Shown piece after piece: positions 1-64,000 of a stretch of DNA of 64,000 nt. Both the position numbers and the translations under genes were made by a program. The stretch is from an uncultured Acidobacteriota bacterium. GTDB lineage: Bacteria > Acidobacteriota > UBA6911. Numbering within the stretch: the first letter of the stretch is position 1; each line of letters begins with the position of its first letter. The stretch spans positions 160,001 to 224,000 of the forward strand of contig CAWJKZ010000024.1 in NCBI GenBank assembly GCA_963843575.1, in the 5' to 3' direction. The notes below the pieces were generated by a model that searched no databases, was not told the origin of the DNA, and was given only the letters and a program-made list of their open reading frames with translations.

Positions 1-223
1 CATACAGGAGAACGTGCGCAAGCCGGTGGTCGGCTTCATAGCCGGCCAGACGGCCCCGCCGGGACGCCGCATGGGTCATGCCGGCGCCATCATTTCAGGC
101 GGCAAAGGGACCGCCGCGGAGAAAATCGCGGCGATGAAAAAGTGCGGTATTCAGGTTGCGACCAGTCCGGCCGATATCGGCGAGACCATGGCGCAACTGC
201 TTGCGGAGCGCGTCCATGGATGA
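1..223 (+). CDS. sucD: Succinyl-CoA synthetase alpha subunit, C-terminal part (truncated by window edge)
   Basis: [25 protein letters not shown] phospho-His motif; directly upstream of ndk. Confidence 0.95.
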
Positions 224-635
224 AAGAACACTGGCGATCATCAAGCCGGACGGCGTGGCCCGCAACCTGATCGGGGAAGTGATCCGCCGCATCGAAGCCA
301 GCGGCTTGAAAGTTTCCGCGGTTAAAATGGTCCGGCTCTCCAGGAAAGAGGCGGAGGGCTTTTACGCGGTGCACAAGGAGCGCCCTTTCTTCGGCAGCCT
401 CACCGCGTACATGTCCGAAGGTCCCGTAGTCCTGATGATCCTTTCAGGTGAACGGGCCATTCAGAAGTGGCGCGAACTGATGGGCGCGACCGATCCGGCC
501 AAGGCGGCGAAAGGCTCCATCCGTAGCGATTTCGGCCTCTCGATCGAGCGGAACACGACGCACGGATCGGATGCGCCCGAGACTGCCGCGTTCGAGACCG
601 GCTACTTCTTCGGCCAGATCGAGGTGTGCAACTGA
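216..635 (+). CDS. ndk: Nucleoside diphosphate kinase
   Basis: [14 protein letters not shown]...RNTTHGSD catalytic His motif; ATG at 216 overlaps the sucD end. Confidence 0.97.
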
Positions 636-663
636 CGCCCCTGCCCGGGGGCGGAGGATCACT

Positions 664-879
664 TTGCTGGGTAGGAGCCTGATCGTGATAGGGGCAGTCC
701 TGCTCGTTGCAGGACTGCTCCTGACCTATACGAACTTCTTCTCGTGGTTGAAGCTCGGGCGGCTCCCCGGCGACCTCGTCTTTCGCAAGGGGAGCGTATC
801 CTTTTATTTCCCGCTGGCCACATCGATTCTGCTCAGCCTGGTCATCACCCTGCTGCTGTACCTCCTCCGCAAATGGTGA
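664..879 (+). CDS. DUF2905-like small membrane protein
   Basis: LGRLPGDL...FYFPLATSILLS pattern, two hydrophobic helices; TTG start after GGAGG. Confidence 0.8.
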   Translation: MLGRSLIVIGAVLLVAGLLLTYTNFFSWLKLGRLPGDLVFRKGSVSFYFPLATSILLSLVITLLLYLLRKW

Positions 880-1002
880 CAACCGCCAAAACCCAGCCAC
901 GGAATCCACGGAATTCATATGGCATTTTTCCGTGTCCTCCGTGGCGAGTTGTTTTTGTCTGTCTGTCGCCTCCCGGCCGCCGGTACGCCGCGCTCCACGG
1001 GT

Positions 1003-1031
1003 TTGACTCTCCTGCGTGCCAAAGCTATAGT
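1003..1031 (+). promoter_or_regulatory. Sigma70-type promoter of mrp
   Basis: TTGACT-17 bp-TATAGT upstream of the 1055 start. Confidence 0.65.
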
Positions 1032-1054
1032 TCAAGGTTATTCTCTACAGCGGG

Positions 1055-2137
1055 GTGGAAGCCTTGAAGCAACTTGAAAAAGCCGTTCTCGACGCCCTCC
1101 GGACGATCAAAGATCCGGACCTTCACAAAGACATCGTCGCCCTGAACTTCGTCAAGGACCTCAAGATCGAACAGGGGAAAGCCAGCTTCACCATCGAGCT
1201 GACCACGCCTGCGTGCCCGGTCAAGAAGGAGATGGAGGAGTGGGCCCGTTCGGCGGTCCTGCAGGTGGATGGCATCCGGGAAGTGGAGATCAGGATGACC
1301 TCCGCCGTAACTCCCGGCGGGCAAGCGCCCGGCAAACAGGGCATACCCGGCGTCCGCAACATCGTCGCGGTCGGCAGCGGCAAGGGCGGGGTGGGCAAGA
1401 GCACCGTGACGGTGAACCTCGCGGTCGCGCTGGCCAAGTCGGGAGCTGCGGTCGGGTTGCTCGACTCGGACGTGTACGGCCCGAACGTTCCCCTCATGAT
1501 GGGGATAACCGGCCGGCCCGAGGCCGTGGACAACCGCATTCAAGTGCTGTCCAATTACGACGTCCGCGTGATGTCGATGGGTTTCCTGACGGGGGGCGAA
1601 GACACCCCGCTGATCTGGCGTGGACCGATGCTGCACAGCGTCATCCAGCAGTTCATTCACCAGGTCGATTGGGGCGAGCTGGATTACCTTCTGGTGGATC
1701 TGCCTCCAGGGACTGGTGATGTTCAACTGAGCCTCACCCAGACCGTCCCGCTGATGGGCGCCGTGATCGTGACGACGCCTCAGGACGTGGCGCTGCAGGA
1801 CGCCCGCAAGGCGATCATGATGTTCCGGCAGGTGCGCGTCGAAGTCCTGGGCATCGTCGAAAACATGTCGTTCTTCGAGTGTCCCTCGTGCCACACCCGC
1901 ACCGACGTTTTCGGTCATGGGGGCGGACGCGAGACGGCCGAGCGCTATGGGGTGCCCTTCCTCGGCGAGGTGCCCCTGGAGCTCGCCGTCCGAAACGGAG
2001 GGGACGAGGGCAAGCCCGTTGTCCTGCGGGAGCCGGACTCTGCCGCCGGCCGTGCCTTCGCCGAAATCGCCTCCAGGGTCGCGGCCCAGGTGAGCGTCGC
2101 GAACGCGAATAACCTGAACTCGATGATCATCCAGTAG
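1055..2137 (+). CDS. mrp: Mrp/ApbC/NBP35 Fe-S cluster carrier ATPase
   Basis: N-terminal TTPACP domain, GKGGVGKS Walker A, WRGPM, DLPPGTGD, ENMS and CxxC motifs. Confidence 0.95.
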   Translation: MEALKQLEKAVLDALRTIKDPDLHKDIVALNFVKDLKIEQGKASFTIELTTPACPVKKEMEEWARSAVLQVDGIREVEIRMTSAVTPGGQAPGKQGIPGVRNIVAVGSGKGGVGKSTVTVNLAVALAKSGAAVGLLDSDVYGPNVPLMMGITGRPEAVDNRIQVLSNYDVRVMSMGFLTGGEDTPLIWRGPMLHSVIQQFIHQVDWGELDYLLVDLPPGTGDVQLSLTQTVPLMGAVIVTTPQDVALQDARKAIMMFRQVRVEVLGIVENMSFFECPSCHTRTDVFGHGGGRETAERYGVPFLGEVPLELAVRNGGDEGKPVVLREPDSAAGRAFAEIASRVAAQVSVANANNLNSMIIQ

Positions 2138-2148
2138 ACGGGCACGTC

Positions 2149-3141
2149 GTGGCGGGCATCCTCGTACTCCATCCGGGGGCTCTGGGGGACGTCATCCTCG
2201 CCCTGCCGGCGTTGGCCCTGCTGCGGGAGCGCTTTCCGGGAGTGCCGCTGACTCTGGCGGGGAACACCGATTACCTGCCTGCGGTTGCGTGCGGCCACGC
2301 GGAACACGTGACCGCGCTCTCTACCTTACCCCTGCACCGACTCTACACCTCCGAGCCGCTCCCTGCGGACCACGTAAGCTTCTGGAGATCATTCGACAGG
2401 ATCGTCGCCTGGACGGGATTCGGCGATCCTGTTTTTGGGGAGCGCTTGGCCCGGCTGAATCCGGGAAGCATAGTGGCCGGATGGCGCCCGGGTCCGGACG
2501 AGGTGCGGCACGTCTCACGCATCTTCGTCGACACGCTCGAACGCTGGCTGGGGGACGTCGCGGACATACCGCTCCCGGCGATCACGGTTGCGCCGGAGAA
2601 CCAGGCAGCGGCCGACCGCTGGCTCGACGGGCGCGGCTGGGGGCGGCATCCGATCGTCGCCGTGCATCCCGGGGCGGGGAACCGGGGAAAGCGCTGGCCC
2701 GGTTCCGCCGCCGTCGTCGAACGCCTCATCCGTGAGGGGGAGTGCAGGGTGGTGGTCATCGAGGGCCCGGCCGAGCCCGAAGCCGGGGCCACCGTGGTCC
2801 GCGGTCTCGCCGCGGAGAACGTCGCGGTGGCGCGCTCGCTTCCTCTCCAGATCGTTGCCGGAGTGCTGTCGCGCTCCGAGGGGTATGTGGGGAACGACTC
2901 GGGCATCTCGCACCTGGCCGCCGGTCTCGGGGTTGCCTCGGTTGTCGTGTTCGGGCCGACGTCGGCTGGGACCTGGGGACCGCGCGGGCCGCGCGTGGAG
3001 ATCCTGCAGGATGCCCGAGGGTGTCCGGCGTGCGAAGGCTCGACGCCTGTGTCCCACCGGTGTCTCGAGAATGTCCGGCCCGAAACGGTGCTCGAGCGCC
3101 TCTCCGGGTTGCGGCGCGTCCCCCGGACGGCAACTGCATAA
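2149..3141 (+). CDS. Glycosyltransferase family 9 (heptosyltransferase-like)
   Basis: GALGDVIL, HPGAG..KRWP, GNDSGISHLAAGLG..VVFGPT motifs. Confidence 0.88.
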   Translation: MAGILVLHPGALGDVILALPALALLRERFPGVPLTLAGNTDYLPAVACGHAEHVTALSTLPLHRLYTSEPLPADHVSFWRSFDRIVAWTGFGDPVFGERLARLNPGSIVAGWRPGPDEVRHVSRIFVDTLERWLGDVADIPLPAITVAPENQAAADRWLDGRGWGRHPIVAVHPGAGNRGKRWPGSAAVVERLIREGECRVVVIEGPAEPEAGATVVRGLAAENVAVARSLPLQIVAGVLSRSEGYVGNDSGISHLAAGLGVASVVVFGPTSAGTWGPRGPRVEILQDARGCPACEGSTPVSHRCLENVRPETVLERLSGLRRVPRTATA

Positions 3142-3203
3142 ACCTGCGGGTTGAAGGGCTCACCTCGAAGGCTTCAAAACTCGAAGAAGCTCGAAGGGCG
3201 CAC

Positions 3204-3971
3204 TCACTCCATCAGCATCCCCCCGTTCGCCTCGATGCACTCCCCGACGAGGTGGGACGATTCGTCGGAGGCGAGAAACGCGACAACCTTAGCCATCTCC
3301 TCACTCGTCCCCAGCCGCTGCTGCGGAATGGCGGCGACGAACCTGTCGAGCATCTCCCGGGTGCTGAATCGTTCGTGGAAAGGGGTCCGGATCACGCCGG
3401 GGTTCAGGCCGTTTACCCGGATGCCGAGCGGCATCAGTTCCTTCGCCATCGACTTGGTCAGGGCGATCAGCCCTCCCTTGGCGGCCGCATACGCCGCCGC
3501 CCCCGGCCCGCCGCCGTTCCTGCCGGCTATGGACGCCACGTTTACGACGATTCCCCCACCCTGCTCGATCATGCGGGGAAGGAAGGCGCGGGTCACAAAA
3601 AACACGCTGTCGAGGTTCAGCGCCATCACGCGGCGCCAGAGGTCGAGGTCCATCTCCCGCAGCGTTCTTCGCTCGATGAGGGACCCGGCGTTGTTCACCA
3701 GGACGTCGACCCGGCCGAAATCGGCGAGGATGTCGCCGGCCATCCGCGCCACTTGCCCGGGATCCCCCACGTCGCATGCGTACACCCTCGCCTTGCCCTG
3801 CGGGAGCGCCCGGATCCGGTCGAGGGTTTCTTCCGATCCCTTTTCGTTGCTGAAATAGTGCACGGCCACCTGATATCCCCGCGTCGCCAGTTCGATGGCC
3901 GTGGCCTGGCCTATCCCCGAACTTGCGCCCGTGACAACCGCTACCTTAGCTCCCCTGTCGCTCTCCGGCAT
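3204..3971 (-). CDS. SDR family oxidoreductase
   Basis: TGASSGIG, NNAG, YAAAKG and PG motifs; ATG at 3971. Confidence 0.92.
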   Translation of the reverse strand: MPESDRGAKVAVVTGASSGIGQATAIELATRGYQVAVHYFSNEKGSEETLDRIRALPQGKARVYACDVGDPGQVARMAGDILADFGRVDVLVNNAGSLIERRTLREMDLDLWRRVMALNLDSVFFVTRAFLPRMIEQGGGIVVNVASIAGRNGGGPGAAAYAAAKGGLIALTKSMAKELMPLGIRVNGLNPGVIRTPFHERFSTREMLDRFVAAIPQQRLGTSEEMAKVVAFLASDESSHLVGECIEANGGMLME

Positions 3972-4060
3972 GTTGCCCCCGTTGCGGATTGCAGAATCCG
4001 GAATACGGGTCGATAATGAACCGACCCGATCTGTTGTTGAACCTGGTCGCGGAGGTGCTG

Positions 4061-6061
4061 ATGCTCTGCCGCCCGATGCCTGTCGCCGCACTCCTGCTGA
4101 TTTTGGGTTCGGTGCAGTCCGGCCTCGCCCAGACGGCCGACGCGCTGAGTTCGCGCAACGCCAACTATACCATCGAGGTTAAGCTCGATCCGGTCCGAAA
4201 AACGCTCGAGGGGCACGAGCGGGTCTCGTGGCGCAACGATACGGGCACCCCCGCGGCGGAACTCCGTTTCCACCTGTATTGGAATGCCTGGAAAGACAAC
4301 AGGAGCACCTGGATGCGCGAGGCCGCCCTGGGCTCGAGGCGCAACCGCACCGACCCGCGGCCGGAGGACTGGTCGTACGCCCGGGTGCAATCGATCCGGT
4401 GGCTTGCGGCCGCAGGGGGCGAAGCAGCCGACCTGACCCGCGGGATGCGATTCCTCGCACCGGACGACGGGAATCCCGACGACCAGACCGTCATGGCGGT
4501 GACGCTGCCTCAGCCCGCCGGGCCGGGAGAGACTGTCACGGTCGAGTTGTCCTGGCAGGGCAAGATACCGCGCACCTTCGCCCGCACCGGTTTCCGGGGC
4601 AATTATTATTTCATCGCCCAGTGGTTTCCTAAACTCGGGGTGTTGCAGCCGGACGGGCAGTGGAACTGCCACCAGTTTCACGCAGGGACCGAGTTCTTCT
4701 CCGACTACGGCGTGTACGACGTCAGGATGACGGTGCCCCACGGTTGGCTGCTCGGGGCCACCGGCGTCCAGCAGAAGATCGAAGAACACCCGGACGGGAC
4801 CTCGACCCACCACTACCGCGAAGCCGACGTGCACGACTTCACCTGGACCACCAGCCCCGACTACCGCGAAGCGCGGCGCGACTTCGTCCATCCGGGACTC
4901 CGGACCGTCCAGATGAGGCTGCTCTACCAACCCGAGCACGAGGCACAAGTCGAGCGGCACCTGCGCGCCACGGCGGTCGCCCTGCGGTATTACGGCACGT
5001 GGTACGGCCAGTACCCCTATGGGCACATCACCGTGATCGATCCGGCCTGGGGCAGCGGCGCCGGCGGGATGGAGTACCCCACCCTATTCACCTGCGGTAC
5101 GCGCGTTTTCAACCCGCAAGGCGGTGGTTCGCCCGAGGGAGTGACCGTGCACGAAGCGGGGCACCAGTTCTGGTACGCCATCGTCGGGAACAACGAGTTC
5201 GAAGATGCCTGGCTCGACGAAGGGCTGAATACCTTTTCCACGGCGCGGGCAATCGATGAGGGCTACGGCGAAGAATTCTACGTCCGGCGATTCTTCAGGG
5301 GATTCCTGCCGGTATCCGCACCCGCGATCCGGCTGCACCGCATGACACAGGGGAACGGTCTCGACGGCTACCGTTACGACGCGCGCTCGGACGTCGAGGC
5401 AACCCCGAGTTACCTCTACTTCCCCGGGACCGGAGCCAGCATCACGTACAGCAAGACCGCCCTCTGGCTCGCCACGCTCGAGCGGACGCTCGGCTGGCCC
5501 GCGCTGCAGCGCGTCATGTCCGTGTTTTTCCAGCGCTGGAGCTTCAGGCATCCGAAGCCCGACGATTTCTTCGCCACCGCGTCCGAAGTCTCTGGGGAGG
5601 ACCTGACCCCATTCTTCGATCAGGTGTACCGGAAGGCCGCCGTCTTCGATTACGCCGTCGGGTCCGTGACCAGCGACCCGGTCGAATCGCGGGGTTCCCC
5701 TGACCGCAACGGCAAGTCGGCAGGGGAGGGAGGCGGCGCCGGCCTGTACGAGACTGCCGTCGTCGTGCGGCGCCTTCAGGACGGCACCCTGCCGGTGGAC
5801 ATCCTGCTCAGGTTCGAAAATGGCGAGGAAGTGCGCCGTCCCTGGGACGGCCAGGCCACCTGGACTCTGGTCCGGGTGGTCAAGCCCGCGCGCCTCCTGT
5901 ACGCGGCAGTCGATCCCGAACGCAAAATCCTCCTCGACGTAAACTACACGAACAACACCATGCTCCTTGCGCCCCGGCCCGGGTTTGCGTCGACCAAGTG
6001 GGCGTCGAAGTGGATGATCTGGTTGCAGGATTATATCCAGACGCTCGCATTCCTTGTCTGA
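4061..6061 (+). CDS. Secreted M1-family zinc aminopeptidase
   Basis: GGMEYP, HEAGHQFW...WLDEG (HExxH...E), signal peptide; GGAGG before ATG 4061. Confidence 0.9.
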   Translation: MLCRPMPVAALLLILGSVQSGLAQTADALSSRNANYTIEVKLDPVRKTLEGHERVSWRNDTGTPAAELRFHLYWNAWKDNRSTWMREAALGSRRNRTDPRPEDWSYARVQSIRWLAAAGGEAADLTRGMRFLAPDDGNPDDQTVMAVTLPQPAGPGETVTVELSWQGKIPRTFARTGFRGNYYFIAQWFPKLGVLQPDGQWNCHQFHAGTEFFSDYGVYDVRMTVPHGWLLGATGVQQKIEEHPDGTSTHHYREADVHDFTWTTSPDYREARRDFVHPGLRTVQMRLLYQPEHEAQVERHLRATAVALRYYGTWYGQYPYGHITVIDPAWGSGAGGMEYPTLFTCGTRVFNPQGGGSPEGVTVHEAGHQFWYAIVGNNEFEDAWLDEGLNTFSTARAIDEGYGEEFYVRRFFRGFLPVSAPAIRLHRMTQGNGLDGYRYDARSDVEATPSYLYFPGTGASITYSKTALWLATLERTLGWPALQRVMSVFFQRWSFRHPKPDDFFATASEVSGEDLTPFFDQVYRKAAVFDYAVGSVTSDPVESRGSPDRNGKSAGEGGGAGLYETAVVVRRLQDGTLPVDILLRFENGEEVRRPWDGQATWTLVRVVKPARLLYAAVDPERKILLDVNYTNNTMLLAPRPGFASTKWASKWMIWLQDYIQTLAFLV

Positions 6062-6086
6062 CCGGCAGGCATATCGGAGGACATCC

Positions 6087-7193
6087 ATGACGATCGGCGA
6101 ATCTTACATTTCGGGCCTGAGGAAGGTCGGGCGCTCTCCTTCGCTTGTTTTCTGGATCTATGGCGCAAGCCTGACCCTGGCCCTCCCGCTGGCTTTTGCC
6201 ATGGGCGGCGTACTGGCCGGATCGATCGGCGGGAGTCTCGTGCACGAGTCGCTGCGGCAGGGGTTCGACATGGACTGGTACGGCGAGTTCAGCGCCCACG
6301 CCTCCGGTCTCGCCGAGACCTTCGGCCCCGAAGTGGCAGGGATATTTCCGGTCGTGAGCAACCTCCAGCGCCTGGCCGACGGGGAGATCCTCGGCCTGGG
6401 CGGTGTCGTGCTCCTGGCGGGCATCTCCTTCATGCTGGCCTGGGCGTTCCTGGGCGGCGGCATCCTGGGCCGGTACGCGCGCGCCGGCGATAATCCGGAC
6501 CGCAGGGTTTTCTTCGGGGATTCCGCGGTCTACTTCTTCCGATTTGTGCGCCTGACGGCCATTTCCCTGCTGCTCTACGCGGGGTTGTTCCGCTGGGTCG
6601 GCGATCCCCTCCACGCCCTTGTCGAGCGGGCGACGCGCGACGTGACCGCGGAGCGCACGGCCATGACATATACCCTGCTGGTGTACGCGATCGTGGCCGC
6701 AGGCATCGGCCTGATCAGCCTGATCGGCGACTATGCGAAGATCGCCATGGTCGCCGAGGAACGCTCGAGCGCCGTGCTGGCGTTCATCCGAGCCGCGCGA
6801 TTCGTGTTTTCGGGCAGGGCGCCGGCCATCGGGTTGTATCTCGCGCTGGCGCTGACCGGGTTGGCCCTGTTCGCCCTGTACTGGATCGTTGCCCCCGGCC
6901 CGGGGCAGCAGGGCGTCTTCGGCCTGTCCGTCGCTTTCCTCGTCGGCCAGGCCTACCTGATCTGCCGCATCGTTCTGAAGCTCTGGTTTCTCGCCGGCCA
7001 GACCCTGATGTTCCAGTCGGTCAATTTTGGAACGGAGCTGGTCACCGATCAACACAGCAAAACGCGGATTCCCGCGGATTTGACGGATTCCCGCTGGGAG
7101 GAATGCCGGGCGCGGCCTGTCACCAAGCCAATGTCCGCGTGCCTCCGTGTCAATCCGCGTCCCGGGGACTCTGAGCCACAGGGAATCTCATGA
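6087..7193 (+). CDS. Multi-pass membrane protein, partner of the M1 peptidase
   Basis: Many hydrophobic segments; follows the peptidase closely; C-terminal tail runs through repeat DNA. Confidence 0.7.
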   Translation: MTIGESYISGLRKVGRSPSLVFWIYGASLTLALPLAFAMGGVLAGSIGGSLVHESLRQGFDMDWYGEFSAHASGLAETFGPEVAGIFPVVSNLQRLADGEILGLGGVVLLAGISFMLAWAFLGGGILGRYARAGDNPDRRVFFGDSAVYFFRFVRLTAISLLLYAGLFRWVGDPLHALVERATRDVTAERTAMTYTLLVYAIVAAGIGLISLIGDYAKIAMVAEERSSAVLAFIRAARFVFSGRAPAIGLYLALALTGLALFALYWIVAPGPGQQGVFGLSVAFLVGQAYLICRIVLKLWFLAGQTLMFQSVNFGTELVTDQHSKTRIPADLTDSRWEECRARPVTKPMSACLRVNPRPGDSEPQGIS

Positions 7194-7301
7194 ACCTGCG
7201 CGCTGGTTCGCGGTGCGGCTAATGGGTTCCTTCCGTGTCTTCCGTGTCGAGTTGTTCTATCCCCGCCCTGGTGTTCAAGACACACGGCGCCGCACTCCGG
7301 C

Positions 7302-8261
7302 TCAAAACCGGAATGGCTGGAGATCCGGGGTGGCGACGGCATCCTCGGGGATACCGAGGAGGGCGAGCGGGTTCGTAAACCCGGCCTGCCAGGCTTCCTC
7401 CTCGCTCAGGAGCCCGTGCTCGCGGAGCCGGCGCATGCACTCGGCGAGGTTCAGCCCCGAGCCGACCAGGTGCATGCGGTCCAGGTTCTGGATTCGGCCC
7501 GACTGCGTGAGGCGCACCCTGTTGCCCAGCGTTTCGTATTCGCCCGGTGGAAAGCCCGCGATTGGGGCGCAGTCCGACACGATAAAGACCTTCCCGATCC
7601 CTTTGCAGCGCAGGGCCACCCGGATGAAGTCGTCCGGCAGGTGGTGGCCGTCGCCGATCAGACCCGCGTGGAGAGTGTCGTCCGCGAGCTGGTAGACCAG
7701 GATGTTCTCGTGCCGCGGGAGCATATTCGGGCAGCCGTTCCCCAGGTGGGTGACCATGGTCGCGCCTGCCGAGGCGGCGGCGCGCAACACATCCCGCGGT
7801 GCGAGGTGATGACCGAGCGAGACCAGGGTGCGATGGTGCGCGACGATGTGGCCGATCAGCGGGATTGCTCCGGGCAATTCGGGTGCAAGCGTCAGGAGCG
7901 CGATCCTTCCCCTTGCCCACTCCTGGAAACGATCGAACTCGCCGGGATTCGGGAGGCGCATCAGTTCGGCGGCGTGGGCCCCGCGCGCCCCTTCCTCCCG
8001 GGAAAGGTAAGGCCCTTCCATGTGGATCCCGAGCAGGCGCCCCCGGATGCCGGGTTCCTCCATGGCTTCGGCGATCAGCGGAAGGTTGCGCCGGTAGATC
8101 GCCATGTCCGAAGTCACAAGGGTCGCGCAGTACCCGATCACCCCCCGGGCCACCATCTCGTTGGTTATGCGACGCACGTCGTCGCGCGTCAGGGCGGGGG
8201 AGACGAAGTCCACCCCCAGGTATCCGTTCACCTGCAGATCCACGAAGCCCTTGTGTTTCAT
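7302..8261 (-). CDS. nagA: N-acetylglucosamine-6-phosphate deacetylase
   Basis: GFVDLQVNG, GIHMEGPYLS, TLAPE, THLGN, DGHH motifs. Confidence 0.88.
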   Translation of the reverse strand: MKHKGFVDLQVNGYLGVDFVSPALTRDDVRRITNEMVARGVIGYCATLVTSDMAIYRRNLPLIAEAMEEPGIRGRLLGIHMEGPYLSREEGARGAHAAELMRLPNPGEFDRFQEWARGRIALLTLAPELPGAIPLIGHIVAHHRTLVSLGHHLAPRDVLRAAASAGATMVTHLGNGCPNMLPRHENILVYQLADDTLHAGLIGDGHHLPDDFIRVALRCKGIGKVFIVSDCAPIAGFPPGEYETLGNRVRLTQSGRIQNLDRMHLVGSGLNLAECMRRLREHGLLSEEEAWQAGFTNPLALLGIPEDAVATPDLQPFRF

Positions 8262-8320
8262 GTGACCCCCGTTTGTTTACCATCGCCTGCGTATATCACG
8301 CCGCAGCCCTGAGCAACCCC

Positions 8321-8429
8321 CTCAAGTGGGTCCGGGCTTCAACCCGGACGCTGTTTGCGGTCGCTATAACGTGCGCTTGTCGCCACATAGATCAGACCCA
8401 AAGACGTCCGGGCTGAAGCCCGGACCCAC
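8321..8429. repeat. Paired-palindrome (REP/BIME or MITE-like) element, family B
   Basis: GTGGGTCCGGGCTTCAACCCGGAC and inverted GTCCGGGCTGAAGCCCGGACCCAC around a ~56-bp spacer; homologous copy at 50544-50640. Confidence 0.75.
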
Positions 8430-8452
8430 GTCTCTTGCGGGCAGGCCGGGTC

Positions 8453-9328
8453 TCAAAAGAACCCCGGAAGGCTCAGCAGGGGGTACGTCCTCCACCCGTC
8501 TCGATATAGGCGGTGGTGGTGCACCGAAACGGCCGTGCCGTCCAGGGTCATCTCGAGCAGGGTTGCCCGCGCCCCGGACCGGCGGCCCGCCTTCAGGGCG
8601 GGCCCCGGGATTGAGGCAGAGGGTCCGGGGCAGGGCGCTCGGGACAAAGCACCATGTCGAGTGGATGTGCCCGCAGCAGTATATGTTCGGCACCTGATCC
8701 CGAAGGAACCGCCTGAGGTCGTCAACGCCGCGCAAGCGGTGCCACCGCCCCTCGACAATCCCGTCAGGCAACTCGACCGGATAGTGGCAGGCTACCACAA
8801 GCCTTTCGAGGCGTGGTCCGAAACCGTCGATGAGCGTCTGAGCCCTGTCGAGCTGGGGTCGCGGAGATCGTCCCAACCGCCGAGAACGCATTCGGGTGGG
8901 TGGGATCGAGACCCAGCAGGGCGGTCCGGGCGTCGAGTTCCTTCAGCCACGGATAATCGGACGACGGGGCGAACGGGGCGAAATACTTCTCGAACAGATG
9001 TTGCCGCGCCGCCGGGCGCGTGTACCGGTCGTGGTTTCCCGGGATCACGCTGGTGTTCCCGCGAACCTGCGCCGAGCCCGGCAAGCGCGGCCGAGGCGGC
9101 CGCGAACTCCCGGTCCAGGGCGGTGGTGGTCATGTCCCCGGTCACGAGAAGGTGATCGGGGGCGGTCGCCCGGATGCGGTCGATCAGGGCCGGAGCGGTC
9201 GAGAGGCGGTACTTCCACGCTCGGTTCAAGATGAGGTTGCTCATCCCCAGGAGGCGTTTTCCTGCGAGCCGCGCCGGATTGAGGGTAATGTGCCAGAAGT
9301 GCAGGTCTGAGATTTGGACGATGCGCAT
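8453..9328 (-). CDS. Calcineurin-like metallophosphoesterase (frameshifted, probably sequencing error)
   Basis: ISDLH, VTGD, PGNHD and GHIH motifs spread over three ORF-track frames. Confidence 0.8.
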
Positions 9329-9346
9329 CGGTTCACAAGGGGAAGG

Positions 9347-10724
9347 TCACAGGGGAATACGCAGCAGAGCCCTGCATCCTGGACTGCCGGCCCGGTTGGC
9401 GAGGGCGAGGCTGCCGCCGTGGGCTTCGGCAATCTGCCGGCAAAGCACCAGGCCGATTCCCGAGCCGTGAGGCTTGGTGGTAAAGAACGGCACGAACAGG
9501 TTGGCGGTGTTCGACAGGCCGGGGCCCTCGTCGTCCACCCACACCTCCAGGCGGGTGGGGGACCGGCTCCAGCCGGCGGCCACGCCGCCGCCCGTCGACT
9601 GCACCGCGTCGACGGCGTTGCGGAGCAGGTTGATGAGCAGCTGATCGAGTTGGTCGCCGTCTGCCTCGATCTTCAGCTCCGGTCCCTCGACGCAGGTGAC
9701 GTGGAGGCGCGTCTCGAGCCGCACCACGCGTCGCACCCAGGCGCCCACGTCCATGGGCTGCTTGCGCGGCGGCGGCAGTTGGGCCAGCCGCGAGTATCCT
9801 TCCATGAAGCGGCTCAGCGCCTCCCCACGATTCCCGATCACCGCCAGCCCCCTGCGCATGTCGTCGAGCCAGTCCTCGGGGCGAGGTTCCTTGGTCAGGA
9901 GGCTGTCCAGGCTTGCGGCGATCGACTTGATCGGGGTCAAGGAGTTGTTGAGTTCGTGTCCCAGGACGCGGATGAGGCGCTTCCACGCCATCCTCTCCTC
10001 CTCGCGCAGGGCACGGCTCAGATCGGACATGACCAGGAGCTGATGCGGCAGGCCGGCCTGCCGAAAGGTGGTGCGCCGTATTTCCCAGCGCCCGGCGCCG
10101 CCCGACAGCGAAAACTCGACGACACGGGACTCCTCTCCCTGCAGGCAGTCGGCGAGCCCAAGCTCGCCGGCCGTCTTGCCGCGGAGGCGTTCGGCGGGCT
10201 GCCCGAGCAGGCGCTCCCCGGTCCTGTTGACCAGACGAAGGTTCGAATCCTGATCGAACGCGAACACTGCGACGTCGATTTCTTCCATCACCTTGGTGAG
10301 GAGCTTGGTTGCCTCCAGCGCCCCCAGCCGCTGTTCGCGCAACGTCGCCCCCAGCGCGTTCACCTCGAGGGCTACGCCGCCCAGCGTGTCCTCGGGATCC
10401 GCCTCCCGCGCCCGGATGGAAAAATCCCCTTCACGGAGCGCGGCGAGGAGGTTGGAGATCGTCTTGAGCGGCACTACCACGCGGGCCCGCAGCCCAAAGG
10501 AGAAACCGAGCCAGCAGGAAACCACAAGCACGCCCAAGAGTCCACTGCACCTTGGGGCTGAAACCGCCCAACCACAGAAGGACGAGGCAGACAACCACCG
10601 CGGGCAATCCGGCGGCAAGCGCCAGCATCACGATGGTCGAATCGTGCCTGAGGTGTACCCAATGGTGTCGCCCGCGCTGCGGCGCGGCGGAAGTCGCAAC
10701 AGCGCGGGGCGCTTGCGCCCTCAT
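9347..10724 (-). CDS. Membrane sensor histidine kinase with HAMP/PAS-like region (frameshift near 10530)
   Basis: VLGHELNNSL H-box, NLLRNA, DDEGPG, FFTTK, GIGL boxes. Confidence 0.9.
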
Positions 10725-10800
10725 AGGAACTCACCTCGGCAAGTTGGATAGCGGCGCCCAGGCGCCGCCCCAAAGCGGCGTCGAGCCGCCGCACTCCACA

Positions 10801-12174
10801 TTACATCCCGAAGCGCTGGAGCCTGCGGTAAAGGGCGCTGCGGCTCAGCCCAAGCGCTTCCGCCGCGCGGAGGACGTTGCCGTCGTAGCGCGCGAGCGTC
10901 TTCTTAATCAGGTAACACTCCACCTCTTCGAGGCTCATGTCCTCGAGCCGGGAGGACACCTCCCGCGCGGGTCTCACCGCGAGATCGGTCGGGCGGATCG
11001 CGGGGCCCTGTGCCATCAGGACCGACCGTTCCACCGCGTGGTCCAGTTCGCGGATGTTGCCGGGCCAGTTGTGCTCGAGCAGGATCTGGAGGGCCGCGTC
11101 GTCGAAGCCCGTCAGGATCTTCCGGTAGCGCATCGAGTGCTGGCGCAGGAAGTGCTGGGCCAGCAGGGGGATGTCGGCCCGCCTCTCCCTCAGTGGCGGC
11201 AGGCGGATCTCGATCGTGTTGAGGCGGTACAGGAGATCCTGCCGGAACCGGCCGGCGCTCACCTCCTCCCCGATGTCCGCGTTGGTCGCGGAGAGGATGC
11301 GCACGTCCGCTTTCCGGGTCCTCGAGGAGCCGACCCGTTCGAACTCGCCTGTTTCCAGGACCCGCAGCAACTTGTTCTGCAGGTTGAGGGGGACGTTGGC
11401 GATCTCGTCCAGAAACAGGGTGCCGCCCTCGGCCAGTTCGAACCTGCCCACCCTGTCCGCCTTCGCGTCCGTGAAGGCCCCTTTGATGTGCCCGAACAGT
11501 TCGCTTTCGAACACCCCCTCCGACAGGCCGCCGGCGTTGACCGTAACCATCGGTTTGGAGGCGCGGGCCGAGACCGCGTGCAGCGTCTGCGCCACGACCT
11601 CCTTGCCTGTGCCGTGTTCGCCCGTTATCAGCACGTTGGCGTCGGAGGGGCCGACCCGGGCGATCAGATCCAGGATCGGTCTCATGTTGGCCGACTCGGC
11701 GATGAGTCGTGGCCGCCCCTCGCTCCGCAGGAGCTTGTTTTCGGCTTCGAGGCGCTGTCCCTTGCGCAGCGCCCGGCTCAGCTCGACCTGGGTTCTCAGG
11801 ATCGAAAGGAGGCGCGCGTTGTCCCACGGCTTCTGCACGAAGTCCCTGGCGCCGCGACGCATGGCTTCGACCGCGACCTCAACGCTGCCCCAGGCGGTCA
11901 TCACGACGATCGGCAGGGTATTGTCGATCATCTGGATCCTCGACAACAGGTCCAGCCCTTCCTGCCCGGATGTCGTGTCGCGCGCGTAGTTCAGGTCCAT
12001 CAGGACGGTGTCGAACTCGCGCGTTTCCAGCGCCTGGAGTATCCCGGCAGGGGAAGCCGCCGCCTCGGTCCGGAACCCCTCCCCTTTGAGCAGCATCCGC
12101 AGGGCTTCGAGCACGTCAGGCTGGTCGTCCGCGATCAATATTCTCGAAGTGCTTGTTGTATCGTGATAGGTCAT
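10801..12174 (-). CDS. Sigma54-dependent NtrC-family response regulator
   Basis: REC domain, GEHGTGKE, ESELFGH, GAFTDA, C-terminal Fis-type HTH. Confidence 0.95.
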   Translation of the reverse strand: MTYHDTTSTSRILIADDQPDVLEALRMLLKGEGFRTEAAASPAGILQALETREFDTVLMDLNYARDTTSGQEGLDLLSRIQMIDNTLPIVVMTAWGSVEVAVEAMRRGARDFVQKPWDNARLLSILRTQVELSRALRKGQRLEAENKLLRSEGRPRLIAESANMRPILDLIARVGPSDANVLITGEHGTGKEVVAQTLHAVSARASKPMVTVNAGGLSEGVFESELFGHIKGAFTDAKADRVGRFELAEGGTLFLDEIANVPLNLQNKLLRVLETGEFERVGSSRTRKADVRILSATNADIGEEVSAGRFRQDLLYRLNTIEIRLPPLRERRADIPLLAQHFLRQHSMRYRKILTGFDDAALQILLEHNWPGNIRELDHAVERSVLMAQGPAIRPTDLAVRPAREVSSRLEDMSLEEVECYLIKKTLARYDGNVLRAAEALGLSRSALYRRLQRFGM

Positions 12175-12480
12175 GCGAGCCCTGCCTGCGCACGTGCCAC
12201 TGTGCGAATCAAAAGTATAGGGCGGATGGAGGTCTTTGCGGTAGCACTCCTTTGGGCGGCACTCGGAGATTCTTCGAGTCCTTCGAGCCTTAGAGGCAAA
12301 TTCCAGCAGCCCACCTCCAAGGCTCGAAGGCCTCGAGGAATCTCCGAGGTTTTTGTTCAAAAAGGTGCGGCGGGGTCCGGGCACAACGGCCGAGGGCGGC
12401 CGGGAAAAGACCGCGAGATCCGGGAGTGCGCGATTATATCGGCGATCGTAAAACCTGAACGCGGAGGTTCAGCTCAGATG

Positions 12481-12511
12481 GAAAAGGCCGGGCAGATCGC
12501 CCGGCCTTTTC
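12481..12511. terminator. Intrinsic terminator downstream of the TonB receptor gene
   Basis: GAAAAGGCCGGGC-AGATC-GCCCGGCCTTTTC hairpin with A/T tails on both sides. Confidence 0.7.
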
Positions 12512-12539
12512 TCCGACACGGCGCGCTCGAACGTTCGGT

Positions 12540-15500
12540 CTAGAAGAAGTACTTCAACCCGAACTGGAGGTTGCGAGCGTTCTGGACTTGGGCCGTGATC
12601 TGGCCGAAGGTTCCGAGGTTGGTGATGTCGCGTCCCGGAGGGCCGAAGCTCACGTGGTTGAGGGCGTTGAAGAACTCGACGCGGAAGTCGAAACGCTGCG
12701 TTTCGGTGACGTGGAACTTCTTGCCGATGGAAAGGTCGAGGTTGAAGAAGCTCGGCGCGCGCTCGGTGCCGACGCCGGCGTTGCCGAACGAGCCGAAAGC
12801 CGGTATGCCGTACGCGCAGGTGCCGTTGTCCGCGCCCGCCCCACAGAAGGTCGTCGCGTCCACCGGCCCGAAGAACCGATCGACCGTGCTGGTCGAGACG
12901 TTGATCTTGCGATACTGGTTGGCCTCACGTTGCCGCGGACCGACTGCAGGGTGTTCGCCTGGTGGGCGCTGGCAAAGAGCGTGACCGGGAAGCCGGAGTG
13001 CGCGGACACCAAGTAATTGAGGTTCCACCCGCCGAGGATCAGATCAACCGCCTTCCCCATATTGCTGCCGAACATCTGGTTCTTGCCGAACGGCAGGTTG
13101 GCCAGACCGCCGAAGGAGACGTTGTGTGTGGCATCGAAGCAGGCAGGGCCGTAGTTGCCGCGTCGGTTGTAGGCATCCTGCCAGTAGGCGCCTTCGGCGC
13201 TGGTCGACCCGCAGCCGTAGTAGCCAAGGTTGTCGGTCAGGGTCTTGGAGAACGTGTATTGGCCGAGGAGTTCGAATCCGGCGCTCAGACGCTTACGTAC
13301 ACTGGTCTGCAGCGCGTTGTAGGCCATGGTTCCGCTGGATTCGGTCAGCGCGATATTGCCCAGGTTTGGCAAGACCTTGGCCAGCGGCCGGCGGGTATTG
13401 AGGGCGGCCCACGTCTTGGGATCGCCACTACCCGGCAGCGGCTGGTTGGCCTCGTGCGGCACCACCAGGTGAGTACCGTTCTGGCCGACATACGCCACGC
13501 TGGCCGAGGTGCTCTGGGAACCTGGTATTCGAGCGTGAAGTTGTACTGGCTGGTGAACTGCGGCCGCAGGTTCAGATCCCAGGCGCGCCCCTGATCGAGT
13601 AAGCCGTGACGCCCGCGCTGTCGAACTTCAGGCCCGGCGGGACATCGGAGAAACCGATGGCGATGTTGCCGGGGCACCGACGTCATAGTTGACATTGCTC
13701 TCGATTGAGAACGGAGGATTCAGCGGCAGGCGCAGGTTGGCGCCCGTGCCCTCCAGGAAGCTGGTAAACGCATATCCTGCGCGCACCACCAGCTTGTTCC
13801 TGAACATCTCGGGGTCCAGGCGATGCCGATGCGCGGCATGAACTGCTTGTAGTAAGGATTGATACAGCGCGCGGCCGAATTGCCGTCTTCGCCGGGATAG
13901 AGCAGCTCGCCGGTGTAGGTGTTGATGTTCACCTGGCGGTCGGCGACCTCGTAAATCGGGTGTCATATATTCCCAGCGCAGCCGAGATTCATGGTCAGAT
14001 TGCGCTTGGCCTTCCAGTCGTCCTGGAAGAAGAGGCCGTTGCGCCAGTGGCGATGGCCCCACTTGCCGGTGACCGCGCCGCGGCCCTTTATCGCGAGCTG
14101 GTTCAGCAGGAAGTCGGCATAGTCGAGGCCCGAAAAGCTCCCGTCGTAGGTGAAGAAACCCAGCGCGCCGTTGTTGCCGGCGTAGTAGCGGTTCTGCTGA
14201 TGCGCAGTATCTGTCCGCCCATCTTCAGCAGGTGGGCGCCGCTGGAATAGGTCAGAGTATCGTTGAACTGATACTTGTTATCCATGGTTGAGCCGATGGT
14301 GGCACCGGAACCGATGCTGGTCAGGCCGCCGCCGACGCTGACAGAACTGAGCCCGGGAATGGGCTGGCCGCCGGCGATGCCGAACTTGGAGTTGCCGTCC
14401 GAGCCCAACAACCCGGACCAATCGTAAGCGCTATCGTCGATGCCGATGCGGCTGTAGCCGATACGCATCTCGTTGACCACGCGCGGGGAGAACGTCCGGG
14501 TCCAGCCGACCTGGGTGCTCAGGGTCGGGCCATCGGTCCCGCCGGTCATCTGAACGGGCAGCACCGTGCGCGAAGTCAAGCTCTTGTAATACGCGCTGGA
14601 CCACCGCCCAAAGATAGGTCTTGTCGCTCAGCCGAAAATCGACTTTGGCATCGCCCTGGTGGTTGCGCAGAAGACTGGCCGTACCGGAGGCGTAGTTGCT
14701 GGTGACACCCAGAGCCCCGGTCCCGGTTGTTGGGCAGCGGATAGAGTTCGGGGTGCGTGAACAGCTCTTGGCCACCGGGTTCACGATGCGGTTCTCGGGA
14801 ATGATGTTGCCTGGGAACGGCTGGCCCGTAAGCGGATCTTAACGATCTGCGCTGTGGTCAGGAAAGCCGAGAGGTCGCCGGTGCGCCAGGCGGCGGGAGC
14901 GACGGTGGCCGTACCGGTGCCGGATCCGCGCTGCTCCGTGCCTTCGTAGTCGATGAAGAAGAACACCTTGCTCTTGACGATGGGGCCGCCGAAGGTGCCG
15001 CCGAAGATGTTGCGGTGAAAGGGAGCCCGCTTGCGGTCGCGGCCGACCGGTTGGTGAAGAAACCGTTGGCGTCCAACTGGTCGTTGCGCAGGAACTCGAA
15101 GACGTTGCCGTGGAACTTATTGGTGCCGCTCTTGATCGTCATGTTGACAATGGCGCCGCCCACGTTGCCGAACTCGCCACGCGCCGTTGCCGGTGATGAC
15201 CTTCACCTCTTCGAGCGCGTCCACGTTCGGGTTGTAGCCGATGCGGTTGTCGATCGAGTCGTTGACGTCGACGCCGTCGAGCAGGAAGTTGTTGGTCTGC
15301 TCGCGGTTGCCGTTCACCTGCGGACGGCTGCCGCTGCCCTGGAAGCGGCCCGACGTGTTCATCGCATTCGGGCTGGTGCTGATGGCGCCCGGGATCAGCA
15401 GCGTCAGGCTGGCGAAGTTGCGGCCGTTCAGAGGAATGGACTCGAGCTTCGTGGAGGTGAGCGAATCGCCGGTTGCCGTCGATTCGGTTTGCAGAATCGG

Positions 15501-15872
15501 GGCGACGGCCGTGATCTCGACGGTCTGCGCGGTACGCCGACCTCAAGCTTCACGTCCACGCGCGCAATCTGGTTGACTTCCAGGGCGAATGGGCCCAGGG
15601 CGGACCTTTTTGAATCCCTGCAGCTCTGCCTGGCCGCCACGGTGTAGTTGCCGACGGGCAGGAACAGCAGGTTGTAGAGACACCGGCCGCGTTGGTCGTC
15701 GCCTTAAATGTCAGGTTCGTGCCCGTGTTGGTCGCGACCACTGTGACGCCAGGCACGACGGCTCCGGTGGGATCTGACGCCGTACCCGTTATGGTGCCGG
15801 TAATCGTCTGTGCGATTGCCAGTCCGGTGCCGCACCACAGAGCACCAGCACTAATCCAATTGCTTTCTTCAT
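12540..15872 (-). CDS. Oar-like TonB-dependent receptor with N-terminal carboxypeptidase-regulatory-like domain (many frameshifts)
   Basis: Signal peptide [12 protein letters not shown]; [15 protein letters not shown]; [18 protein letters not shown]; C-terminal [11 protein letters not shown]...[11 protein letters not shown]. Confidence 0.88.
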
Positions 15873-16079
15873 CACGTTTTTCCTTTCAGAAAAGTTGATG
15901 AGCCCCGCACAGAAATCGACTGTGTGAAAGCATTGGCATGCGTACTCCAGGGTTGTTAACGCTGCCAGGGCGCCCAAGCTGGATTCCCTCCAGGTCACCT
16001 GCAGACACATTCAGCTGAGCAGAGGCATCTTAGCACTTTTGCTTCGAGGTAGCCCGATTTTAGAGGCGATCACTGCGGA

Positions 16080-16265
16080 GCCCGTATTCGGGCGGGTTCG
16101 GCCGAATTCGTCGTGACGCAGCTGCGAATGCCCTGCTCCAAACTCGGGATTCGATTCGATCGTCCGGATATGGTCAAGCGCTTTCTTCGGAGCGGACGCA
16201 CGGGTTTCTATCTCAGGGTTCTTCGCGAGGGAGAAGTCGGAACGGGCGATAAGATCGAGTACGGG
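16080..16265 (+). pseudogene. MOSC-domain protein fragment
   Basis: RIRAGSAEFVVTQLRMPCSKLGIRF...GRTGFYLRVLREGEV; N-terminal half absent. Confidence 0.7.
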
Positions 16266-16292
16266 GATCCGCAGGACAAGGGACTGACCATA

Positions 16293-16381
16293 CACGGCAT
16301 CCGCATCAACGAACGATGGCGGGTCTGCTTCGGTGGGAAGAGGGGAACGCCTTCGACGTCGAGATCGTCGATTACCACTGA
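16293..16381 (+). pseudogene. higB: HigB toxin C-terminal fragment
   Basis: HGIRINERWRVCF then, after a 1-nt shift, WEEGNAFDVEIVDYH-stop; lies just upstream of higA. Confidence 0.75.
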
Positions 16382-16394
16382 GGGATTTGGCAAT

Positions 16395-16655
16395 ATGGGC
16401 AGGAAACTCCTGGACCCGATTCCACCTGGCGAGATACTTCTCGAGGAGTTCATGCGGCCTTTGGGTATCGGCATGAACCGGCTCGCCCGCGACATCGATG
16501 TGCCGCCCAAGCGGATCAGCGCCATTGTACGCGGCAGGCGGGCGATCACGGCAGATACTGCACTCCGGCTCGGGAAATATTTCGGCGTCTCACCGGAGAT
16601 CTGGCTGGACCTGCAGTCCGACTACGACCTCAGGGTGTTTCGCCGCACGGATTAG
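16395..16655 (+). CDS. higA: HigA-family antitoxin (HTH)
   Basis: PPGEILLEEF...RAITADTALRLGKYFGVSPEIWLDLQSDYDL. Confidence 0.9.
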   Translation: MGRKLLDPIPPGEILLEEFMRPLGIGMNRLARDIDVPPKRISAIVRGRRAITADTALRLGKYFGVSPEIWLDLQSDYDLRVFRRTD

Positions 16656-16756
16656 ATCATGGGTCACGTTTCAACGTAAGTTCTCCACCAGCATCAGGTC
16701 GCTGCCGGTTCGATCCGGCGTCCAGGCTAGGGTCCCGGCCGCCGATCAGCGTTTAG

Positions 16757-17104
16757 TGGTGGAGGTGGCGGGAATCGAACCCGCGTCCGAAGGCCTTCAG
16801 CTAACAGAGCCTACATGCGTATCCGGTTCGTTGAGTTTCGCGAGCACTCCGTTCGAGCCCGGCAAGTGCGGAGCGTCGCTAGCCCCTTTAGTTTCGGCGG
16901 GCGTCCCAGGGCTCGAACGCCAACCTAGCCTGCTAGTGGCGTCTCGGCCCGACCTCGCAGGCAAGATCGGCGAGACGTGACCGCCTAAGCGGCCAGTGCT
17001 AACTGAGTGTCAGCAGTTGTGTTTTTTCCACGTTTTAACGAGTCGCGGAGCGCTCGGCATGCCTCTGTTGCCTCTATGACCCCCGTCGAAACCAGGTCAC
17101 CCCC
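16757..17104 (-). ncRNA. ssrA: tmRNA
   Basis: 5' GGGGGTGACCTGGTTTCGAC, 3' GGACGCGGGTTCGATTCCCGCCACCTCCACCA; tag frame ADTQLALAA-stop at 17014-16985. Confidence 0.95.
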
Positions 17105-17122
17105 ATTTCATCTACCGGAATT

Positions 17123-17128
17123 ATTATA
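17123..17128 (-). promoter_or_regulatory. -10 element upstream of tmRNA
   Basis: TATAAT on minus strand ~19 nt before the mature 5' end. Confidence 0.5.
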
Positions 17129-17226
17129 GCGCACCATCCGCGCACGGCGCCACCCGGAGCCTCGTGGCCCGCGGCGGCTCGAGCGCCGCCCCCTGGCTCC
17201 GGAAATTCAAATTCTTGCATTAGTGG

Positions 17227-17255
17227 TTGACACGTCCGGCCCCGGTAAATAGAAT
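17227..17255 (+). promoter_or_regulatory. Sigma70-type promoter of the M23 peptidase gene
   Basis: TTGACA-17 bp-TAGAAT. Confidence 0.75.
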
Positions 17256-17366
17256 GCCGCAATCTAATCGAACGCCCGTCTTCTTACGGTCGGACCTCCA
17301 TTGGAGGTCAACTGGCTTTTCACGACCCTGGCAGCCAGTTTGTTCTTTTCATCGAAGGGGAATCCG

Positions 17367-18260
17367 ATGCTCAACAAAAGGCTTTATACGTTCATTGTAG
17401 CGAGCCATGCGGATGGCAGACTCTGGCGGCTGTCGCTTCCCTATCCGGCGCTCGTGGCAGTAGCGGGGTTTGCATTGATAGGCGTCGTCACCGCCGGTGT
17501 CGCCGCATATGATTACGGCAGAACGCTTTTAAAGCTTTCCGATTACACGCGCGTGCTTGCCGAAAACGATTTGTTTCGTTCTGAAAACCACAACTACCGG
17601 ATCCAGACCGCCCAGTTGGGCGAGAAGCTGGACTTCCTCGAGACCACCTACCGTAAGCTCGCAGTCATCACCGGGATGAACTCCGACAAGGGCGTGGGGG
17701 GTGTCGGCGGCTATTCGTCCAGCAGCTTCAGCCAGCCCCTGCCTGCATCGGCCGGGACCCTTCAGTCCATCGACGGCTACAACAGGAAGCTCGCCTCACT
17801 GGGCGACAAGTACAGGAGAATCGAAGACAGCCTTTCCTACAAGTCGCTGCTGGATTCGACGATCCCTTCCGTCTGGCCCGTGCGGGGATATGTGACGGGC
17901 GGACTCGGCCGCAGGGAAGATCCGATTACCGGCATCGGCACCGACATGCACACGGGCGTGGACATATCGGCCCCCTACGGGAAACAGGTGATGGCCCCGG
18001 CCGACGGCACGGTGATATTTGCAGGGTACCGCGCAGGATACGGCAACATCATCGTGCTCGACCACCGGTTCGACATCACGACGCGCTACGGCCACCTCTC
18101 GCGCTTCAACGTCCAGGTCGGCCAGCACGTCACCCGAGGCGACATCATCGGGTACGTGGGTACCTCCGGCAGGTCCACCGGCCCGCACCTCCACTTCGAG
18201 GTCCGGATCCACAACCAGCCGAAGAATCCCAAAGCGTTTATTCATTCAGCGAACGGATAG
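17367..18260 (+). CDS. M23 family peptidoglycan endopeptidase
   Basis: TM + coiled coil, HTGVD, YGHLS, GRSTGPHLHFEV. Confidence 0.93.
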   Translation: MLNKRLYTFIVASHADGRLWRLSLPYPALVAVAGFALIGVVTAGVAAYDYGRTLLKLSDYTRVLAENDLFRSENHNYRIQTAQLGEKLDFLETTYRKLAVITGMNSDKGVGGVGGYSSSSFSQPLPASAGTLQSIDGYNRKLASLGDKYRRIEDSLSYKSLLDSTIPSVWPVRGYVTGGLGRREDPITGIGTDMHTGVDISAPYGKQVMAPADGTVIFAGYRAGYGNIIVLDHRFDITTRYGHLSRFNVQVGQHVTRGDIIGYVGTSGRSTGPHLHFEVRIHNQPKNPKAFIHSANG

Positions 18261-18705
18261 CGCGTCGGTAGAAGTCCTTCCGCTGTCCTCCGGCTTTTTT
18301 CCCCGTATCCTCGTGGCGTTGTCTTTGTCCGTCTTTGCCCCGCGGCTCGAGATTTGTCAGGGGGACGGACGTCCAGCCGCCGCACTCCAAACTGCGATTC
18401 AGACAGTGCGCAGGCGACTCAAAATCCCTCGGACGCGGACGAACGCTGGCAAAGCTCGACGGAGCGCCCCGTCGAGCTTTGCACACGGCCGCGGGCTGCC
18501 ACCATGTAGAAATCCGCGTTCATCCGCGCAAATCCGCGTCCTGGAAACGTTAGCGTATTTCTGAACACGAGTACTTGGGGTTCGCGCAAGAATGAGTTCA
18601 CATTTTGGCGCGAGCCCCAAGCTACAACGTAAGTCCGCGAGAACCCGCGTTCCAGGAAGTTTGCAGGATCCCCAGTGTCTGAATCGCCGACTCCAAACCT
18701 CTGAA

Positions 18706-18734
18706 TTGACTGCACCATGCCCGTCTGTTAGATT
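18706..18734 (+). promoter_or_regulatory. Sigma70-type promoter of secA
   Basis: TTGACT-17 bp-TAGATT with TGn extension. Confidence 0.6.
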
Positions 18735-18764
18735 AGCAAGTTTATACCGGGCGGAGCCTCCTTC

Positions 18765-21438
<2,674 letters not shown>

Positions 21439-21517
21439 GTGCCTGCGTCGGGTTTCCGCCGATCCCGCCCGGACAGGCTTCGAGGCCCGAACTTCATTCC
21501 GATCGACAGAAAAAGCC

Positions 21518-23735
<2,218 letters not shown>

Positions 23736-23757
23736 ACCTGAGTCCAGGAGCTGGTTT

Positions 23758-24315
23758 ATGAGATGCGAGGACGTCAAGGAACGATTTGTCGAGCTGTTGT
23801 ACGACGAGCCGGGTACCCCCCCGGCCAGTCCGGAACTGCGGGGCCACCTCGCTTCCTGCCCGGCCTGCCGGCGGGAGCTCGCGGAGCTCCAGGAAACCAG
23901 GTCGGCCCTGGCCGCCTGGACGGACGAGGCACCCCTGCGCCCGATCCTGCTGCCGCGCGCGGACCGCGCGTCGACCCCTCGCCGGCCGATGTTTTTCCGG
24001 TACCTGGGCTACGCCGCGGCCGCCGCCGCCGTCGCGCTGGCCTTCCTCGCGCTCGCCAACGCCGAGATAACGTGGAACCGCGACGGCCTGGCGTTTCGCA
24101 CGCACCTGTTTTCCAGCCCCGGCGTGCCGCGGGAAACCTACACCAAGGCCGAGGTCCGCTCCCTCCTCAAAGCCGTGGTCGACGACACCGAGAGCCGCGT
24201 TATGGAGACGAATTACCTGATGATGCAGCGCATGATGGACACCATCGAGGAGGACCGCCGGCTGGACTGGCGCCTGGTGCGCACGGAAACTGCCCGGAAT
24301 CACAACAAGAACTGA
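23758..24315 (+). CDS. Zinc-finger (HxxxCxxC) transmembrane anti-sigma factor
   Basis: C...HLASCPAC motif followed by one TM helix, directly after the ECF sigma. Confidence 0.85.
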   Translation: MRCEDVKERFVELLYDEPGTPPASPELRGHLASCPACRRELAELQETRSALAAWTDEAPLRPILLPRADRASTPRRPMFFRYLGYAAAAAAVALAFLALANAEITWNRDGLAFRTHLFSSPGVPRETYTKAEVRSLLKAVVDDTESRVMETNYLMMQRMMDTIEEDRRLDWRLVRTETARNHNKN

Positions 24316-24358
24316 AGATCCCGGCCTCAACGACCCCCGGGGCTCATGGAGACGAATA

Positions 24359-24946
24359 ATGAACGCGGAATTGAAGCGAGGGCTCTTTTCCAGTATTTTG
24401 TTGGTTGGGTTTTTGAGCGCGCCCCTGGCAGGCCAGGCCGGGCGGGGAGCACAGGACGGCGAGAAAGTAGACTTCTCCTCCGCCCGCCAGGAAATTCAGG
24501 GCTTTGAGTCCACCATCAACAACGTCATAAATGCTGCGTTCACGAGCCCGTTCGCTCTGAATCAGAAGGCAAAGGGCGTCTACCTGCCGGGGTATGGTTT
24601 TAGTTTCAACTTCCTGGTCAACATTCACCGGGCCCTGATCAACACGCCGTTCGGCGAACTCAGGAGCGGGGCGCAGATCACGCCGGAGCAGAAGAAGCGG
24701 CGCATCGAGGATCTGAAGAAGAAGCTCATCCGGACCCTGTTCGACGGCGGCGACGGCCTGCGACAACTGCCACGGGGCGAGGCGGTCACCATCGTGGCGT
24801 TTTTCGAGGACCGGAATTTCCCCGATGAGCCGAGTGAGAACAAGACCATCGTCCTGACCGTCCTCAAGAAGGACCTGGACGAACTTGGGCACAAGGAAGA
24901 CACGCTCAAGGAATTCGAGCAGAGGGTTAAGATCGTTGAGTATTAA
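24359..24946 (+). CDS. Exported hypothetical protein of the ECF operon
   Basis: Signal peptide; intact 195-aa ORF overlapping the gspE start. Confidence 0.7.
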   Translation: MNAELKRGLFSSILLVGFLSAPLAGQAGRGAQDGEKVDFSSARQEIQGFESTINNVINAAFTSPFALNQKAKGVYLPGYGFSFNFLVNIHRALINTPFGELRSGAQITPEQKKRRIEDLKKKLIRTLFDGGDGLRQLPRGEAVTIVAFFEDRNFPDEPSENKTIVLTVLKKDLDELGHKEDTLKEFEQRVKIVEY

Positions 24947-26666
24947 AGTCGAGGCGCTGAAGGCGAGGAAGCCGCTCGGCCAGGTCTTTCTGGAACGCGG
25001 CCTGGTGGATGAGGAGGAGTTGCGGACCGCGCTCAACCTGCAGGTCGAGTCGCGCGAAAAGATCGGCAAGCTCCTCGTCGACCTCGGGTACATCTCCGAA
25101 AAAGACTGCCTGGCAATCGTGTCCGAACACCTCGGGATTCCGTCGGTCACCGGGGCGGATTACCCGTCGGTGCCAGTGCTCGAGAACGTCCTGACTTACC
25201 GGTTCATGAAACAGTGCAAGTTCGTCCCCATGGCACTGGAAGACGACCTGCTGACACTGGCGATGACCGACCCGCTCGATTACGCCACGGTCGACTCCGT
25301 GCGGCAGGCGACCGGCTACCGCATCCGCGCGGTTGCTCGGGTGCCGAGAGCGAGATCATGGACGTCCTCGAGAAACTCTACGGCTCGGCCGCGAGCTCGT
25401 TCGGGCGCATCATCGAGGGCATCGACGACGGCAACATCGAGAGCCTCTCCGACGAGATCGAGGACATCGAACAGCTGAAGGATCTCGCCTCGGAGGCTCC
25501 CGTCATCCGCCTGGTGAACCTGATCATCTCCAAGGCGATCGAGGCCAGGGCGAGCGACATTCACATCGAGCCGTTCGAAAAGGACCTGAAGGTGCGCTAC
25601 CGGATCGACGGCATCCTGCACGACGTCGAGTCCCCTCCGAAGAAGCTGAAGGCCGCCGTGATCAGCCGCGTCAAGATCATGGCCAAGATCAACATCGCCG
25701 AGCGGCGACTGCCCCAGGACGGCCGCATCAAGCTGAAGGTGCTCGGCCGCGACATCGACCTGCGCGTCTCCACCCTGCCCACGCTCTACGGCGAGAGCGT
25801 GGTCATGCGTATCCTCGACAAGAGCAACACCAGCCTGTACGACATCCGCCGGCTGGGATTCCCCGAGGATGCGCTGCGCGATTTCGAAGGCGCTGATCCG
25901 GCGCCCGCACGGCATCATGCTCGTCACGGGGCCGACCGGCAGCGGGAAGACCACCACCCTGTACAGCGCGCTGGACACCATCAACCTCCCCGACAAGAAG
26001 ATCATCACGATCGAGGACCCGATCGAGTACCAGATGGACGGCATCAACCAGATCCAGGTCCAGGCCCAGATCGGGCTGACGTTCGCGGCCGGGCTGCGGC
26101 ACATCGTGCGGCAGGACCCGGACGTGATCATGGTCGGCGAGATCCGCGACCTGGAGACGGCCGAAATCGCCATCCGCGCGGCGTTGACCGGACACCTCGT
26201 CTTCTCCACGCTGCACACCAACGACGCCCCCAGCGCCATCACGCGCCTGGTCGACATGGGCGCCGAGGATTATCTCATCGCTTCCTCGCTCCTGGGCGTG
26301 CTGGCGCAGCGCCTCGTGCGCGTCATCTGCCCGCACTGCAAGGAGGAGGTTTTTCCCGTGCCGGAAATGCTGGACGAGATCGGGTTCCGGCGCGGGAACG
26401 GCTATCGCGGCCCGAACCGCTTTTTTGAAGGCAAGGGTTGCGAGCGCTGCAGCAACACCGGGTTCATCGGCCGCATCGGCATCTACGAGCTGATGATCAT
26501 GAACGACGAACTGCGCAAGCTCACCATCGGCAAGGCCGACTCCAACCAGATCCGCAAGAAAGCGGTCGAGTTCGGGATGCGCAAGTTGCGCGACGACGGC
26601 TGGCTCAAGGTCCGCGAGGGCACCACCAGCATCTCGGAGGTCCTGCGCGTAACGCAGGACGCCTGA
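24936..26666 (+). CDS. gspE: Type II secretion / pilus assembly ATPase GspE (frameshifts near 25340, 25890)
   Basis: [47 protein letters not shown], CxxC pairs; start inferred. Confidence 0.92.
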
Positions 26667-26678
26667 GCCTGAGGTAGC

Positions 26679-27905
26679 ATGGCGGCATATATATACAAGG
26701 CATCGACGATCGACGGGAAGATCGTGGAAGGGACGATGGAGGCGGCCGACAACGGCGCGGCGTCCCTGAAGCTCCACGACATGGGCCTGCTGCCGATCCG
26801 GGTCGGCCCGGCCGGCGGCCGGAGCGCCCTCAATCGAGAGATCGAGTGGCCCTGGAAGCGCAAGCGCCGGGTGAGGCGCAAGGACCTGCTGGTGTTCACC
26901 CAGGAACTTCACACCCTGGTCGCGGCCGGATTTCCCCTGGACCGCACCCTCAGCGTCCTCGGTCAGCTTGCCGAGAGCCCCGCCCTCTCCGAGGTGATCC
27001 AGGGGGTGCTCAAAGAGGTCAAAGGGGGCAAGTCCTTCTCCGAAGGGCTGGGCAAATACCCCGAGGTCTTCCCCAAGGTCTACGCCAACATGGTCAAGGC
27101 CGGCGAGGTCGGCGGCGCGCTGCAGGAAGTGCTCGGCCGGCTGGCGCAGTTCCTCGAGACCAGCGAGAACCTGCGCTCCTACATCGTCGGCGCCCTCATC
27201 TACCCGGCGCTGCTGTCGGTGGTCGGCATCGCGAGCGTCACCATCCTCACCCTGTTCGTCGTCCCCAGGTTCGCTTCCATCTTCCAGGACATGGGGCTGC
27301 CGCTCCCGCTGCCGATGGCCATACTGAAGGGACTGAGCGACTTTCTCATGCAGCTACTGGTGGCTGGTGATCATCGCGGCGGGGCTGGTGATCTATTACC
27401 TGAAGCGCTTCCGTTCCAGCCCCGAAGGCCGCCTGAAGATGGGACCGCTGGCTGCTGCGCACTCCCCTGCTGGGGAAAGTGCTGCGCAAGGTCGAGGTGG
27501 CGCGCTTCTCCAGGACGCTCGGAACGCTCCTGCACGGCGGCGTCCCGCTGTTGCAGGGAATGACGCATCGTGCGCGATGTCGTCGGCAACCAGGGCATCG
27601 CGACCATGATCGACCCGATCCGCAACGGAATCAAGAAAGGGGAGGGGATCGCCCAGCCCATGAAGCAGAGCGGAGTGTTCCCGCCCCTGGCCATGCACCT
27701 GATCGAGGTGGGCGAGGAGTCGGGGAAGCTGGACGCGATGCTGCTCCAGGTCGCCGACGTCTACGACAACGAGGTGCGCGACGGCGTCAAGAACCTGATC
27801 GCGTTTTTCGAACCGGCGCTGATCCTGGTCATGGGCATCATCATCGGCACCATCGTCGTGTCGATGCTGCTGGCCATCTTCAGCATCAACGACATTCCCC
27901 TCTAG
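26679..27905 (+). CDS. gspF: Type II secretion inner-membrane platform GspF (frameshifts ~27350-27570)
   Basis: FTQELHTLVAAG, AGEVGG, ALIYP, VGEESGKLD, EP motifs. Confidence 0.9.
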
Positions 27906-28058
27906 CGGGCCCCTGGCGCCCGCCCGGGGGGAGGCGGTCCCTTGCCCGGACGCATTCGTCCGGATGGTATCATTACCGGGATAATCCCGAGCCCGAACGG
28001 GGAGTTCGTTCCGACATTCTCCGCCGCCTCAAGTGCACTGCGGAAAAGGGAGGCATTT

Positions 28059-28484
28059 ATGTCCGTCGATTCGAGGGATCGCAGGTCCGAGAAGGGCTTC
28101 TCTCTCATAGAGTTGATCGTGGTGCTCGTCATCCTGGGCCTGCTCGCGGCCGTGGTGGGCCCGCGCGTTTACGACAAGCTGGCAAAGGGCAAGGAGCAGA
28201 TCGCGAAAATCCAGATCAAGGAGCTCGAGGGGGCCCTGCAGCTCTTTTCCTTCGACGTCGGCCGATATCCGACCACGAGCGAGGGGCTCGAAGCGCTGAT
28301 CCACAATCCCGGCAGCATGGATTCCTGGAAGAGCCCCTACCTGAACAAGGCGGAGTTGCCCAAGGACCCGTGGGGCAAGCCGTACCTCTATCGTTCGCCG
28401 GGCCAGCACGGCGACTTCGACCTGCTGTCCTACGGACCCGACGGCGTCGAGGGTGGCGAAGACGACGTCGTCAGCTGGAAGTGA
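28059..28484 (+). CDS. gspG: Major pseudopilin GspG
   Basis: G|FSLIE cleavage motif, GRYPTT.EGL, PKDPWG.PY, SYGPDG. Confidence 0.95.
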   Translation: MSVDSRDRRSEKGFSLIELIVVLVILGLLAAVVGPRVYDKLAKGKEQIAKIQIKELEGALQLFSFDVGRYPTTSEGLEALIHNPGSMDSWKSPYLNKAELPKDPWGKPYLYRSPGQHGDFDLLSYGPDGVEGGEDDVVSWK

Positions 28485-28490
28485 CCTGAT

Positions 28491-28973
28491 ATGAGGAGCG
28501 CAGGGCGGCAATCGGGGTTTTCACTCCTCGAGTTGATCATGGTCGTGGTGGTGATCTCCCTTGTCCTGGCGGTCACCTACCCCTCGCTGTCGCGCGGCAA
28601 CGCCACCCTGCACCTGCGCACCTCGGCCAGGGACGTGCTTAACGTCATGCGCTACGCGCGGGAGAAGGCCATCACGGAGCAGACGGAGATGAGGGTCGTG
28701 GCGCAGCGCGAAAGCGGGACGATCACGATGACCGATGGCTACGGGGACGGAGGCCGCCCGTATGTGCTCCCAACCGGGATCCATCTGGCCGGCCTGGCCC
28801 TGGGGGGCCAGGAGATCCTCGACGGACCGCTCGTCATCCGTTTTCTGCCCAACGGGAGCTCCGTGACGGCGGAGCTCGTGCTGGCTTCGGACAAGGGCGG
28901 AGCGCTGCGCATCGTGACCGACCCGGTGACCGGGGGCGCCCGCGTCGCGCGCCGCGAGGAGGGGATGCCGTGA
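28491..28973 (+). CDS. gspH: Minor pseudopilin GspH-like
   Basis: G|FSLLE motif, IRFLPNGS; position after gspG. Confidence 0.8.
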   Translation: MRSAGRQSGFSLLELIMVVVVISLVLAVTYPSLSRGNATLHLRTSARDVLNVMRYAREKAITEQTEMRVVAQRESGTITMTDGYGDGGRPYVLPTGIHLAGLALGGQEILDGPLVIRFLPNGSSVTAELVLASDKGGALRIVTDPVTGGARVARREEGMP

Positions 28974-29437
28974 CACTGCGCAAGACCGCGGACCCCGGCG
29001 GTTTCACGCTGCTCGAGGTGCTCGTCACGCTCGCGATCCTGTCGGTCGGGACCGCCCTGGCGCTGTCGCTCATCTCGGGCGCCCTGGGCAACATCCGCAA
29101 GGTGCAGCTCAGGACACGGACTATTCAGCACGCGGAGACGGTCATGGAGATGAGCCTGCTGGACGATTCGATCGTGCGGCCGACAACCCTCACGGGTGAT
29201 TTCGAAGACGGCACCCGTTGGGCCCTGAGGGTGGAAGAGGTGCTGACCCCGCCACCCGCGAACCAGACGACGCTGCAGACCCAGCAGTTCGAGATGCCCG
29301 TGAAGATGTTCAGCTACGCGGTCGAAGTCTCTGCCCCCGAGTCGAACACCGCGGACTTTCGCCTGCAGACGCTCAAGCTCGTCAACGTGCGACAGCAGGA
29401 GCAGCAACAACAACCACCACTCGGGTTGCCAAGATGA
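28970..29437 (+). CDS. gspI: Minor pseudopilin GspI-like
   Basis: G|FTLLEVLV motif; 4-nt overlap with gspH. Confidence 0.78.
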   Translation: MTLRKTADPGGFTLLEVLVTLAILSVGTALALSLISGALGNIRKVQLRTRTIQHAETVMEMSLLDDSIVRPTTLTGDFEDGTRWALRVEEVLTPPPANQTTLQTQQFEMPVKMFSYAVEVSAPESNTADFRLQTLKLVNVRQQEQQQQPPLGLPR

Positions 29438-30311
29438 TATTCGGGACGCGCAGGCGGGATTCCAGATTCGCGGGCGGCGCCGCGGGGGCCGTTGCGCCGC
29501 CCCGCGTGCCTGCGGCCGCCCGTCGCCCGGGACCGAGGCCTGGCGGGATCGCGACCAGGCTCAGCCGGGATCGAGCCGCCGCACCGAGCAGGGGTTCACC
29601 CTGCTCGAGATGCTCGTCGCCGTCACTCTGGTCGCGGTCATGGCGGTCGCCCTGTGGGCCGTCTTTCGGATCAGCATCAATTCGTGGATCCGCGGCACGG
29701 AGTTTATCGACACCAACCAGCGCAACCGGAGCATCCTGGACCTGGTGAAGAAACAGATGGCCTCGATCTACGCGGTCAACGCCCCGGCCGACCTGCAGAG
29801 CCGGCGGGGCGGTCTACCCGATCTTTTTCGGGACCGACAGCGAGCGTGCAGTTCGTCAGCCTGAACTCGCTTCGCTTCCAGGACAACCCCGGGCCTGACG
29901 ATGGTCTCGTACGACGTCGTCGGCGACCGCCGCGGGCGGGTATTCGGTGGTCGAGCGGGAGAAGCAGTATCTGGGACTCGATCCGGGACGCGAGAGCATT
30001 TTCGACGAACGCAACGAGCCGGTGACCGTCATATACGACAACCTGATGTCGTTCATGTTCGAGTATTTCGACGCCGGGTCGCCCACGCAGCCGCCCCGCT
30101 GGGTGAAGGAGTGGAATCCCCGCGAGACCCGGGAGATGCCCACGGCAATATCGATGACGATGATCTCCCGCGACGGCAAGGGGGGACTTCTGAACAGGCA
30201 CATGGTCGTGCCGATCCTGGCGAAGGCCTACGACGCGCGCCTGAGTTCGTCAACCCCTTCGACTCGCGCCCAAGGAGGTACCGCGACGATGACCCGCGTG
30301 CGACGCGATGA
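29434..30311 (+). CDS. gspJ: Minor pseudopilin GspJ-like (frameshifted; start uncertain)
   Basis: G|FTLLEMLVAV near 29590; pieces in several frames. Confidence 0.7.
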
Positions 30312-31291
30312 GCGCGGCGTGATTCTGATCGCGCTCCTCTGGATCCTGACGGCGATCGCCGTCATAGCGCTGAGCTTTTCCCGGGAGAGCTTCGTCGAGG
30401 TGGCCGCGGCCCGCAACGCCCGCGACCTGGCCGACAGCTACTTCATCGCCCGGGCCGGGATCTCGGCGACCGTCTACAAGCTGATCGAGAGACGGTACGT
30501 CCCGCGCGTGCGCCAGCTGCAGCTCGACACGGCCGCCCGAGCCGATCGATCTCGGGAGAATTTCCGAGCCGTTCGGCGACGGCGTGTACGATGTGGATAT
30601 CCAGGACGAATCGGGTAAGCTGAACCTGAATCTACGCGGACGAGGAACAACTCCGGCTGCTGATGGCTGCGGCGGGCATCGACAAACGGGACGGCGACGA
30701 TCATCGTCGATTCCATCCTCGACTGGCGCGACGCGGACAACCTGCACCGCGTCAACGGCGCGGAAGACGATTACTACCAGTCGCTACCCGACCCCGTACA
30801 AGACCAGGAACGGCCGATCGAAACGGTGGAGGAGTTGCTGCTGATACGCGGGGTGACCCGGGACTATTTTTACGGTCACCCCGAGAAGGCGCCCGGACGG
30901 GACGCCGGTGTACCGATACGGGCTCTGGCGGTTTTTCACCGTCTACGGGCCGCCGGGGCAGCGGGTGAACGTCAACTTCGCGCCCGTTCGAGGTGCTGAT
31001 GTCGATTCCCGGCATGCCGCCGCAGGCCGCACAGGCCATCATCGAACGCCGCAAGGTGAAGCCCTTCGCGACCGTCGAGGAGGTGACCAAGGAAGTGCCG
31101 GTGACGCTCCCGCCCGTCGGTCTGGCGCTACTCTGGACGGAGCAGACCGGCATCTACACGCTGACGGCGTCGGCTCATCGCGAGAGACTCCAAGGTGCGC
31201 CGCGTCATCCGGACCGTGCTCACCCTCGACCCCCGGGAGTCGAAGGGATACAAGGTTCTTTTACTGGAACGAGAATGTGCCTGTCCTGTGA
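30289..31291 (+). CDS. gspK: Minor pseudopilin GspK-like (frameshifted)
   Basis: RG|VILIALLWIL, IQDESGKLNLN, DWRDAD, VNVNFAP motifs. Confidence 0.8.
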
Positions 31292-31315
31292 GGCACGGTT
31301 AAGGCCATAGAAACG

Positions 31316-32713
31316 ATGATTTACCTCAAGACAAGCGTCGGGATGGAAATCAGGGACGACGACCTGCTGGTGTCGTCCCTGCAGAGCAACTTCGCCGCGG
31401 GAGTGTTCACGCATTTCGCGCGGATCCGCAATTTCCGCACCCGCGACCGGGCGGAGGTACGCCGCGAGCTGGACGCCTTTTTCAAGTCGAACCGGCTGAC
31501 GCGCGACAACGTCGTGCTCGGGATCCCCCGCCGCGACATCGTGATCCGCCACCTCGACCTCCCGGTCGAAGTGGCGGACAACCTGAAGCAGGTGGTCGAG
31601 TACCAGGTCCAGTCGTTCGAGCCCACCGAGGAGGAGCGGTTCAGCTACGATTTCGCCCCTCTTCGCTCGGCAAAAAACGCCAAGCGCCTCTCCGTCCTGC
31701 TGGTGATGGTCAAGAAGTCGCTGCTCGACGCGCAGCTCGACCTGCTGCGCGAGCTTGGGGTGCGTCCCGTGGCGGTCACGGGCGGCTCTCTCGGGCTGAT
31801 CAACCTGTTTCTGCACAACAGGAAGGATCTCGAGGGCAAGACCTTTTTCGTCGCCGACCTGACACCGACGGGCCTCGAACTGGCCGCCGTCCGCAACGGG
31901 TCGCTCGCCTACAGCCGCCACGCCGCGAAGCCCGAGGCCGCACCCTGGAAGGATGTCCTGCTCGCGGAAGTGGACCTCGCGGCCGGCAAGGTCGGGCTGG
32001 GGCCGCAGGACTCGATCGAGCAGGTCATGCTCGCCGGCGAGGCGGCGGAGGCCGCGCGCCAGGAGATCGGCGAGGACCTCCAGGACTGCAGCCTCATCGG
32101 CCAGATGGTCCGCTACGAGATGCCGCCGGACTTGCGCCGGCAACTGCAGGTCGCCGCCCCTTCGCTCGGGCTGGCGTTGACCGGGCTGACCCGCCGCCCC
32201 GAAATCAGGGTGAACCTCCTGCCGGCGGCGCTGCGCATCACGCAGACACGCTGGGCGTACGTACCCTCCGTGGTGCTCGGCCTGGCGGTGCTGGCCCTGG
32301 CCGTGGCCCTCGGCTTCCGTCAAAACGTCCAGGAGCAGATGCTGACCCGCAAGCTGGACCGGGAGATCGAGTCGCTCAAGCCGCGGGTGGAGCAGGTGCA
32401 GGCGGTGCGTACGCAGGCCGAAGCCCTCGAGAAGAGGACCGCGACGGTGGAAGACCTGCTGCGCCGGCGTGACTTGAATCTCGAGTTGCTCCAGGAACTC
32501 ACCACCCTGCTGCCGGCCGACACCTATCTGACCTTGTTTCAAAACAGGGACGGCACGATCCAGCTCTCGGGGTTGAGCACTTCGGCCCCGGACCTGATCC
32601 CGAAGCTCGAGAACTCCGCATTGTTGAAAGACGTCGTGCAGCGCGGCACGGTGTTCCGGGATCCCCAAAGCGGCAAGGACCGATTCAATTTCGAGGCGAA
32701 GCTCCAGAGGTAA
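31316..32713 (+). CDS. GspL/PilM-PilN-like assembly platform protein
   Basis: Cytoplasmic domain, VNLLP motif, TM, coiled coil, periplasmic PilN-like tail. Confidence 0.8.
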   Translation: MIYLKTSVGMEIRDDDLLVSSLQSNFAAGVFTHFARIRNFRTRDRAEVRRELDAFFKSNRLTRDNVVLGIPRRDIVIRHLDLPVEVADNLKQVVEYQVQSFEPTEEERFSYDFAPLRSAKNAKRLSVLLVMVKKSLLDAQLDLLRELGVRPVAVTGGSLGLINLFLHNRKDLEGKTFFVADLTPTGLELAAVRNGSLAYSRHAAKPEAAPWKDVLLAEVDLAAGKVGLGPQDSIEQVMLAGEAAEAARQEIGEDLQDCSLIGQMVRYEMPPDLRRQLQVAAPSLGLALTGLTRRPEIRVNLLPAALRITQTRWAYVPSVVLGLAVLALAVALGFRQNVQEQMLTRKLDREIESLKPRVEQVQAVRTQAEALEKRTATVEDLLRRRDLNLELLQELTTLLPADTYLTLFQNRDGTIQLSGLSTSAPDLIPKLENSALLKDVVQRGTVFRDPQSGKDRFNFEAKLQR

Positions 32714-32716
32714 GAC

Positions 32717-33301
32717 ATGAAGATCACTGCGCGCGAGAAGAAATTTCTGGTTGTCGGCGGGGGTAGCGTCGCGATGGCCGCCCTGATCTACGTCGCGCTC
32801 GTGCTCATCCCGGCGGGGTCCGGCGCGACCGGCAGCGTCGAGCTCAAGAAGCGGATGCTGCTCAAGCAGAAGGAGACGCTGTTGCGCGAGCAGGAGTACA
32901 AGACGCGGGTGGAGCAGTATCGGCAGCGCCTGACGAAGGATCTGACCCGCGTCCTGCCGTTCGACAACCCGACTATCGCGGCCGCCGACCTGCAGAGAGT
33001 CCTCAAAGAGATCGCCGACCGTAACGGGGTGGAGATCATCCGCAAGGACATCCAGCAGGAGAAGAAAGTCCAGGAGAACCTGGTCAAGGTCTCGGTAAAG
33101 ATCGAGACCAACTGCGTGCCGGACCAACTCGTCCAGTTTCTGGCGGCGATCGAGAACTACGACAAGTCCCTGACGGTCGACGAGCTGGTCATCAACAGCT
33201 TCCGCATCCAGAAAAAATACGAGATCCGGCCCATCGTGACCGTTTCGGGATACATCGTGGCCCCCCCGGCACCGCCTGCGGCGAAGCAGGTCGGGGTTTA
33301 G
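32717..33301 (+). CDS. GspM/PilO-like protein
   Basis: TAREK + TM + coiled coil + QLVQFLAAIE; position after GspL-like gene. Confidence 0.75.
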   Translation: MKITAREKKFLVVGGGSVAMAALIYVALVLIPAGSGATGSVELKKRMLLKQKETLLREQEYKTRVEQYRQRLTKDLTRVLPFDNPTIAAADLQRVLKEIADRNGVEIIRKDIQQEKKVQENLVKVSVKIETNCVPDQLVQFLAAIENYDKSLTVDELVINSFRIQKKYEIRPIVTVSGYIVAPPAPPAAKQVGV

Positions 33302-33325
33302 AGGCGCCGGAGAAGGCAAGGCCGT

Positions 33326-34214
33326 ATGAGCAAGAACCTGATTGCCGCAAACGTGCTGCTCCTCGTCGTGGCCGGCCTGCTGGGCTGGCGGCTGCACGGG
33401 TCGATCAAGCGGTTCGACGTGGAGAACGACATTTCGAAGATCCAGCCCGTCCGGGACGTCAAGAGCATGACGGTCGAGCAGGGGCTGGCTCCGGTCAAGC
33501 CGCCGCGCCAGTACAACGCCGGCGAGTTCGACGTCATCGCCGCGCAGAATCTGTTCTCGGAAACACGCGCGCGCGAGGAGAAGGTGGACCCGGCGGCGGC
33601 GGTGGCCCCCGAAACCCCTCCACTGGACGTAAAGCCCGTGCTGGTCGGAATCACCATCGCCGGTTCGCAGCGCAACGCACTCATCATTGATCCCTCGAGC
33701 GCCGCCGCCGGCCGGAAAACGCAGCGGCGCAAGCTGGGGGACAGCTATCGTGGCTACACGATCACCGACATCGGCGACAACAAGATGATCTTGCAGAACG
33801 GCAACCGCAGAGAGGTCATCCCGCTGTTTGACGGTTCCAAGCACCCGACCGGCGGCGGTAAGACGGCGATCCTGGCGACCCGCGTCGTCTCCTTCGGAGC
33901 GGGCGGCAGCAGCGGCGGCGGAGTCGGCGTCGTGGCGGCGGGCACGCCTCCCGGCCAGGCGGCGAGCGCGCGTCGCAGTGCCCGGGCAGGCCCAGTCCGG
34001 CGTCACCACTGTGGTGGGGCCGTCGCAAGCCGCCACGCAGCAGGGCGGACAGAGCAGCGTAACCCGCGGATCGCAACAGCAGACAACCCGGCAGGCTCCA
34101 GGTGCTTCCGGTACTTCTCCCGCGTGGAACGAACGGACAGACGATCAGGGGCGGCGCGTGATTCGGACCCCCTTCGGAGACATCGTCCGCCCGGAGAAGG
34201 CCAACAACCCCTAA
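33326..34214 (+). CDS. GspC-like protein (frameshift near 33970)
   Basis: N-terminal TM, NLF motif, LVGITIAG..ALI beta domain; precedes the secretin. Confidence 0.6.
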
Positions 34215-34232
34215 CAAACTAAGGAAGATCAC

Positions 34233-36886
34233 GTGTCCACCCAAAGATCTTGGATCCCCGGCCTCATTCTCCTGCTGTCGCTGACGGCAAGCGGTCGACC
34301 TGCGCCGCCCCAGGAGCCCCCAAGCCAGAATCGGCCCACCATGAACGAGCAGGAACGCCGCAAGGTGATGGAGCGCCTGCTGGAACAGATGAAGCGCCCC
34401 GGAGCCGATGCCCAGCAGGGCATCCGCCCCGCGCCCGAGCAGCCGCCGCAGGGATCCGCGCCGGTGCCGACCGTCGTCCAGCGGGCGCCCATCGGCAGCG
34501 ACCAGGTGCAGCTCACCTACGACAACGCCGACCTCTACGAGTTCGTGAACCAGATTGCCGACACCCTGGGGATCACCCCCATCGTGATCGATCCCGAGGT
34601 CAAGGGGACCGTCACGATTCACAGCTCCGCGCCGATGTCCAAGGAAGACATCTTCCCGCTCTTCAACCTCATCCTCAAAAACAACAACGCCGCGCTCGTC
34701 AAACAGGGTAACATCTACCAGATCGTCCCGACGTCGGCCGCCCTCAAACGGGGGCTCGAGATCATCGACCACCTGCCGCCCGTGGCTCCCCCGCGCACCT
34801 CCCAAGGAGCAGCACGAACTGCCGAAGGGGAACGGGACGTCGGCCGCCGACCACGGCGCCCGCGCAACAGCCGCCGGCCGGCACTGCCCCCAAGACTCCA
34901 CCGCAGCCCAGGCCGTCCACAGTCCCGCAGGCCGTGCCCGTGACGCCCCAGGCCCCGTCCGAGCCGCGCCCGCGGCGGCCCCGGGGCAGGCCGCAGCCGC
35001 CCCCGCCGTGCCCCGGCTGGCCACGCACGTCCTTCGAGTGGAGTTTGTCCCGGTCCGCGACCTCATCGAGCCGCTGAAGCTGTTCATGACCGACGGGGGC
35101 GTGATCATGCCCTACGACCGGCTGAACATGCTGATCGTGACCGACTACAGCGACAGCGTCGCCAAGGTCATGGAGATCATTCGCCTCCTCGACGACAATT
35201 ATCTCAACGCGGACCTTATCGAACTCATCAAAATCAGATACAACGCCTCGCGCCGACGTCGTCGAGGACCTGAAGAAGATATTCGGTGCCGGCACGAAAG
35301 AGTCGACGACCGGCATTTATTTCGTTTCGCTCGACCGCGTGAACTCCATCCTCGTCATGGCCAATTCCAAACGCGCCCTCGAAGAGGTGAAGCGCTGGAT
35401 CAAGGAACTGGATGCGACCACCGGTCGAAGCGTGCAGACGTTCGTCTACACCGTCGAGAACTCCACCGCCTCCAATATCGCCATGATCCTGTTCGGCCCT
35501 GTACGGCGGTGAAGGCGGGAGCTCGGGCGTCCGGCGGCTCGGAACGGGGCAGCTCCGGCCCGTACGGCGTCGGCAGGCTCGGGACCGGCACTCAGGGCGG
35601 CTGGTCGGGGGAACCACGGCCACGCCGTTCGGCAACACGAACGATCGGCGGCTTCGGGTCGACGGGGTACCGGCAGCACGTACGGCGGCGGCAGCTTCGC
35701 TCCGGGGCTTTCGGCCAGGGCTCGAGCATGTACGGCGGCGGCATGTACGGCGGCGGCGGCTTCGGGGGAGGCGGCTTTCGGCGGCGGGTGGCTTCGGCGG
35801 CGGCGGATTCTACGGCGGCGGCCAGCAGCTGGGCCCGCGCCTGAATCAGAGCTCCGGCGTCTCGTCGCAGATCCTGCGCGGGGGAGCATTCTCCGGCCTG
35901 CAGGACACCGTGCGCATCGTCACCGACGACATGAACAACTCGCTGATCGTGCAGGCCAGCGCTGCCGACTACGCCTATATCGCGGAGATCATCCGAAACT
36001 GGACGTGCTTCCGCGCCAGGCGATCATCGACGCGCGCATCTTCGAGGTGGACCTGACCGACGCGCTTCAGCTTCGGCGTCGCCGCCACCCTGCAGGCGAA
36101 AAGCGGCGAGCACCTGACGACCGCCGCGAAGTCGGCCACCACCGGGGCCCTGAGCACCAGCACGTTCGCATTCATCGGCAATGCCAGGGAGATCCTGCTG
36201 AACATCGACGCCCTGCGTCAGAAAACGAAGGTCAGGATACTGGAGGCCCCTTCAGTGCTGGCGCTCGACGGGACGATGGCCCGGATCACCGTCGGCGGCG
36301 AGGTCCCATACCCCGGTGGAAGCTACATCGGCGCCGCCGGCGGGACGGCGACGAGCGTCCAGTACCGCGACACTGGCATCTCGCTCATCGTCATGCCGCG
36401 GATTTCGGCGTCGGGCACCGTGACCCTCGATGTCGCCCAGGAAATCAGCAGCGCGGGCGCGCCGACGAACGACGGGCCCAACGTTCAACAAGACGAGCGT
36501 CGCGACTACGCTGGCGGTGCGCGACGGGGAGACGGTGGCCATCGCCGGCCTTATCCGCGACTCCAACAATATAGCGCGCAGCGGTGTGCCGTTTTTCTCC
36601 GAGATCCCGCTGCTCGGAAGCCTCTTCGGCCGTACCAACCGGAGCGCCAACCGGAGCAGAACTGCTGATCCTCATCACCCCGCACGTCATCCGTAATCCT
36701 GAACGTTTCCAGGAGATGACCCAGGAGCTCAAGGACTCGCTCCGCAATGTCCGCAAGCTGGTCGATCAAAAGAAGGAAGAGCACGTCGAGGACGTCGAGG
36801 ATGCCCGCAAGGACCGCGTCCGCGAACGCGAGAAGCAGCAGAAGAGCCAGGAGCCCCAGCCCGCGGAGAAGCCGCCGCAGCCGTAG
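34233..36886 (+). CDS. gspD: Secretin GspD (multiple frameshifts)
   Basis: N0 domain (IDPEVKGTVTI), VRDGETVAIAGLI, VPFFSEIPLLGSLFG, LLILITPHVI. Confidence 0.9.
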
Positions 36887-36888
36887 CA

Positions 36889-36965
36889 TGGAGTGCGGCG
36901 GCTCGACGCCGACGCGGATCTCGGTCTCGAAATGCGGCGTCGAGCCGTCGAGCCGCCGCACTCCA
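36889..36965. repeat. Family A palindromic repeat at the end of the gsp cluster
   Basis: TGGAGTGCGGCGGCTCGACG ... CGTCGAGCCGCCGCACTCCA. Confidence 0.8.
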
Positions 36966-37027
36966 CATTCTGCGCTGCAAAAAACCGCTCTCCGTGTTTG
37001 GATCTTCGTATTACACTCGCGGGCATC

Positions 37028-38215
37028 ATGGCACATCTGGTCCGGCTCGAGGTGAATGCGGGGCGCAGCGACGCGGTCGAGTTCCGAGTGCGGAACTGCG
37101 CGGTCGACCGGCTGCAGGGCGTCACCCTCGCGCTGGAGGGCCAATCGGTCGAACTGGGCGAGATCGCAGCCGGGGAATCCCGGCTGCCGGTGGTCGCCGC
37201 CGCGGCCGGCTCCTCGGTCGAGCTGGTCGTGGACAACCACGTGTACCGCGGGCGGATCGATCTCGAGCTGAACATCCACCGCCTCGAAAGCTACGCCGGC
37301 AACGACCTCGCCGGCATGCTGAGGAGCGCGGGCGACGAGCGCGAGCTCAACGAGGACCGGGTGCGGGAACGGATCGCCCGGGGCGAGCCGTGGTGGGTCG
37401 ATGTCGGGCTGGAGCTCGACGAGGCGGAGACCTCGCGCCGGTCGACCGAGTCGCGAAGTTTCTTCTGCGTCCCTGATGCGCCCTGCCCTGCTCGCGCATC
37501 CAAGGCGCTGCTGGAGAGCGCGGACCCGGCGGAGCCGCGGCGCATCTTCCTCTACTCGTCGCCCGAGGTCCGCTTCGGGCGCAACACGCAGAAGAACGAC
37601 GCCGTGCTGCGCTTCCTCCCGGATTTCTTCGGCGACGAGCGCAGCAAGACCATCAGCAGCGAGCAGTTCGTCGCCCGCTCGGCCGGCGAGGGCTGCACCC
37701 TCACGCTGTCGCCGCAGGGGCGCGCCCCCCTGACCTGCAACGGGAAGGTGGTCGAGCAGGGCAAGCAGTTGCCGCTCGCGACCGGGGACGAGATCAGGAT
37801 CGGGGCGCACGAATTCACACTCAGGGTTTATTGCGAGCCGCGCACGAACGACCACGGCTGGCTGCGCACCCGTGAACTGGCCTTGCGGCTGGATCCGGGC
37901 GACGATCATTTCGCCGCCTGCCCCTGGGATTTCGTGAGTTTCTCGCGCACCGCGAACGGCCCCGAGGAGGAGTACTGCTGGCTCTTCCGGAAAGCGGACA
38001 TCGGCTGGGCACCCGGCGCAGGCCTCCGGCTCGGGCAGCCGGGGGCGCGCCTGTCATTCTGGAACGGGCGCTACTATGTCGAGGCCACCGATCCCGCCAG
38101 GGAGGTGAAAGTGGGCGGCCGCCGGCTGCTCCCGCGCGAAGCGGCGTGCCTCGGGACCGAGACGGAAATCGCGCTCGGCACGCGGACGTTTCGCTGGACC
38201 CTGGTGCAGGCATGA
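37028..38215 (+). CDS. FHA-domain protein (possibly two FHA-like domains)
   Basis: VRFGRN...TISS...CNG...LATGDEIRIG, plus a second LGTETEIALG unit; ATG at 37028. Confidence 0.65.
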   Translation: MAHLVRLEVNAGRSDAVEFRVRNCAVDRLQGVTLALEGQSVELGEIAAGESRLPVVAAAAGSSVELVVDNHVYRGRIDLELNIHRLESYAGNDLAGMLRSAGDERELNEDRVRERIARGEPWWVDVGLELDEAETSRRSTESRSFFCVPDAPCPARASKALLESADPAEPRRIFLYSSPEVRFGRNTQKNDAVLRFLPDFFGDERSKTISSEQFVARSAGEGCTLTLSPQGRAPLTCNGKVVEQGKQLPLATGDEIRIGAHEFTLRVYCEPRTNDHGWLRTRELALRLDPGDDHFAACPWDFVSFSRTANGPEEEYCWLFRKADIGWAPGAGLRLGQPGARLSFWNGRYYVEATDPAREVKVGGRRLLPREAACLGTETEIALGTRTFRWTLVQA

Positions 38216-38917
38216 GAGACCACTTGCCCCGGATCGCCGGCGCGGTCCTGTTCGTGGCCGGGTTCATCCTGCTGGTGACATCCCCTCCCCGGGAGCAATT
38301 CAACGCGCTGCGGCTGTATTTCTCGCTGGGCTGCTTCGTGGCCGGATACCTGCTGGTGCTCGGGCTGATCGGGACGGACCCCGTCGCCGCGCGCGTGCGG
38401 CGCGAGCCGCCTGCCGCCGCCCGCGCCGGACCGTCTGTGTCCCGTCGAGGAACAGATCTTTCCCTACACCGCGACACCCGGGCGCCGGGCGCTGGCGGTC
38501 GGGTCCGGGATCGCGCTCGCGCTGCCGCTCTTGTTTGGCGCGGGCTGGGTTTTCCGCGCGATCCCCGGCAGCCCCCTCGACCGCGCGACGGCGGCGTTCC
38601 CGCTCTTCCTCGGTGCGGCGGTCTGCGGCTGGTGCCCGGTGCGCTGGTCCGGGATGTACGTGAAGGCCGATCGGCAAGGTCTGACCGCGCGGCTGTACTT
38701 TCGCACCGTCTCGCTACGCTGGGAGGACGTGGAGGTCCTGGTCGCGCGCGAGCGCCGGACCCCGACGCTTGTTCTATCCGTCCCGCTGCTCGTGCCGCTC
38801 GAGACCGTTTATACGGTGTACTCCAGGGATTCGATGCTCTACTTCACCGCCCGTCTCCCCGGAAAGGACCGGCTGGCCGCCCTCATCGCCGAGGCGACGG
38901 GCCTCCGCTGGCAGTAG
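38212..38917 (+). CDS. Membrane protein (frameshift near 38460)
   Basis: About four hydrophobic helices followed by a short soluble tail; ATGA overlap with upstream gene. Confidence 0.55.
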
Positions 38918-38923
38918 CCGCCG

Positions 38924-41900
38924 CTATTTCAGCACGAAGCTGACGGTGACCTTCCACGAGCCGTCCCCGGAAAAGACGTGTTCGCCGCTTCCGCGCGCCT
39001 CGTCCGAGGTGTAGGTCCCGGTGACCTTGAATTCCCCGAGCTGAGGTTCTTCGGGCTGCAGCCGCCAGAAATAGAACGTGAAATTCCCCTTTCCGTCGTG
39101 GGTGCCGGTCAAGTCAACGAGCTCGGTCACTTTGACCTCGCAGGTGAGCCACGCGGGGGGTGGGATGCAGTTCGCCTGCGGCATCGGCAGGAGCGGCGAC
39201 GACGTCCGTGCGGTCACGGTGCCGTTGTCGTGCAGCGTCAGGGTGATGGGCAAGACTCCCGCTGCATGACCCTGTCGGGGTACACCCGTAGCTCGACGCG
39301 CGACGTGTACGTCCGATCCACCTGCATGTTCCCCGAGAACTCGAGCTCGCCGGCCTTGACCAGGATCGTCGCGGTGGCCTGTGCCGTCACCGAGTTGGCC
39401 GAGGCGGTGAACCGGATCGTCTTGAGCCCGGACTGCGGGGGCGTGACTTCGGTGCCGAAGGTGTATGCGCCCTCTTGGGCGTTGCCGTACAACTCGAGCG
39501 CCGCCGGGCCCCCGATCGCGCTCAGATCGGCGACCACGGAAGTGGCCCCGAGAGAGTTGCACGAGATCCGCACGCTATTTCGCCTGTTGATGTACAGATC
39601 GCCGGCCGCGGCGGCATCGGTGATCACCAGGTTCACCCGCACGGTGGCGTAAGCCGTGACCGAGTCGCCGGTGCTGCTCGACCCGTAGAATTTCACCTGC
39701 CTGTCCCCCGGGGTCGCCGGCCGGACGCTGATCGCCGAAGCGGGCGCCCAGATGTCGTCCTGTGTCGCGGGGTCCTTTCCCGTGCGGACGAACTCTATGA
39801 CGGCAGGCCCGCCGATGGACGTCGCGTCGGCGCGGACGATGTTGATGCCGCGGGTCGTGCACCGGAGCGTGACCTGCCCGTTCCTGCCGGTTTCGAGCGC
39901 CGCCGCGGGCGTGGCGCTGGCGCCGGTGATGGCGAGCGTCGCGGTTCCCACCTGCACCGATTCGTAGTGCGAATACGACAGCACCGAATGGAAGGTCGTG
40001 AACATCGCGTCCTCGATGATCCAATTCAGCCCCGTGAGGATGTCGAGGGCCGTGTTGACGGCTTCCCCCGTTCCGGCGGTGCCGGCCGCTGCCGCGCACC
40101 CCACGATACTGTGGATGGTGCTCTTGAGCGCCGCGTCGTACAGCTGGTCTGCCGCTCCCTGGTCCCCGGTGAGCCACTCCACGTACTTGTGCCTGCAGGA
40201 ACCGCGGCAATCCCGGACTGGACGGCGATGTCCGCACATTCGGTGAGCGATCCCAATCCCGCGATGGCTCGTACGCCTTCCATCGTGAAGTAGAAGAAAT
40301 CCAGGACCGTCACGGTCGCCAGGACCTGCGCGTCCGCGAGGCTGACCCCGCGCAGCTCGGCCGGCAGTCCCCGGCTCTTGTAGAAGGGTATCGCGCGTGA
40401 AAACGAGCCGTAGGTCTTCACGACACCGGACGGATTGGCCCGCACCACCGCGCCGGTCTCGTTGCCGTAAAGCTTGGTGGCCCCCCCTCCCATGTATTCC
40501 AGGAACTTGTCGAGAAAATCGAACAGCTCGGTGGGAATCGTGCTGGCCCGCAACGGGAGGTAGCGGGCGACTTCGCCTGTGAAGTCTCCCTTGGCCGCAG
40601 CCCATCGCCGGGTGGTATTCACGCCGTCGGATCAGCAGGGCGGTTTCCTGTCCTTCGTAGGTCAGGTCGACTCCTGTTTTCATGGAGATCCTGTCGGCTC
40701 CGCCGGGGAACACTCCTTCCCGGAGAATTTCTCCTGCGGCACTGGGGGCGGAGGCACCGCCGCTCAGCCCCGTCAGGAAATAGCCGACCGCCCTCCGTGA
40801 GTTCTGATCCGAAAGCGCCGCGTTCCCCAGCGCGGGGTGATACAGGTAGGCCTTGCCGTTCTTGATGATCGCGACGAGGGATTCAGGCGCCAGGGCGGCG
40901 GTGTTTTGATAGGACTGTCCCTGGGAGATGATCGTGGCCCCGGGGGCGATCACGACGCCGTTGGAGTACCCGGCGCTGCCGTCGGGGACGTCGACGCCTC
41001 GAGCCCGGATGCCCGCGGCGAAAGCGTCCAGGGTCGTGAGATCGGCGGCGAGGTTGAGCTGGAAAGCCACGATGGGCTGGTCGGAGGAATAGTGCACGCT
41101 GGTGTACTCGGGCGTCTCGGGAGGGAAAAACTCAAAGGTGAATCCCAGCTGCTTCGCAAAAGGTGCTACCTGCGTCGTCCGTGAAATGACGGTTCTACCC
41201 TGGTCGTCGAATGCGGTCAGGGTCACGTTCGCCTTCGTGCCGGAAACGTTCACGAAGGCGATGCCGGTGTAGGAGAACTTCTCCACGCTGGGGAAAATCC
41301 CTTCCTTGGAGCTGATGTTCACCCCGGTGTAGCCTGCCATCATGTCGCCGTTCTGAGCGGCGAACAGCTCGAAGCCGGTGACCGGCACGCTCCCTTCGAC
41401 CTCGAGCCAGGCGGCTTCCTGGGGCAGGCCCAGGGTGCTGAGCAGCCCGATATAGCGTTGGCGCGGCTTCAGCGTCCGGGTCACTTCCGGGCAGGGAGGT
41501 CCCGTCGTAGCGGTGCGGTGTGATGCGCAGCCGGCAATCGACCGCGGCGGGATTGAAGACCACGATGCCGGTCCACCAGAAGTCGTCCTGCGCAAGGTGT
41601 GGGAAGAAGAGGCGGTTCGCGGTTTCGTCTTCCAGCAGCAGCCCGTCGAGAAGGGCGGGGCCGGTCTGGTTCGTGCTGCCAAACAGTTCGGTGCCGACGA
41701 TCCCGGCGCCGTTCTTCACGATGGCCGACTCGAGAGCCGGCTGGGGTTGACCCCCGAACCACTCCTGCACCTGCGCGTAGAATCGCCCGTGCGCGGGCAG
41801 GTCCACCGATTTCGTCGCCCCGTTGTTGAATTCGATCGTCAGCTGCTTGGGATAGGGCGTTGTGTTGACGAGGCTGATGCCCGTCCACCAGTCGGCGAGC

Positions 41901-42320
41901 GAGGCGATGTGGGTGATGTAGAAGTCGCCCGTGTTGGGTTTGGCGGCTGCGGCGATCGAGGCCAGTGCGCGGCCCGGGGTCCCCACGCGCGCGAAGCCGC
42001 TCACGGTCAGCGACGGCGATTCAAAAACGACATAGCCGATGTTCGCGATGCCCGGGAAGATCTCTTCCAGCCCGCGCTTGACGCGCGCATTCGGTGCGAG
42101 CGTCACCGGCGCCGATTCCGCCAGCATCAACCCGGCGTCGGAGAAGGCCCTGAACGTCCCCCTGACCGGATCGGCGGCGCTCGTGTTTGCGACGCAGATC
42201 TCGGTGCTCCACCCGGTGCGGGATGACGGCGTGAGGATAGTGCAGCGCCGCGCCCGCGTCACGGGCCGAGGCCAGAGTCAAGAGCACGAACGAGACAATG
42301 ACGGTAAAGCATCGCAGCAT
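38924..42320 (-). CDS. Large secreted repeat/Ig-like domain protein (multiple frameshifts)
   Basis: Signal peptide; four repeats of [L/F]x[Y/F]P/TH...TGIxxxN type; C-terminal beta-rich repeats. Confidence 0.65.
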
Positions 42321-42393
42321 GGCTTGCTCCGCTCCACATCTCTGGGTTCAATGCCCTCCAACCATCCGTGCAATCCGCGCAAATCCGCGTCCT

Positions 42394-43548
42394 CTAGCGG
42401 CCGGCGACCTTGAGGCCGGCAAGCAACCACTTCGGCAGATCGGAGACACTCTTCCCGTGCGATTTCAGGAAGCGCGCCATGCGCTCGGGGTACTGGCGTT
42501 TCGGGAAGAGGAAGTCGAGCGAGTTTTCCAGGCCGATCCGGGCCATCCGCTCCTCCCCGAGCTGCAGGAACGGCTTGACGTAATCGGTTTCGCGCCAGGT
42601 GTGGCGCGTCATGGACCAGTCAGTCCCGAAGATGATGCGCTTGCCCGCGAGGTGGTCCTTGTCGAGCAGGTTTTTCAGAACTTCGAAGTACGGCCCGCTC
42701 GTCGATCGCTCAAGCGCCTGGCGGTTGTAGGCGAGGTCCGCGTAGACGTTGGGGTACTTCCAGATCAGGTCGCGGATCTGGCAGGACCACGAGCCAGGAT
42801 CCTTGATCTGGGCGAGGTCCCCGCCGAAGTGCGCCAGGTTGAGGTAGAGGTCGGGATACTTCTTCAGGACGCCGGCCCAGACGGCGGGTCGCGTGAACTC
42901 GCTGCGCACTTCCTTCACCTTGAGGACGTCGTTGCTGTAAGCGCCGCCCGGGGAGCAGTGCGTTGTGATCGGGATTTGGTTCCTGGCGCAGTAGTCGTAG
43001 ATCTTGTTCAGATCGTCGTTGGTCTGCGGATCGTTGTAGACCGAGTCCGGGTCGGGGTGATAGCCGAGCGCCGGGTACATTTTGATCCCGAGAAAGCCGA
43101 GCTCCTCGAGGCAGCGCCGGGTGAGGTCCGCGGCGCGGGTGCGGCGCGGATCCACCATAGCGAAGGGCATCAGGGCACCGAAGTGCTCGATCGATATGTC
43201 CGAGATCAGCTTCAGCTGGTAGTTGTAGGGGATCTGCGGGTTGTCGGTGAAGGTGGCGCGCCCCATGTCGACGATGAGCGGGACCGCGAGCTGGATGCCG
43301 GCGGCTTCCATCTCCTGCCGCAGCCGGAGCGCGACCTCGTGTATGTCCATCTTCATGAGGTCGTACACCTCGTGCAGGCGGCGCAGCTTCCTGCGCGGCA
43401 TGGACCCGGCGATCACGCGGACCAGCGGGCGGGTGCTGCCGTGGCGGAGCATCCACTCGAGCGCGGCCGACCGGCTCTTGAAGCACGCCGGCGAGATGAA
43501 CTGGTAGTTGAGCAGGTGACAGTGGGCGTTGATGAGTTTGGCGGGCAT
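42394..43548 (-). CDS. Amidohydrolase_2-family metal-dependent hydrolase
   Basis: INAHCH, GIKMYPALGY, TTHC, LAHFGG, IIFGTDW. Confidence 0.88.
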   Translation of the reverse strand: MPAKLINAHCHLLNYQFISPACFKSRSAALEWMLRHGSTRPLVRVIAGSMPRRKLRRLHEVYDLMKMDIHEVALRLRQEMEAAGIQLAVPLIVDMGRATFTDNPQIPYNYQLKLISDISIEHFGALMPFAMVDPRRTRAADLTRRCLEELGFLGIKMYPALGYHPDPDSVYNDPQTNDDLNKIYDYCARNQIPITTHCSPGGAYSNDVLKVKEVRSEFTRPAVWAGVLKKYPDLYLNLAHFGGDLAQIKDPGSWSCQIRDLIWKYPNVYADLAYNRQALERSTSGPYFEVLKNLLDKDHLAGKRIIFGTDWSMTRHTWRETDYVKPFLQLGEERMARIGLENSLDFLFPKRQYPERMARFLKSHGKSVSDLPKWLLAGLKVAGR

Positions 43549-43634
43549 GATTGGCTATCATAAAACAAAAAGCGTACGGCGGAGGATGCGGAAATCTCCG
43601 GCCGTTTTCCCTGACACGTTTTCCCGTTCAATTG

Positions 43635-43643
43635 TGCTATAAG
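43635..43643 (+). promoter_or_regulatory. Possible extended -10 promoter for the ESCRT-like locus
   Basis: TGcTATAAG in the divergent intergenic region; no well-spaced -35. Confidence 0.35.
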
Positions 43644-43689
43644 GGGGCGTTCGCAAAACAAGTCAGCTCGAAGGGTTACCGCAATCGCC

Positions 43690-44553
43690 ATGCACCGGTT
43701 GACGGATCCATTCTGGGCATTCTGGGGCAGGATCCTGCTCAAGCCCGTGGCGTTGGTCGTGCTGAGCGCCTCGATGCTTTTCGAGGGCTATCACCTCCTC
43801 GCCCCGTCCGGGGACAGCCTCGGCGGCATCCGCCGCGATCTCGCCGAACAGGTCTGCGGCAAGGCCGTCGACGAGCTGCCGAAGATGAACGGCGTCCCGT
43901 CCCTCGCGGTTCTCAACCTCGCCGGCGACGACCAGGGGCTCGTCACCGAAATCCTGCGCGCGCGGCTCGAAGCTTCCGGCGAGTTCCGCCTGATGGAGCC
44001 CGGCTTTTTCAGGAAGCTCCTGCGCGAATTCGGCAAGGAGGAAGCGCCCGTCTCGCGTCTCGCCGACGCGGTCGACATGGCCCGCAAGCTCGGGGTCGAC
44101 CTGGTCCTCTTCGGCGAACTCCCGGAATTCAAGGCCTCGGCCGACCGTGCCGCGATCCGGCTCGAGCTGCGGATGGCCGAGCGCGCGACAGGCCAGGCTT
44201 TGTTCGCGCGCAGCTACTCGGAGAGCGTGGGCAGCGGCCCGGGTCGTTTCAGCTGGCGCGCGCGCATGGCGGGGAGCGCCAAGGGGCGCAGGATATTCAT
44301 CTGGGTCGCGTTCACCCTGCTGCTCCCACTCCTGACCGTCCCCTTGATCCGCCGCATCATCTCGGTCGAATCGAATCTCGTCAACCTCGTCCTGCTCGTG
44401 GCCTACACGGCCGTCGACCTGGCGCTCGCGTTCTTCCTGACGGGCTTCTGGATTCCCGGGATCTGGACCGCGGTCGTGCTGCTGCTCGCGCTCGCGGCGA
44501 GCGCTCTCTACAACTACGTGATTGCTTCGTTTATCGAAGAGATGAGTCACTGA
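43690..44553 (+). CDS. Membrane protein with CsgG/FlgO-like alpha/beta domain and C-terminal TM bundle
   Basis: N-terminal TM; LAVLNL...ARKLGVDLVLFGEL...LRMAERATGQ; three to four C-terminal TM helices. Confidence 0.65.
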   Translation: MHRLTDPFWAFWGRILLKPVALVVLSASMLFEGYHLLAPSGDSLGGIRRDLAEQVCGKAVDELPKMNGVPSLAVLNLAGDDQGLVTEILRARLEASGEFRLMEPGFFRKLLREFGKEEAPVSRLADAVDMARKLGVDLVLFGELPEFKASADRAAIRLELRMAERATGQALFARSYSESVGSGPGRFSWRARMAGSAKGRRIFIWVAFTLLLPLLTVPLIRRIISVESNLVNLVLLVAYTAVDLALAFFLTGFWIPGIWTAVVLLLALAASALYNYVIASFIEEMSH

Positions 44554-44563
44554 GGTAACCGAT

Positions 44564-45160
44564 ATGGCTCTGTTCAAATCCAAAGAAGAGCGGCGCATCG
44601 AAAGGAACATCCAGATCCGCAAGGCCGTGACCCAGATCCGCCGCCAGATCGCCTCCAACGGCAAACACGAGAGCGATTACATCGCCAAGGCGAAGAGAGC
44701 CCGGAAAATGGGCTGGGACAACCAGTACGAGTTCCTCAAGAAGGCGATCAAGAAGACCGCCACGATCAAGGTCCGGCTCGAGCGGCAGCTGCTGGCGCTG
44801 GAATCCGCCGTGCAGATCAAGGAGCAGGCCGAAGGGCACCACGAGTTCGCGAGCGCGATGAACGCGCTGTCGAAGTCGATCGCCGAGGTGTTCGGCGCCA
44901 CCGACATGGCCAAGACCCAGGTCAATTTCGAGAAGGCGATGTCGCAGGCCGAGAGCCTGGAAGAGCGGATGGACACGTTCCTCGAGATGACGTCCGAGTC
45001 GATGTTCGACTACGAGGGGAGTTCCGAGCGCGAGCTCGTCAGCGACGGCGACATCGACAAGATGCTCGAGGAGGAAGTGCAGCACGAGGAACGCGAAGGG
45101 ATAGACGAAGAAATCGACAAGGACATTTCGGCCATCCAGAAGGAAATCGAGAAAAAATAA
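44564..45160 (+). CDS. ESCRT-III (Snf7/Vps2/CdvB)-like protein 1
   Basis: 198 aa, MALF N-terminus, basic helical hairpin (KAKRARKMG...RLERQLLALE), acidic C-terminal half. Confidence 0.75.
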   Translation: MALFKSKEERRIERNIQIRKAVTQIRRQIASNGKHESDYIAKAKRARKMGWDNQYEFLKKAIKKTATIKVRLERQLLALESAVQIKEQAEGHHEFASAMNALSKSIAEVFGATDMAKTQVNFEKAMSQAESLEERMDTFLEMTSESMFDYEGSSERELVSDGDIDKMLEEEVQHEEREGIDEEIDKDISAIQKEIEKK

Positions 45161-45162
45161 TG

Positions 45163-45199
45163 TGGAGTGCGCGCCTCGGCGCCTCGACGCCGCACTCCA
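45163..45199. repeat. Short family A palindrome between ESCRT-III gene 1 and ATPase 1
   Basis: TGGAGTGC...GCACTCCA inverted ends. Confidence 0.7.
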
Positions 45200-45203
45200 G
45201 AAG

Positions 45204-46310
45204 ATGAATACGATGCAGTTCTTCCTTGATCAGTACGAGAAGAACAAGGACCAGGGGCTCGACTATCTCAAGGTCGGGGACTACGAGCAGGCAGGTTACC
45301 ACCTGCTCCTCGCGGCGAAGTACCTGCTGACCGCGGCGCAGCGGTCGGAGCCGGGGCTCAAGAAAGTGAGACACGCGAAGGCGTTGAAGCTGCGCGAGCT
45401 CGCGCTCTCGGCGAAGGGTCGGACTCCCCCCAGGAAGGCTGCGGGGGCCAGGGACCAGGACGGCGATCTGACGCCCGAGAGCAAGTGGATTGTCTCCGAG
45501 AAGCCGAACGTCCGGTTCGACCAGGTCGCCGGCCTCGCGGACGTCAAGGAAGCGATCAACCTGCGCGTCATCCTGCCGTTTCGCAATCCCGACGCCGCGA
45601 AGCGCTTCAGGAAGAAGGCGGGGGGCGGCATCCTCCTGTACGGACCGCCGGGCACCGGCAAGACGATGATCGGCAAAGCGGTCGCGACCGAGCTCGACGC
45701 GCAGTTCCTCAACGTCAAGAGCTCGAACATCATGTCGCCGTGGGTCGGGGTGGCCGAGCAGAACCTCGCGCGGCTGTTCGAGGTGGCGCGCCGGTATCCC
45801 ATCTCGGTGATTTTCCTGGATGAGACCGAGGCCCTGGTCGGGAAGCGCGGCAGCCAGTCGACCGTGATGAACCGCGTAGTCCCGGAGTTCCTCTCGCAGG
45901 TCGACGGACTCGACCCGAAGGTGAACTGCATCCTGCTGATGGGGGCCACGAACCGGCCGTGGGACATGGACGAGGCGGCCCTGCGCACCGGGCGCTTCGG
46001 CGAGATGATCTACGTGGGTCTCCCCGATGCCGCGGCCCGCGAACAGATACTCCATTTCCACCTGGACGGCATCCCGATGGCGTCCGACATCGACCTCCCT
46101 GCCCTGGCGGCGAGGCTGGACGGCTTCAGCGGAGCGGACATCGCGGGTGTCTGCATCAAAGCGACCGATTTCCCCTTTCAGCGGCAGATCCGCTCGGGGG
46201 CCGACACGATTCTGACCAAGGAGGACCTGGACCGGGCCGCTGCGGAAGTCGTCCCGTCGGTGACCCAGGCCATGCTGGAGCGCTATCGCAAGTTCGCGGA
46301 GGCGAGGTAA
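45204..46310 (+). CDS. Vps4/CdvC-like AAA+ ATPase 1 with MIT-like N-terminus
   Basis: Three-helix N-terminus; SEKPNVRFDQVAGL, GPPGTGKT, SPWVG pore loop, FLDE, ATNRPW; single AAA module. Confidence 0.85.
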   Translation: MNTMQFFLDQYEKNKDQGLDYLKVGDYEQAGYHLLLAAKYLLTAAQRSEPGLKKVRHAKALKLRELALSAKGRTPPRKAAGARDQDGDLTPESKWIVSEKPNVRFDQVAGLADVKEAINLRVILPFRNPDAAKRFRKKAGGGILLYGPPGTGKTMIGKAVATELDAQFLNVKSSNIMSPWVGVAEQNLARLFEVARRYPISVIFLDETEALVGKRGSQSTVMNRVVPEFLSQVDGLDPKVNCILLMGATNRPWDMDEAALRTGRFGEMIYVGLPDAAAREQILHFHLDGIPMASDIDLPALAARLDGFSGADIAGVCIKATDFPFQRQIRSGADTILTKEDLDRAAAEVVPSVTQAMLERYRKFAEAR

Positions 46311-46334
46311 CGCCGCCCGCTTTGGAGTCGACCG

Positions 46335-47030
46335 ATGAGTGACCCCGTAAGCCACAGCCTCCCTGCCGCGCCGCGCTGGGGCGAACTCTTCCTCGAGCGG
46401 TTCGACCTGAACGTGCGCGCCTGCGGCGCCGTCGTGCACCCGGCCGACGGGACCGTGCTCAAGGTCAATCCGAAGATGCTGGGGCAAACTTTCCGCCGGG
46501 ACTTCGGCGAAGTGGTGCTCTTCTCGCTCTCCGCCGGCCTCATCGCCAGATCCCGCCTGCACCTGGCCGCCATCCGGCTGAACGACGGCGTCCCCGAGCC
46601 GGAACTCCTGCGCCGCGTGGGCGGTCCCGACGGACTCGATTTCGTGGGCGATCATTTTTACTCCGTCGGGTTGTTCGCGCCCGGCGGCTGGCCCGAAGAG
46701 TGGAAGGCACAGGCGGCGCTGCGCGGCAACGCGCTGTTCTACCTGGTCGAGAAGGGGGACGGAACCGGCTGGGGCGTGTTCGGCCCGGAAAACCCTCTCC
46801 TGCGGCTGTTCGACCCCGAGACGACCATCGAGAAGGCGGCCCGGGCGGCGCAGGCCCTCGCGGGGCACCCACGGCTCGTGATGCCGGGGGACCAGGTCGA
46901 AGCCGGCGCGTTCGCCGCGGAACTGCGCCTGGACGCGGAGGCCCTGGAGAAAGCGCTGGCAGCTTCGCAGGGGCGCTTCCACAAGATGGAGTACAAGGGC
47001 AAGACCTACATACAGCGGTCAATCCGGTAG
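46335..47030 (+). CDS. Hypothetical protein with possible C-terminal winged-helix-like domain
   Basis: Intact 231-aa ORF; tail AFAAELRLDAEALEKALAASQGRFHKMEYKGKTYI (helices then beta hairpin). Confidence 0.55.
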   Translation: MSDPVSHSLPAAPRWGELFLERFDLNVRACGAVVHPADGTVLKVNPKMLGQTFRRDFGEVVLFSLSAGLIARSRLHLAAIRLNDGVPEPELLRRVGGPDGLDFVGDHFYSVGLFAPGGWPEEWKAQAALRGNALFYLVEKGDGTGWGVFGPENPLLRLFDPETTIEKAARAAQALAGHPRLVMPGDQVEAGAFAAELRLDAEALEKALAASQGRFHKMEYKGKTYIQRSIR

Positions 47031-47038
47031 GAGGAATC

Positions 47039-47650
47039 ATGTCCGTGATGGAGAAACTCAGAGCGCTGTTCCAGAGCGAGAGTCTGCCGGACGAGACGCG
47101 CCAGCTTTACAGCAGGGCGTCCACGCCGCACGAACTCATCAAGGAGCTGGAGGGGTTGCGGGGCCGCAACGAGGTCGACCTGCGCGAGAACGAGCAGGAG
47201 CTGATCGGGCTCGAGAAGGCGGTCCTGCTGGAGGAGGACGCCGTGCGCCGGGGAGGGATGACCCCGACCGAAGAGACGATCGTGCTGCGCCGGATCGAAC
47301 GGCTGCAAAAGCAGCGGGAGAACCTCGACCGGCAGGTCTCGATCTACAACGAAAACGTCAACCTGCACCTCAACCTCATCGCCAGAATCCAGGAGATGGA
47401 GGCGATGCGCTCCCGCGGGGTCGCCGAGGACCAGATCGACCGGCTCGTCGAGGATGTCGAGGGGCACGTCGAAGAGTACAAACGGGTGAGCATTGCGGCC
47501 GAAGGGGGCTCGACCATGGGTTCGGCCATCGACCACTCGGCCGAGCGCCGCCGCCTGGACGAGATCAAGAACCGCATCCTGGCCAGGGACAGGGAACGTC
47601 CACGCGCCGCGGACGAGGAACCCGTCGAACCCCCCAAAGACCTGGAGTGA
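47039..47650 (+). CDS. ESCRT-III/PspA-superfamily-like protein 2
   Basis: 203 aa after AGGAGG; MEKLRALF amphipathic start, long coiled-coil hairpin, terminal helix RRRLDEIKNRIL. Confidence 0.6.
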   Translation: MSVMEKLRALFQSESLPDETRQLYSRASTPHELIKELEGLRGRNEVDLRENEQELIGLEKAVLLEEDAVRRGGMTPTEETIVLRRIERLQKQRENLDRQVSIYNENVNLHLNLIARIQEMEAMRSRGVAEDQIDRLVEDVEGHVEEYKRVSIAAEGGSTMGSAIDHSAERRRLDEIKNRILARDRERPRAADEEPVEPPKDLE

Positions 47651-47686
47651 TCCCAGCTATCACGATTCATCAAAGGAGATCGAATC

Positions 47687-48307
47687 ATGAACCTGATCGA
47701 AAAGCTGTTCAGCAAATCGCCCACCGCGGCGGACCTCCGGGTCCAGCTCAAGGAGATCGAAAGGGACCAGAAGAAGAAGCGGCGCGACCTCGACATCGTC
47801 GAGCGCAACAAGCAGCAGAAGGTCAAGGAAGCCGTCGCCGCAAAGAAGAATGGCAAACAGGAGGTGCTCCGGGACATCTTCCGGGAGATGCGGCAGATGG
47901 AGATCGAGAACGGCTATGCAAACGCCGACCTGCGCCGCCTGTCGCTGGCCAAGACCGCGCTGACGTCCTTCCTGCGCAAGATGGAGATGCTCGAGCGGAA
48001 GAAGGACCGGAAGAGCCTGCAGAACCTGATCGTGCGGTTCAAAGACAGCTCGATCCAGAAGGCGATCGACACGGCGGAAGTCGACGACGACACCTTCAAC
48101 GACATGCTGGAAGAGATCCTCGGCGAAGAGGAGTTGTCGGTCACGCAGGGGAGGGTGAAAGAAGATACCGGGTTTGCCGACTTCGACCGGGCGATCGGCG
48201 AGATGGCGAAGGCCGAGGAGGCCGGTTCGGACGAAGAGGATCTCAACAAGTTCCAGGAAGAGATCGACAAGGCCGTCCGGGCGGAAAAAGTGCGGGACGA
48301 GGCGTAG
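47687..48307 (+). CDS. ESCRT-III (Vps24/Vps2/CdvB)-like protein 3
   Basis: 206 aa, MNLIEKLFSK start, basic hairpin with AKKNGKQEV turn, acidic C-terminal half. Confidence 0.75.
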   Translation: MNLIEKLFSKSPTAADLRVQLKEIERDQKKKRRDLDIVERNKQQKVKEAVAAKKNGKQEVLRDIFREMRQMEIENGYANADLRRLSLAKTALTSFLRKMEMLERKKDRKSLQNLIVRFKDSSIQKAIDTAEVDDDTFNDMLEEILGEEELSVTQGRVKEDTGFADFDRAIGEMAKAEEAGSDEEDLNKFQEEIDKAVRAEKVRDEA

Positions 48308-48331
48308 CAGGGGTTCTGGAGGCCTGATCAC

Positions 48332-49552
48332 ATGGACGTCGACCTGAGCGGGCCGCTGAAAGTGTCGCTGGACAAGACACTGGCCGAGGCGCGGGAGCTC
48401 GAAGGGCAGAACAAGGGCCAGGAGGCGGCCGTCGCCTACCTGAAGGCGTCGAAGCTGATGAAGAGCTACGCCGACTACGCGCTCACCCGCGACGACCAGG
48501 TGCGGAGGCGCCAGAAGGCGCGGCAGTACCTGGAGTGGGCCGAGGCGCTCAAGGCCGGCAAGCGGCGGGTGGCCGCAGCCGCCGCGCCCGTGCGGGCTGC
48601 ACCGGTTGCCGGCGGCGTCAAGGAGGCCGCCGCCGGGGACGAGGAACAGTACTCGCGCGACATCGCGTCGCTGATCCACCGCAGCAAGGTGACGTGGGAC
48701 AAGATCGGCGGGCTCGAGGAGACCAAGCGTGAGATCAAGTTCACGTACGGGCTCGCGCTGGCCCGGAAACCGGAAGGGATGAAGCTCGCGGGGTGGCGCC
48801 GCATGCTCTTCTACGGGCCGCCCGGGACCGGCAAGACGTTGCTGGCGGCGGCTACCAGCAACGGGCTGGGCGCGACCTTCTTCAACGTCAAGGCGAGCAA
48901 CCTCCTGTCGAAGTACTTCGGCGAGTCCTCGAAGCTGATCACGGAGCTGTTCGACGCCGCCCGGAGCGAGGCCGACGAAGGCTTCGCCGTCATTTTCATC
49001 GACGAGGTCGAGTCGCTCTGCCTGCCGCGCGGCGACGGCTCGGAGAGCGGCGCCGAGAGGCGCGTCCTGTCGACGATCCTGTCGGAGCTCGACGGGCTGG
49101 CGGACAAGGGTGAGGACCGGTTCGTCCTGACCATCGCGGCGACCAACGCGCCGTGGGACCTCGACGACGCGGTGCTCAGCCGCTTTCAGAAGAGAATTTA
49201 CATCCCGCTGCCCGACGCCGAAGCGCGCAAGTCGATACTCGAGATCCTGCTGCTCAAGGCGGGCCACACGCTGGACTACCCGCTCGGGGAGGTCATCGAG
49301 CACTCGGAGTGGTTCAGCGGGCGCGACCTGGAACGGCTGGCGAACCAGGCGGTCAACGTCATGGTCGAGGAACTCAACAGCCAGATTCCGCGCTGCGTCG
49401 ACGCCGGGCGGGAGTCGATCGAGGGCTACCAGCTCAAGGTGCGCCCGCTCGGCAAGAGCGATTTCGACGAGGCGTTCCGGCGCATACGGGTGGACGTGGA
49501 CCGGCTGAAAAAGCTGGAGACGCGCTTTCGCGAGTTCGCAGAGAGCAATTGA
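48332..49552 (+). CDS. Vps4/CdvC-like AAA+ ATPase 2 with MIT-like N-terminus
   Basis: Three-helix N-terminus; VTWDKIGGL, GPPGTGKT, SKYFGES, FIDE, ATNAPWDLD..LSRFQKRIYIPLPD. Confidence 0.88.
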   Translation: MDVDLSGPLKVSLDKTLAEARELEGQNKGQEAAVAYLKASKLMKSYADYALTRDDQVRRRQKARQYLEWAEALKAGKRRVAAAAAPVRAAPVAGGVKEAAAGDEEQYSRDIASLIHRSKVTWDKIGGLEETKREIKFTYGLALARKPEGMKLAGWRRMLFYGPPGTGKTLLAAATSNGLGATFFNVKASNLLSKYFGESSKLITELFDAARSEADEGFAVIFIDEVESLCLPRGDGSESGAERRVLSTILSELDGLADKGEDRFVLTIAATNAPWDLDDAVLSRFQKRIYIPLPDAEARKSILEILLLKAGHTLDYPLGEVIEHSEWFSGRDLERLANQAVNVMVEELNSQIPRCVDAGRESIEGYQLKVRPLGKSDFDEAFRRIRVDVDRLKKLETRFREFAESN

Positions 49553-49570
49553 GGACTTCCGGGGAATCCG

Positions 49571-50542
49571 ATGGCGGTTTGCGGTCAGTGTAAACAGGAC
49601 GGCGGGGAAAAGAAGTTCTGCACCAACTGCGGCGCGCCCATGGTTGAGCCGGCCGCGCCCGCTCAGAAAGCGCAGGCGTCCGGGGTGCGGCTTGGGGACA
49701 TCGGGTTCGTGAAGGGGAACATCACCGACTCGAGCACGGTCACGACGACCACCACCAACGTCGGGCAGATCAACATCGGGATGCCTGCCGGCACGTCCCC
49801 CGCGGCCCCGTGTTGCCCCATCTGCGGCGAGTACCCGGAGCTGCGCGAGAGCTTCCGCTGCATGGCGTGCGGGCGCGACTACATCTGCAAGAGGCACCGC
49901 CACCCCGAGCAAAGGATCTGCACCGCGTGCGTCCGCCGGCGCGAGATGGTGTGGGTGCCGCCGGGCGGATCGTTCGACGGGTTCTGGATGGACCGTGCGA
50001 AGGTGACCTGCGAGGCCTACCGGCGATTCCTGGTGGCCAATCCCGGCTGGCAGAAAGGGAGCGTCGATGGGAAGCGCCACGACGGCTACTATCTCAGGGA
50101 TTGGAACGGGAACGACTACCCGGCCGGGAAGGGCGGCCAGCCGGTGGTCTACGTCAGCTGGTACGCGGCCCGCGCCTGCGCGGAGTGGTCCGGGAAGCGG
50201 CTCCCGACCGAGGCCGAGTGGGAGTACGGCTGCCGCGCGGGAACGAACACGGCCTACTGGTGGGGGGACGAGTTCGCCCTGGGGCGGGCCGCCGAAGCCA
50301 ACCCTTGGGGACTGCGCGGCATGTCGGGGTGCCTGTGGGAGTGGACGTCATCGCCCTTCAGCGACGACCCCGCGGATGCGGGGCCGCGCAGCTGCCGCGG
50401 CGGCTCGAAATGGGGGGATGCGGCCGAAGCCCGCTCCTCCGCGCGCAGCGGCCGCGCCCCGAGAGGCTGCAGCGTGATGGTCGGTTTCCGGTGCGTCGAG
50501 AGCGGAGACTGTCCAACGACGAAGCCACTCGACCAGATGTGA
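49571..50542 (+). CDS. Zinc-ribbon + FGE-sulfatase (C-type-lectin fold) protein
   Basis: Multiple CxxC pairs; PVVYVSW, RLPTEAEWEY, NPWGL..MSG.LWEW, RGGS, GFRC; no signal peptide. Confidence 0.85.
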   Translation: MAVCGQCKQDGGEKKFCTNCGAPMVEPAAPAQKAQASGVRLGDIGFVKGNITDSSTVTTTTTNVGQINIGMPAGTSPAAPCCPICGEYPELRESFRCMACGRDYICKRHRHPEQRICTACVRRREMVWVPPGGSFDGFWMDRAKVTCEAYRRFLVANPGWQKGSVDGKRHDGYYLRDWNGNDYPAGKGGQPVVYVSWYAARACAEWSGKRLPTEAEWEYGCRAGTNTAYWWGDEFALGRAAEANPWGLRGMSGCLWEWTSSPFSDDPADAGPRSCRGGSKWGDAAEARSSARSGRAPRGCSVMVGFRCVESGDCPTTKPLDQM

Positions 50543-50543
50543 T

Positions 50544-50640
50544 TCAAGTGGGTCTGGGCTTCAGCCCGGACGTCTTTTGATCTGAGCTATACAGCTAAGC
50601 ATGCGCTGTATAGCGACCGACGAACCAGCGTCCCACTTGA
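50544..50640. repeat. Family B element with internal deletion
   Basis: TCAAGTGGG...CCCACTTGA inverted ends; body aligns to reverse complement of 8321-8429. Confidence 0.7.
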
Positions 50641-50672
50641 GGACTTTCGCTTGAGGCACTGAGGTTTGCTAG

Positions 50673-52181
50673 ATGATGATGGATGCCGCGGACCAATTGA
50701 AGGAGCTGCTTCTCAAACTCAAGCAGAACCTCCCGCTCACGATCGCGACCACGATCGTAATGAGCATCCTCGTCATATCATGGAAAAAACTCCTTCATTT
50801 TGCGAAACGCAGACTCGGTTTCGAAGAGCCTCCCAAGGAAGTCCTGAAACCCTCGCTCCCTGAAGGCGATTTTGCCCGTCTGTCGACGCTCGACAAGTTC
50901 CGTTCCGGCTTCTCGGTGCCCTTCGGCTGGCGCGGCGCCGTCGTCGACGCCGGCGTGGTTCAGCGTGAGCTCGGCCCCGGCCGCTACCGCCGGCGCGCCG
51001 TCGCGAAGATAATCGCCTCCCTGCGGCTCGGCGAAAACGCGCACGTCGTCTTCTGGCGGGACCAGGAGTTCCCCGTAGTGCTCTATCTCCGTGATCTCTT
51101 CGCCTCCGACCACCAGCCCATGCAGCTCGAGATCCGGAGCACGGCCCGGGTGCGGCCCGATCGTCTGACGCACTCCTCCCCGGAGGAGATCAACCGCGAC
51201 CCGGCCTGCTGGGCGGAGGATCTCTCGGCCGGCATCGCGGTTGCCGCCCGCCAGTGGGTGGCCGGTATGGCGGCAGAGGCGCCGTATCACAACGCGGCCA
51301 AGCTCTCCGAGTGGTGCGACGTGGCTGCCGGCTGGATCCGGTCCGCCCTCGAGCGCTCGACTTTCGAACTGGTGCGAGTTACCGGGTTCCGGTTGTTCAG
51401 CCCGGTGCTCGACAAGGTCTTCGCCGAATACGGCGAGGCGGCGCTGGAGCACGAGGCCGCGCGCCGCGAGGTGGAGCGCAACAAGGTGCGCGGGGCGCTG
51501 CGCCAGGCCGTGCTCGCCGGCCAACTGGAGGAGGTCCGGGACCAGAGCGAGCACGAACAGGCGGTGCGCGCCATCGAGCAGGAAAAAGAGCTCCGCGAGA
51601 AAGCCCTGCGGCAGGAACTGGCGCAGGCCGAACTCACGGAACTGGAAGACAAACTGAGACTCTGGAAGAAGAAGCAGGACCTGTTGCTCCAGACGCTCGA
51701 CCTGTCGGGGCAGGACTCCGCCCGGCAGTTTGATGCCCCCGACTCGCCGTTCTCCGCCCACGAGCGCGAACAGATCCGGGCAGTGCTGCAGAGTCAAAGG
51801 GCGATGTCGACGCAACCCGAGGAAGTGCTCCCGCTGCTCGCCCGCAGCACAGAGATCCAGTGGGCCGCGTTCGACCCGCTTGCCCGGATCCGCGGCCCGC
51901 ACACGCTGCGCGTCGGCGAGGGGTGGCGGTTCTTCGACGGGGTGAGCCTGTGGAGAATCGTGCTGACCCGCATCGACACGCGTCGTAACGGGTTCTTGTG
52001 GCAGCGGGAGACGCCGTCGCGCGCGTATTTCGAAGTGCGCGGCACGCCCGACGGCCGGCGCTACGAGCAGGTTGTCGAACTGAACAAACACTTCCGGCTG
52101 AGCGCCGGCCCCCACGAGATGAGTGTCGACTTCATCGGCGGCAGCGCGAGCCGGATTTCACTCCAGGTAGGCCAGGCCTGA
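50673..52181 (+). CDS. Membrane-anchored SPFH-like coiled-coil protein
   Basis: N-terminal TM; VPFGWRGAVV..G...LGPGRY SPFH-type start; E/A/R-rich coiled coil; beta-rich tail. Confidence 0.55.
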   Translation: MMMDAADQLKELLLKLKQNLPLTIATTIVMSILVISWKKLLHFAKRRLGFEEPPKEVLKPSLPEGDFARLSTLDKFRSGFSVPFGWRGAVVDAGVVQRELGPGRYRRRAVAKIIASLRLGENAHVVFWRDQEFPVVLYLRDLFASDHQPMQLEIRSTARVRPDRLTHSSPEEINRDPACWAEDLSAGIAVAARQWVAGMAAEAPYHNAAKLSEWCDVAAGWIRSALERSTFELVRVTGFRLFSPVLDKVFAEYGEAALEHEAARREVERNKVRGALRQAVLAGQLEEVRDQSEHEQAVRAIEQEKELREKALRQELAQAELTELEDKLRLWKKKQDLLLQTLDLSGQDSARQFDAPDSPFSAHEREQIRAVLQSQRAMSTQPEEVLPLLARSTEIQWAAFDPLARIRGPHTLRVGEGWRFFDGVSLWRIVLTRIDTRRNGFLWQRETPSRAYFEVRGTPDGRRYEQVVELNKHFRLSAGPHEMSVDFIGGSASRISLQVGQA

Positions 52182-52282
52182 CGGATTTTTGAAAATTCGA
52201 GATTCTTCGAGTCTTGGAGCCTTCGAGGTGGGATTGGAATCCCCCTCGACGACCATTTCACCAGACGCATCGGAGGCACGCC

Positions 52283-54343
52283 ATGTTCCAGGTCGAATGC
52301 CCTAAATGTCAGGAGAAAAGCAAGTCCGGTTCGCGTTATTGCGGCAACTGCGGCGAACGCCTGCCGGGGTCGGAGATCAAGTGCGGCAACTGCGGTGCCG
52401 TCGTCGCGGGCGACAGGAAGTTCTGCGGGAACTGCGGCAAGCCCCTGGCCGAGAGCGAATCCCCGCTGCTGACCGGCAACCGCTGGGCGCGGCGCACCGA
52501 CGATTTCGCGACCAAGGTCGAGATCGACGACGTCGAAGGCTTCTTCAAGAAAGGGTTGATCGTCGAGGCGGGCACCAGGGCCATCTTCTTCGTCAACGGC
52601 GCGTACTCCGGCATCCTCGATCCCGGCAAATACGACATGGGCGGACTGCTTCAGCGCATCAAGAACGTCTTCAGCTCGAAGACGACCACCGCGGTCCTCG
52701 TCGATGCGGGAGACGCCGAACTCCAGTTCTCGCTCACCGACCTTCCGACGAAAGATCCTATCCGCCTTGCCGCCGAGTGCAGGATCGTCGTCCAGATGGA
52801 CAACCCCACCCAGTTTTTCGAAAACATGATGAAGGGCCGGCAGAACTATCCGCTCTCGCAGCTGAAGGGCTTCCTCGAGGAGGAACTGCGCAACTGCCTG
52901 CTCGAGTTCGTCGGCGCCAGGTCCGTCCAGGAACTGTCGACCAACCTCGCATTCAAGCAGCAGATGGAGCAGGGGATCGCGCAGCACCTCGCCAGGACGT
53001 TCGACCGGAAGGGGCTGTCGTTCATCCAGGCGCGCGTCTTCAACTTCCGGCACCCGCGCATGAACGCGCTGACCAGCAAGATGGAGGAGTACTGGTTGAA
53101 CGCCGAGGATCTCAAGGCCCGGCTGGCCGGACAGGACTCCACGGTGGGGCTGGAGCGGCGTCTGCTCGACCAGGAGACCGCCAAGGCGATCATGCAGCTC
53201 GAAGTCTACGAAGACCGGGCGCGGGTGCGCGACCGGATGCGCAAGGCGGTCGCGAGCGATCAGATGAACGAGATCACCAGCGCGGCCGAGATGGAGAAAT
53301 TCCTCCAGGGGATGGACAAGGAAAAGCTCCTGCGCGCCGACGAGATGCGTGACCTCGCCCAGACCTTCGCCGAGAAGGGCGAAGATCACGACGTCGCCCG
53401 CCGTCACGTGATCCAACGGCTGAGGGTCGAGCAGGAGATGGACCTCGCCCGGGCGGCGCTCGTGGGCAAGATCGGACTGCAGCGCACGGCCACCGATTCC
53501 ATCAGGGCCGAGGAGATGGCCCAGCTCGAGCACGAGCTCGTGGCGCAGCGCAAGGAAGTCGAACAGCGGCAGGCGCAGGAATGGGCGCTCGTCAAACAGC
53601 AGGTGGAGGCGCGGCGCCTGCAGACCGAGATGGACCTCGACCTGGACAGGCAGAGGAAGCTCTCCGATATCGAACTCGAGGAGAAAGGGGACCAGGCGGA
53701 CGTGCGCAGCGCCCTGGATGCCTTGAGAATCGTCAAAGAGCAGAAGGCCATGCGGAAGGAAGAAGCCGACGCCGACCTGGAGCGCCGGTTGAAAGAGGAG
53801 GCGGTGCGGCACCAGCAGGAGCTCGAGAGGGTCGACAAGCTCTCGACGCTTTCCACCGAGGCGCTGATCGCGCTCGGGCCCGCGGACCGGGCGCCTATTC
53901 TCGCAGAACTGCAGCGGTCGGAAAAGCTGAAGGGTTATTCGGCGGACCAGATCCTGGCGATGGCGGCCGAGAAAAACCCGGAGGTGGCGAAGGCATTCCA
54001 GGAGAAGTACCGGAACGCTTCGGCCGCAGACGTCGAGAAGGCCTACGAGCGGATGCTGGGGATGAAGGAGAGGAGCGAAACCGACTTCCACGCGTTCGCG
54101 GACAAGGCCATGCAGAGGATGCAGGAGATGTACAACCGCGGCATGGACACGCAGCGCGACACGAGCATGGCGGCGGCCCGGTCGGGCCAGCCCGAGACGA
54201 CCGTGATCACGCCCGGCTCCGGAGTCCTCCAGAGCAGCGGCGGGCAGCCCGTCCGCGAGGTGCGGGTGATGGTCTGCCCCGAGTGTCACCAGAAGGTCGC
54301 CGAAGGGAACAAGTTCTGCGACAACTGCGGTCACAAGTTCTGA
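52283..54343 (+). CDS. Double-zinc-ribbon SPFH (YdjI/band-7-like) protein with long coiled coil
   Basis: Four N-terminal CxxC, LIVEAGTRAIFFVNG...LDPGKY, long coiled coil, C-terminal CPEC...FCDNCG; ATG 52283 after GGAGG. Confidence 0.8.
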   Translation: MFQVECPKCQEKSKSGSRYCGNCGERLPGSEIKCGNCGAVVAGDRKFCGNCGKPLAESESPLLTGNRWARRTDDFATKVEIDDVEGFFKKGLIVEAGTRAIFFVNGAYSGILDPGKYDMGGLLQRIKNVFSSKTTTAVLVDAGDAELQFSLTDLPTKDPIRLAAECRIVVQMDNPTQFFENMMKGRQNYPLSQLKGFLEEELRNCLLEFVGARSVQELSTNLAFKQQMEQGIAQHLARTFDRKGLSFIQARVFNFRHPRMNALTSKMEEYWLNAEDLKARLAGQDSTVGLERRLLDQETAKAIMQLEVYEDRARVRDRMRKAVASDQMNEITSAAEMEKFLQGMDKEKLLRADEMRDLAQTFAEKGEDHDVARRHVIQRLRVEQEMDLARAALVGKIGLQRTATDSIRAEEMAQLEHELVAQRKEVEQRQAQEWALVKQQVEARRLQTEMDLDLDRQRKLSDIELEEKGDQADVRSALDALRIVKEQKAMRKEEADADLERRLKEEAVRHQQELERVDKLSTLSTEALIALGPADRAPILAELQRSEKLKGYSADQILAMAAEKNPEVAKAFQEKYRNASAADVEKAYERMLGMKERSETDFHAFADKAMQRMQEMYNRGMDTQRDTSMAAARSGQPETTVITPGSGVLQSSGGQPVREVRVMVCPECHQKVAEGNKFCDNCGHKF

Positions 54344-54386
54344 GCGGAAAGCGGCGCCGAGGCGCCGCACTCCATAGGGGGCAGCC

Positions 54387-55751
54387 ATGGCTAGTTGGGT
54401 GTGTGGGAAGTGCAATACCGAGAATCGGGCCGAGGGGAACTTCTGCACGTCGTGCGGCGCGTCGCGTCGCGCTCAGGCGCCCCCCGCCCCGGCCGGCGCA
54501 GCGGACCAGGCGTCGAGCATCCTGGACAAGATCCGCGAGTCGCGGGCAAGCTCGTTCAAACACAGCCGGGCCTCGCTCGACCGTTTCTCGTCGGAGGTGG
54601 GGAAGCTCCCGGAGCTGGAGCTGGGGTTGCCCGACATCGGGCAGCTGCTCAAAACCGGGACGCCCGGCGCGGCGGGTGCTTCGGCAGGTGCGTCGCGCGC
54701 TCCTGCGATCGCCCGGGTCACGACCCGCGACCTGCAGGTGAAACACAATGCCCACCCGCGCCTGAACTACGCGATGGCGCACTGCGGGCTGCCGCTGATC
54801 CCGACGCTGGAGATCCGCAACAACGCGCGCGAGCCGGCGCAGGACGTATTGGTCAAGGCGTGGGTCGCGACCGACTACGGCGAACCGTGGCAGAAGACCA
54901 TCCCATCGATTGCGCCTGGGGAGGCGTACGTCGAGAAGGACATCTTCGTGCCGCTGCAGAAATCCCGGCTGCAGCAGGTCCGGGAGGCGGAACGGGCCAA
55001 CCTCAGGATCGACGTTTTCACCGAGGGCGAGGTGCAGGTGTCGGAGACCTTCCCGCTCGATGTGCTCGCGTACAACGAGTGGTACTACAGCGCGTACTTC
55101 CCTCAGACGGTCGCGAGCTTCATTCAGCCCAATTCGCCGGCCATCGAAAGGATCGTCTCGCTGGTGCGCGACCGCCTGAAGCGCGAGTACCGCGACACCG
55201 CGCTGGACGGCTATCAGTCCGACGACCCGAAAAAGATCCTGGAACGCCTCGAGGCGTTCTTCCTCGTCCTGCAGAAGGACCTGCAGATCACCTACATCAA
55301 CCCGCCGCCCAGCTTCGAAGGGGCCGAAACCCTCCCCGACGGCACCATGACGGTGTCGCAGAAGGTTTTTTTCCCCGAGCAGATCCTGGAGCACCGCCGC
55401 GGCACGTGCCTCGACCTGGCCCTCATGTGCGCCGCGTGCGTCGAACGTATGGGGCTGCACCCATTGTGGTTCATGATCCGCGGGCACGCGTTCTTCGGGA
55501 CGTGGCTGTACCAGAAGGCGCTCAAAGAGCCGGTCGTCACCGAACACGCGTTCGTGCAGAAACTGCTGACCGAGGGACTGTGGCTGCCGCTGAACTCGAC
55601 GACCTTCGCGCTCTCCCGCCCGATGCAATTCACGGACTGCGTCGCGGAGGCAACTTACTGTCTCAAGGATCCGGCACCGTTCATCTGCGCCGTCGACGTG
55701 CAGTCGGCACGGATGGGCGGCATCAAACCTATCCCCCCGGTGGTGGGATAG
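54387..55751 (+). CDS. RanBP2/NZF-type zinc finger + transglutaminase/papain-like Cys-His domain
   Basis: WxCx2Cx3Nx6Cx2C at N-terminus; YINPPPSFE...QKV...GTCLDLAL...GHAFFGTWL. Confidence 0.7.
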   Translation: MASWVCGKCNTENRAEGNFCTSCGASRRAQAPPAPAGAADQASSILDKIRESRASSFKHSRASLDRFSSEVGKLPELELGLPDIGQLLKTGTPGAAGASAGASRAPAIARVTTRDLQVKHNAHPRLNYAMAHCGLPLIPTLEIRNNAREPAQDVLVKAWVATDYGEPWQKTIPSIAPGEAYVEKDIFVPLQKSRLQQVREAERANLRIDVFTEGEVQVSETFPLDVLAYNEWYYSAYFPQTVASFIQPNSPAIERIVSLVRDRLKREYRDTALDGYQSDDPKKILERLEAFFLVLQKDLQITYINPPPSFEGAETLPDGTMTVSQKVFFPEQILEHRRGTCLDLALMCAACVERMGLHPLWFMIRGHAFFGTWLYQKALKEPVVTEHAFVQKLLTEGLWLPLNSTTFALSRPMQFTDCVAEATYCLKDPAPFICAVDVQSARMGGIKPIPPVVG

Positions 55752-55788
55752 GCAAGTACCGCAGGCTTTTCGATTGAGGTGAGCTGTC

Positions 55789-57444
55789 ATGACCGAGACG
55801 ACTCGCTATTGCCCGAATTGCGGAGAACCGTGCGGCTCCGAAGACCGCTTCTGCATGACCTGCAGGACAGAGTTGCGCGCCACAACAAATCCCCGTCCGG
55901 TGACCGTTTCCGGCACCGGGACTCCCTCCGGCACGGGCCATGCGGCCCGGTCGCCGATGGCCGACCCGCTCGGCGCGGCCCAGACCGAACTGGGGCTGCC
56001 GCTGAACACGGTCCTGCTCAACCGTTACCGCATCTCCAAGATGCTGGGCGCCGGCGGCATGGGTTGCGTCTACATGGCCGAGGATGAAAAACTCGGGATC
56101 CCCGTCGCCATCAAGGTTCTGCGCGACGTGCTCAGGCAGGATCCCGGGTCGGTGAGGCGACTGATCACCGAGGCGAAGGCCTCCATCCTGCTGTCGCACC
56201 CGAACATCGTCCGGCTGCACAATTTCGAGGACGCCGAGACGACGAAGTTCCTCGTCATGGAATTCGTCCAGGGCGAGACGCTGGCCGACAAGATCGCCCG
56301 GGAGGGAAAACTCGCGGAGGACGTCGTCAGGCGCATCGCCGTCGAGGTCTGCAAAGGGCTGGAGCACGCTCATTCCAAGAGGGTGATTCACCGCGACATG
56401 AAACCCGGGAACATCCTCCTCGGCAAGGACGGCTCGGTGAAGGTCGCAGATTTCGGCATTGCGCGGCTGTGCCGCGACTCGGTGTCGCGCCTGACGTCGC
56501 AGCACGACTCGGGGACGCTGATCTACATGTCCCCGGAGCAGCTCGACGGCGACAGCGGGGAATCGACCGACCTGTACTCGCTCGGGGCGGTGCTCTACGA
56601 GATGTTGTCCGGGGACCCGCCATTCGTTACGGGGGAAATCACGGCCCAGATCCGTCACAAGGTGCCGAAGGAGATACCCGGGGTCTCGGCGGAGATGAAT
56701 CGGATCGTCCTGAAGTGCCTGGAGAAGAAGCCGGAGAACCGGTTCGCCGGGTTGGCCCGGTTGCGCGAGACGTTGGAGGGCAAGGCCACGCAGACCGTCG
56801 GGACGCAGCCGGTCGGGCCGCCACCAGCGCAGCCGCCGGTCACGCCAACGGTGCGGCCCACCGAGCCGGTGGTTGCCCCACCTCCTCCGCCGCAACCACA
56901 GCTACCCCGGCCGAAGAAGTCGCGGTTGACGTTGTCCGTGGTATTGGGGGGCGCCGCGCTCCTCCTGGCCCTGATGGTGTACCTGTCGATCTTCGGAGCG
57001 TATCACGGCTCGGAAATCGGCGGAGGGGGAGGAGGAGGGAGCGGCGACGACGGCGGCTCCGTGCCACCCCCGCCCCGCATCGACATCTCGGGAGACTGGG
57101 GTTACACGGTCACGTCACCCGACGGCAGGTCTGTCCGCGGCCAGCTGCAGATCGCCGACAAGGGAGGCGAGGTGCGGCTCTATGCCGAGGCCGCGTACTC
57201 GATGATGTGGACCGACGGGCGCTTCCACCAGTTCATCGAGCGCAGCAACTGGGCCGGCCAGCTTGTCGACCGCAACCTGCAGGCGCAGACCGTTCAGGGG
57301 ACCGTGCTGATGGACGGGGTGCCGGTCCCCCCGATCGGGTTGCCCTGGAGTTTGAACCTCTCGGTCTCCCCCGGCGAACGCTACATGCAGGGGACCGTAG
57401 GGAACGCGATCGGCGGGGTCGCCAGCCTGTCCGCGCAGCGGTGA
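55789..57444 (+). CDS. Hanks-type Ser/Thr kinase with N-terminal zinc ribbon, TM and external domain
   Basis: CPNC...CMTC; LGAGGMG, VAIK, HRDMKPGN, DFG, YMSPE; Pro-rich linker; one TM. Confidence 0.95.
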   Translation: MTETTRYCPNCGEPCGSEDRFCMTCRTELRATTNPRPVTVSGTGTPSGTGHAARSPMADPLGAAQTELGLPLNTVLLNRYRISKMLGAGGMGCVYMAEDEKLGIPVAIKVLRDVLRQDPGSVRRLITEAKASILLSHPNIVRLHNFEDAETTKFLVMEFVQGETLADKIAREGKLAEDVVRRIAVEVCKGLEHAHSKRVIHRDMKPGNILLGKDGSVKVADFGIARLCRDSVSRLTSQHDSGTLIYMSPEQLDGDSGESTDLYSLGAVLYEMLSGDPPFVTGEITAQIRHKVPKEIPGVSAEMNRIVLKCLEKKPENRFAGLARLRETLEGKATQTVGTQPVGPPPAQPPVTPTVRPTEPVVAPPPPPQPQLPRPKKSRLTLSVVLGGAALLLALMVYLSIFGAYHGSEIGGGGGGGSGDDGGSVPPPPRIDISGDWGYTVTSPDGRSVRGQLQIADKGGEVRLYAEAAYSMMWTDGRFHQFIERSNWAGQLVDRNLQAQTVQGTVLMDGVPVPPIGLPWSLNLSVSPGERYMQGTVGNAIGGVASLSAQR

Positions 57445-57445
57445 T

Positions 57446-57672
57446 GTGGAGTGCGGCGCCTCGTCGCCGGCCGTATGGAGTGCGGCGCCTGGGCGCCGAC
57501 GCCTCTGGCTAGGTTCGGCACAGGAAGGCAGGCGGCGCCGAGGCGCCGCCGGGGAAAGTGGCGCCGGCCGTGGCCGCGGCCGGCGCCCGAAGCGAGCGGA
57601 GGAGAGCGGCGGCATGTTCGGCAGGGACTGACGCCCGCCAAATCCCTTGCCGGCCGCGCGCCGACGCTCCAC
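57446..57672. repeat. Cluster of family A and GC-rich palindromes between convergent genes
   Basis: Two tandem TGGAGTGCGGCGCC units plus GGCGGCGCCGAGGCGCCGCC. Confidence 0.6.
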
Positions 57673-57689
57673 TCACCCCATCCCAAAAT

Positions 57690-60600
57690 CTAACGATCGA
57701 ATATCTCCTGGAGCTCCTTTACCTCGTGGTTGTTCTGCTTCTTCAGCTCGAAATGCCATTTCCAGACCTCGTAGATCGCCGGATAGACCAGCAGCTCGAG
57801 CAGGAAGGAGGTGAAGACGCCGCCGATGAGGGGAGCGCCGATGCGCTTCATCACATCCGAGCCCGTGCCTGTGGCCCACAGGATCGGCACCAGGCCGATG
57901 AAGTCGGTGGCCACGGTCATGAACTTCGGGCGGATGCGCTTGACGGCGCCGTGCACGATGGCCTCGCGCAAGCCCGGCCAGCGTTCCCAGGCGGCCCTCC
58001 TTCTTCGCCTGTTCGTAGGCGAGGTCGAGGTACAGCAGCATGAAGACGCCGGTCTCGGCGTCCACGCCCAGCAGCGCGATCAGCCCGACCCACACCCCGA
58101 TGCTCATGTTGTAGCCGAGCAGGTACAGGAACCAGATCGCGCCGATGGCCGAAAACGGCACCGCCAGCACCACGATCAGGGTCTTGACGACGGAGCGGGT
58201 GTTGAGATAGAGCAGCAGCAGGATGAGGAAGGCCGGTGACGGGCAGCACCAGCCAGCAGGCGGTTGTTGACGCGTTCCATGGCCTCGTACTGGCCGCTCC
58301 AGGTGATGGCGAAGCCGGGAGGCAGGCTCACCTTGCCGCGGACAACTTCCTGGGCCTCGCGCACGTAGCTGCCGGGATCGCGGCCGGCCAGGTCCACGTA
58401 GACGTAGCCGGTGAGCAGCCCGTCCTCGTCGCGGATCATGCCGGGCCCCGACGCGGGCTTGATCTCGGCCAGTTCCGAGAGCGGGATCTGCGGCTTTCGC
58501 CGGCCGGGACGAGCACGCGCCCGAGGCGATTCCAGATCGGAGCGGAAATCGCGCATGTAGCGGACGTTGACCGGGTAGCGCGCGCGTCCCTCGACGGTGG
58601 TGGTGATGTTCTCGCCGCCGATGGCGTTCTGCACCGCCGCCTGCGCCTCTTCGATGGTCAGCCCGTAGCGCGCCAGGGCGTCGCGGTTCCATTCGAAATC
58701 GAGGAAATAGCCTTCGGCGGTCCGCTCGGAGAAGACGCTGCGGGTTCCCCGTACCGAGGGCAGCACCGCCTCGACCTGCGCGCCGATTTCCTGGATGGTC
58801 TCCAGGTCGTCGCCGTGGATCTTCAGGCCGACCGGGGTGCGCATGCCGGTGCTCAGCATGTCGATGCGGGCCTTGATGGGCATGGTCCAGGCGTTGGAGA
58901 CTCCGGGGAGCTTCACGGCGGCGTTCAGCTGATCGACGAGCTGCTCGGGCGACATGGTGTCGGGCGTGAAGTGCCGGAAGAGCGGCTTGAGCCACTCCGG
59001 CGACCACGAGGAATACCAGGTCGGCACCTTGCGCCACTCGGAGCGCGGCTTGAGGGTGATGACCGTCTCGAGCATCGACAGCGGCGCCGGATCGGTGGAG
59101 GTTTCGGCGCGGCCGGCCTTGCCCAGCACGCGGTCCACTTCCGGGAAGGTCTTGATGAGCCGGTCGGTGACCTGGAGGACGCGCTGGGCCTCGCCGATGG
59201 AGATGCCCGGCATGGTCGAGGGCATGTAGAACAGCGCCTCTTCGTACAGCGGCGGCATGAACTCGGAGCCGAGCGAGAAGAACACCGGGATGGTGACCGC
59301 GAACAGGACGACCGGCGCCGCGATCACGGCCCACTTGTGGCGCAGGGACCAGCGGCAGGCCGGCTCGTAGAGCCGGATGAGGACCCGGCTGACGGGGTGG
59401 TGGTCCTCGGAGTGGATGCGCCCGACGAACACGGCGTTGGCCGCCCTGGCCAGCCAGCGCGGCCGGAAGCTGAAGTTGCGCAGGTGAGTGAAGGTGAGCC
59501 GCAGCGCCGGGTCGAGCGTGATGGCCAGCACGGCGGCCACGATCATCCCGAGGGTCTTGGTGTAGGCCAGCGGCTTGAACAGCCGCCCTTCCTGCGCTTC
59601 CAGGGCGAACACGGGGATGAAGGAGACGGCGATCACCAGCAGGGCGAAGAAGCTCGTGCCGCCGACCTCCTTGACCGCCGCGATCACGACTTCCTTGTAG
59701 TCGCCGCGGCGCCCGGAGGCCTCCCAGGCCTCCAGCTTCTTGTGCGCCTGCTCCACCACCACGATGGAGGCGTCCACCATGGCGCCGATGGCGATGGCGA
59801 TGCCGCCGAGCGACATGATGTTGGCGGTGATGCCCATGGCGCGGAACGGGATGAAGGCGATCAGCACCGCGATCGGGATGGTGATCATCGGGATGAGCGC
59901 GCTGGGGATGTGCCACAGGAACAGCAGCACGATCAGCGACACGGTGATGATCACCTCGATGACGGTGGACTTCAGGGTGTCGATGGAGTGGTGGATCAGC
60001 TGCGGAGCGGTCGTAGATGGGGACGATCTTGACGCCGGCGGGAAGGCCGGGCTCGATCTGGCGGATCTTCTCCTTGACCCGGTCGATGACGTCGAGCGCG
60101 TTCTCGCCCTGGCGCATGACGATGATGCCGGAGACGGCTTCGCCGGTGCCGTCGAGGTCGGAGACGCCGCGCCGCATGTCGGGCCCGAGGGTCACCTGCC
60201 CGATGTCTTTCACGCGGATCGGGGTGCCGTTTTCGCTGGCGGAGACGACGACGCTCTCGATGTCGGCGACGGACCGGGCGTAGCCGCGGCCGCGGACCAT
60301 GTACTCGGCGCCGCCCAGCTCGATCATGCGGCCGCCGGTTTCGCTGTTGCTGCCGCGGATGGCGTCGACGACCTTGTTGATGGGGATGTTGTAGGCCTGG
60401 AGCCGGTTCGGGTCGACGTTGACCTGGTACTGCTTGCCGAAGCCGCCGATGGGCGCGACTTCGGCGACGCCGGGGACGGACTTGAGGTGGTAGCGCAGGT
60501 ACCAGTCCTGGAGCGAGCGCAGGTCGGCCAGGCTGTGCTTGCCCGACTTGTCCTCGAGCACGTACTGGTAGATCCAGCCGAGGCCGGTGGCGTCGGGGCC

Positions 60601-60984
60601 GAGTTCGGTCTTGGACCCTGCCGGCAGGGACTGCAGGACGCCGGAGAGGTACTCGAGCGTGCGGGTGCGCGCCCAGTAGATGTCGGTGCCGTCTTCGAAG
60701 ATGACGTAGACGAAGGAGTAGCCGAAGTCGGAGAAGCCGCGGACGGCCTTGACCTTGGGCGCGCCGAGCATGGCGGTGACGATCGGGTAGGTGACCTGGT
60801 CCTCGACGATGTCGGGGCTGCGGTCCCAGCGGGAGTAGACGATGACCTGGGTGTCGCTGAGGTCGGGGATGGCGTCGAGCGCGACGTTGTTCATCGACCA
60901 CCAGCCGTAGATGGCGGCTACGGCTACGAGGGTGAGGACGATGAGCCGGTTGCGCGCGGAGAAATCGATGATGCGCGAAATCAT
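57690..60984 (-). CDS. cusA: CusA/CzcA heavy-metal RND permease (frameshifts near 60000, 58500, 58240, 57970)
   Basis: LDAIPDLSDTQVI, GPDATGLGWIYQY, GAMVDASIV, RIRPKFMT. Confidence 0.93.
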
Positions 60985-62462
60985 TCAGACGTGTGCGCCA
61001 TCCCGTTCATGTCCGGAGCCGCCATCTTCTTCTGGACATATTTCCCGGGATTCGCTTCAAAGCTCTTCTTGCACAGCTCGGAGCAGAAGTAGTAGGTCTC
61101 GCCTTCGTACTGGGTCTTGAAGACGTCCGGCGACTTCGGATCGACATCCATGCCGCAGACGAGGTCCTTTACGGTCTTCGGCTTCTCGCGTCGTCGCAGC
61201 AGCCGATGTCGCTCGGCGAGCTTCATGCGGCTTTCGGAATCGATCAGGAAGTTGCCGGAGACGACGATGCGCTCGCCCGGCTCGAGGCCGCTGCGTGATC
61301 TGGACGCGATCGCCGAGCCGCCACCCGGTTTCGACCAGCCGGGGTTCGAAGACCCCGTTCCCGCGTTCGACGTAGACGGTCTTCCTGCGGCCCGAGTCGA
61401 TCACGGCCTCGGCCGGCACCGTGATGGCCGCCGGCGTGTCCACCTGAGCTCGACATCCACGAACATGTCGGGCAACAGAACATTACCGGGATTGTCGAGT
61501 TCGAAGCGGGTTTTCAGGGTGCGCGTCTGCGGATCCAGCTGCGGCAGTGCGTCGCTCAGGCGCGCCTGAAATTCGCGGCCCTGGTACCGGACCGTGGCCA
61601 TGGCGCCCGGCTTCACGAACTCGCGGTCTTTCTCGAAGATGTCCGTCATCACCCAGACGTGGCCGATGTCGGCGATGCGATAGAACTCCGTGCCCTTGTC
61701 GAACCGCTGGGTCGGCGAGATGTTCCGCGTCAGCACGAAACCGGAGACCGGCGAGTAGATGTTGATCTGGGGCGAGGCCACGCGCGTCCGGTGGATTTCC
61801 TCGATCTGCAGGTCGCTCATGCCCAGGCCGCGCAGCGAGTCGATCGGGAACATCGGGTTCGCGCTCCCGGACGTCCTTATGGACGCCTGGGTGAAATCAG
61901 TCGTCTGCTTCGGCAGCGGGTCCTTCGAGGGGATGCTCAGCAGGAACAGCCGCTCTGTATACAGGAGGTCCTTCTGGTAGTAGGACGCGAGGAACTGGTT
62001 CTTCTTGACGAAGCGGCCGACGGTGTTCTGGCCGAGATCGACGATCCAGCCATCCGCCGCCGCAACGATGCGGTAAAGCCGCTGGTCGTCCACGGCTATG
62101 CGGCCCGGCACTCGCAGCATGTTGGAGGACGAATCGAGACGGACCTCGTCCGTGCGGACGCCGATCAGCTGTTGCCTTGCGGCGCCGATCTGAACCATCC
62201 CCGGAGTGTCGGGACTGTCCGGATTGGGCTTGTGGTCCGGTTTCGCCGGCATCCGCCGGTTCCAGGCGCATGCCGCAGATGGGGCAGTCCCCGGCGTCGG
62301 TCGGATCTGTATTGGGGATGCATGGGGCAGGTGTAAGCGACAGCCTGCTCACGCGAAGCTGAAGACAGTGGCGGGATCTTCTTGCCGGTTGGCCAAATAT
62401 CCGGCAAAAAAGATGCCGATCGCCACGAAGAGAGCGGTCATAAATCTTGCGGGCGTCGTCAT
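60981..62462 (-). CDS. cusB: CusB-like RND adaptor with heavy-metal-binding and C-terminal YHS domains (frameshifted)
   Basis: YTCPMHP...CPICGM, TRTLKTRFELDNP, DLVCGMDV...YYFCSELC. Confidence 0.85.
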
Positions 62463-62489
62463 ATCTCCTCTCGGTAGAAGAAGTCAATT

Positions 62490-62521
62490 TAAGGAGGGGG
62501 GAGGGATTGCTCCCTCCCCTC
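62490..62521 (-). terminator. Possible terminator after the multicopper oxidase gene
   Basis: GGGGAGGGA-TTGC-TCCCTCCCC hairpin; weak U-tract. Confidence 0.4.
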
Positions 62522-62542
62522 GGACACTATCGAACACACCGG

Positions 62543-64000
62543 TTACGGCGTGCGAATCGGGAACGGCAGCGCGTTCGTCCAGGCGGACGAGCCGCCGAGG
62601 TTGTTGTTCGCCCGGATCCGGTAGTAGTAGACCGTGTTGCGATTCACGGTCTGAATTAGGCTTCTGGCGGAGCCTGTAGGCGTGAAGGTCGCCAGGCCCG
62701 TCGTGAAGCCGAGGTTGGTGGCACGCTGGATCGTGAAGTTGGTCGGATTGGCAGCGGCCGCCCAGATGAGCGTCGCCGTGTCCTTGTTGCCGTTAGCCCG
62801 GGCAACCGCGACTGTGAAGCTGGTCGGCGCTGCCGGAATCGTCGGGATTGCCACCGGGGATGCCAGCGTCGCGTACGCCGAAGGTCCCGCTGCGTTGACC
62901 GCCTTCACCCGGTAGAGGTAGCTGTTACCGGCCGCGACGTGGTATCGACGTAGGTCACGTCACCGGTGCTGTTCCTCGGCCCCGGTGCGGCGATCTGCGC
63001 GAAGTTGGTGCAAGTCGTCGCCGGCGCTACGAACGAGCAGCGCTCAACCACGAAGCCGGTTTCGTTGGTCGCGTTGTCCCTCCACGTCAGGCTCACCTGC
63101 GGCCCGCTCTGCACCGTCGCCCGTCGGGTTCGTCGGAGCCGCGGGCCCCGTCGCCGCGGTACCGACAAGAACAGTAAGCACGCCGGACACGGAGTCGGCA
63201 GCCATCGTCGGGAAGCCTGCGATGCTGGTGTCGCCGACGGTCTGGCCAATCGCCCGCACGCGGTAGAAGTAAGTCACGTTGTTGACGTTCCCGATCCTGT
63301 CACCATACGCCCTGATGTTCGCTGCGACATTGACAGTCCTCAGGCCCGTGTTGAAGTTGGCATCCGAGGCCCTTTCGATGGCGAACTGGGCGACAGTCAG
63401 TGAGGGGCTGGTCCAGCTCAGGTTGACCGTCTTGTTACCACCGTTGCCGGTGATGGTGAACGCGGTGCTTAGCGTAGGCGCCGTCGGCGGAACCGCAAAC
63501 ACCAGTGAGTGCATGAAGTCCATCTCTTCGTGGGACAGGATGTGGCAGTGCCACACGTACTCCCAGCCGAAGTTGACGGTGTGGTTCAGGATCTCCGGGA
63601 TGGGGATTGCCGTTCGGGTCGAACCATCCGGCCGGCCCCGGCGGTGGAAGCGTGGCTCCGGGGGGCAGCGTCGGATCGATCAACCGCACGCTGTTGGGGA
63701 GCTCGAACGGAATCTCAGTCGGAGTCGGAACGGTCGGCCTCAGCGCAAGGAAGGTGATCTCCAGCGGGTTGATAAAGACGGTGTCCTTCCAACCCACGTT
63801 CTGGGCGTCAACAGCCCGCCCGGCTGGGAACGCTCCCGGCGCGACCTGCCCGTCCTGCCCGACGCGGCTGATGACCTGGGCAGTAAACAGGTGCGTGTGG
63901 ATGGGATGAGTGTCCACGCCGTTGTGGAAGATTCTCCAGATCTGCGTGCCGTCGGCCAGCTGCCCGATCTTCGTGGTTTCGAGCGAGCCCTTGACGACGT
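62543..64000 (-). CDS. Multicopper oxidase with C-terminal fibronectin type III repeats (partial, frameshifted)
   Basis: HPIHTH and WHCHILSHEEMDFM copper motifs; FN3-type LTW.DN...YYYRIRA repeats. Confidence 0.88.

Follow-up and report, generated by a model that had tools for sequence, protein, structure and literature searches.

A 12-gene locus from a soil-type Acidobacteriota bacterium probably encodes a bacterial counterpart of the membrane-cutting ESCRT-III/Vps4 machine of archaea. Recent reviews restrict the ESCRT-III/Vps4 pairing to archaea and eukaryotes (the available text of a 2025 review states that a Vps4-like ATPase "appears absent in bacteria"; PMC7619361), whereas here it is found in a conserved operon in a bacterium. 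The locus occupies positions 43690-57444 of the window, i.e. the whole 64,000-nucleotide stretch of DNA analyzed, and holds twelve ORFs, all on the + strand, as listed in a preliminary description of this DNA. That description read them as a multi-subunit bacterial ESCRT system, a reading that our analysis supports and that no result overturned outright. The genes are as follows.

g1, 43690-44553, + strand: membrane protein of 287 aa, as judged by hydropathy
g2, 44564-45160, + strand: Snf7-family ESCRT-III protein of 198 aa
g3, 45213-46310, + strand: single-module classical AAA ATPase of 365 aa, with a helical N-domain of ~75 aa
g4, 46335-47030, + strand: 231-aa domain that forms the C terminus of a subtilase-bearing protein in most relatives
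g5, 47048-47650, + strand: helical protein of 200 aa that may be a divergent ESCRT-III-like subunit
g6, 47687-48307, + strand: 206-aa helical protein with an ESCRT-III-like predicted topology, immediately 5' of g7
g7, 48332-49552, + strand: MIT-AAA ATPase of 406 aa, counterpart of archaeal Vps4
g8, 49571-50542, + strand: weak zinc ribbon and FGE-sulfatase-type domain (Pfam 4.9e-31)
g9, 50673-52181, + strand: protein of 502 aa with a membrane span near its N terminus at 19-38 (hydropathy)
g10, 52214-54343, + strand: double zinc ribbon, SPFH/Band 7 domain, long coiled coil and C-terminal zinc ribbon
g11, 54387-55751, + strand: weak zinc ribbon and a domain shared with the N terminus of the Prometheus defence protein ProA
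g12, 55789-57444, + strand: weak zinc ribbon, Ser/Thr kinase, one membrane span and a C-terminal outer domain of ~145 aa

Successive genes from g1 to g12 are separated by 10, 52, 24, 17, 36, 24, 18, 130, 32, 43, and 37 nt. Because third-position GC is 0.84-0.93 throughout, all twelve are genuine genes from a GC-rich genome. The longest ORF for g3 starts at GTG 45162, and the Met at 45213 is the start in relatives. No significant promoter or terminator signal was found at the operon borders, which counts against our reading, and a Pfam scan of the seven upstream candidate ORFs returned no match.

The protein encoded by g2 has a net charge of +11 in its N-terminal half and −18 in its C-terminal half. 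PF03357 (Snf7) is matched by 18 of 24 members of its family (best 1.8e-8), and a PDB profile search with g2 returns SNF7 (E 9e-4), CHMP3, and CHMP2A as leading matches, not PspA or Vipp1. As an example of the euryarchaeal "Main"-clade ESCRT system (Makarova et al. 2024, mBio, PMC10936438), we compared the plasmid locus of Thermococcus peptonophilus OG-1 (NZ_CP014751.1), in which WP_062390961 is catalogued as ESCRT-III/Snf7 arCOG07402 (supplementary file 8 of that paper). The g2 family profile aligns with this protein at an hhalign probability of 99.0% (E 4.8e-18, 149 columns), and BLASTP gives 38.5% identity across 156 aa. At the sequence level, these comparisons show g2 to be a homologue of catalogued archaeal ESCRT-III and a true Snf7-family protein. 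As a control for Pfam, the catalogued archaeal proteins themselves scored equally weakly against Snf7 (20.5 bits, under the cut-off, 10.1 bits, and no match), with no MIT among the 25 of 27 families listed, and Snf7 scored above its cut-off in none of 14 control genomes, including Sulfolobus.

The second protein carrying the argument is g7, which has one AAA module (Pfam AAA 8.8e-36). Residues 1-399 align with residues 1-391 of the 393 of Thermococcus WP_062390964, listed as Vps4 arCOG01307 in the same supplementary file, with 38.6% identity (E 3e-84, 252 bits), and g7 scores only 126-143 bits to g3. In AAA trees, which were quick searches including one archaeal Vps4 and leaving aside Cdc48, katanin, and spastin, g7 and WP_062390964 form one clade (SH-aLRT 100). 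The predicted three-helix N-domain (residues 2-79) matches MIT domains with Z 10.1-11.8, among them those of calpain-7, MITD1, Sulfolobus CdvC (2w2u; Z 11.0, 74/74 residues), and VPS4A (2jq9; Z 10.5), these four giving Z 10.5-11.8 with rmsd 2.1-2.8. Similarly, MIT proteins make up 10 of 14 PDB matches of the N-domain profile, in register (best E 0.19). The ATPase core of the model is poor (pLDDT 40-65), so that the Foldseek matches are a mixture of katanin, p97, spastin, and Vps4. Among NCBIfam models, CdvC scores best for g7, although at 179 bits against an equivalog cut-off of 650 bits, and CDC48 outranks CdvC in all nine g7-like relatives, which runs counter to our reading. Nevertheless, g7 is shown to be an end-to-end homologue of catalogued archaeal Vps4, MIT-type N-domain included.

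As the preliminary description had it, the locus encodes two single-module AAA ATPases, g3 and g7, each with one AAA module. Pfam identifies AAA (3.2e-34), AAA_lid_3, and Vps4_C (E 0.011) in g3, and NCBIfam scores CDC48 and CdvC almost alike (208 versus 204 bits). Vps4_C is found in all 17 g3 relatives scanned (9 above the cut-off), and in 13 of the 17 the alignment with the CdvC model begins no later than position 26. Less favorably to our reading, CDC48 outranks CdvC in 9 of the 17, a PDB search with the g3 N-domain profile gave no match, and the N-domains of g3 and g7 align over the third helix alone (probability 40%). Thus, placement of both ATPases near Vps4/CdvC with an MIT domain, as originally proposed, holds for g7, which has the MIT-type fold and groups with one archaeal Vps4, and for the g3 family as regards Vps4_C. 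g3 represents an older paralogue, the second ATPase of the locus, and is a single-module AAA protein of the same broad kind as g7. Its family is a widespread paralogue positioned after g2.

Three basic-then-acidic proteins of ~200 aa had been announced, a pattern displayed by g2 and g6 (net +8, then −13) but not by g5 (−4 and −8), the latter counting against our reading. The AlphaFold2 model of g6 (pLDDT 72.5) places helices at 3-7, 14-54, 58-104, 108-119, 122-128, and 134-145, followed by a linker and helices at 163-179 and 183-198. A VIA search with this model has CHMP1B (Z 8.6), CHMP3 (Z 8.4), and Ist1 (Z 8.3) in its top 8, and ESCRT-III entries fill 8 of 50 rows, including ranks 3, 5, and 8; these scores (Z 7.4-8.6) lie in the range that VIA also returns for unrelated helical proteins. 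The best Foldseek row is Vipp1 (E 0.47), and Snf7 is matched by none of 23 g6 members. Hence g6 models as a protein with the ESCRT-III helix order, its fold matches rising no higher than helical noise. For g5, which has relatives in 113 representative clusters at E<=1e-3, the Snf7 signals are faint: 4 of 55 aligned members match Snf7 (best 7.4e-5), hhalign with Thermococcus arCOG09749, a "Snf7 family protein," gives a probability of 31% (E 5e-4, 76 columns), and the nearest named clusters among its language-model neighbours are PspA_IM30 and Snf7 (0.83). Profiles of g5 and g6 do not align significantly with g2 or with each other (hhalign probability <1%). An ESCRT-III fold for all the small proteins is therefore borne out for g2 as a Snf7-family member, whereas g6 has the modelled order only and g5 remains faint.

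The partner genes largely agree with what had been described. The multi-TM protein is g1, in which crude hydropathy, also used for g9 and g12, predicts one hydrophobic span at the N terminus and about three in the C-terminal part. It matches no Pfam family (a weak CsgG match has E 0.096), lies immediately 5' of g2 in related loci (49-61% identity), has counterparts in the distant loci L038, L044, L052, and L078, and is a candidate membrane anchor. g4, first labelled unknown, indeed matches no Pfam family, but relatives tie it to subtilase-bearing proteins: it corresponds to the C-terminal ~230 residues of 697-908 aa ORFs in five of six related loci (L009, L010, L012, L013, and L014), and the three long forms scanned (L010, L012, and L013) all contain Peptidase_S8 (1.7e-41 to 1.7e-43). 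Among related loci only the window and L011 have the short form, which is a subtilase remnant. Two SPFH-like proteins were claimed. This is firm for g10 (Band_7 3.2e-14, DZR 9.3e-14, and Zn_Ribbon_1 7.2e-13), which is kept in L011, L012, and L013 (48-66% identity). g9, with no Pfam match, is tentatively a divergent SPFH paralogue (hhalign with g10: probability 53%, E 1.4e-4, 228 columns) and is kept in L008, L011, and L013 (51-57% identity). The three further zinc-finger proteins, including a membrane Ser/Thr kinase, are g8, g11, and g12, although their zinc ribbons are weak. g8 is a variable accessory gene, missing from L011, L013, and L008, and in L010 the FGE-sulfatase domain is fused to the kinase. 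Residues 127-450 of g11 match positions 1-313 of the 1903 in NCBIfam model NF058533 (antiphage_ProA; E 1.1e-74), scoring 251.8 bits where the cut-off is 1500. In g12, the kinase (Pkinase 1.4e-53; 34% identity to the kinase of the Thermococcus ESCRT locus) precedes a hydrophobic span at 378-407. A Pfam scan found no phosphatase in the locus, which does not favor our reading.

The locus genes travel together, as the reading in the preliminary description requires. The same gene order recurs in five more Acidobacteriota assemblies, and metagenomes contain the same parts in a shuffled order (26-55% identity). Among metagenome loci with at least 3 kb downstream of a g2-like gene, 24 of 33 have an AAA gene within 6 kb downstream. 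Three distant loci (L052, L053, and L056) contain g4-, g5-, g6-, g7-, g2-, g3-, and kinase-like genes (24-48% identity), and L052 and L053 additionally have g10- and g1-like genes.

The Thermococcus locus resembles ours further in having three Snf7-family proteins of ~190-200 aa and a membrane-associated Ser/Thr kinase. According to the available text of Makarova et al. (PMC10936438), STK/STP occur in Main-clade loci, and the Meth_adaptin type has an SPFH protein with a coiled coil and a zinc ribbon. Our locus differs from the Main clade in its bacterial host, in a second ATPase family (g3, the commoner one of bacterial loci), in the extra g1, two SPFH-type proteins, ProA-N-like protein, and FGE-type domain (plus the subtilase in its relatives), and in lacking a PP2C phosphatase. 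Against our reading, hhalign detected no arCOG09748 counterpart among g2, g4, g5, and g6. With CdvB/CdvC and eukaryotic ESCRT-III/Vps4 the locus shares a Snf7-family subunit adjoining a MIT-AAA ATPase with a Vps4_C-type C-terminal region. Unlike crenarchaeal and eukaryotic systems, it has no CdvA and no ESCRT-I/II parts, and no MIM was identified in its proteins; a bacterium is unlikely to require such a system for division. PspA, Vipp1, and LiaH are likewise bacterial membrane-associated helical-hairpin polymers that belong to the ESCRT-III superfamily, with PspA having been linked to SPFH proteins (PMC10936438, available text), but g2 relatives match Pfam Snf7, unlike PspA, and PspA systems lack a MIT-AAA partner. 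The available text of Ravi et al. 2024 (mSystems, PMC11237479) reports archaea-to-bacteria transfer of VPS4-like ATPases, with a TPR-6TM protein in place of snf7, as well as some bacterial Snf7-clade proteins adjoining AAA+ ATPases and longer operons with an ABC transporter and OmpA/PBPB parts. By that description, three helical proteins combined with two ATPases, SPFH, kinase, and ProA-N set our locus apart.

In the mechanism we propose, polymers of g2, probably also including g6 and perhaps g5, would assemble via a long helical hairpin on the inner membrane's cytoplasmic side, with the basic N-terminal half towards the lipids and the acidic C-terminal half and terminal helix left free. Hexamers of g7 and g3 would dock onto these free tails via their N-domains and extract subunits by ATP-driven threading, and the resulting turnover would reshape, constrict, or reseal the membrane. 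g1 and the SPFH pair g9/g10 might label the membrane site or serve as its scaffold, the g12 kinase might use its outer domain as an envelope sensor and switch the system by phosphorylation, and the N-terminal zinc ribbons of g8, g10, g11, and g12 could gather partners on one common platform.

Two alternatives question the ESCRT assignment itself. It is improbable that the likeness is partial, with g2 the sole ESCRT-III relative, the ATPases general Cdc48-like unfoldases, g5 and g6 unrelated coiled-coil adaptors or substrates, and proteins rather than membrane shape the target. CDC48 is the best NCBIfam model in 18 of 26 relatives of both ATPases, Cdc48/p97/VAT are the top PDB sequence matches of g3 and g7 (scores inflated because each has two matched stretches), and g5 and g6 fail every significant Snf7 sequence test. 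However, g7 is nearer to catalogued Vps4 than to g3 and has a predicted MIT-type N-domain, Vps4_C occurs in 24 of 26 ATPase relatives, two of the three Snf7-family proteins of the Thermococcus locus also fail Pfam, and the cluster encodes an SPFH protein alongside three membrane proteins. That archaeal DNA was misbinned or misjoined into the assembly is very improbable. The assembly has draft status (completeness 88.3%, contamination 3.3%), and the closest named relatives found for g2 and g7 are archaeal, but at only about 38% identity; GC and third-position GC agree with the remainder of the window, and a gene flanking the locus has a homologue in a same-genus genome. Synteny across independent assemblies, on contigs that include 97 kb and 1.96 Mb, argues against a chimeric join, in line with the original description.

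With the bacterial ESCRT-III/Vps4 machine as the preferred reading, its physiological role is divided. Envelope-damage repair or vesicle formation has a little under an even chance, anti-phage or other conflict is a lesser possibility, and something else is slightly less probable still. A conflict system (anti-phage or abortive-infection) would compete with a housekeeping role and leave the molecular mechanism alone: the kinase or ProA-N-like protein would detect infection, and the polymer, the ATPases, and, in most relatives, the subtilase would act on the membrane or phage/host proteins. This we consider rather unlikely, although the spread is patchy (6 of 61 related genomes, own genome included, not found in an 81% complete same-genus genome, and 3 of 401 genomes in a phylum sample, one marginal). 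It would also fit the ProA match of g11, Prometheus being an experimentally validated single-protein defence (PMC13700489, available text), the g4-subtilase fusions, and the accessory genes varying among loci (g8 and extra kinases). On the other hand, g11 has no helicase and nuclease parts, which define ProA, and PADLOC returns generic AAA (IetA and TRIP13) and kinase matches but no system-specific model. None of 170 candidate viral stretches has a relative, no integrase or other mobile gene was found among the seven upstream and two downstream candidate ORFs scanned, and the gene immediately 3' of the locus matches AcrB-type RND transporters, i.e. an efflux pump. Moreover, the core is highly conserved among Acidobacteriota, with 85-89% identity for g2 and 84-85% for g6.

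The locus lies on contig 24 of the draft genome G000 (completeness 88.3%, contamination 3.3%), in a window with a GC content of 62-69%. ORF calls define it as follows:

43690-57444, + strand: twelve ORFs, g1 to g12

The encoded proteins are a membrane protein (g1), three small helical proteins (g2, g5, and g6), two AAA ATPases (g3 and g7), a 231-aa domain (g4), an FGE-sulfatase-type protein (g8), two SPFH-type proteins (g10 and, tentatively, g9), a ProA-N-like protein (g11), and a kinase (g12). Third-position GC is 0.84-0.93 in all twelve genes, and the intergenic gaps are 10-52 nt, except for the one between g8 and g9 (130 nt). The start of g3 was placed at the Met at 45213, as in relatives, rather than at the GTG at 45162. 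A GC-rich hairpin with a T-run is found in the g8-g9 gap (window 50552-50571) and might mark a division into two transcription units; such sites occur at chance level regionally, and a promoter/terminator scan of the locus likewise gave counts at chance level.

That these genes belong together, as the preliminary description had proposed, agrees with their conservation in relatives, the records of which bear the labels Acidobacteriota or Vicinamibacterales. The block g1-g2-g3/g4-g5-g6-g7/g9-g10-g11-g12 has an identical order in two related loci, L011 (on a 97-kb contig) and L013 (on a 1.96-Mb contig of the relative G025), and the g1-g12 block is partly kept in four more (L008, L009, L010, and L014). 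In L012, a more distant relative, the order is rearranged. Identities among relatives are highest for g2 (85-89%), g6 (76-85%), g7 (78-85%), and g3 (74-80%), and lower (47-59%) for g1, g4, g9, and g11. The ESCRT-like system is rare among relatives. The g2 gene is present in 6 of 61, with G000 counted, it was not found in the same-genus genome G001 (81% complete), and a sample of the phylum yielded it in 3 of 401, one of which is marginal at E 7e-6.

The preliminary description had viewed the small helical proteins as ESCRT-III of the Snf7 type, and g2 is indeed a predicted ESCRT-III protein. Alone, g2 of the window has no Pfam Snf7 match above noise (E 0.71), and PDB searches with the single sequences of g2, g5, or g6 gave nothing useful. 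Snf7 (PF03357) is matched by 18 of 24 aligned g2 relatives, with a best E-value of 1.8e-8, and the top matches of the g2 family profile in the PDB are SNF7 (E 9e-4), CHMP3, and CHMP2A. None of the 8 PDB profile matches is a PspA or Vipp1 chain, and PspA_IM30 is not among the best 25 of the 34 Pfam families matched by g2 relatives. A tblastn search of plasmids returned one record, a Thermococcus peptonophilus plasmid (NZ_CP014751.1, strain OG-1), whose locus carries, besides genes for three proteins of ∼190-200 aa, those for an ATPase, a Ser/Thr kinase, a PP2C phosphatase, and a protein of 597 aa. The arCOGs listed for this locus by Makarova et al. 2024 (PMC10936438, supplementary file 8) are arCOG07402 ("ESCRT-III/Snf7 family"), arCOG09747 and arCOG09749 (each a "Snf7 family protein"), arCOG01307 (Vps4), and arCOG09748. 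The arCOG07402 protein (WP_062390961) and g2 share 38.5% identity over 156 residues (E 6.6e-23), and hhalign aligned the g2 profile with it over 149 columns with a probability of 99.0% (E 4.8e-18).

The same plasmid provides the closest comparison for g7, which is the predicted Vps4 counterpart, with an MIT-type three-helix N-domain in its model. Residues 1-399 of g7 align with residues 1-391 of the 393 residues of Thermococcus Vps4 (WP_062390964) at 38.6% identity (E 3e-84), and g7 is nearer to this protein (252 bits) than to g3 (126-143 bits). In a quick tree made up of 18 g7-like proteins, 10 g3-like proteins, and this one catalogued archaeal Vps4, Thermococcus Vps4 joins the g7-like proteins (SH-aLRT 100) as their sister (93), apart from the g3-like ones. 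Among NCBIfam models, CdvC scores highest on g7 (179 bits), ahead of PAN (155 bits) and CDC48 (154 bits). Among nine g7-like proteins, CDC48 is the top NCBIfam model in all nine, and Vps4_C is matched in seven (above cut-off in two); a Pfam scan of the 12 locus proteins did not list Vps4_C for g7 of the window. JGI names for 29 listed g7 relatives include nine "katanin p60" and one "SpoVK/Ycf46/Vps4 family."

The AlphaFold2 model of g7 has a mean pLDDT of 66.7, with a confident N-domain (80-92), composed of helices 6-25, 29-47, and 53-74, and a poor ATPase core. The poor modelling of the core kept Foldseek from telling katanin, p97, spastin, and Vps4 apart. For residues 2-79, VIA-align matched the MIT domains of calpain-7 (Z 11.8, rmsd 2.1), MITD1 (Z 11.1), Sulfolobus CdvC (Z 11.0, 74 of 74 residues), and VPS4A (Z 10.5); helical bundles may reach such Z scores by chance, and these were weighed jointly with the sequence results. 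Of the 25 VIA rows confined to the N terminus, 10 are MIT-type structures, ranks 1, 3, and 7 among them. The PDB profile search with the N-domain gave 14 weak matches (best E 0.19), 10 of them to MIT proteins and in register, and Pfam MIT gave just 13.1 bits on g7 in a scan of its own genome. The three-helix N terminus that had been attributed to both ATPases thus holds for g7, while the N-domain of g3 in the window has no match in the PDB profile search and aligns with that of g7 over helix 3 only.

By its domain matches, g3 is a second predicted ATPase family, having a single AAA module, as does g7 (Pfam), and Vps4_C in its relatives. Identity between g3 and g7 is ∼30-35%. NCBIfam gives a near tie for g3 (CDC48 at 208 bits versus CdvC at 204 bits), and Vps4_C scores 16.1 bits on it, against a cut-off of 21.3 (18.7 bits in a scan of its own genome); the comparison value for Thermococcus Vps4 is 35.8 bits. 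All 17 distant g3-like proteins match Vps4_C at E ≤ 0.05 (9 above cut-off). Their best NCBIfam model is CdvC in 8 and CDC48 in 9, the CdvC model aligns from position ≤26 in 13 of the 17, and Pfam MIT was found in one (26.9 bits versus a cut-off of 30). In a quick tree of 50 rows, rooted with two FtsH genes of G000, a single clade (100) holds the g7-like proteins and branches by a long stem from within g3-like diversity. This nesting points to g3 as the older bacterial type.

For the other two small proteins, the expectation of a Snf7 relationship fared less well: it has weak backing for g5, in which Snf7 was matched by 4 of 55 family members (best 7.4e-5), and none from Pfam for g6 (0 of 23 members). 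Pfam failure says little here, since archaeal controls miss the family too: for the catalogued Thermococcus Snf7-family proteins, the Pfam Snf7 model gives 20.5 bits, 10.1 bits, and no score, and none of 14 control genomes, Sulfolobus included, has a match above cut-off. The g5 family has 113 representative clusters (67 at E ≤ 1e-10), and its profile found no ESCRT-III chain in the PDB. The nearest named clusters to g5 in a language-model atlas are PspA_IM30 and Snf7 (at 0.83), and hhalign with arCOG09749 gave a probability of 31%, the sole match when the g4, g5, and g6 profiles were compared with the other Thermococcus proteins. Profile comparisons between g2 and g6, g5 and g2, and g5 and g6 all gave probabilities <1%.

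The fold of g6 is likely ESCRT-III-like, a judgment that combines signals each of which is within noise but which are jointly in favor. Its model (pLDDT 72.5) has a short N-terminal helix and long helices at 14-54 and 58-104; three short helices come next, and after an acidic linker, which is disordered, the chain ends in two further helices. This order corresponds to the ESCRT-III layout, in which a long α1-α2/3 hairpin precedes the short helices α4-α5 and a flexible acidic tail. ESCRT-III proteins occupy 8 of 50 VIA-align rows, with CHMP1B at rank 3 (Z 8.6, 127 residues), CHMP3 at rank 5, and Ist1 at rank 8, these three matches (Z 8.3-8.6) lying within the helical background; IST1, CdvB2, Snf7, Shrub, and CHMP4B come lower. 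They also fill 10 of the best 45 Foldseek rows, in which Vipp1 is top (E 0.47, not above the helical background), and 3 of 30 near atlas clusters are among those with 16% Snf7-carrying members. The g6 profile found no ESCRT-III chain in the PDB. Separately, the C-terminal tails of g2 and g6 (window 45100-45160 and 48230-48307) are alike, with 38.9% identity over 36 residues (E 0.18, alone not significant); the likeness centers on an acidic EEIDK-type helix, a candidate common docking motif.

The partner genes are more variable. In five of six related loci, g4 corresponds to the C-terminal ∼230 residues of an ORF of 697-908 aa, and all three long forms scanned contain a subtilase domain (1.7e-41 to 1.7e-43); in the window and in L011, g4 is reduced to the terminal domain. 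The g8 gene is dispensable among relatives and is fused to the kinase in L010. For the proposed SPFH-like pair, g10 is an SPFH protein with zinc ribbons on both sides, and g9 is tentatively assigned as a divergent, membrane-anchored SPFH paralogue. The predicted membrane Ser/Thr kinase was recovered as g12, which combines a kinase, a membrane span, and an outer domain. We considered g11 as a member of Prometheus (ProA) and rejected this: it covers positions 1-313 of the 1903 of the ProA model (E 1.1e-74, 251.8 bits versus a cut-off of 1500), so that one domain is common and the rest of ProA is absent. ProA is described as a protein of ∼1900 aa with four domains, all essential for activity, its parts including an N-terminal DUF4011, a DNA2 nuclease domain with an insertion, and a C-terminal DUF3320 (PMC13700489).

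Co-occurrence of ESCRT-III-like and AAA genes is seen well beyond these relatives. Eighty of the 81 stretches confirmed in a g2-alignment scan of metagenomes were retained, with identities as low as 29%. A same-strand AAA gene of the g3 or g7 type lies no more than 6 kb downstream in 24 of the 33 loci whose downstream flank is 3 kb or longer; the nine without are L059, L060, L063, L064, L065, L080, L082, L089, and L104. Such a gene ends within 1.5 kb upstream in 13 of the 44 loci with at least 1.5 kb on that side, and among the 29 with both flanks, 22 have an AAA gene on at least one side and 10 on both. Frequent orders are g7-g2-g3 and g1-g2-g3. Three distant loci (L052, L053, and L056) have genes that resemble g4, g5, g6, g7, g2, g3, and the kinase, with identities of 24-48%, and g10- and g1-like genes are additionally found in L052 and L053. 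In the 18 loci of at least 14 kb, we counted g3-like genes in 14, kinases in 9, g7-like and g10-like genes in 7 each, g1-like in 4, and g4-, g5-, and g6-like in 3 each. No relative turned up in a scan of viral contigs. Pfam found little on the genes of L034, L052, and L056 (TPR, A2M, Memo, MerR, and an IS200-like transposase). In L056, the g2-like gene is separated from the g3-like gene by this transposase (Y1_Tnp 6.3e-9; L056:9789-10616). In L034, the g7-like gene is preceded by five successive ORFs (201-279 aa; L034:3916-7487) that match no Pfam family and may represent an enlarged group of helical subunits.

How does the locus compare with known systems? The archaeal "Main"-clade system comprises Vps4, ESCRT-III, arCOG09748 (a wH protein), and arCOG08177, often with STK/STP (PMC10936438). 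Predicted counterparts of its Vps4, ESCRT-III, and STK are present in the locus; hhalign of the g2, g4, g5, and g6 profiles found no match to the arCOG09748 member, and whereas the Thermococcus locus has a PP2C phosphatase, a Pfam scan of g1-g12 found none. Criterion ii for Vps4 in Makarova et al. 2024 is to be encoded beside ESCRT-III genes (PMC10936438), and in the window, g3 directly follows g2 and g7 directly follows g6. The same article describes archaeal ESCRT loci with membrane kinases, one type of which has an SPFH protein that bears a coiled coil and a zinc ribbon. With its own partner genes and this archaeal parallel, the locus reads as a putative kinase-controlled, ESCRT-III/Vps4-type polymer-turnover machine at the inner membrane. 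A 2025 review states that a Vps4-like ATPase "appears absent in bacteria" (PMC7619361). In Ravi et al. 2024 (PMC11237479), transfers of VPS4-like ATPases from archaea to bacteria with snf7 replaced are described, as are some Snf7-AAA operons with transporter genes. Literature searches returned no description of the g1-g12 architecture; such loci may appear in the supplementary material or the web app that accompany Ravi et al.

Taken together, we lean slightly toward the view that this is a complete bacterial ESCRT machine that is conserved, widely scattered, and of direct common ancestry with euryarchaeal "Main"-clade ESCRT, and in which a membrane kinase and SPFH scaffolds accompany several ESCRT-III paralogues and a pair of Vps4-type ATPases. 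A role of the cluster in defence is possible but less likely than not: its rarity among relatives, the ProA-like domain in g11, the subtilase in g4 relatives, and the variable accessory genes leave room for it. PADLOC gave generic matches only and no known system. If it serves defence, the immunity would be membrane-based and of a new kind. If the complete-machine view is right, the ESCRT-III/Vps4 partnership is not limited to archaea and eukaryotes and was either transferred between domains as one module or predates the last archaeal ancestor. Bacteria would then possess, beyond PspA, an ATP-driven device for membrane scission or repair. The locus and its many metagenomic relatives blur the clear line of recent work that reserves ESCRT-III/Vps4 for archaea and eukaryotes, and the origin of the partnership would become testable outside archaea. 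Since ESCRT-III-like subunits are here genetically linked to two ATPase paralogues, SPFH scaffolds, and a kinase, this compact system could reveal how such polymers are targeted and switched.

On the flanks, the same-genus genome G001 shares the gene downstream of the locus (69% DNA identity). The 3.6 kb upstream of the locus gave nothing in G001, and the 20 kb upstream of the G001 copy of the downstream gene encode no flanking or locus proteins; no insertion site was definable. Just past the g12 stop, there is a GC-rich element of ∼40 bp (window ∼57528-57571) with 26 listed places in G001 at 86-93% identity and 2 more at <86% (lowest 77%), one copy adjoining the G001 counterpart of the downstream gene. 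It looks like a REP-like intergenic repeat. The downstream ORF (window 57673-60984, − strand) matches AcrB/ACR_tran (9.6e-74) in two stretches, and a frame other than the AcrB ORF (58176-59954, − strand) has a higher third-position GC (0.92), a conflict that could reflect a frameshift or a mis-chosen ORF.

Two other sites in the source genome deserve mention. On contig C14, a PspA_IM30-like stretch (G000:C14:575336-575647, − strand; 31.5 bits) with one internal TGA is separated by ∼1.2 kb from an AAA gene (G000:C14:576804-577184, − strand) that belongs to an open frame of 588 aa, a pair that recalls the PspA-AAA pairs reported in Ravi et al. 2024 (PMC11237479). On contig C13, a 269-aa frame (G000:C13:249987-250304, + strand) has the best Pfam Snf7 match of the genome, a weak one (19.8 bits, E 0.0019), and may thus represent, outside the window, an additional gene of ESCRT-III type.
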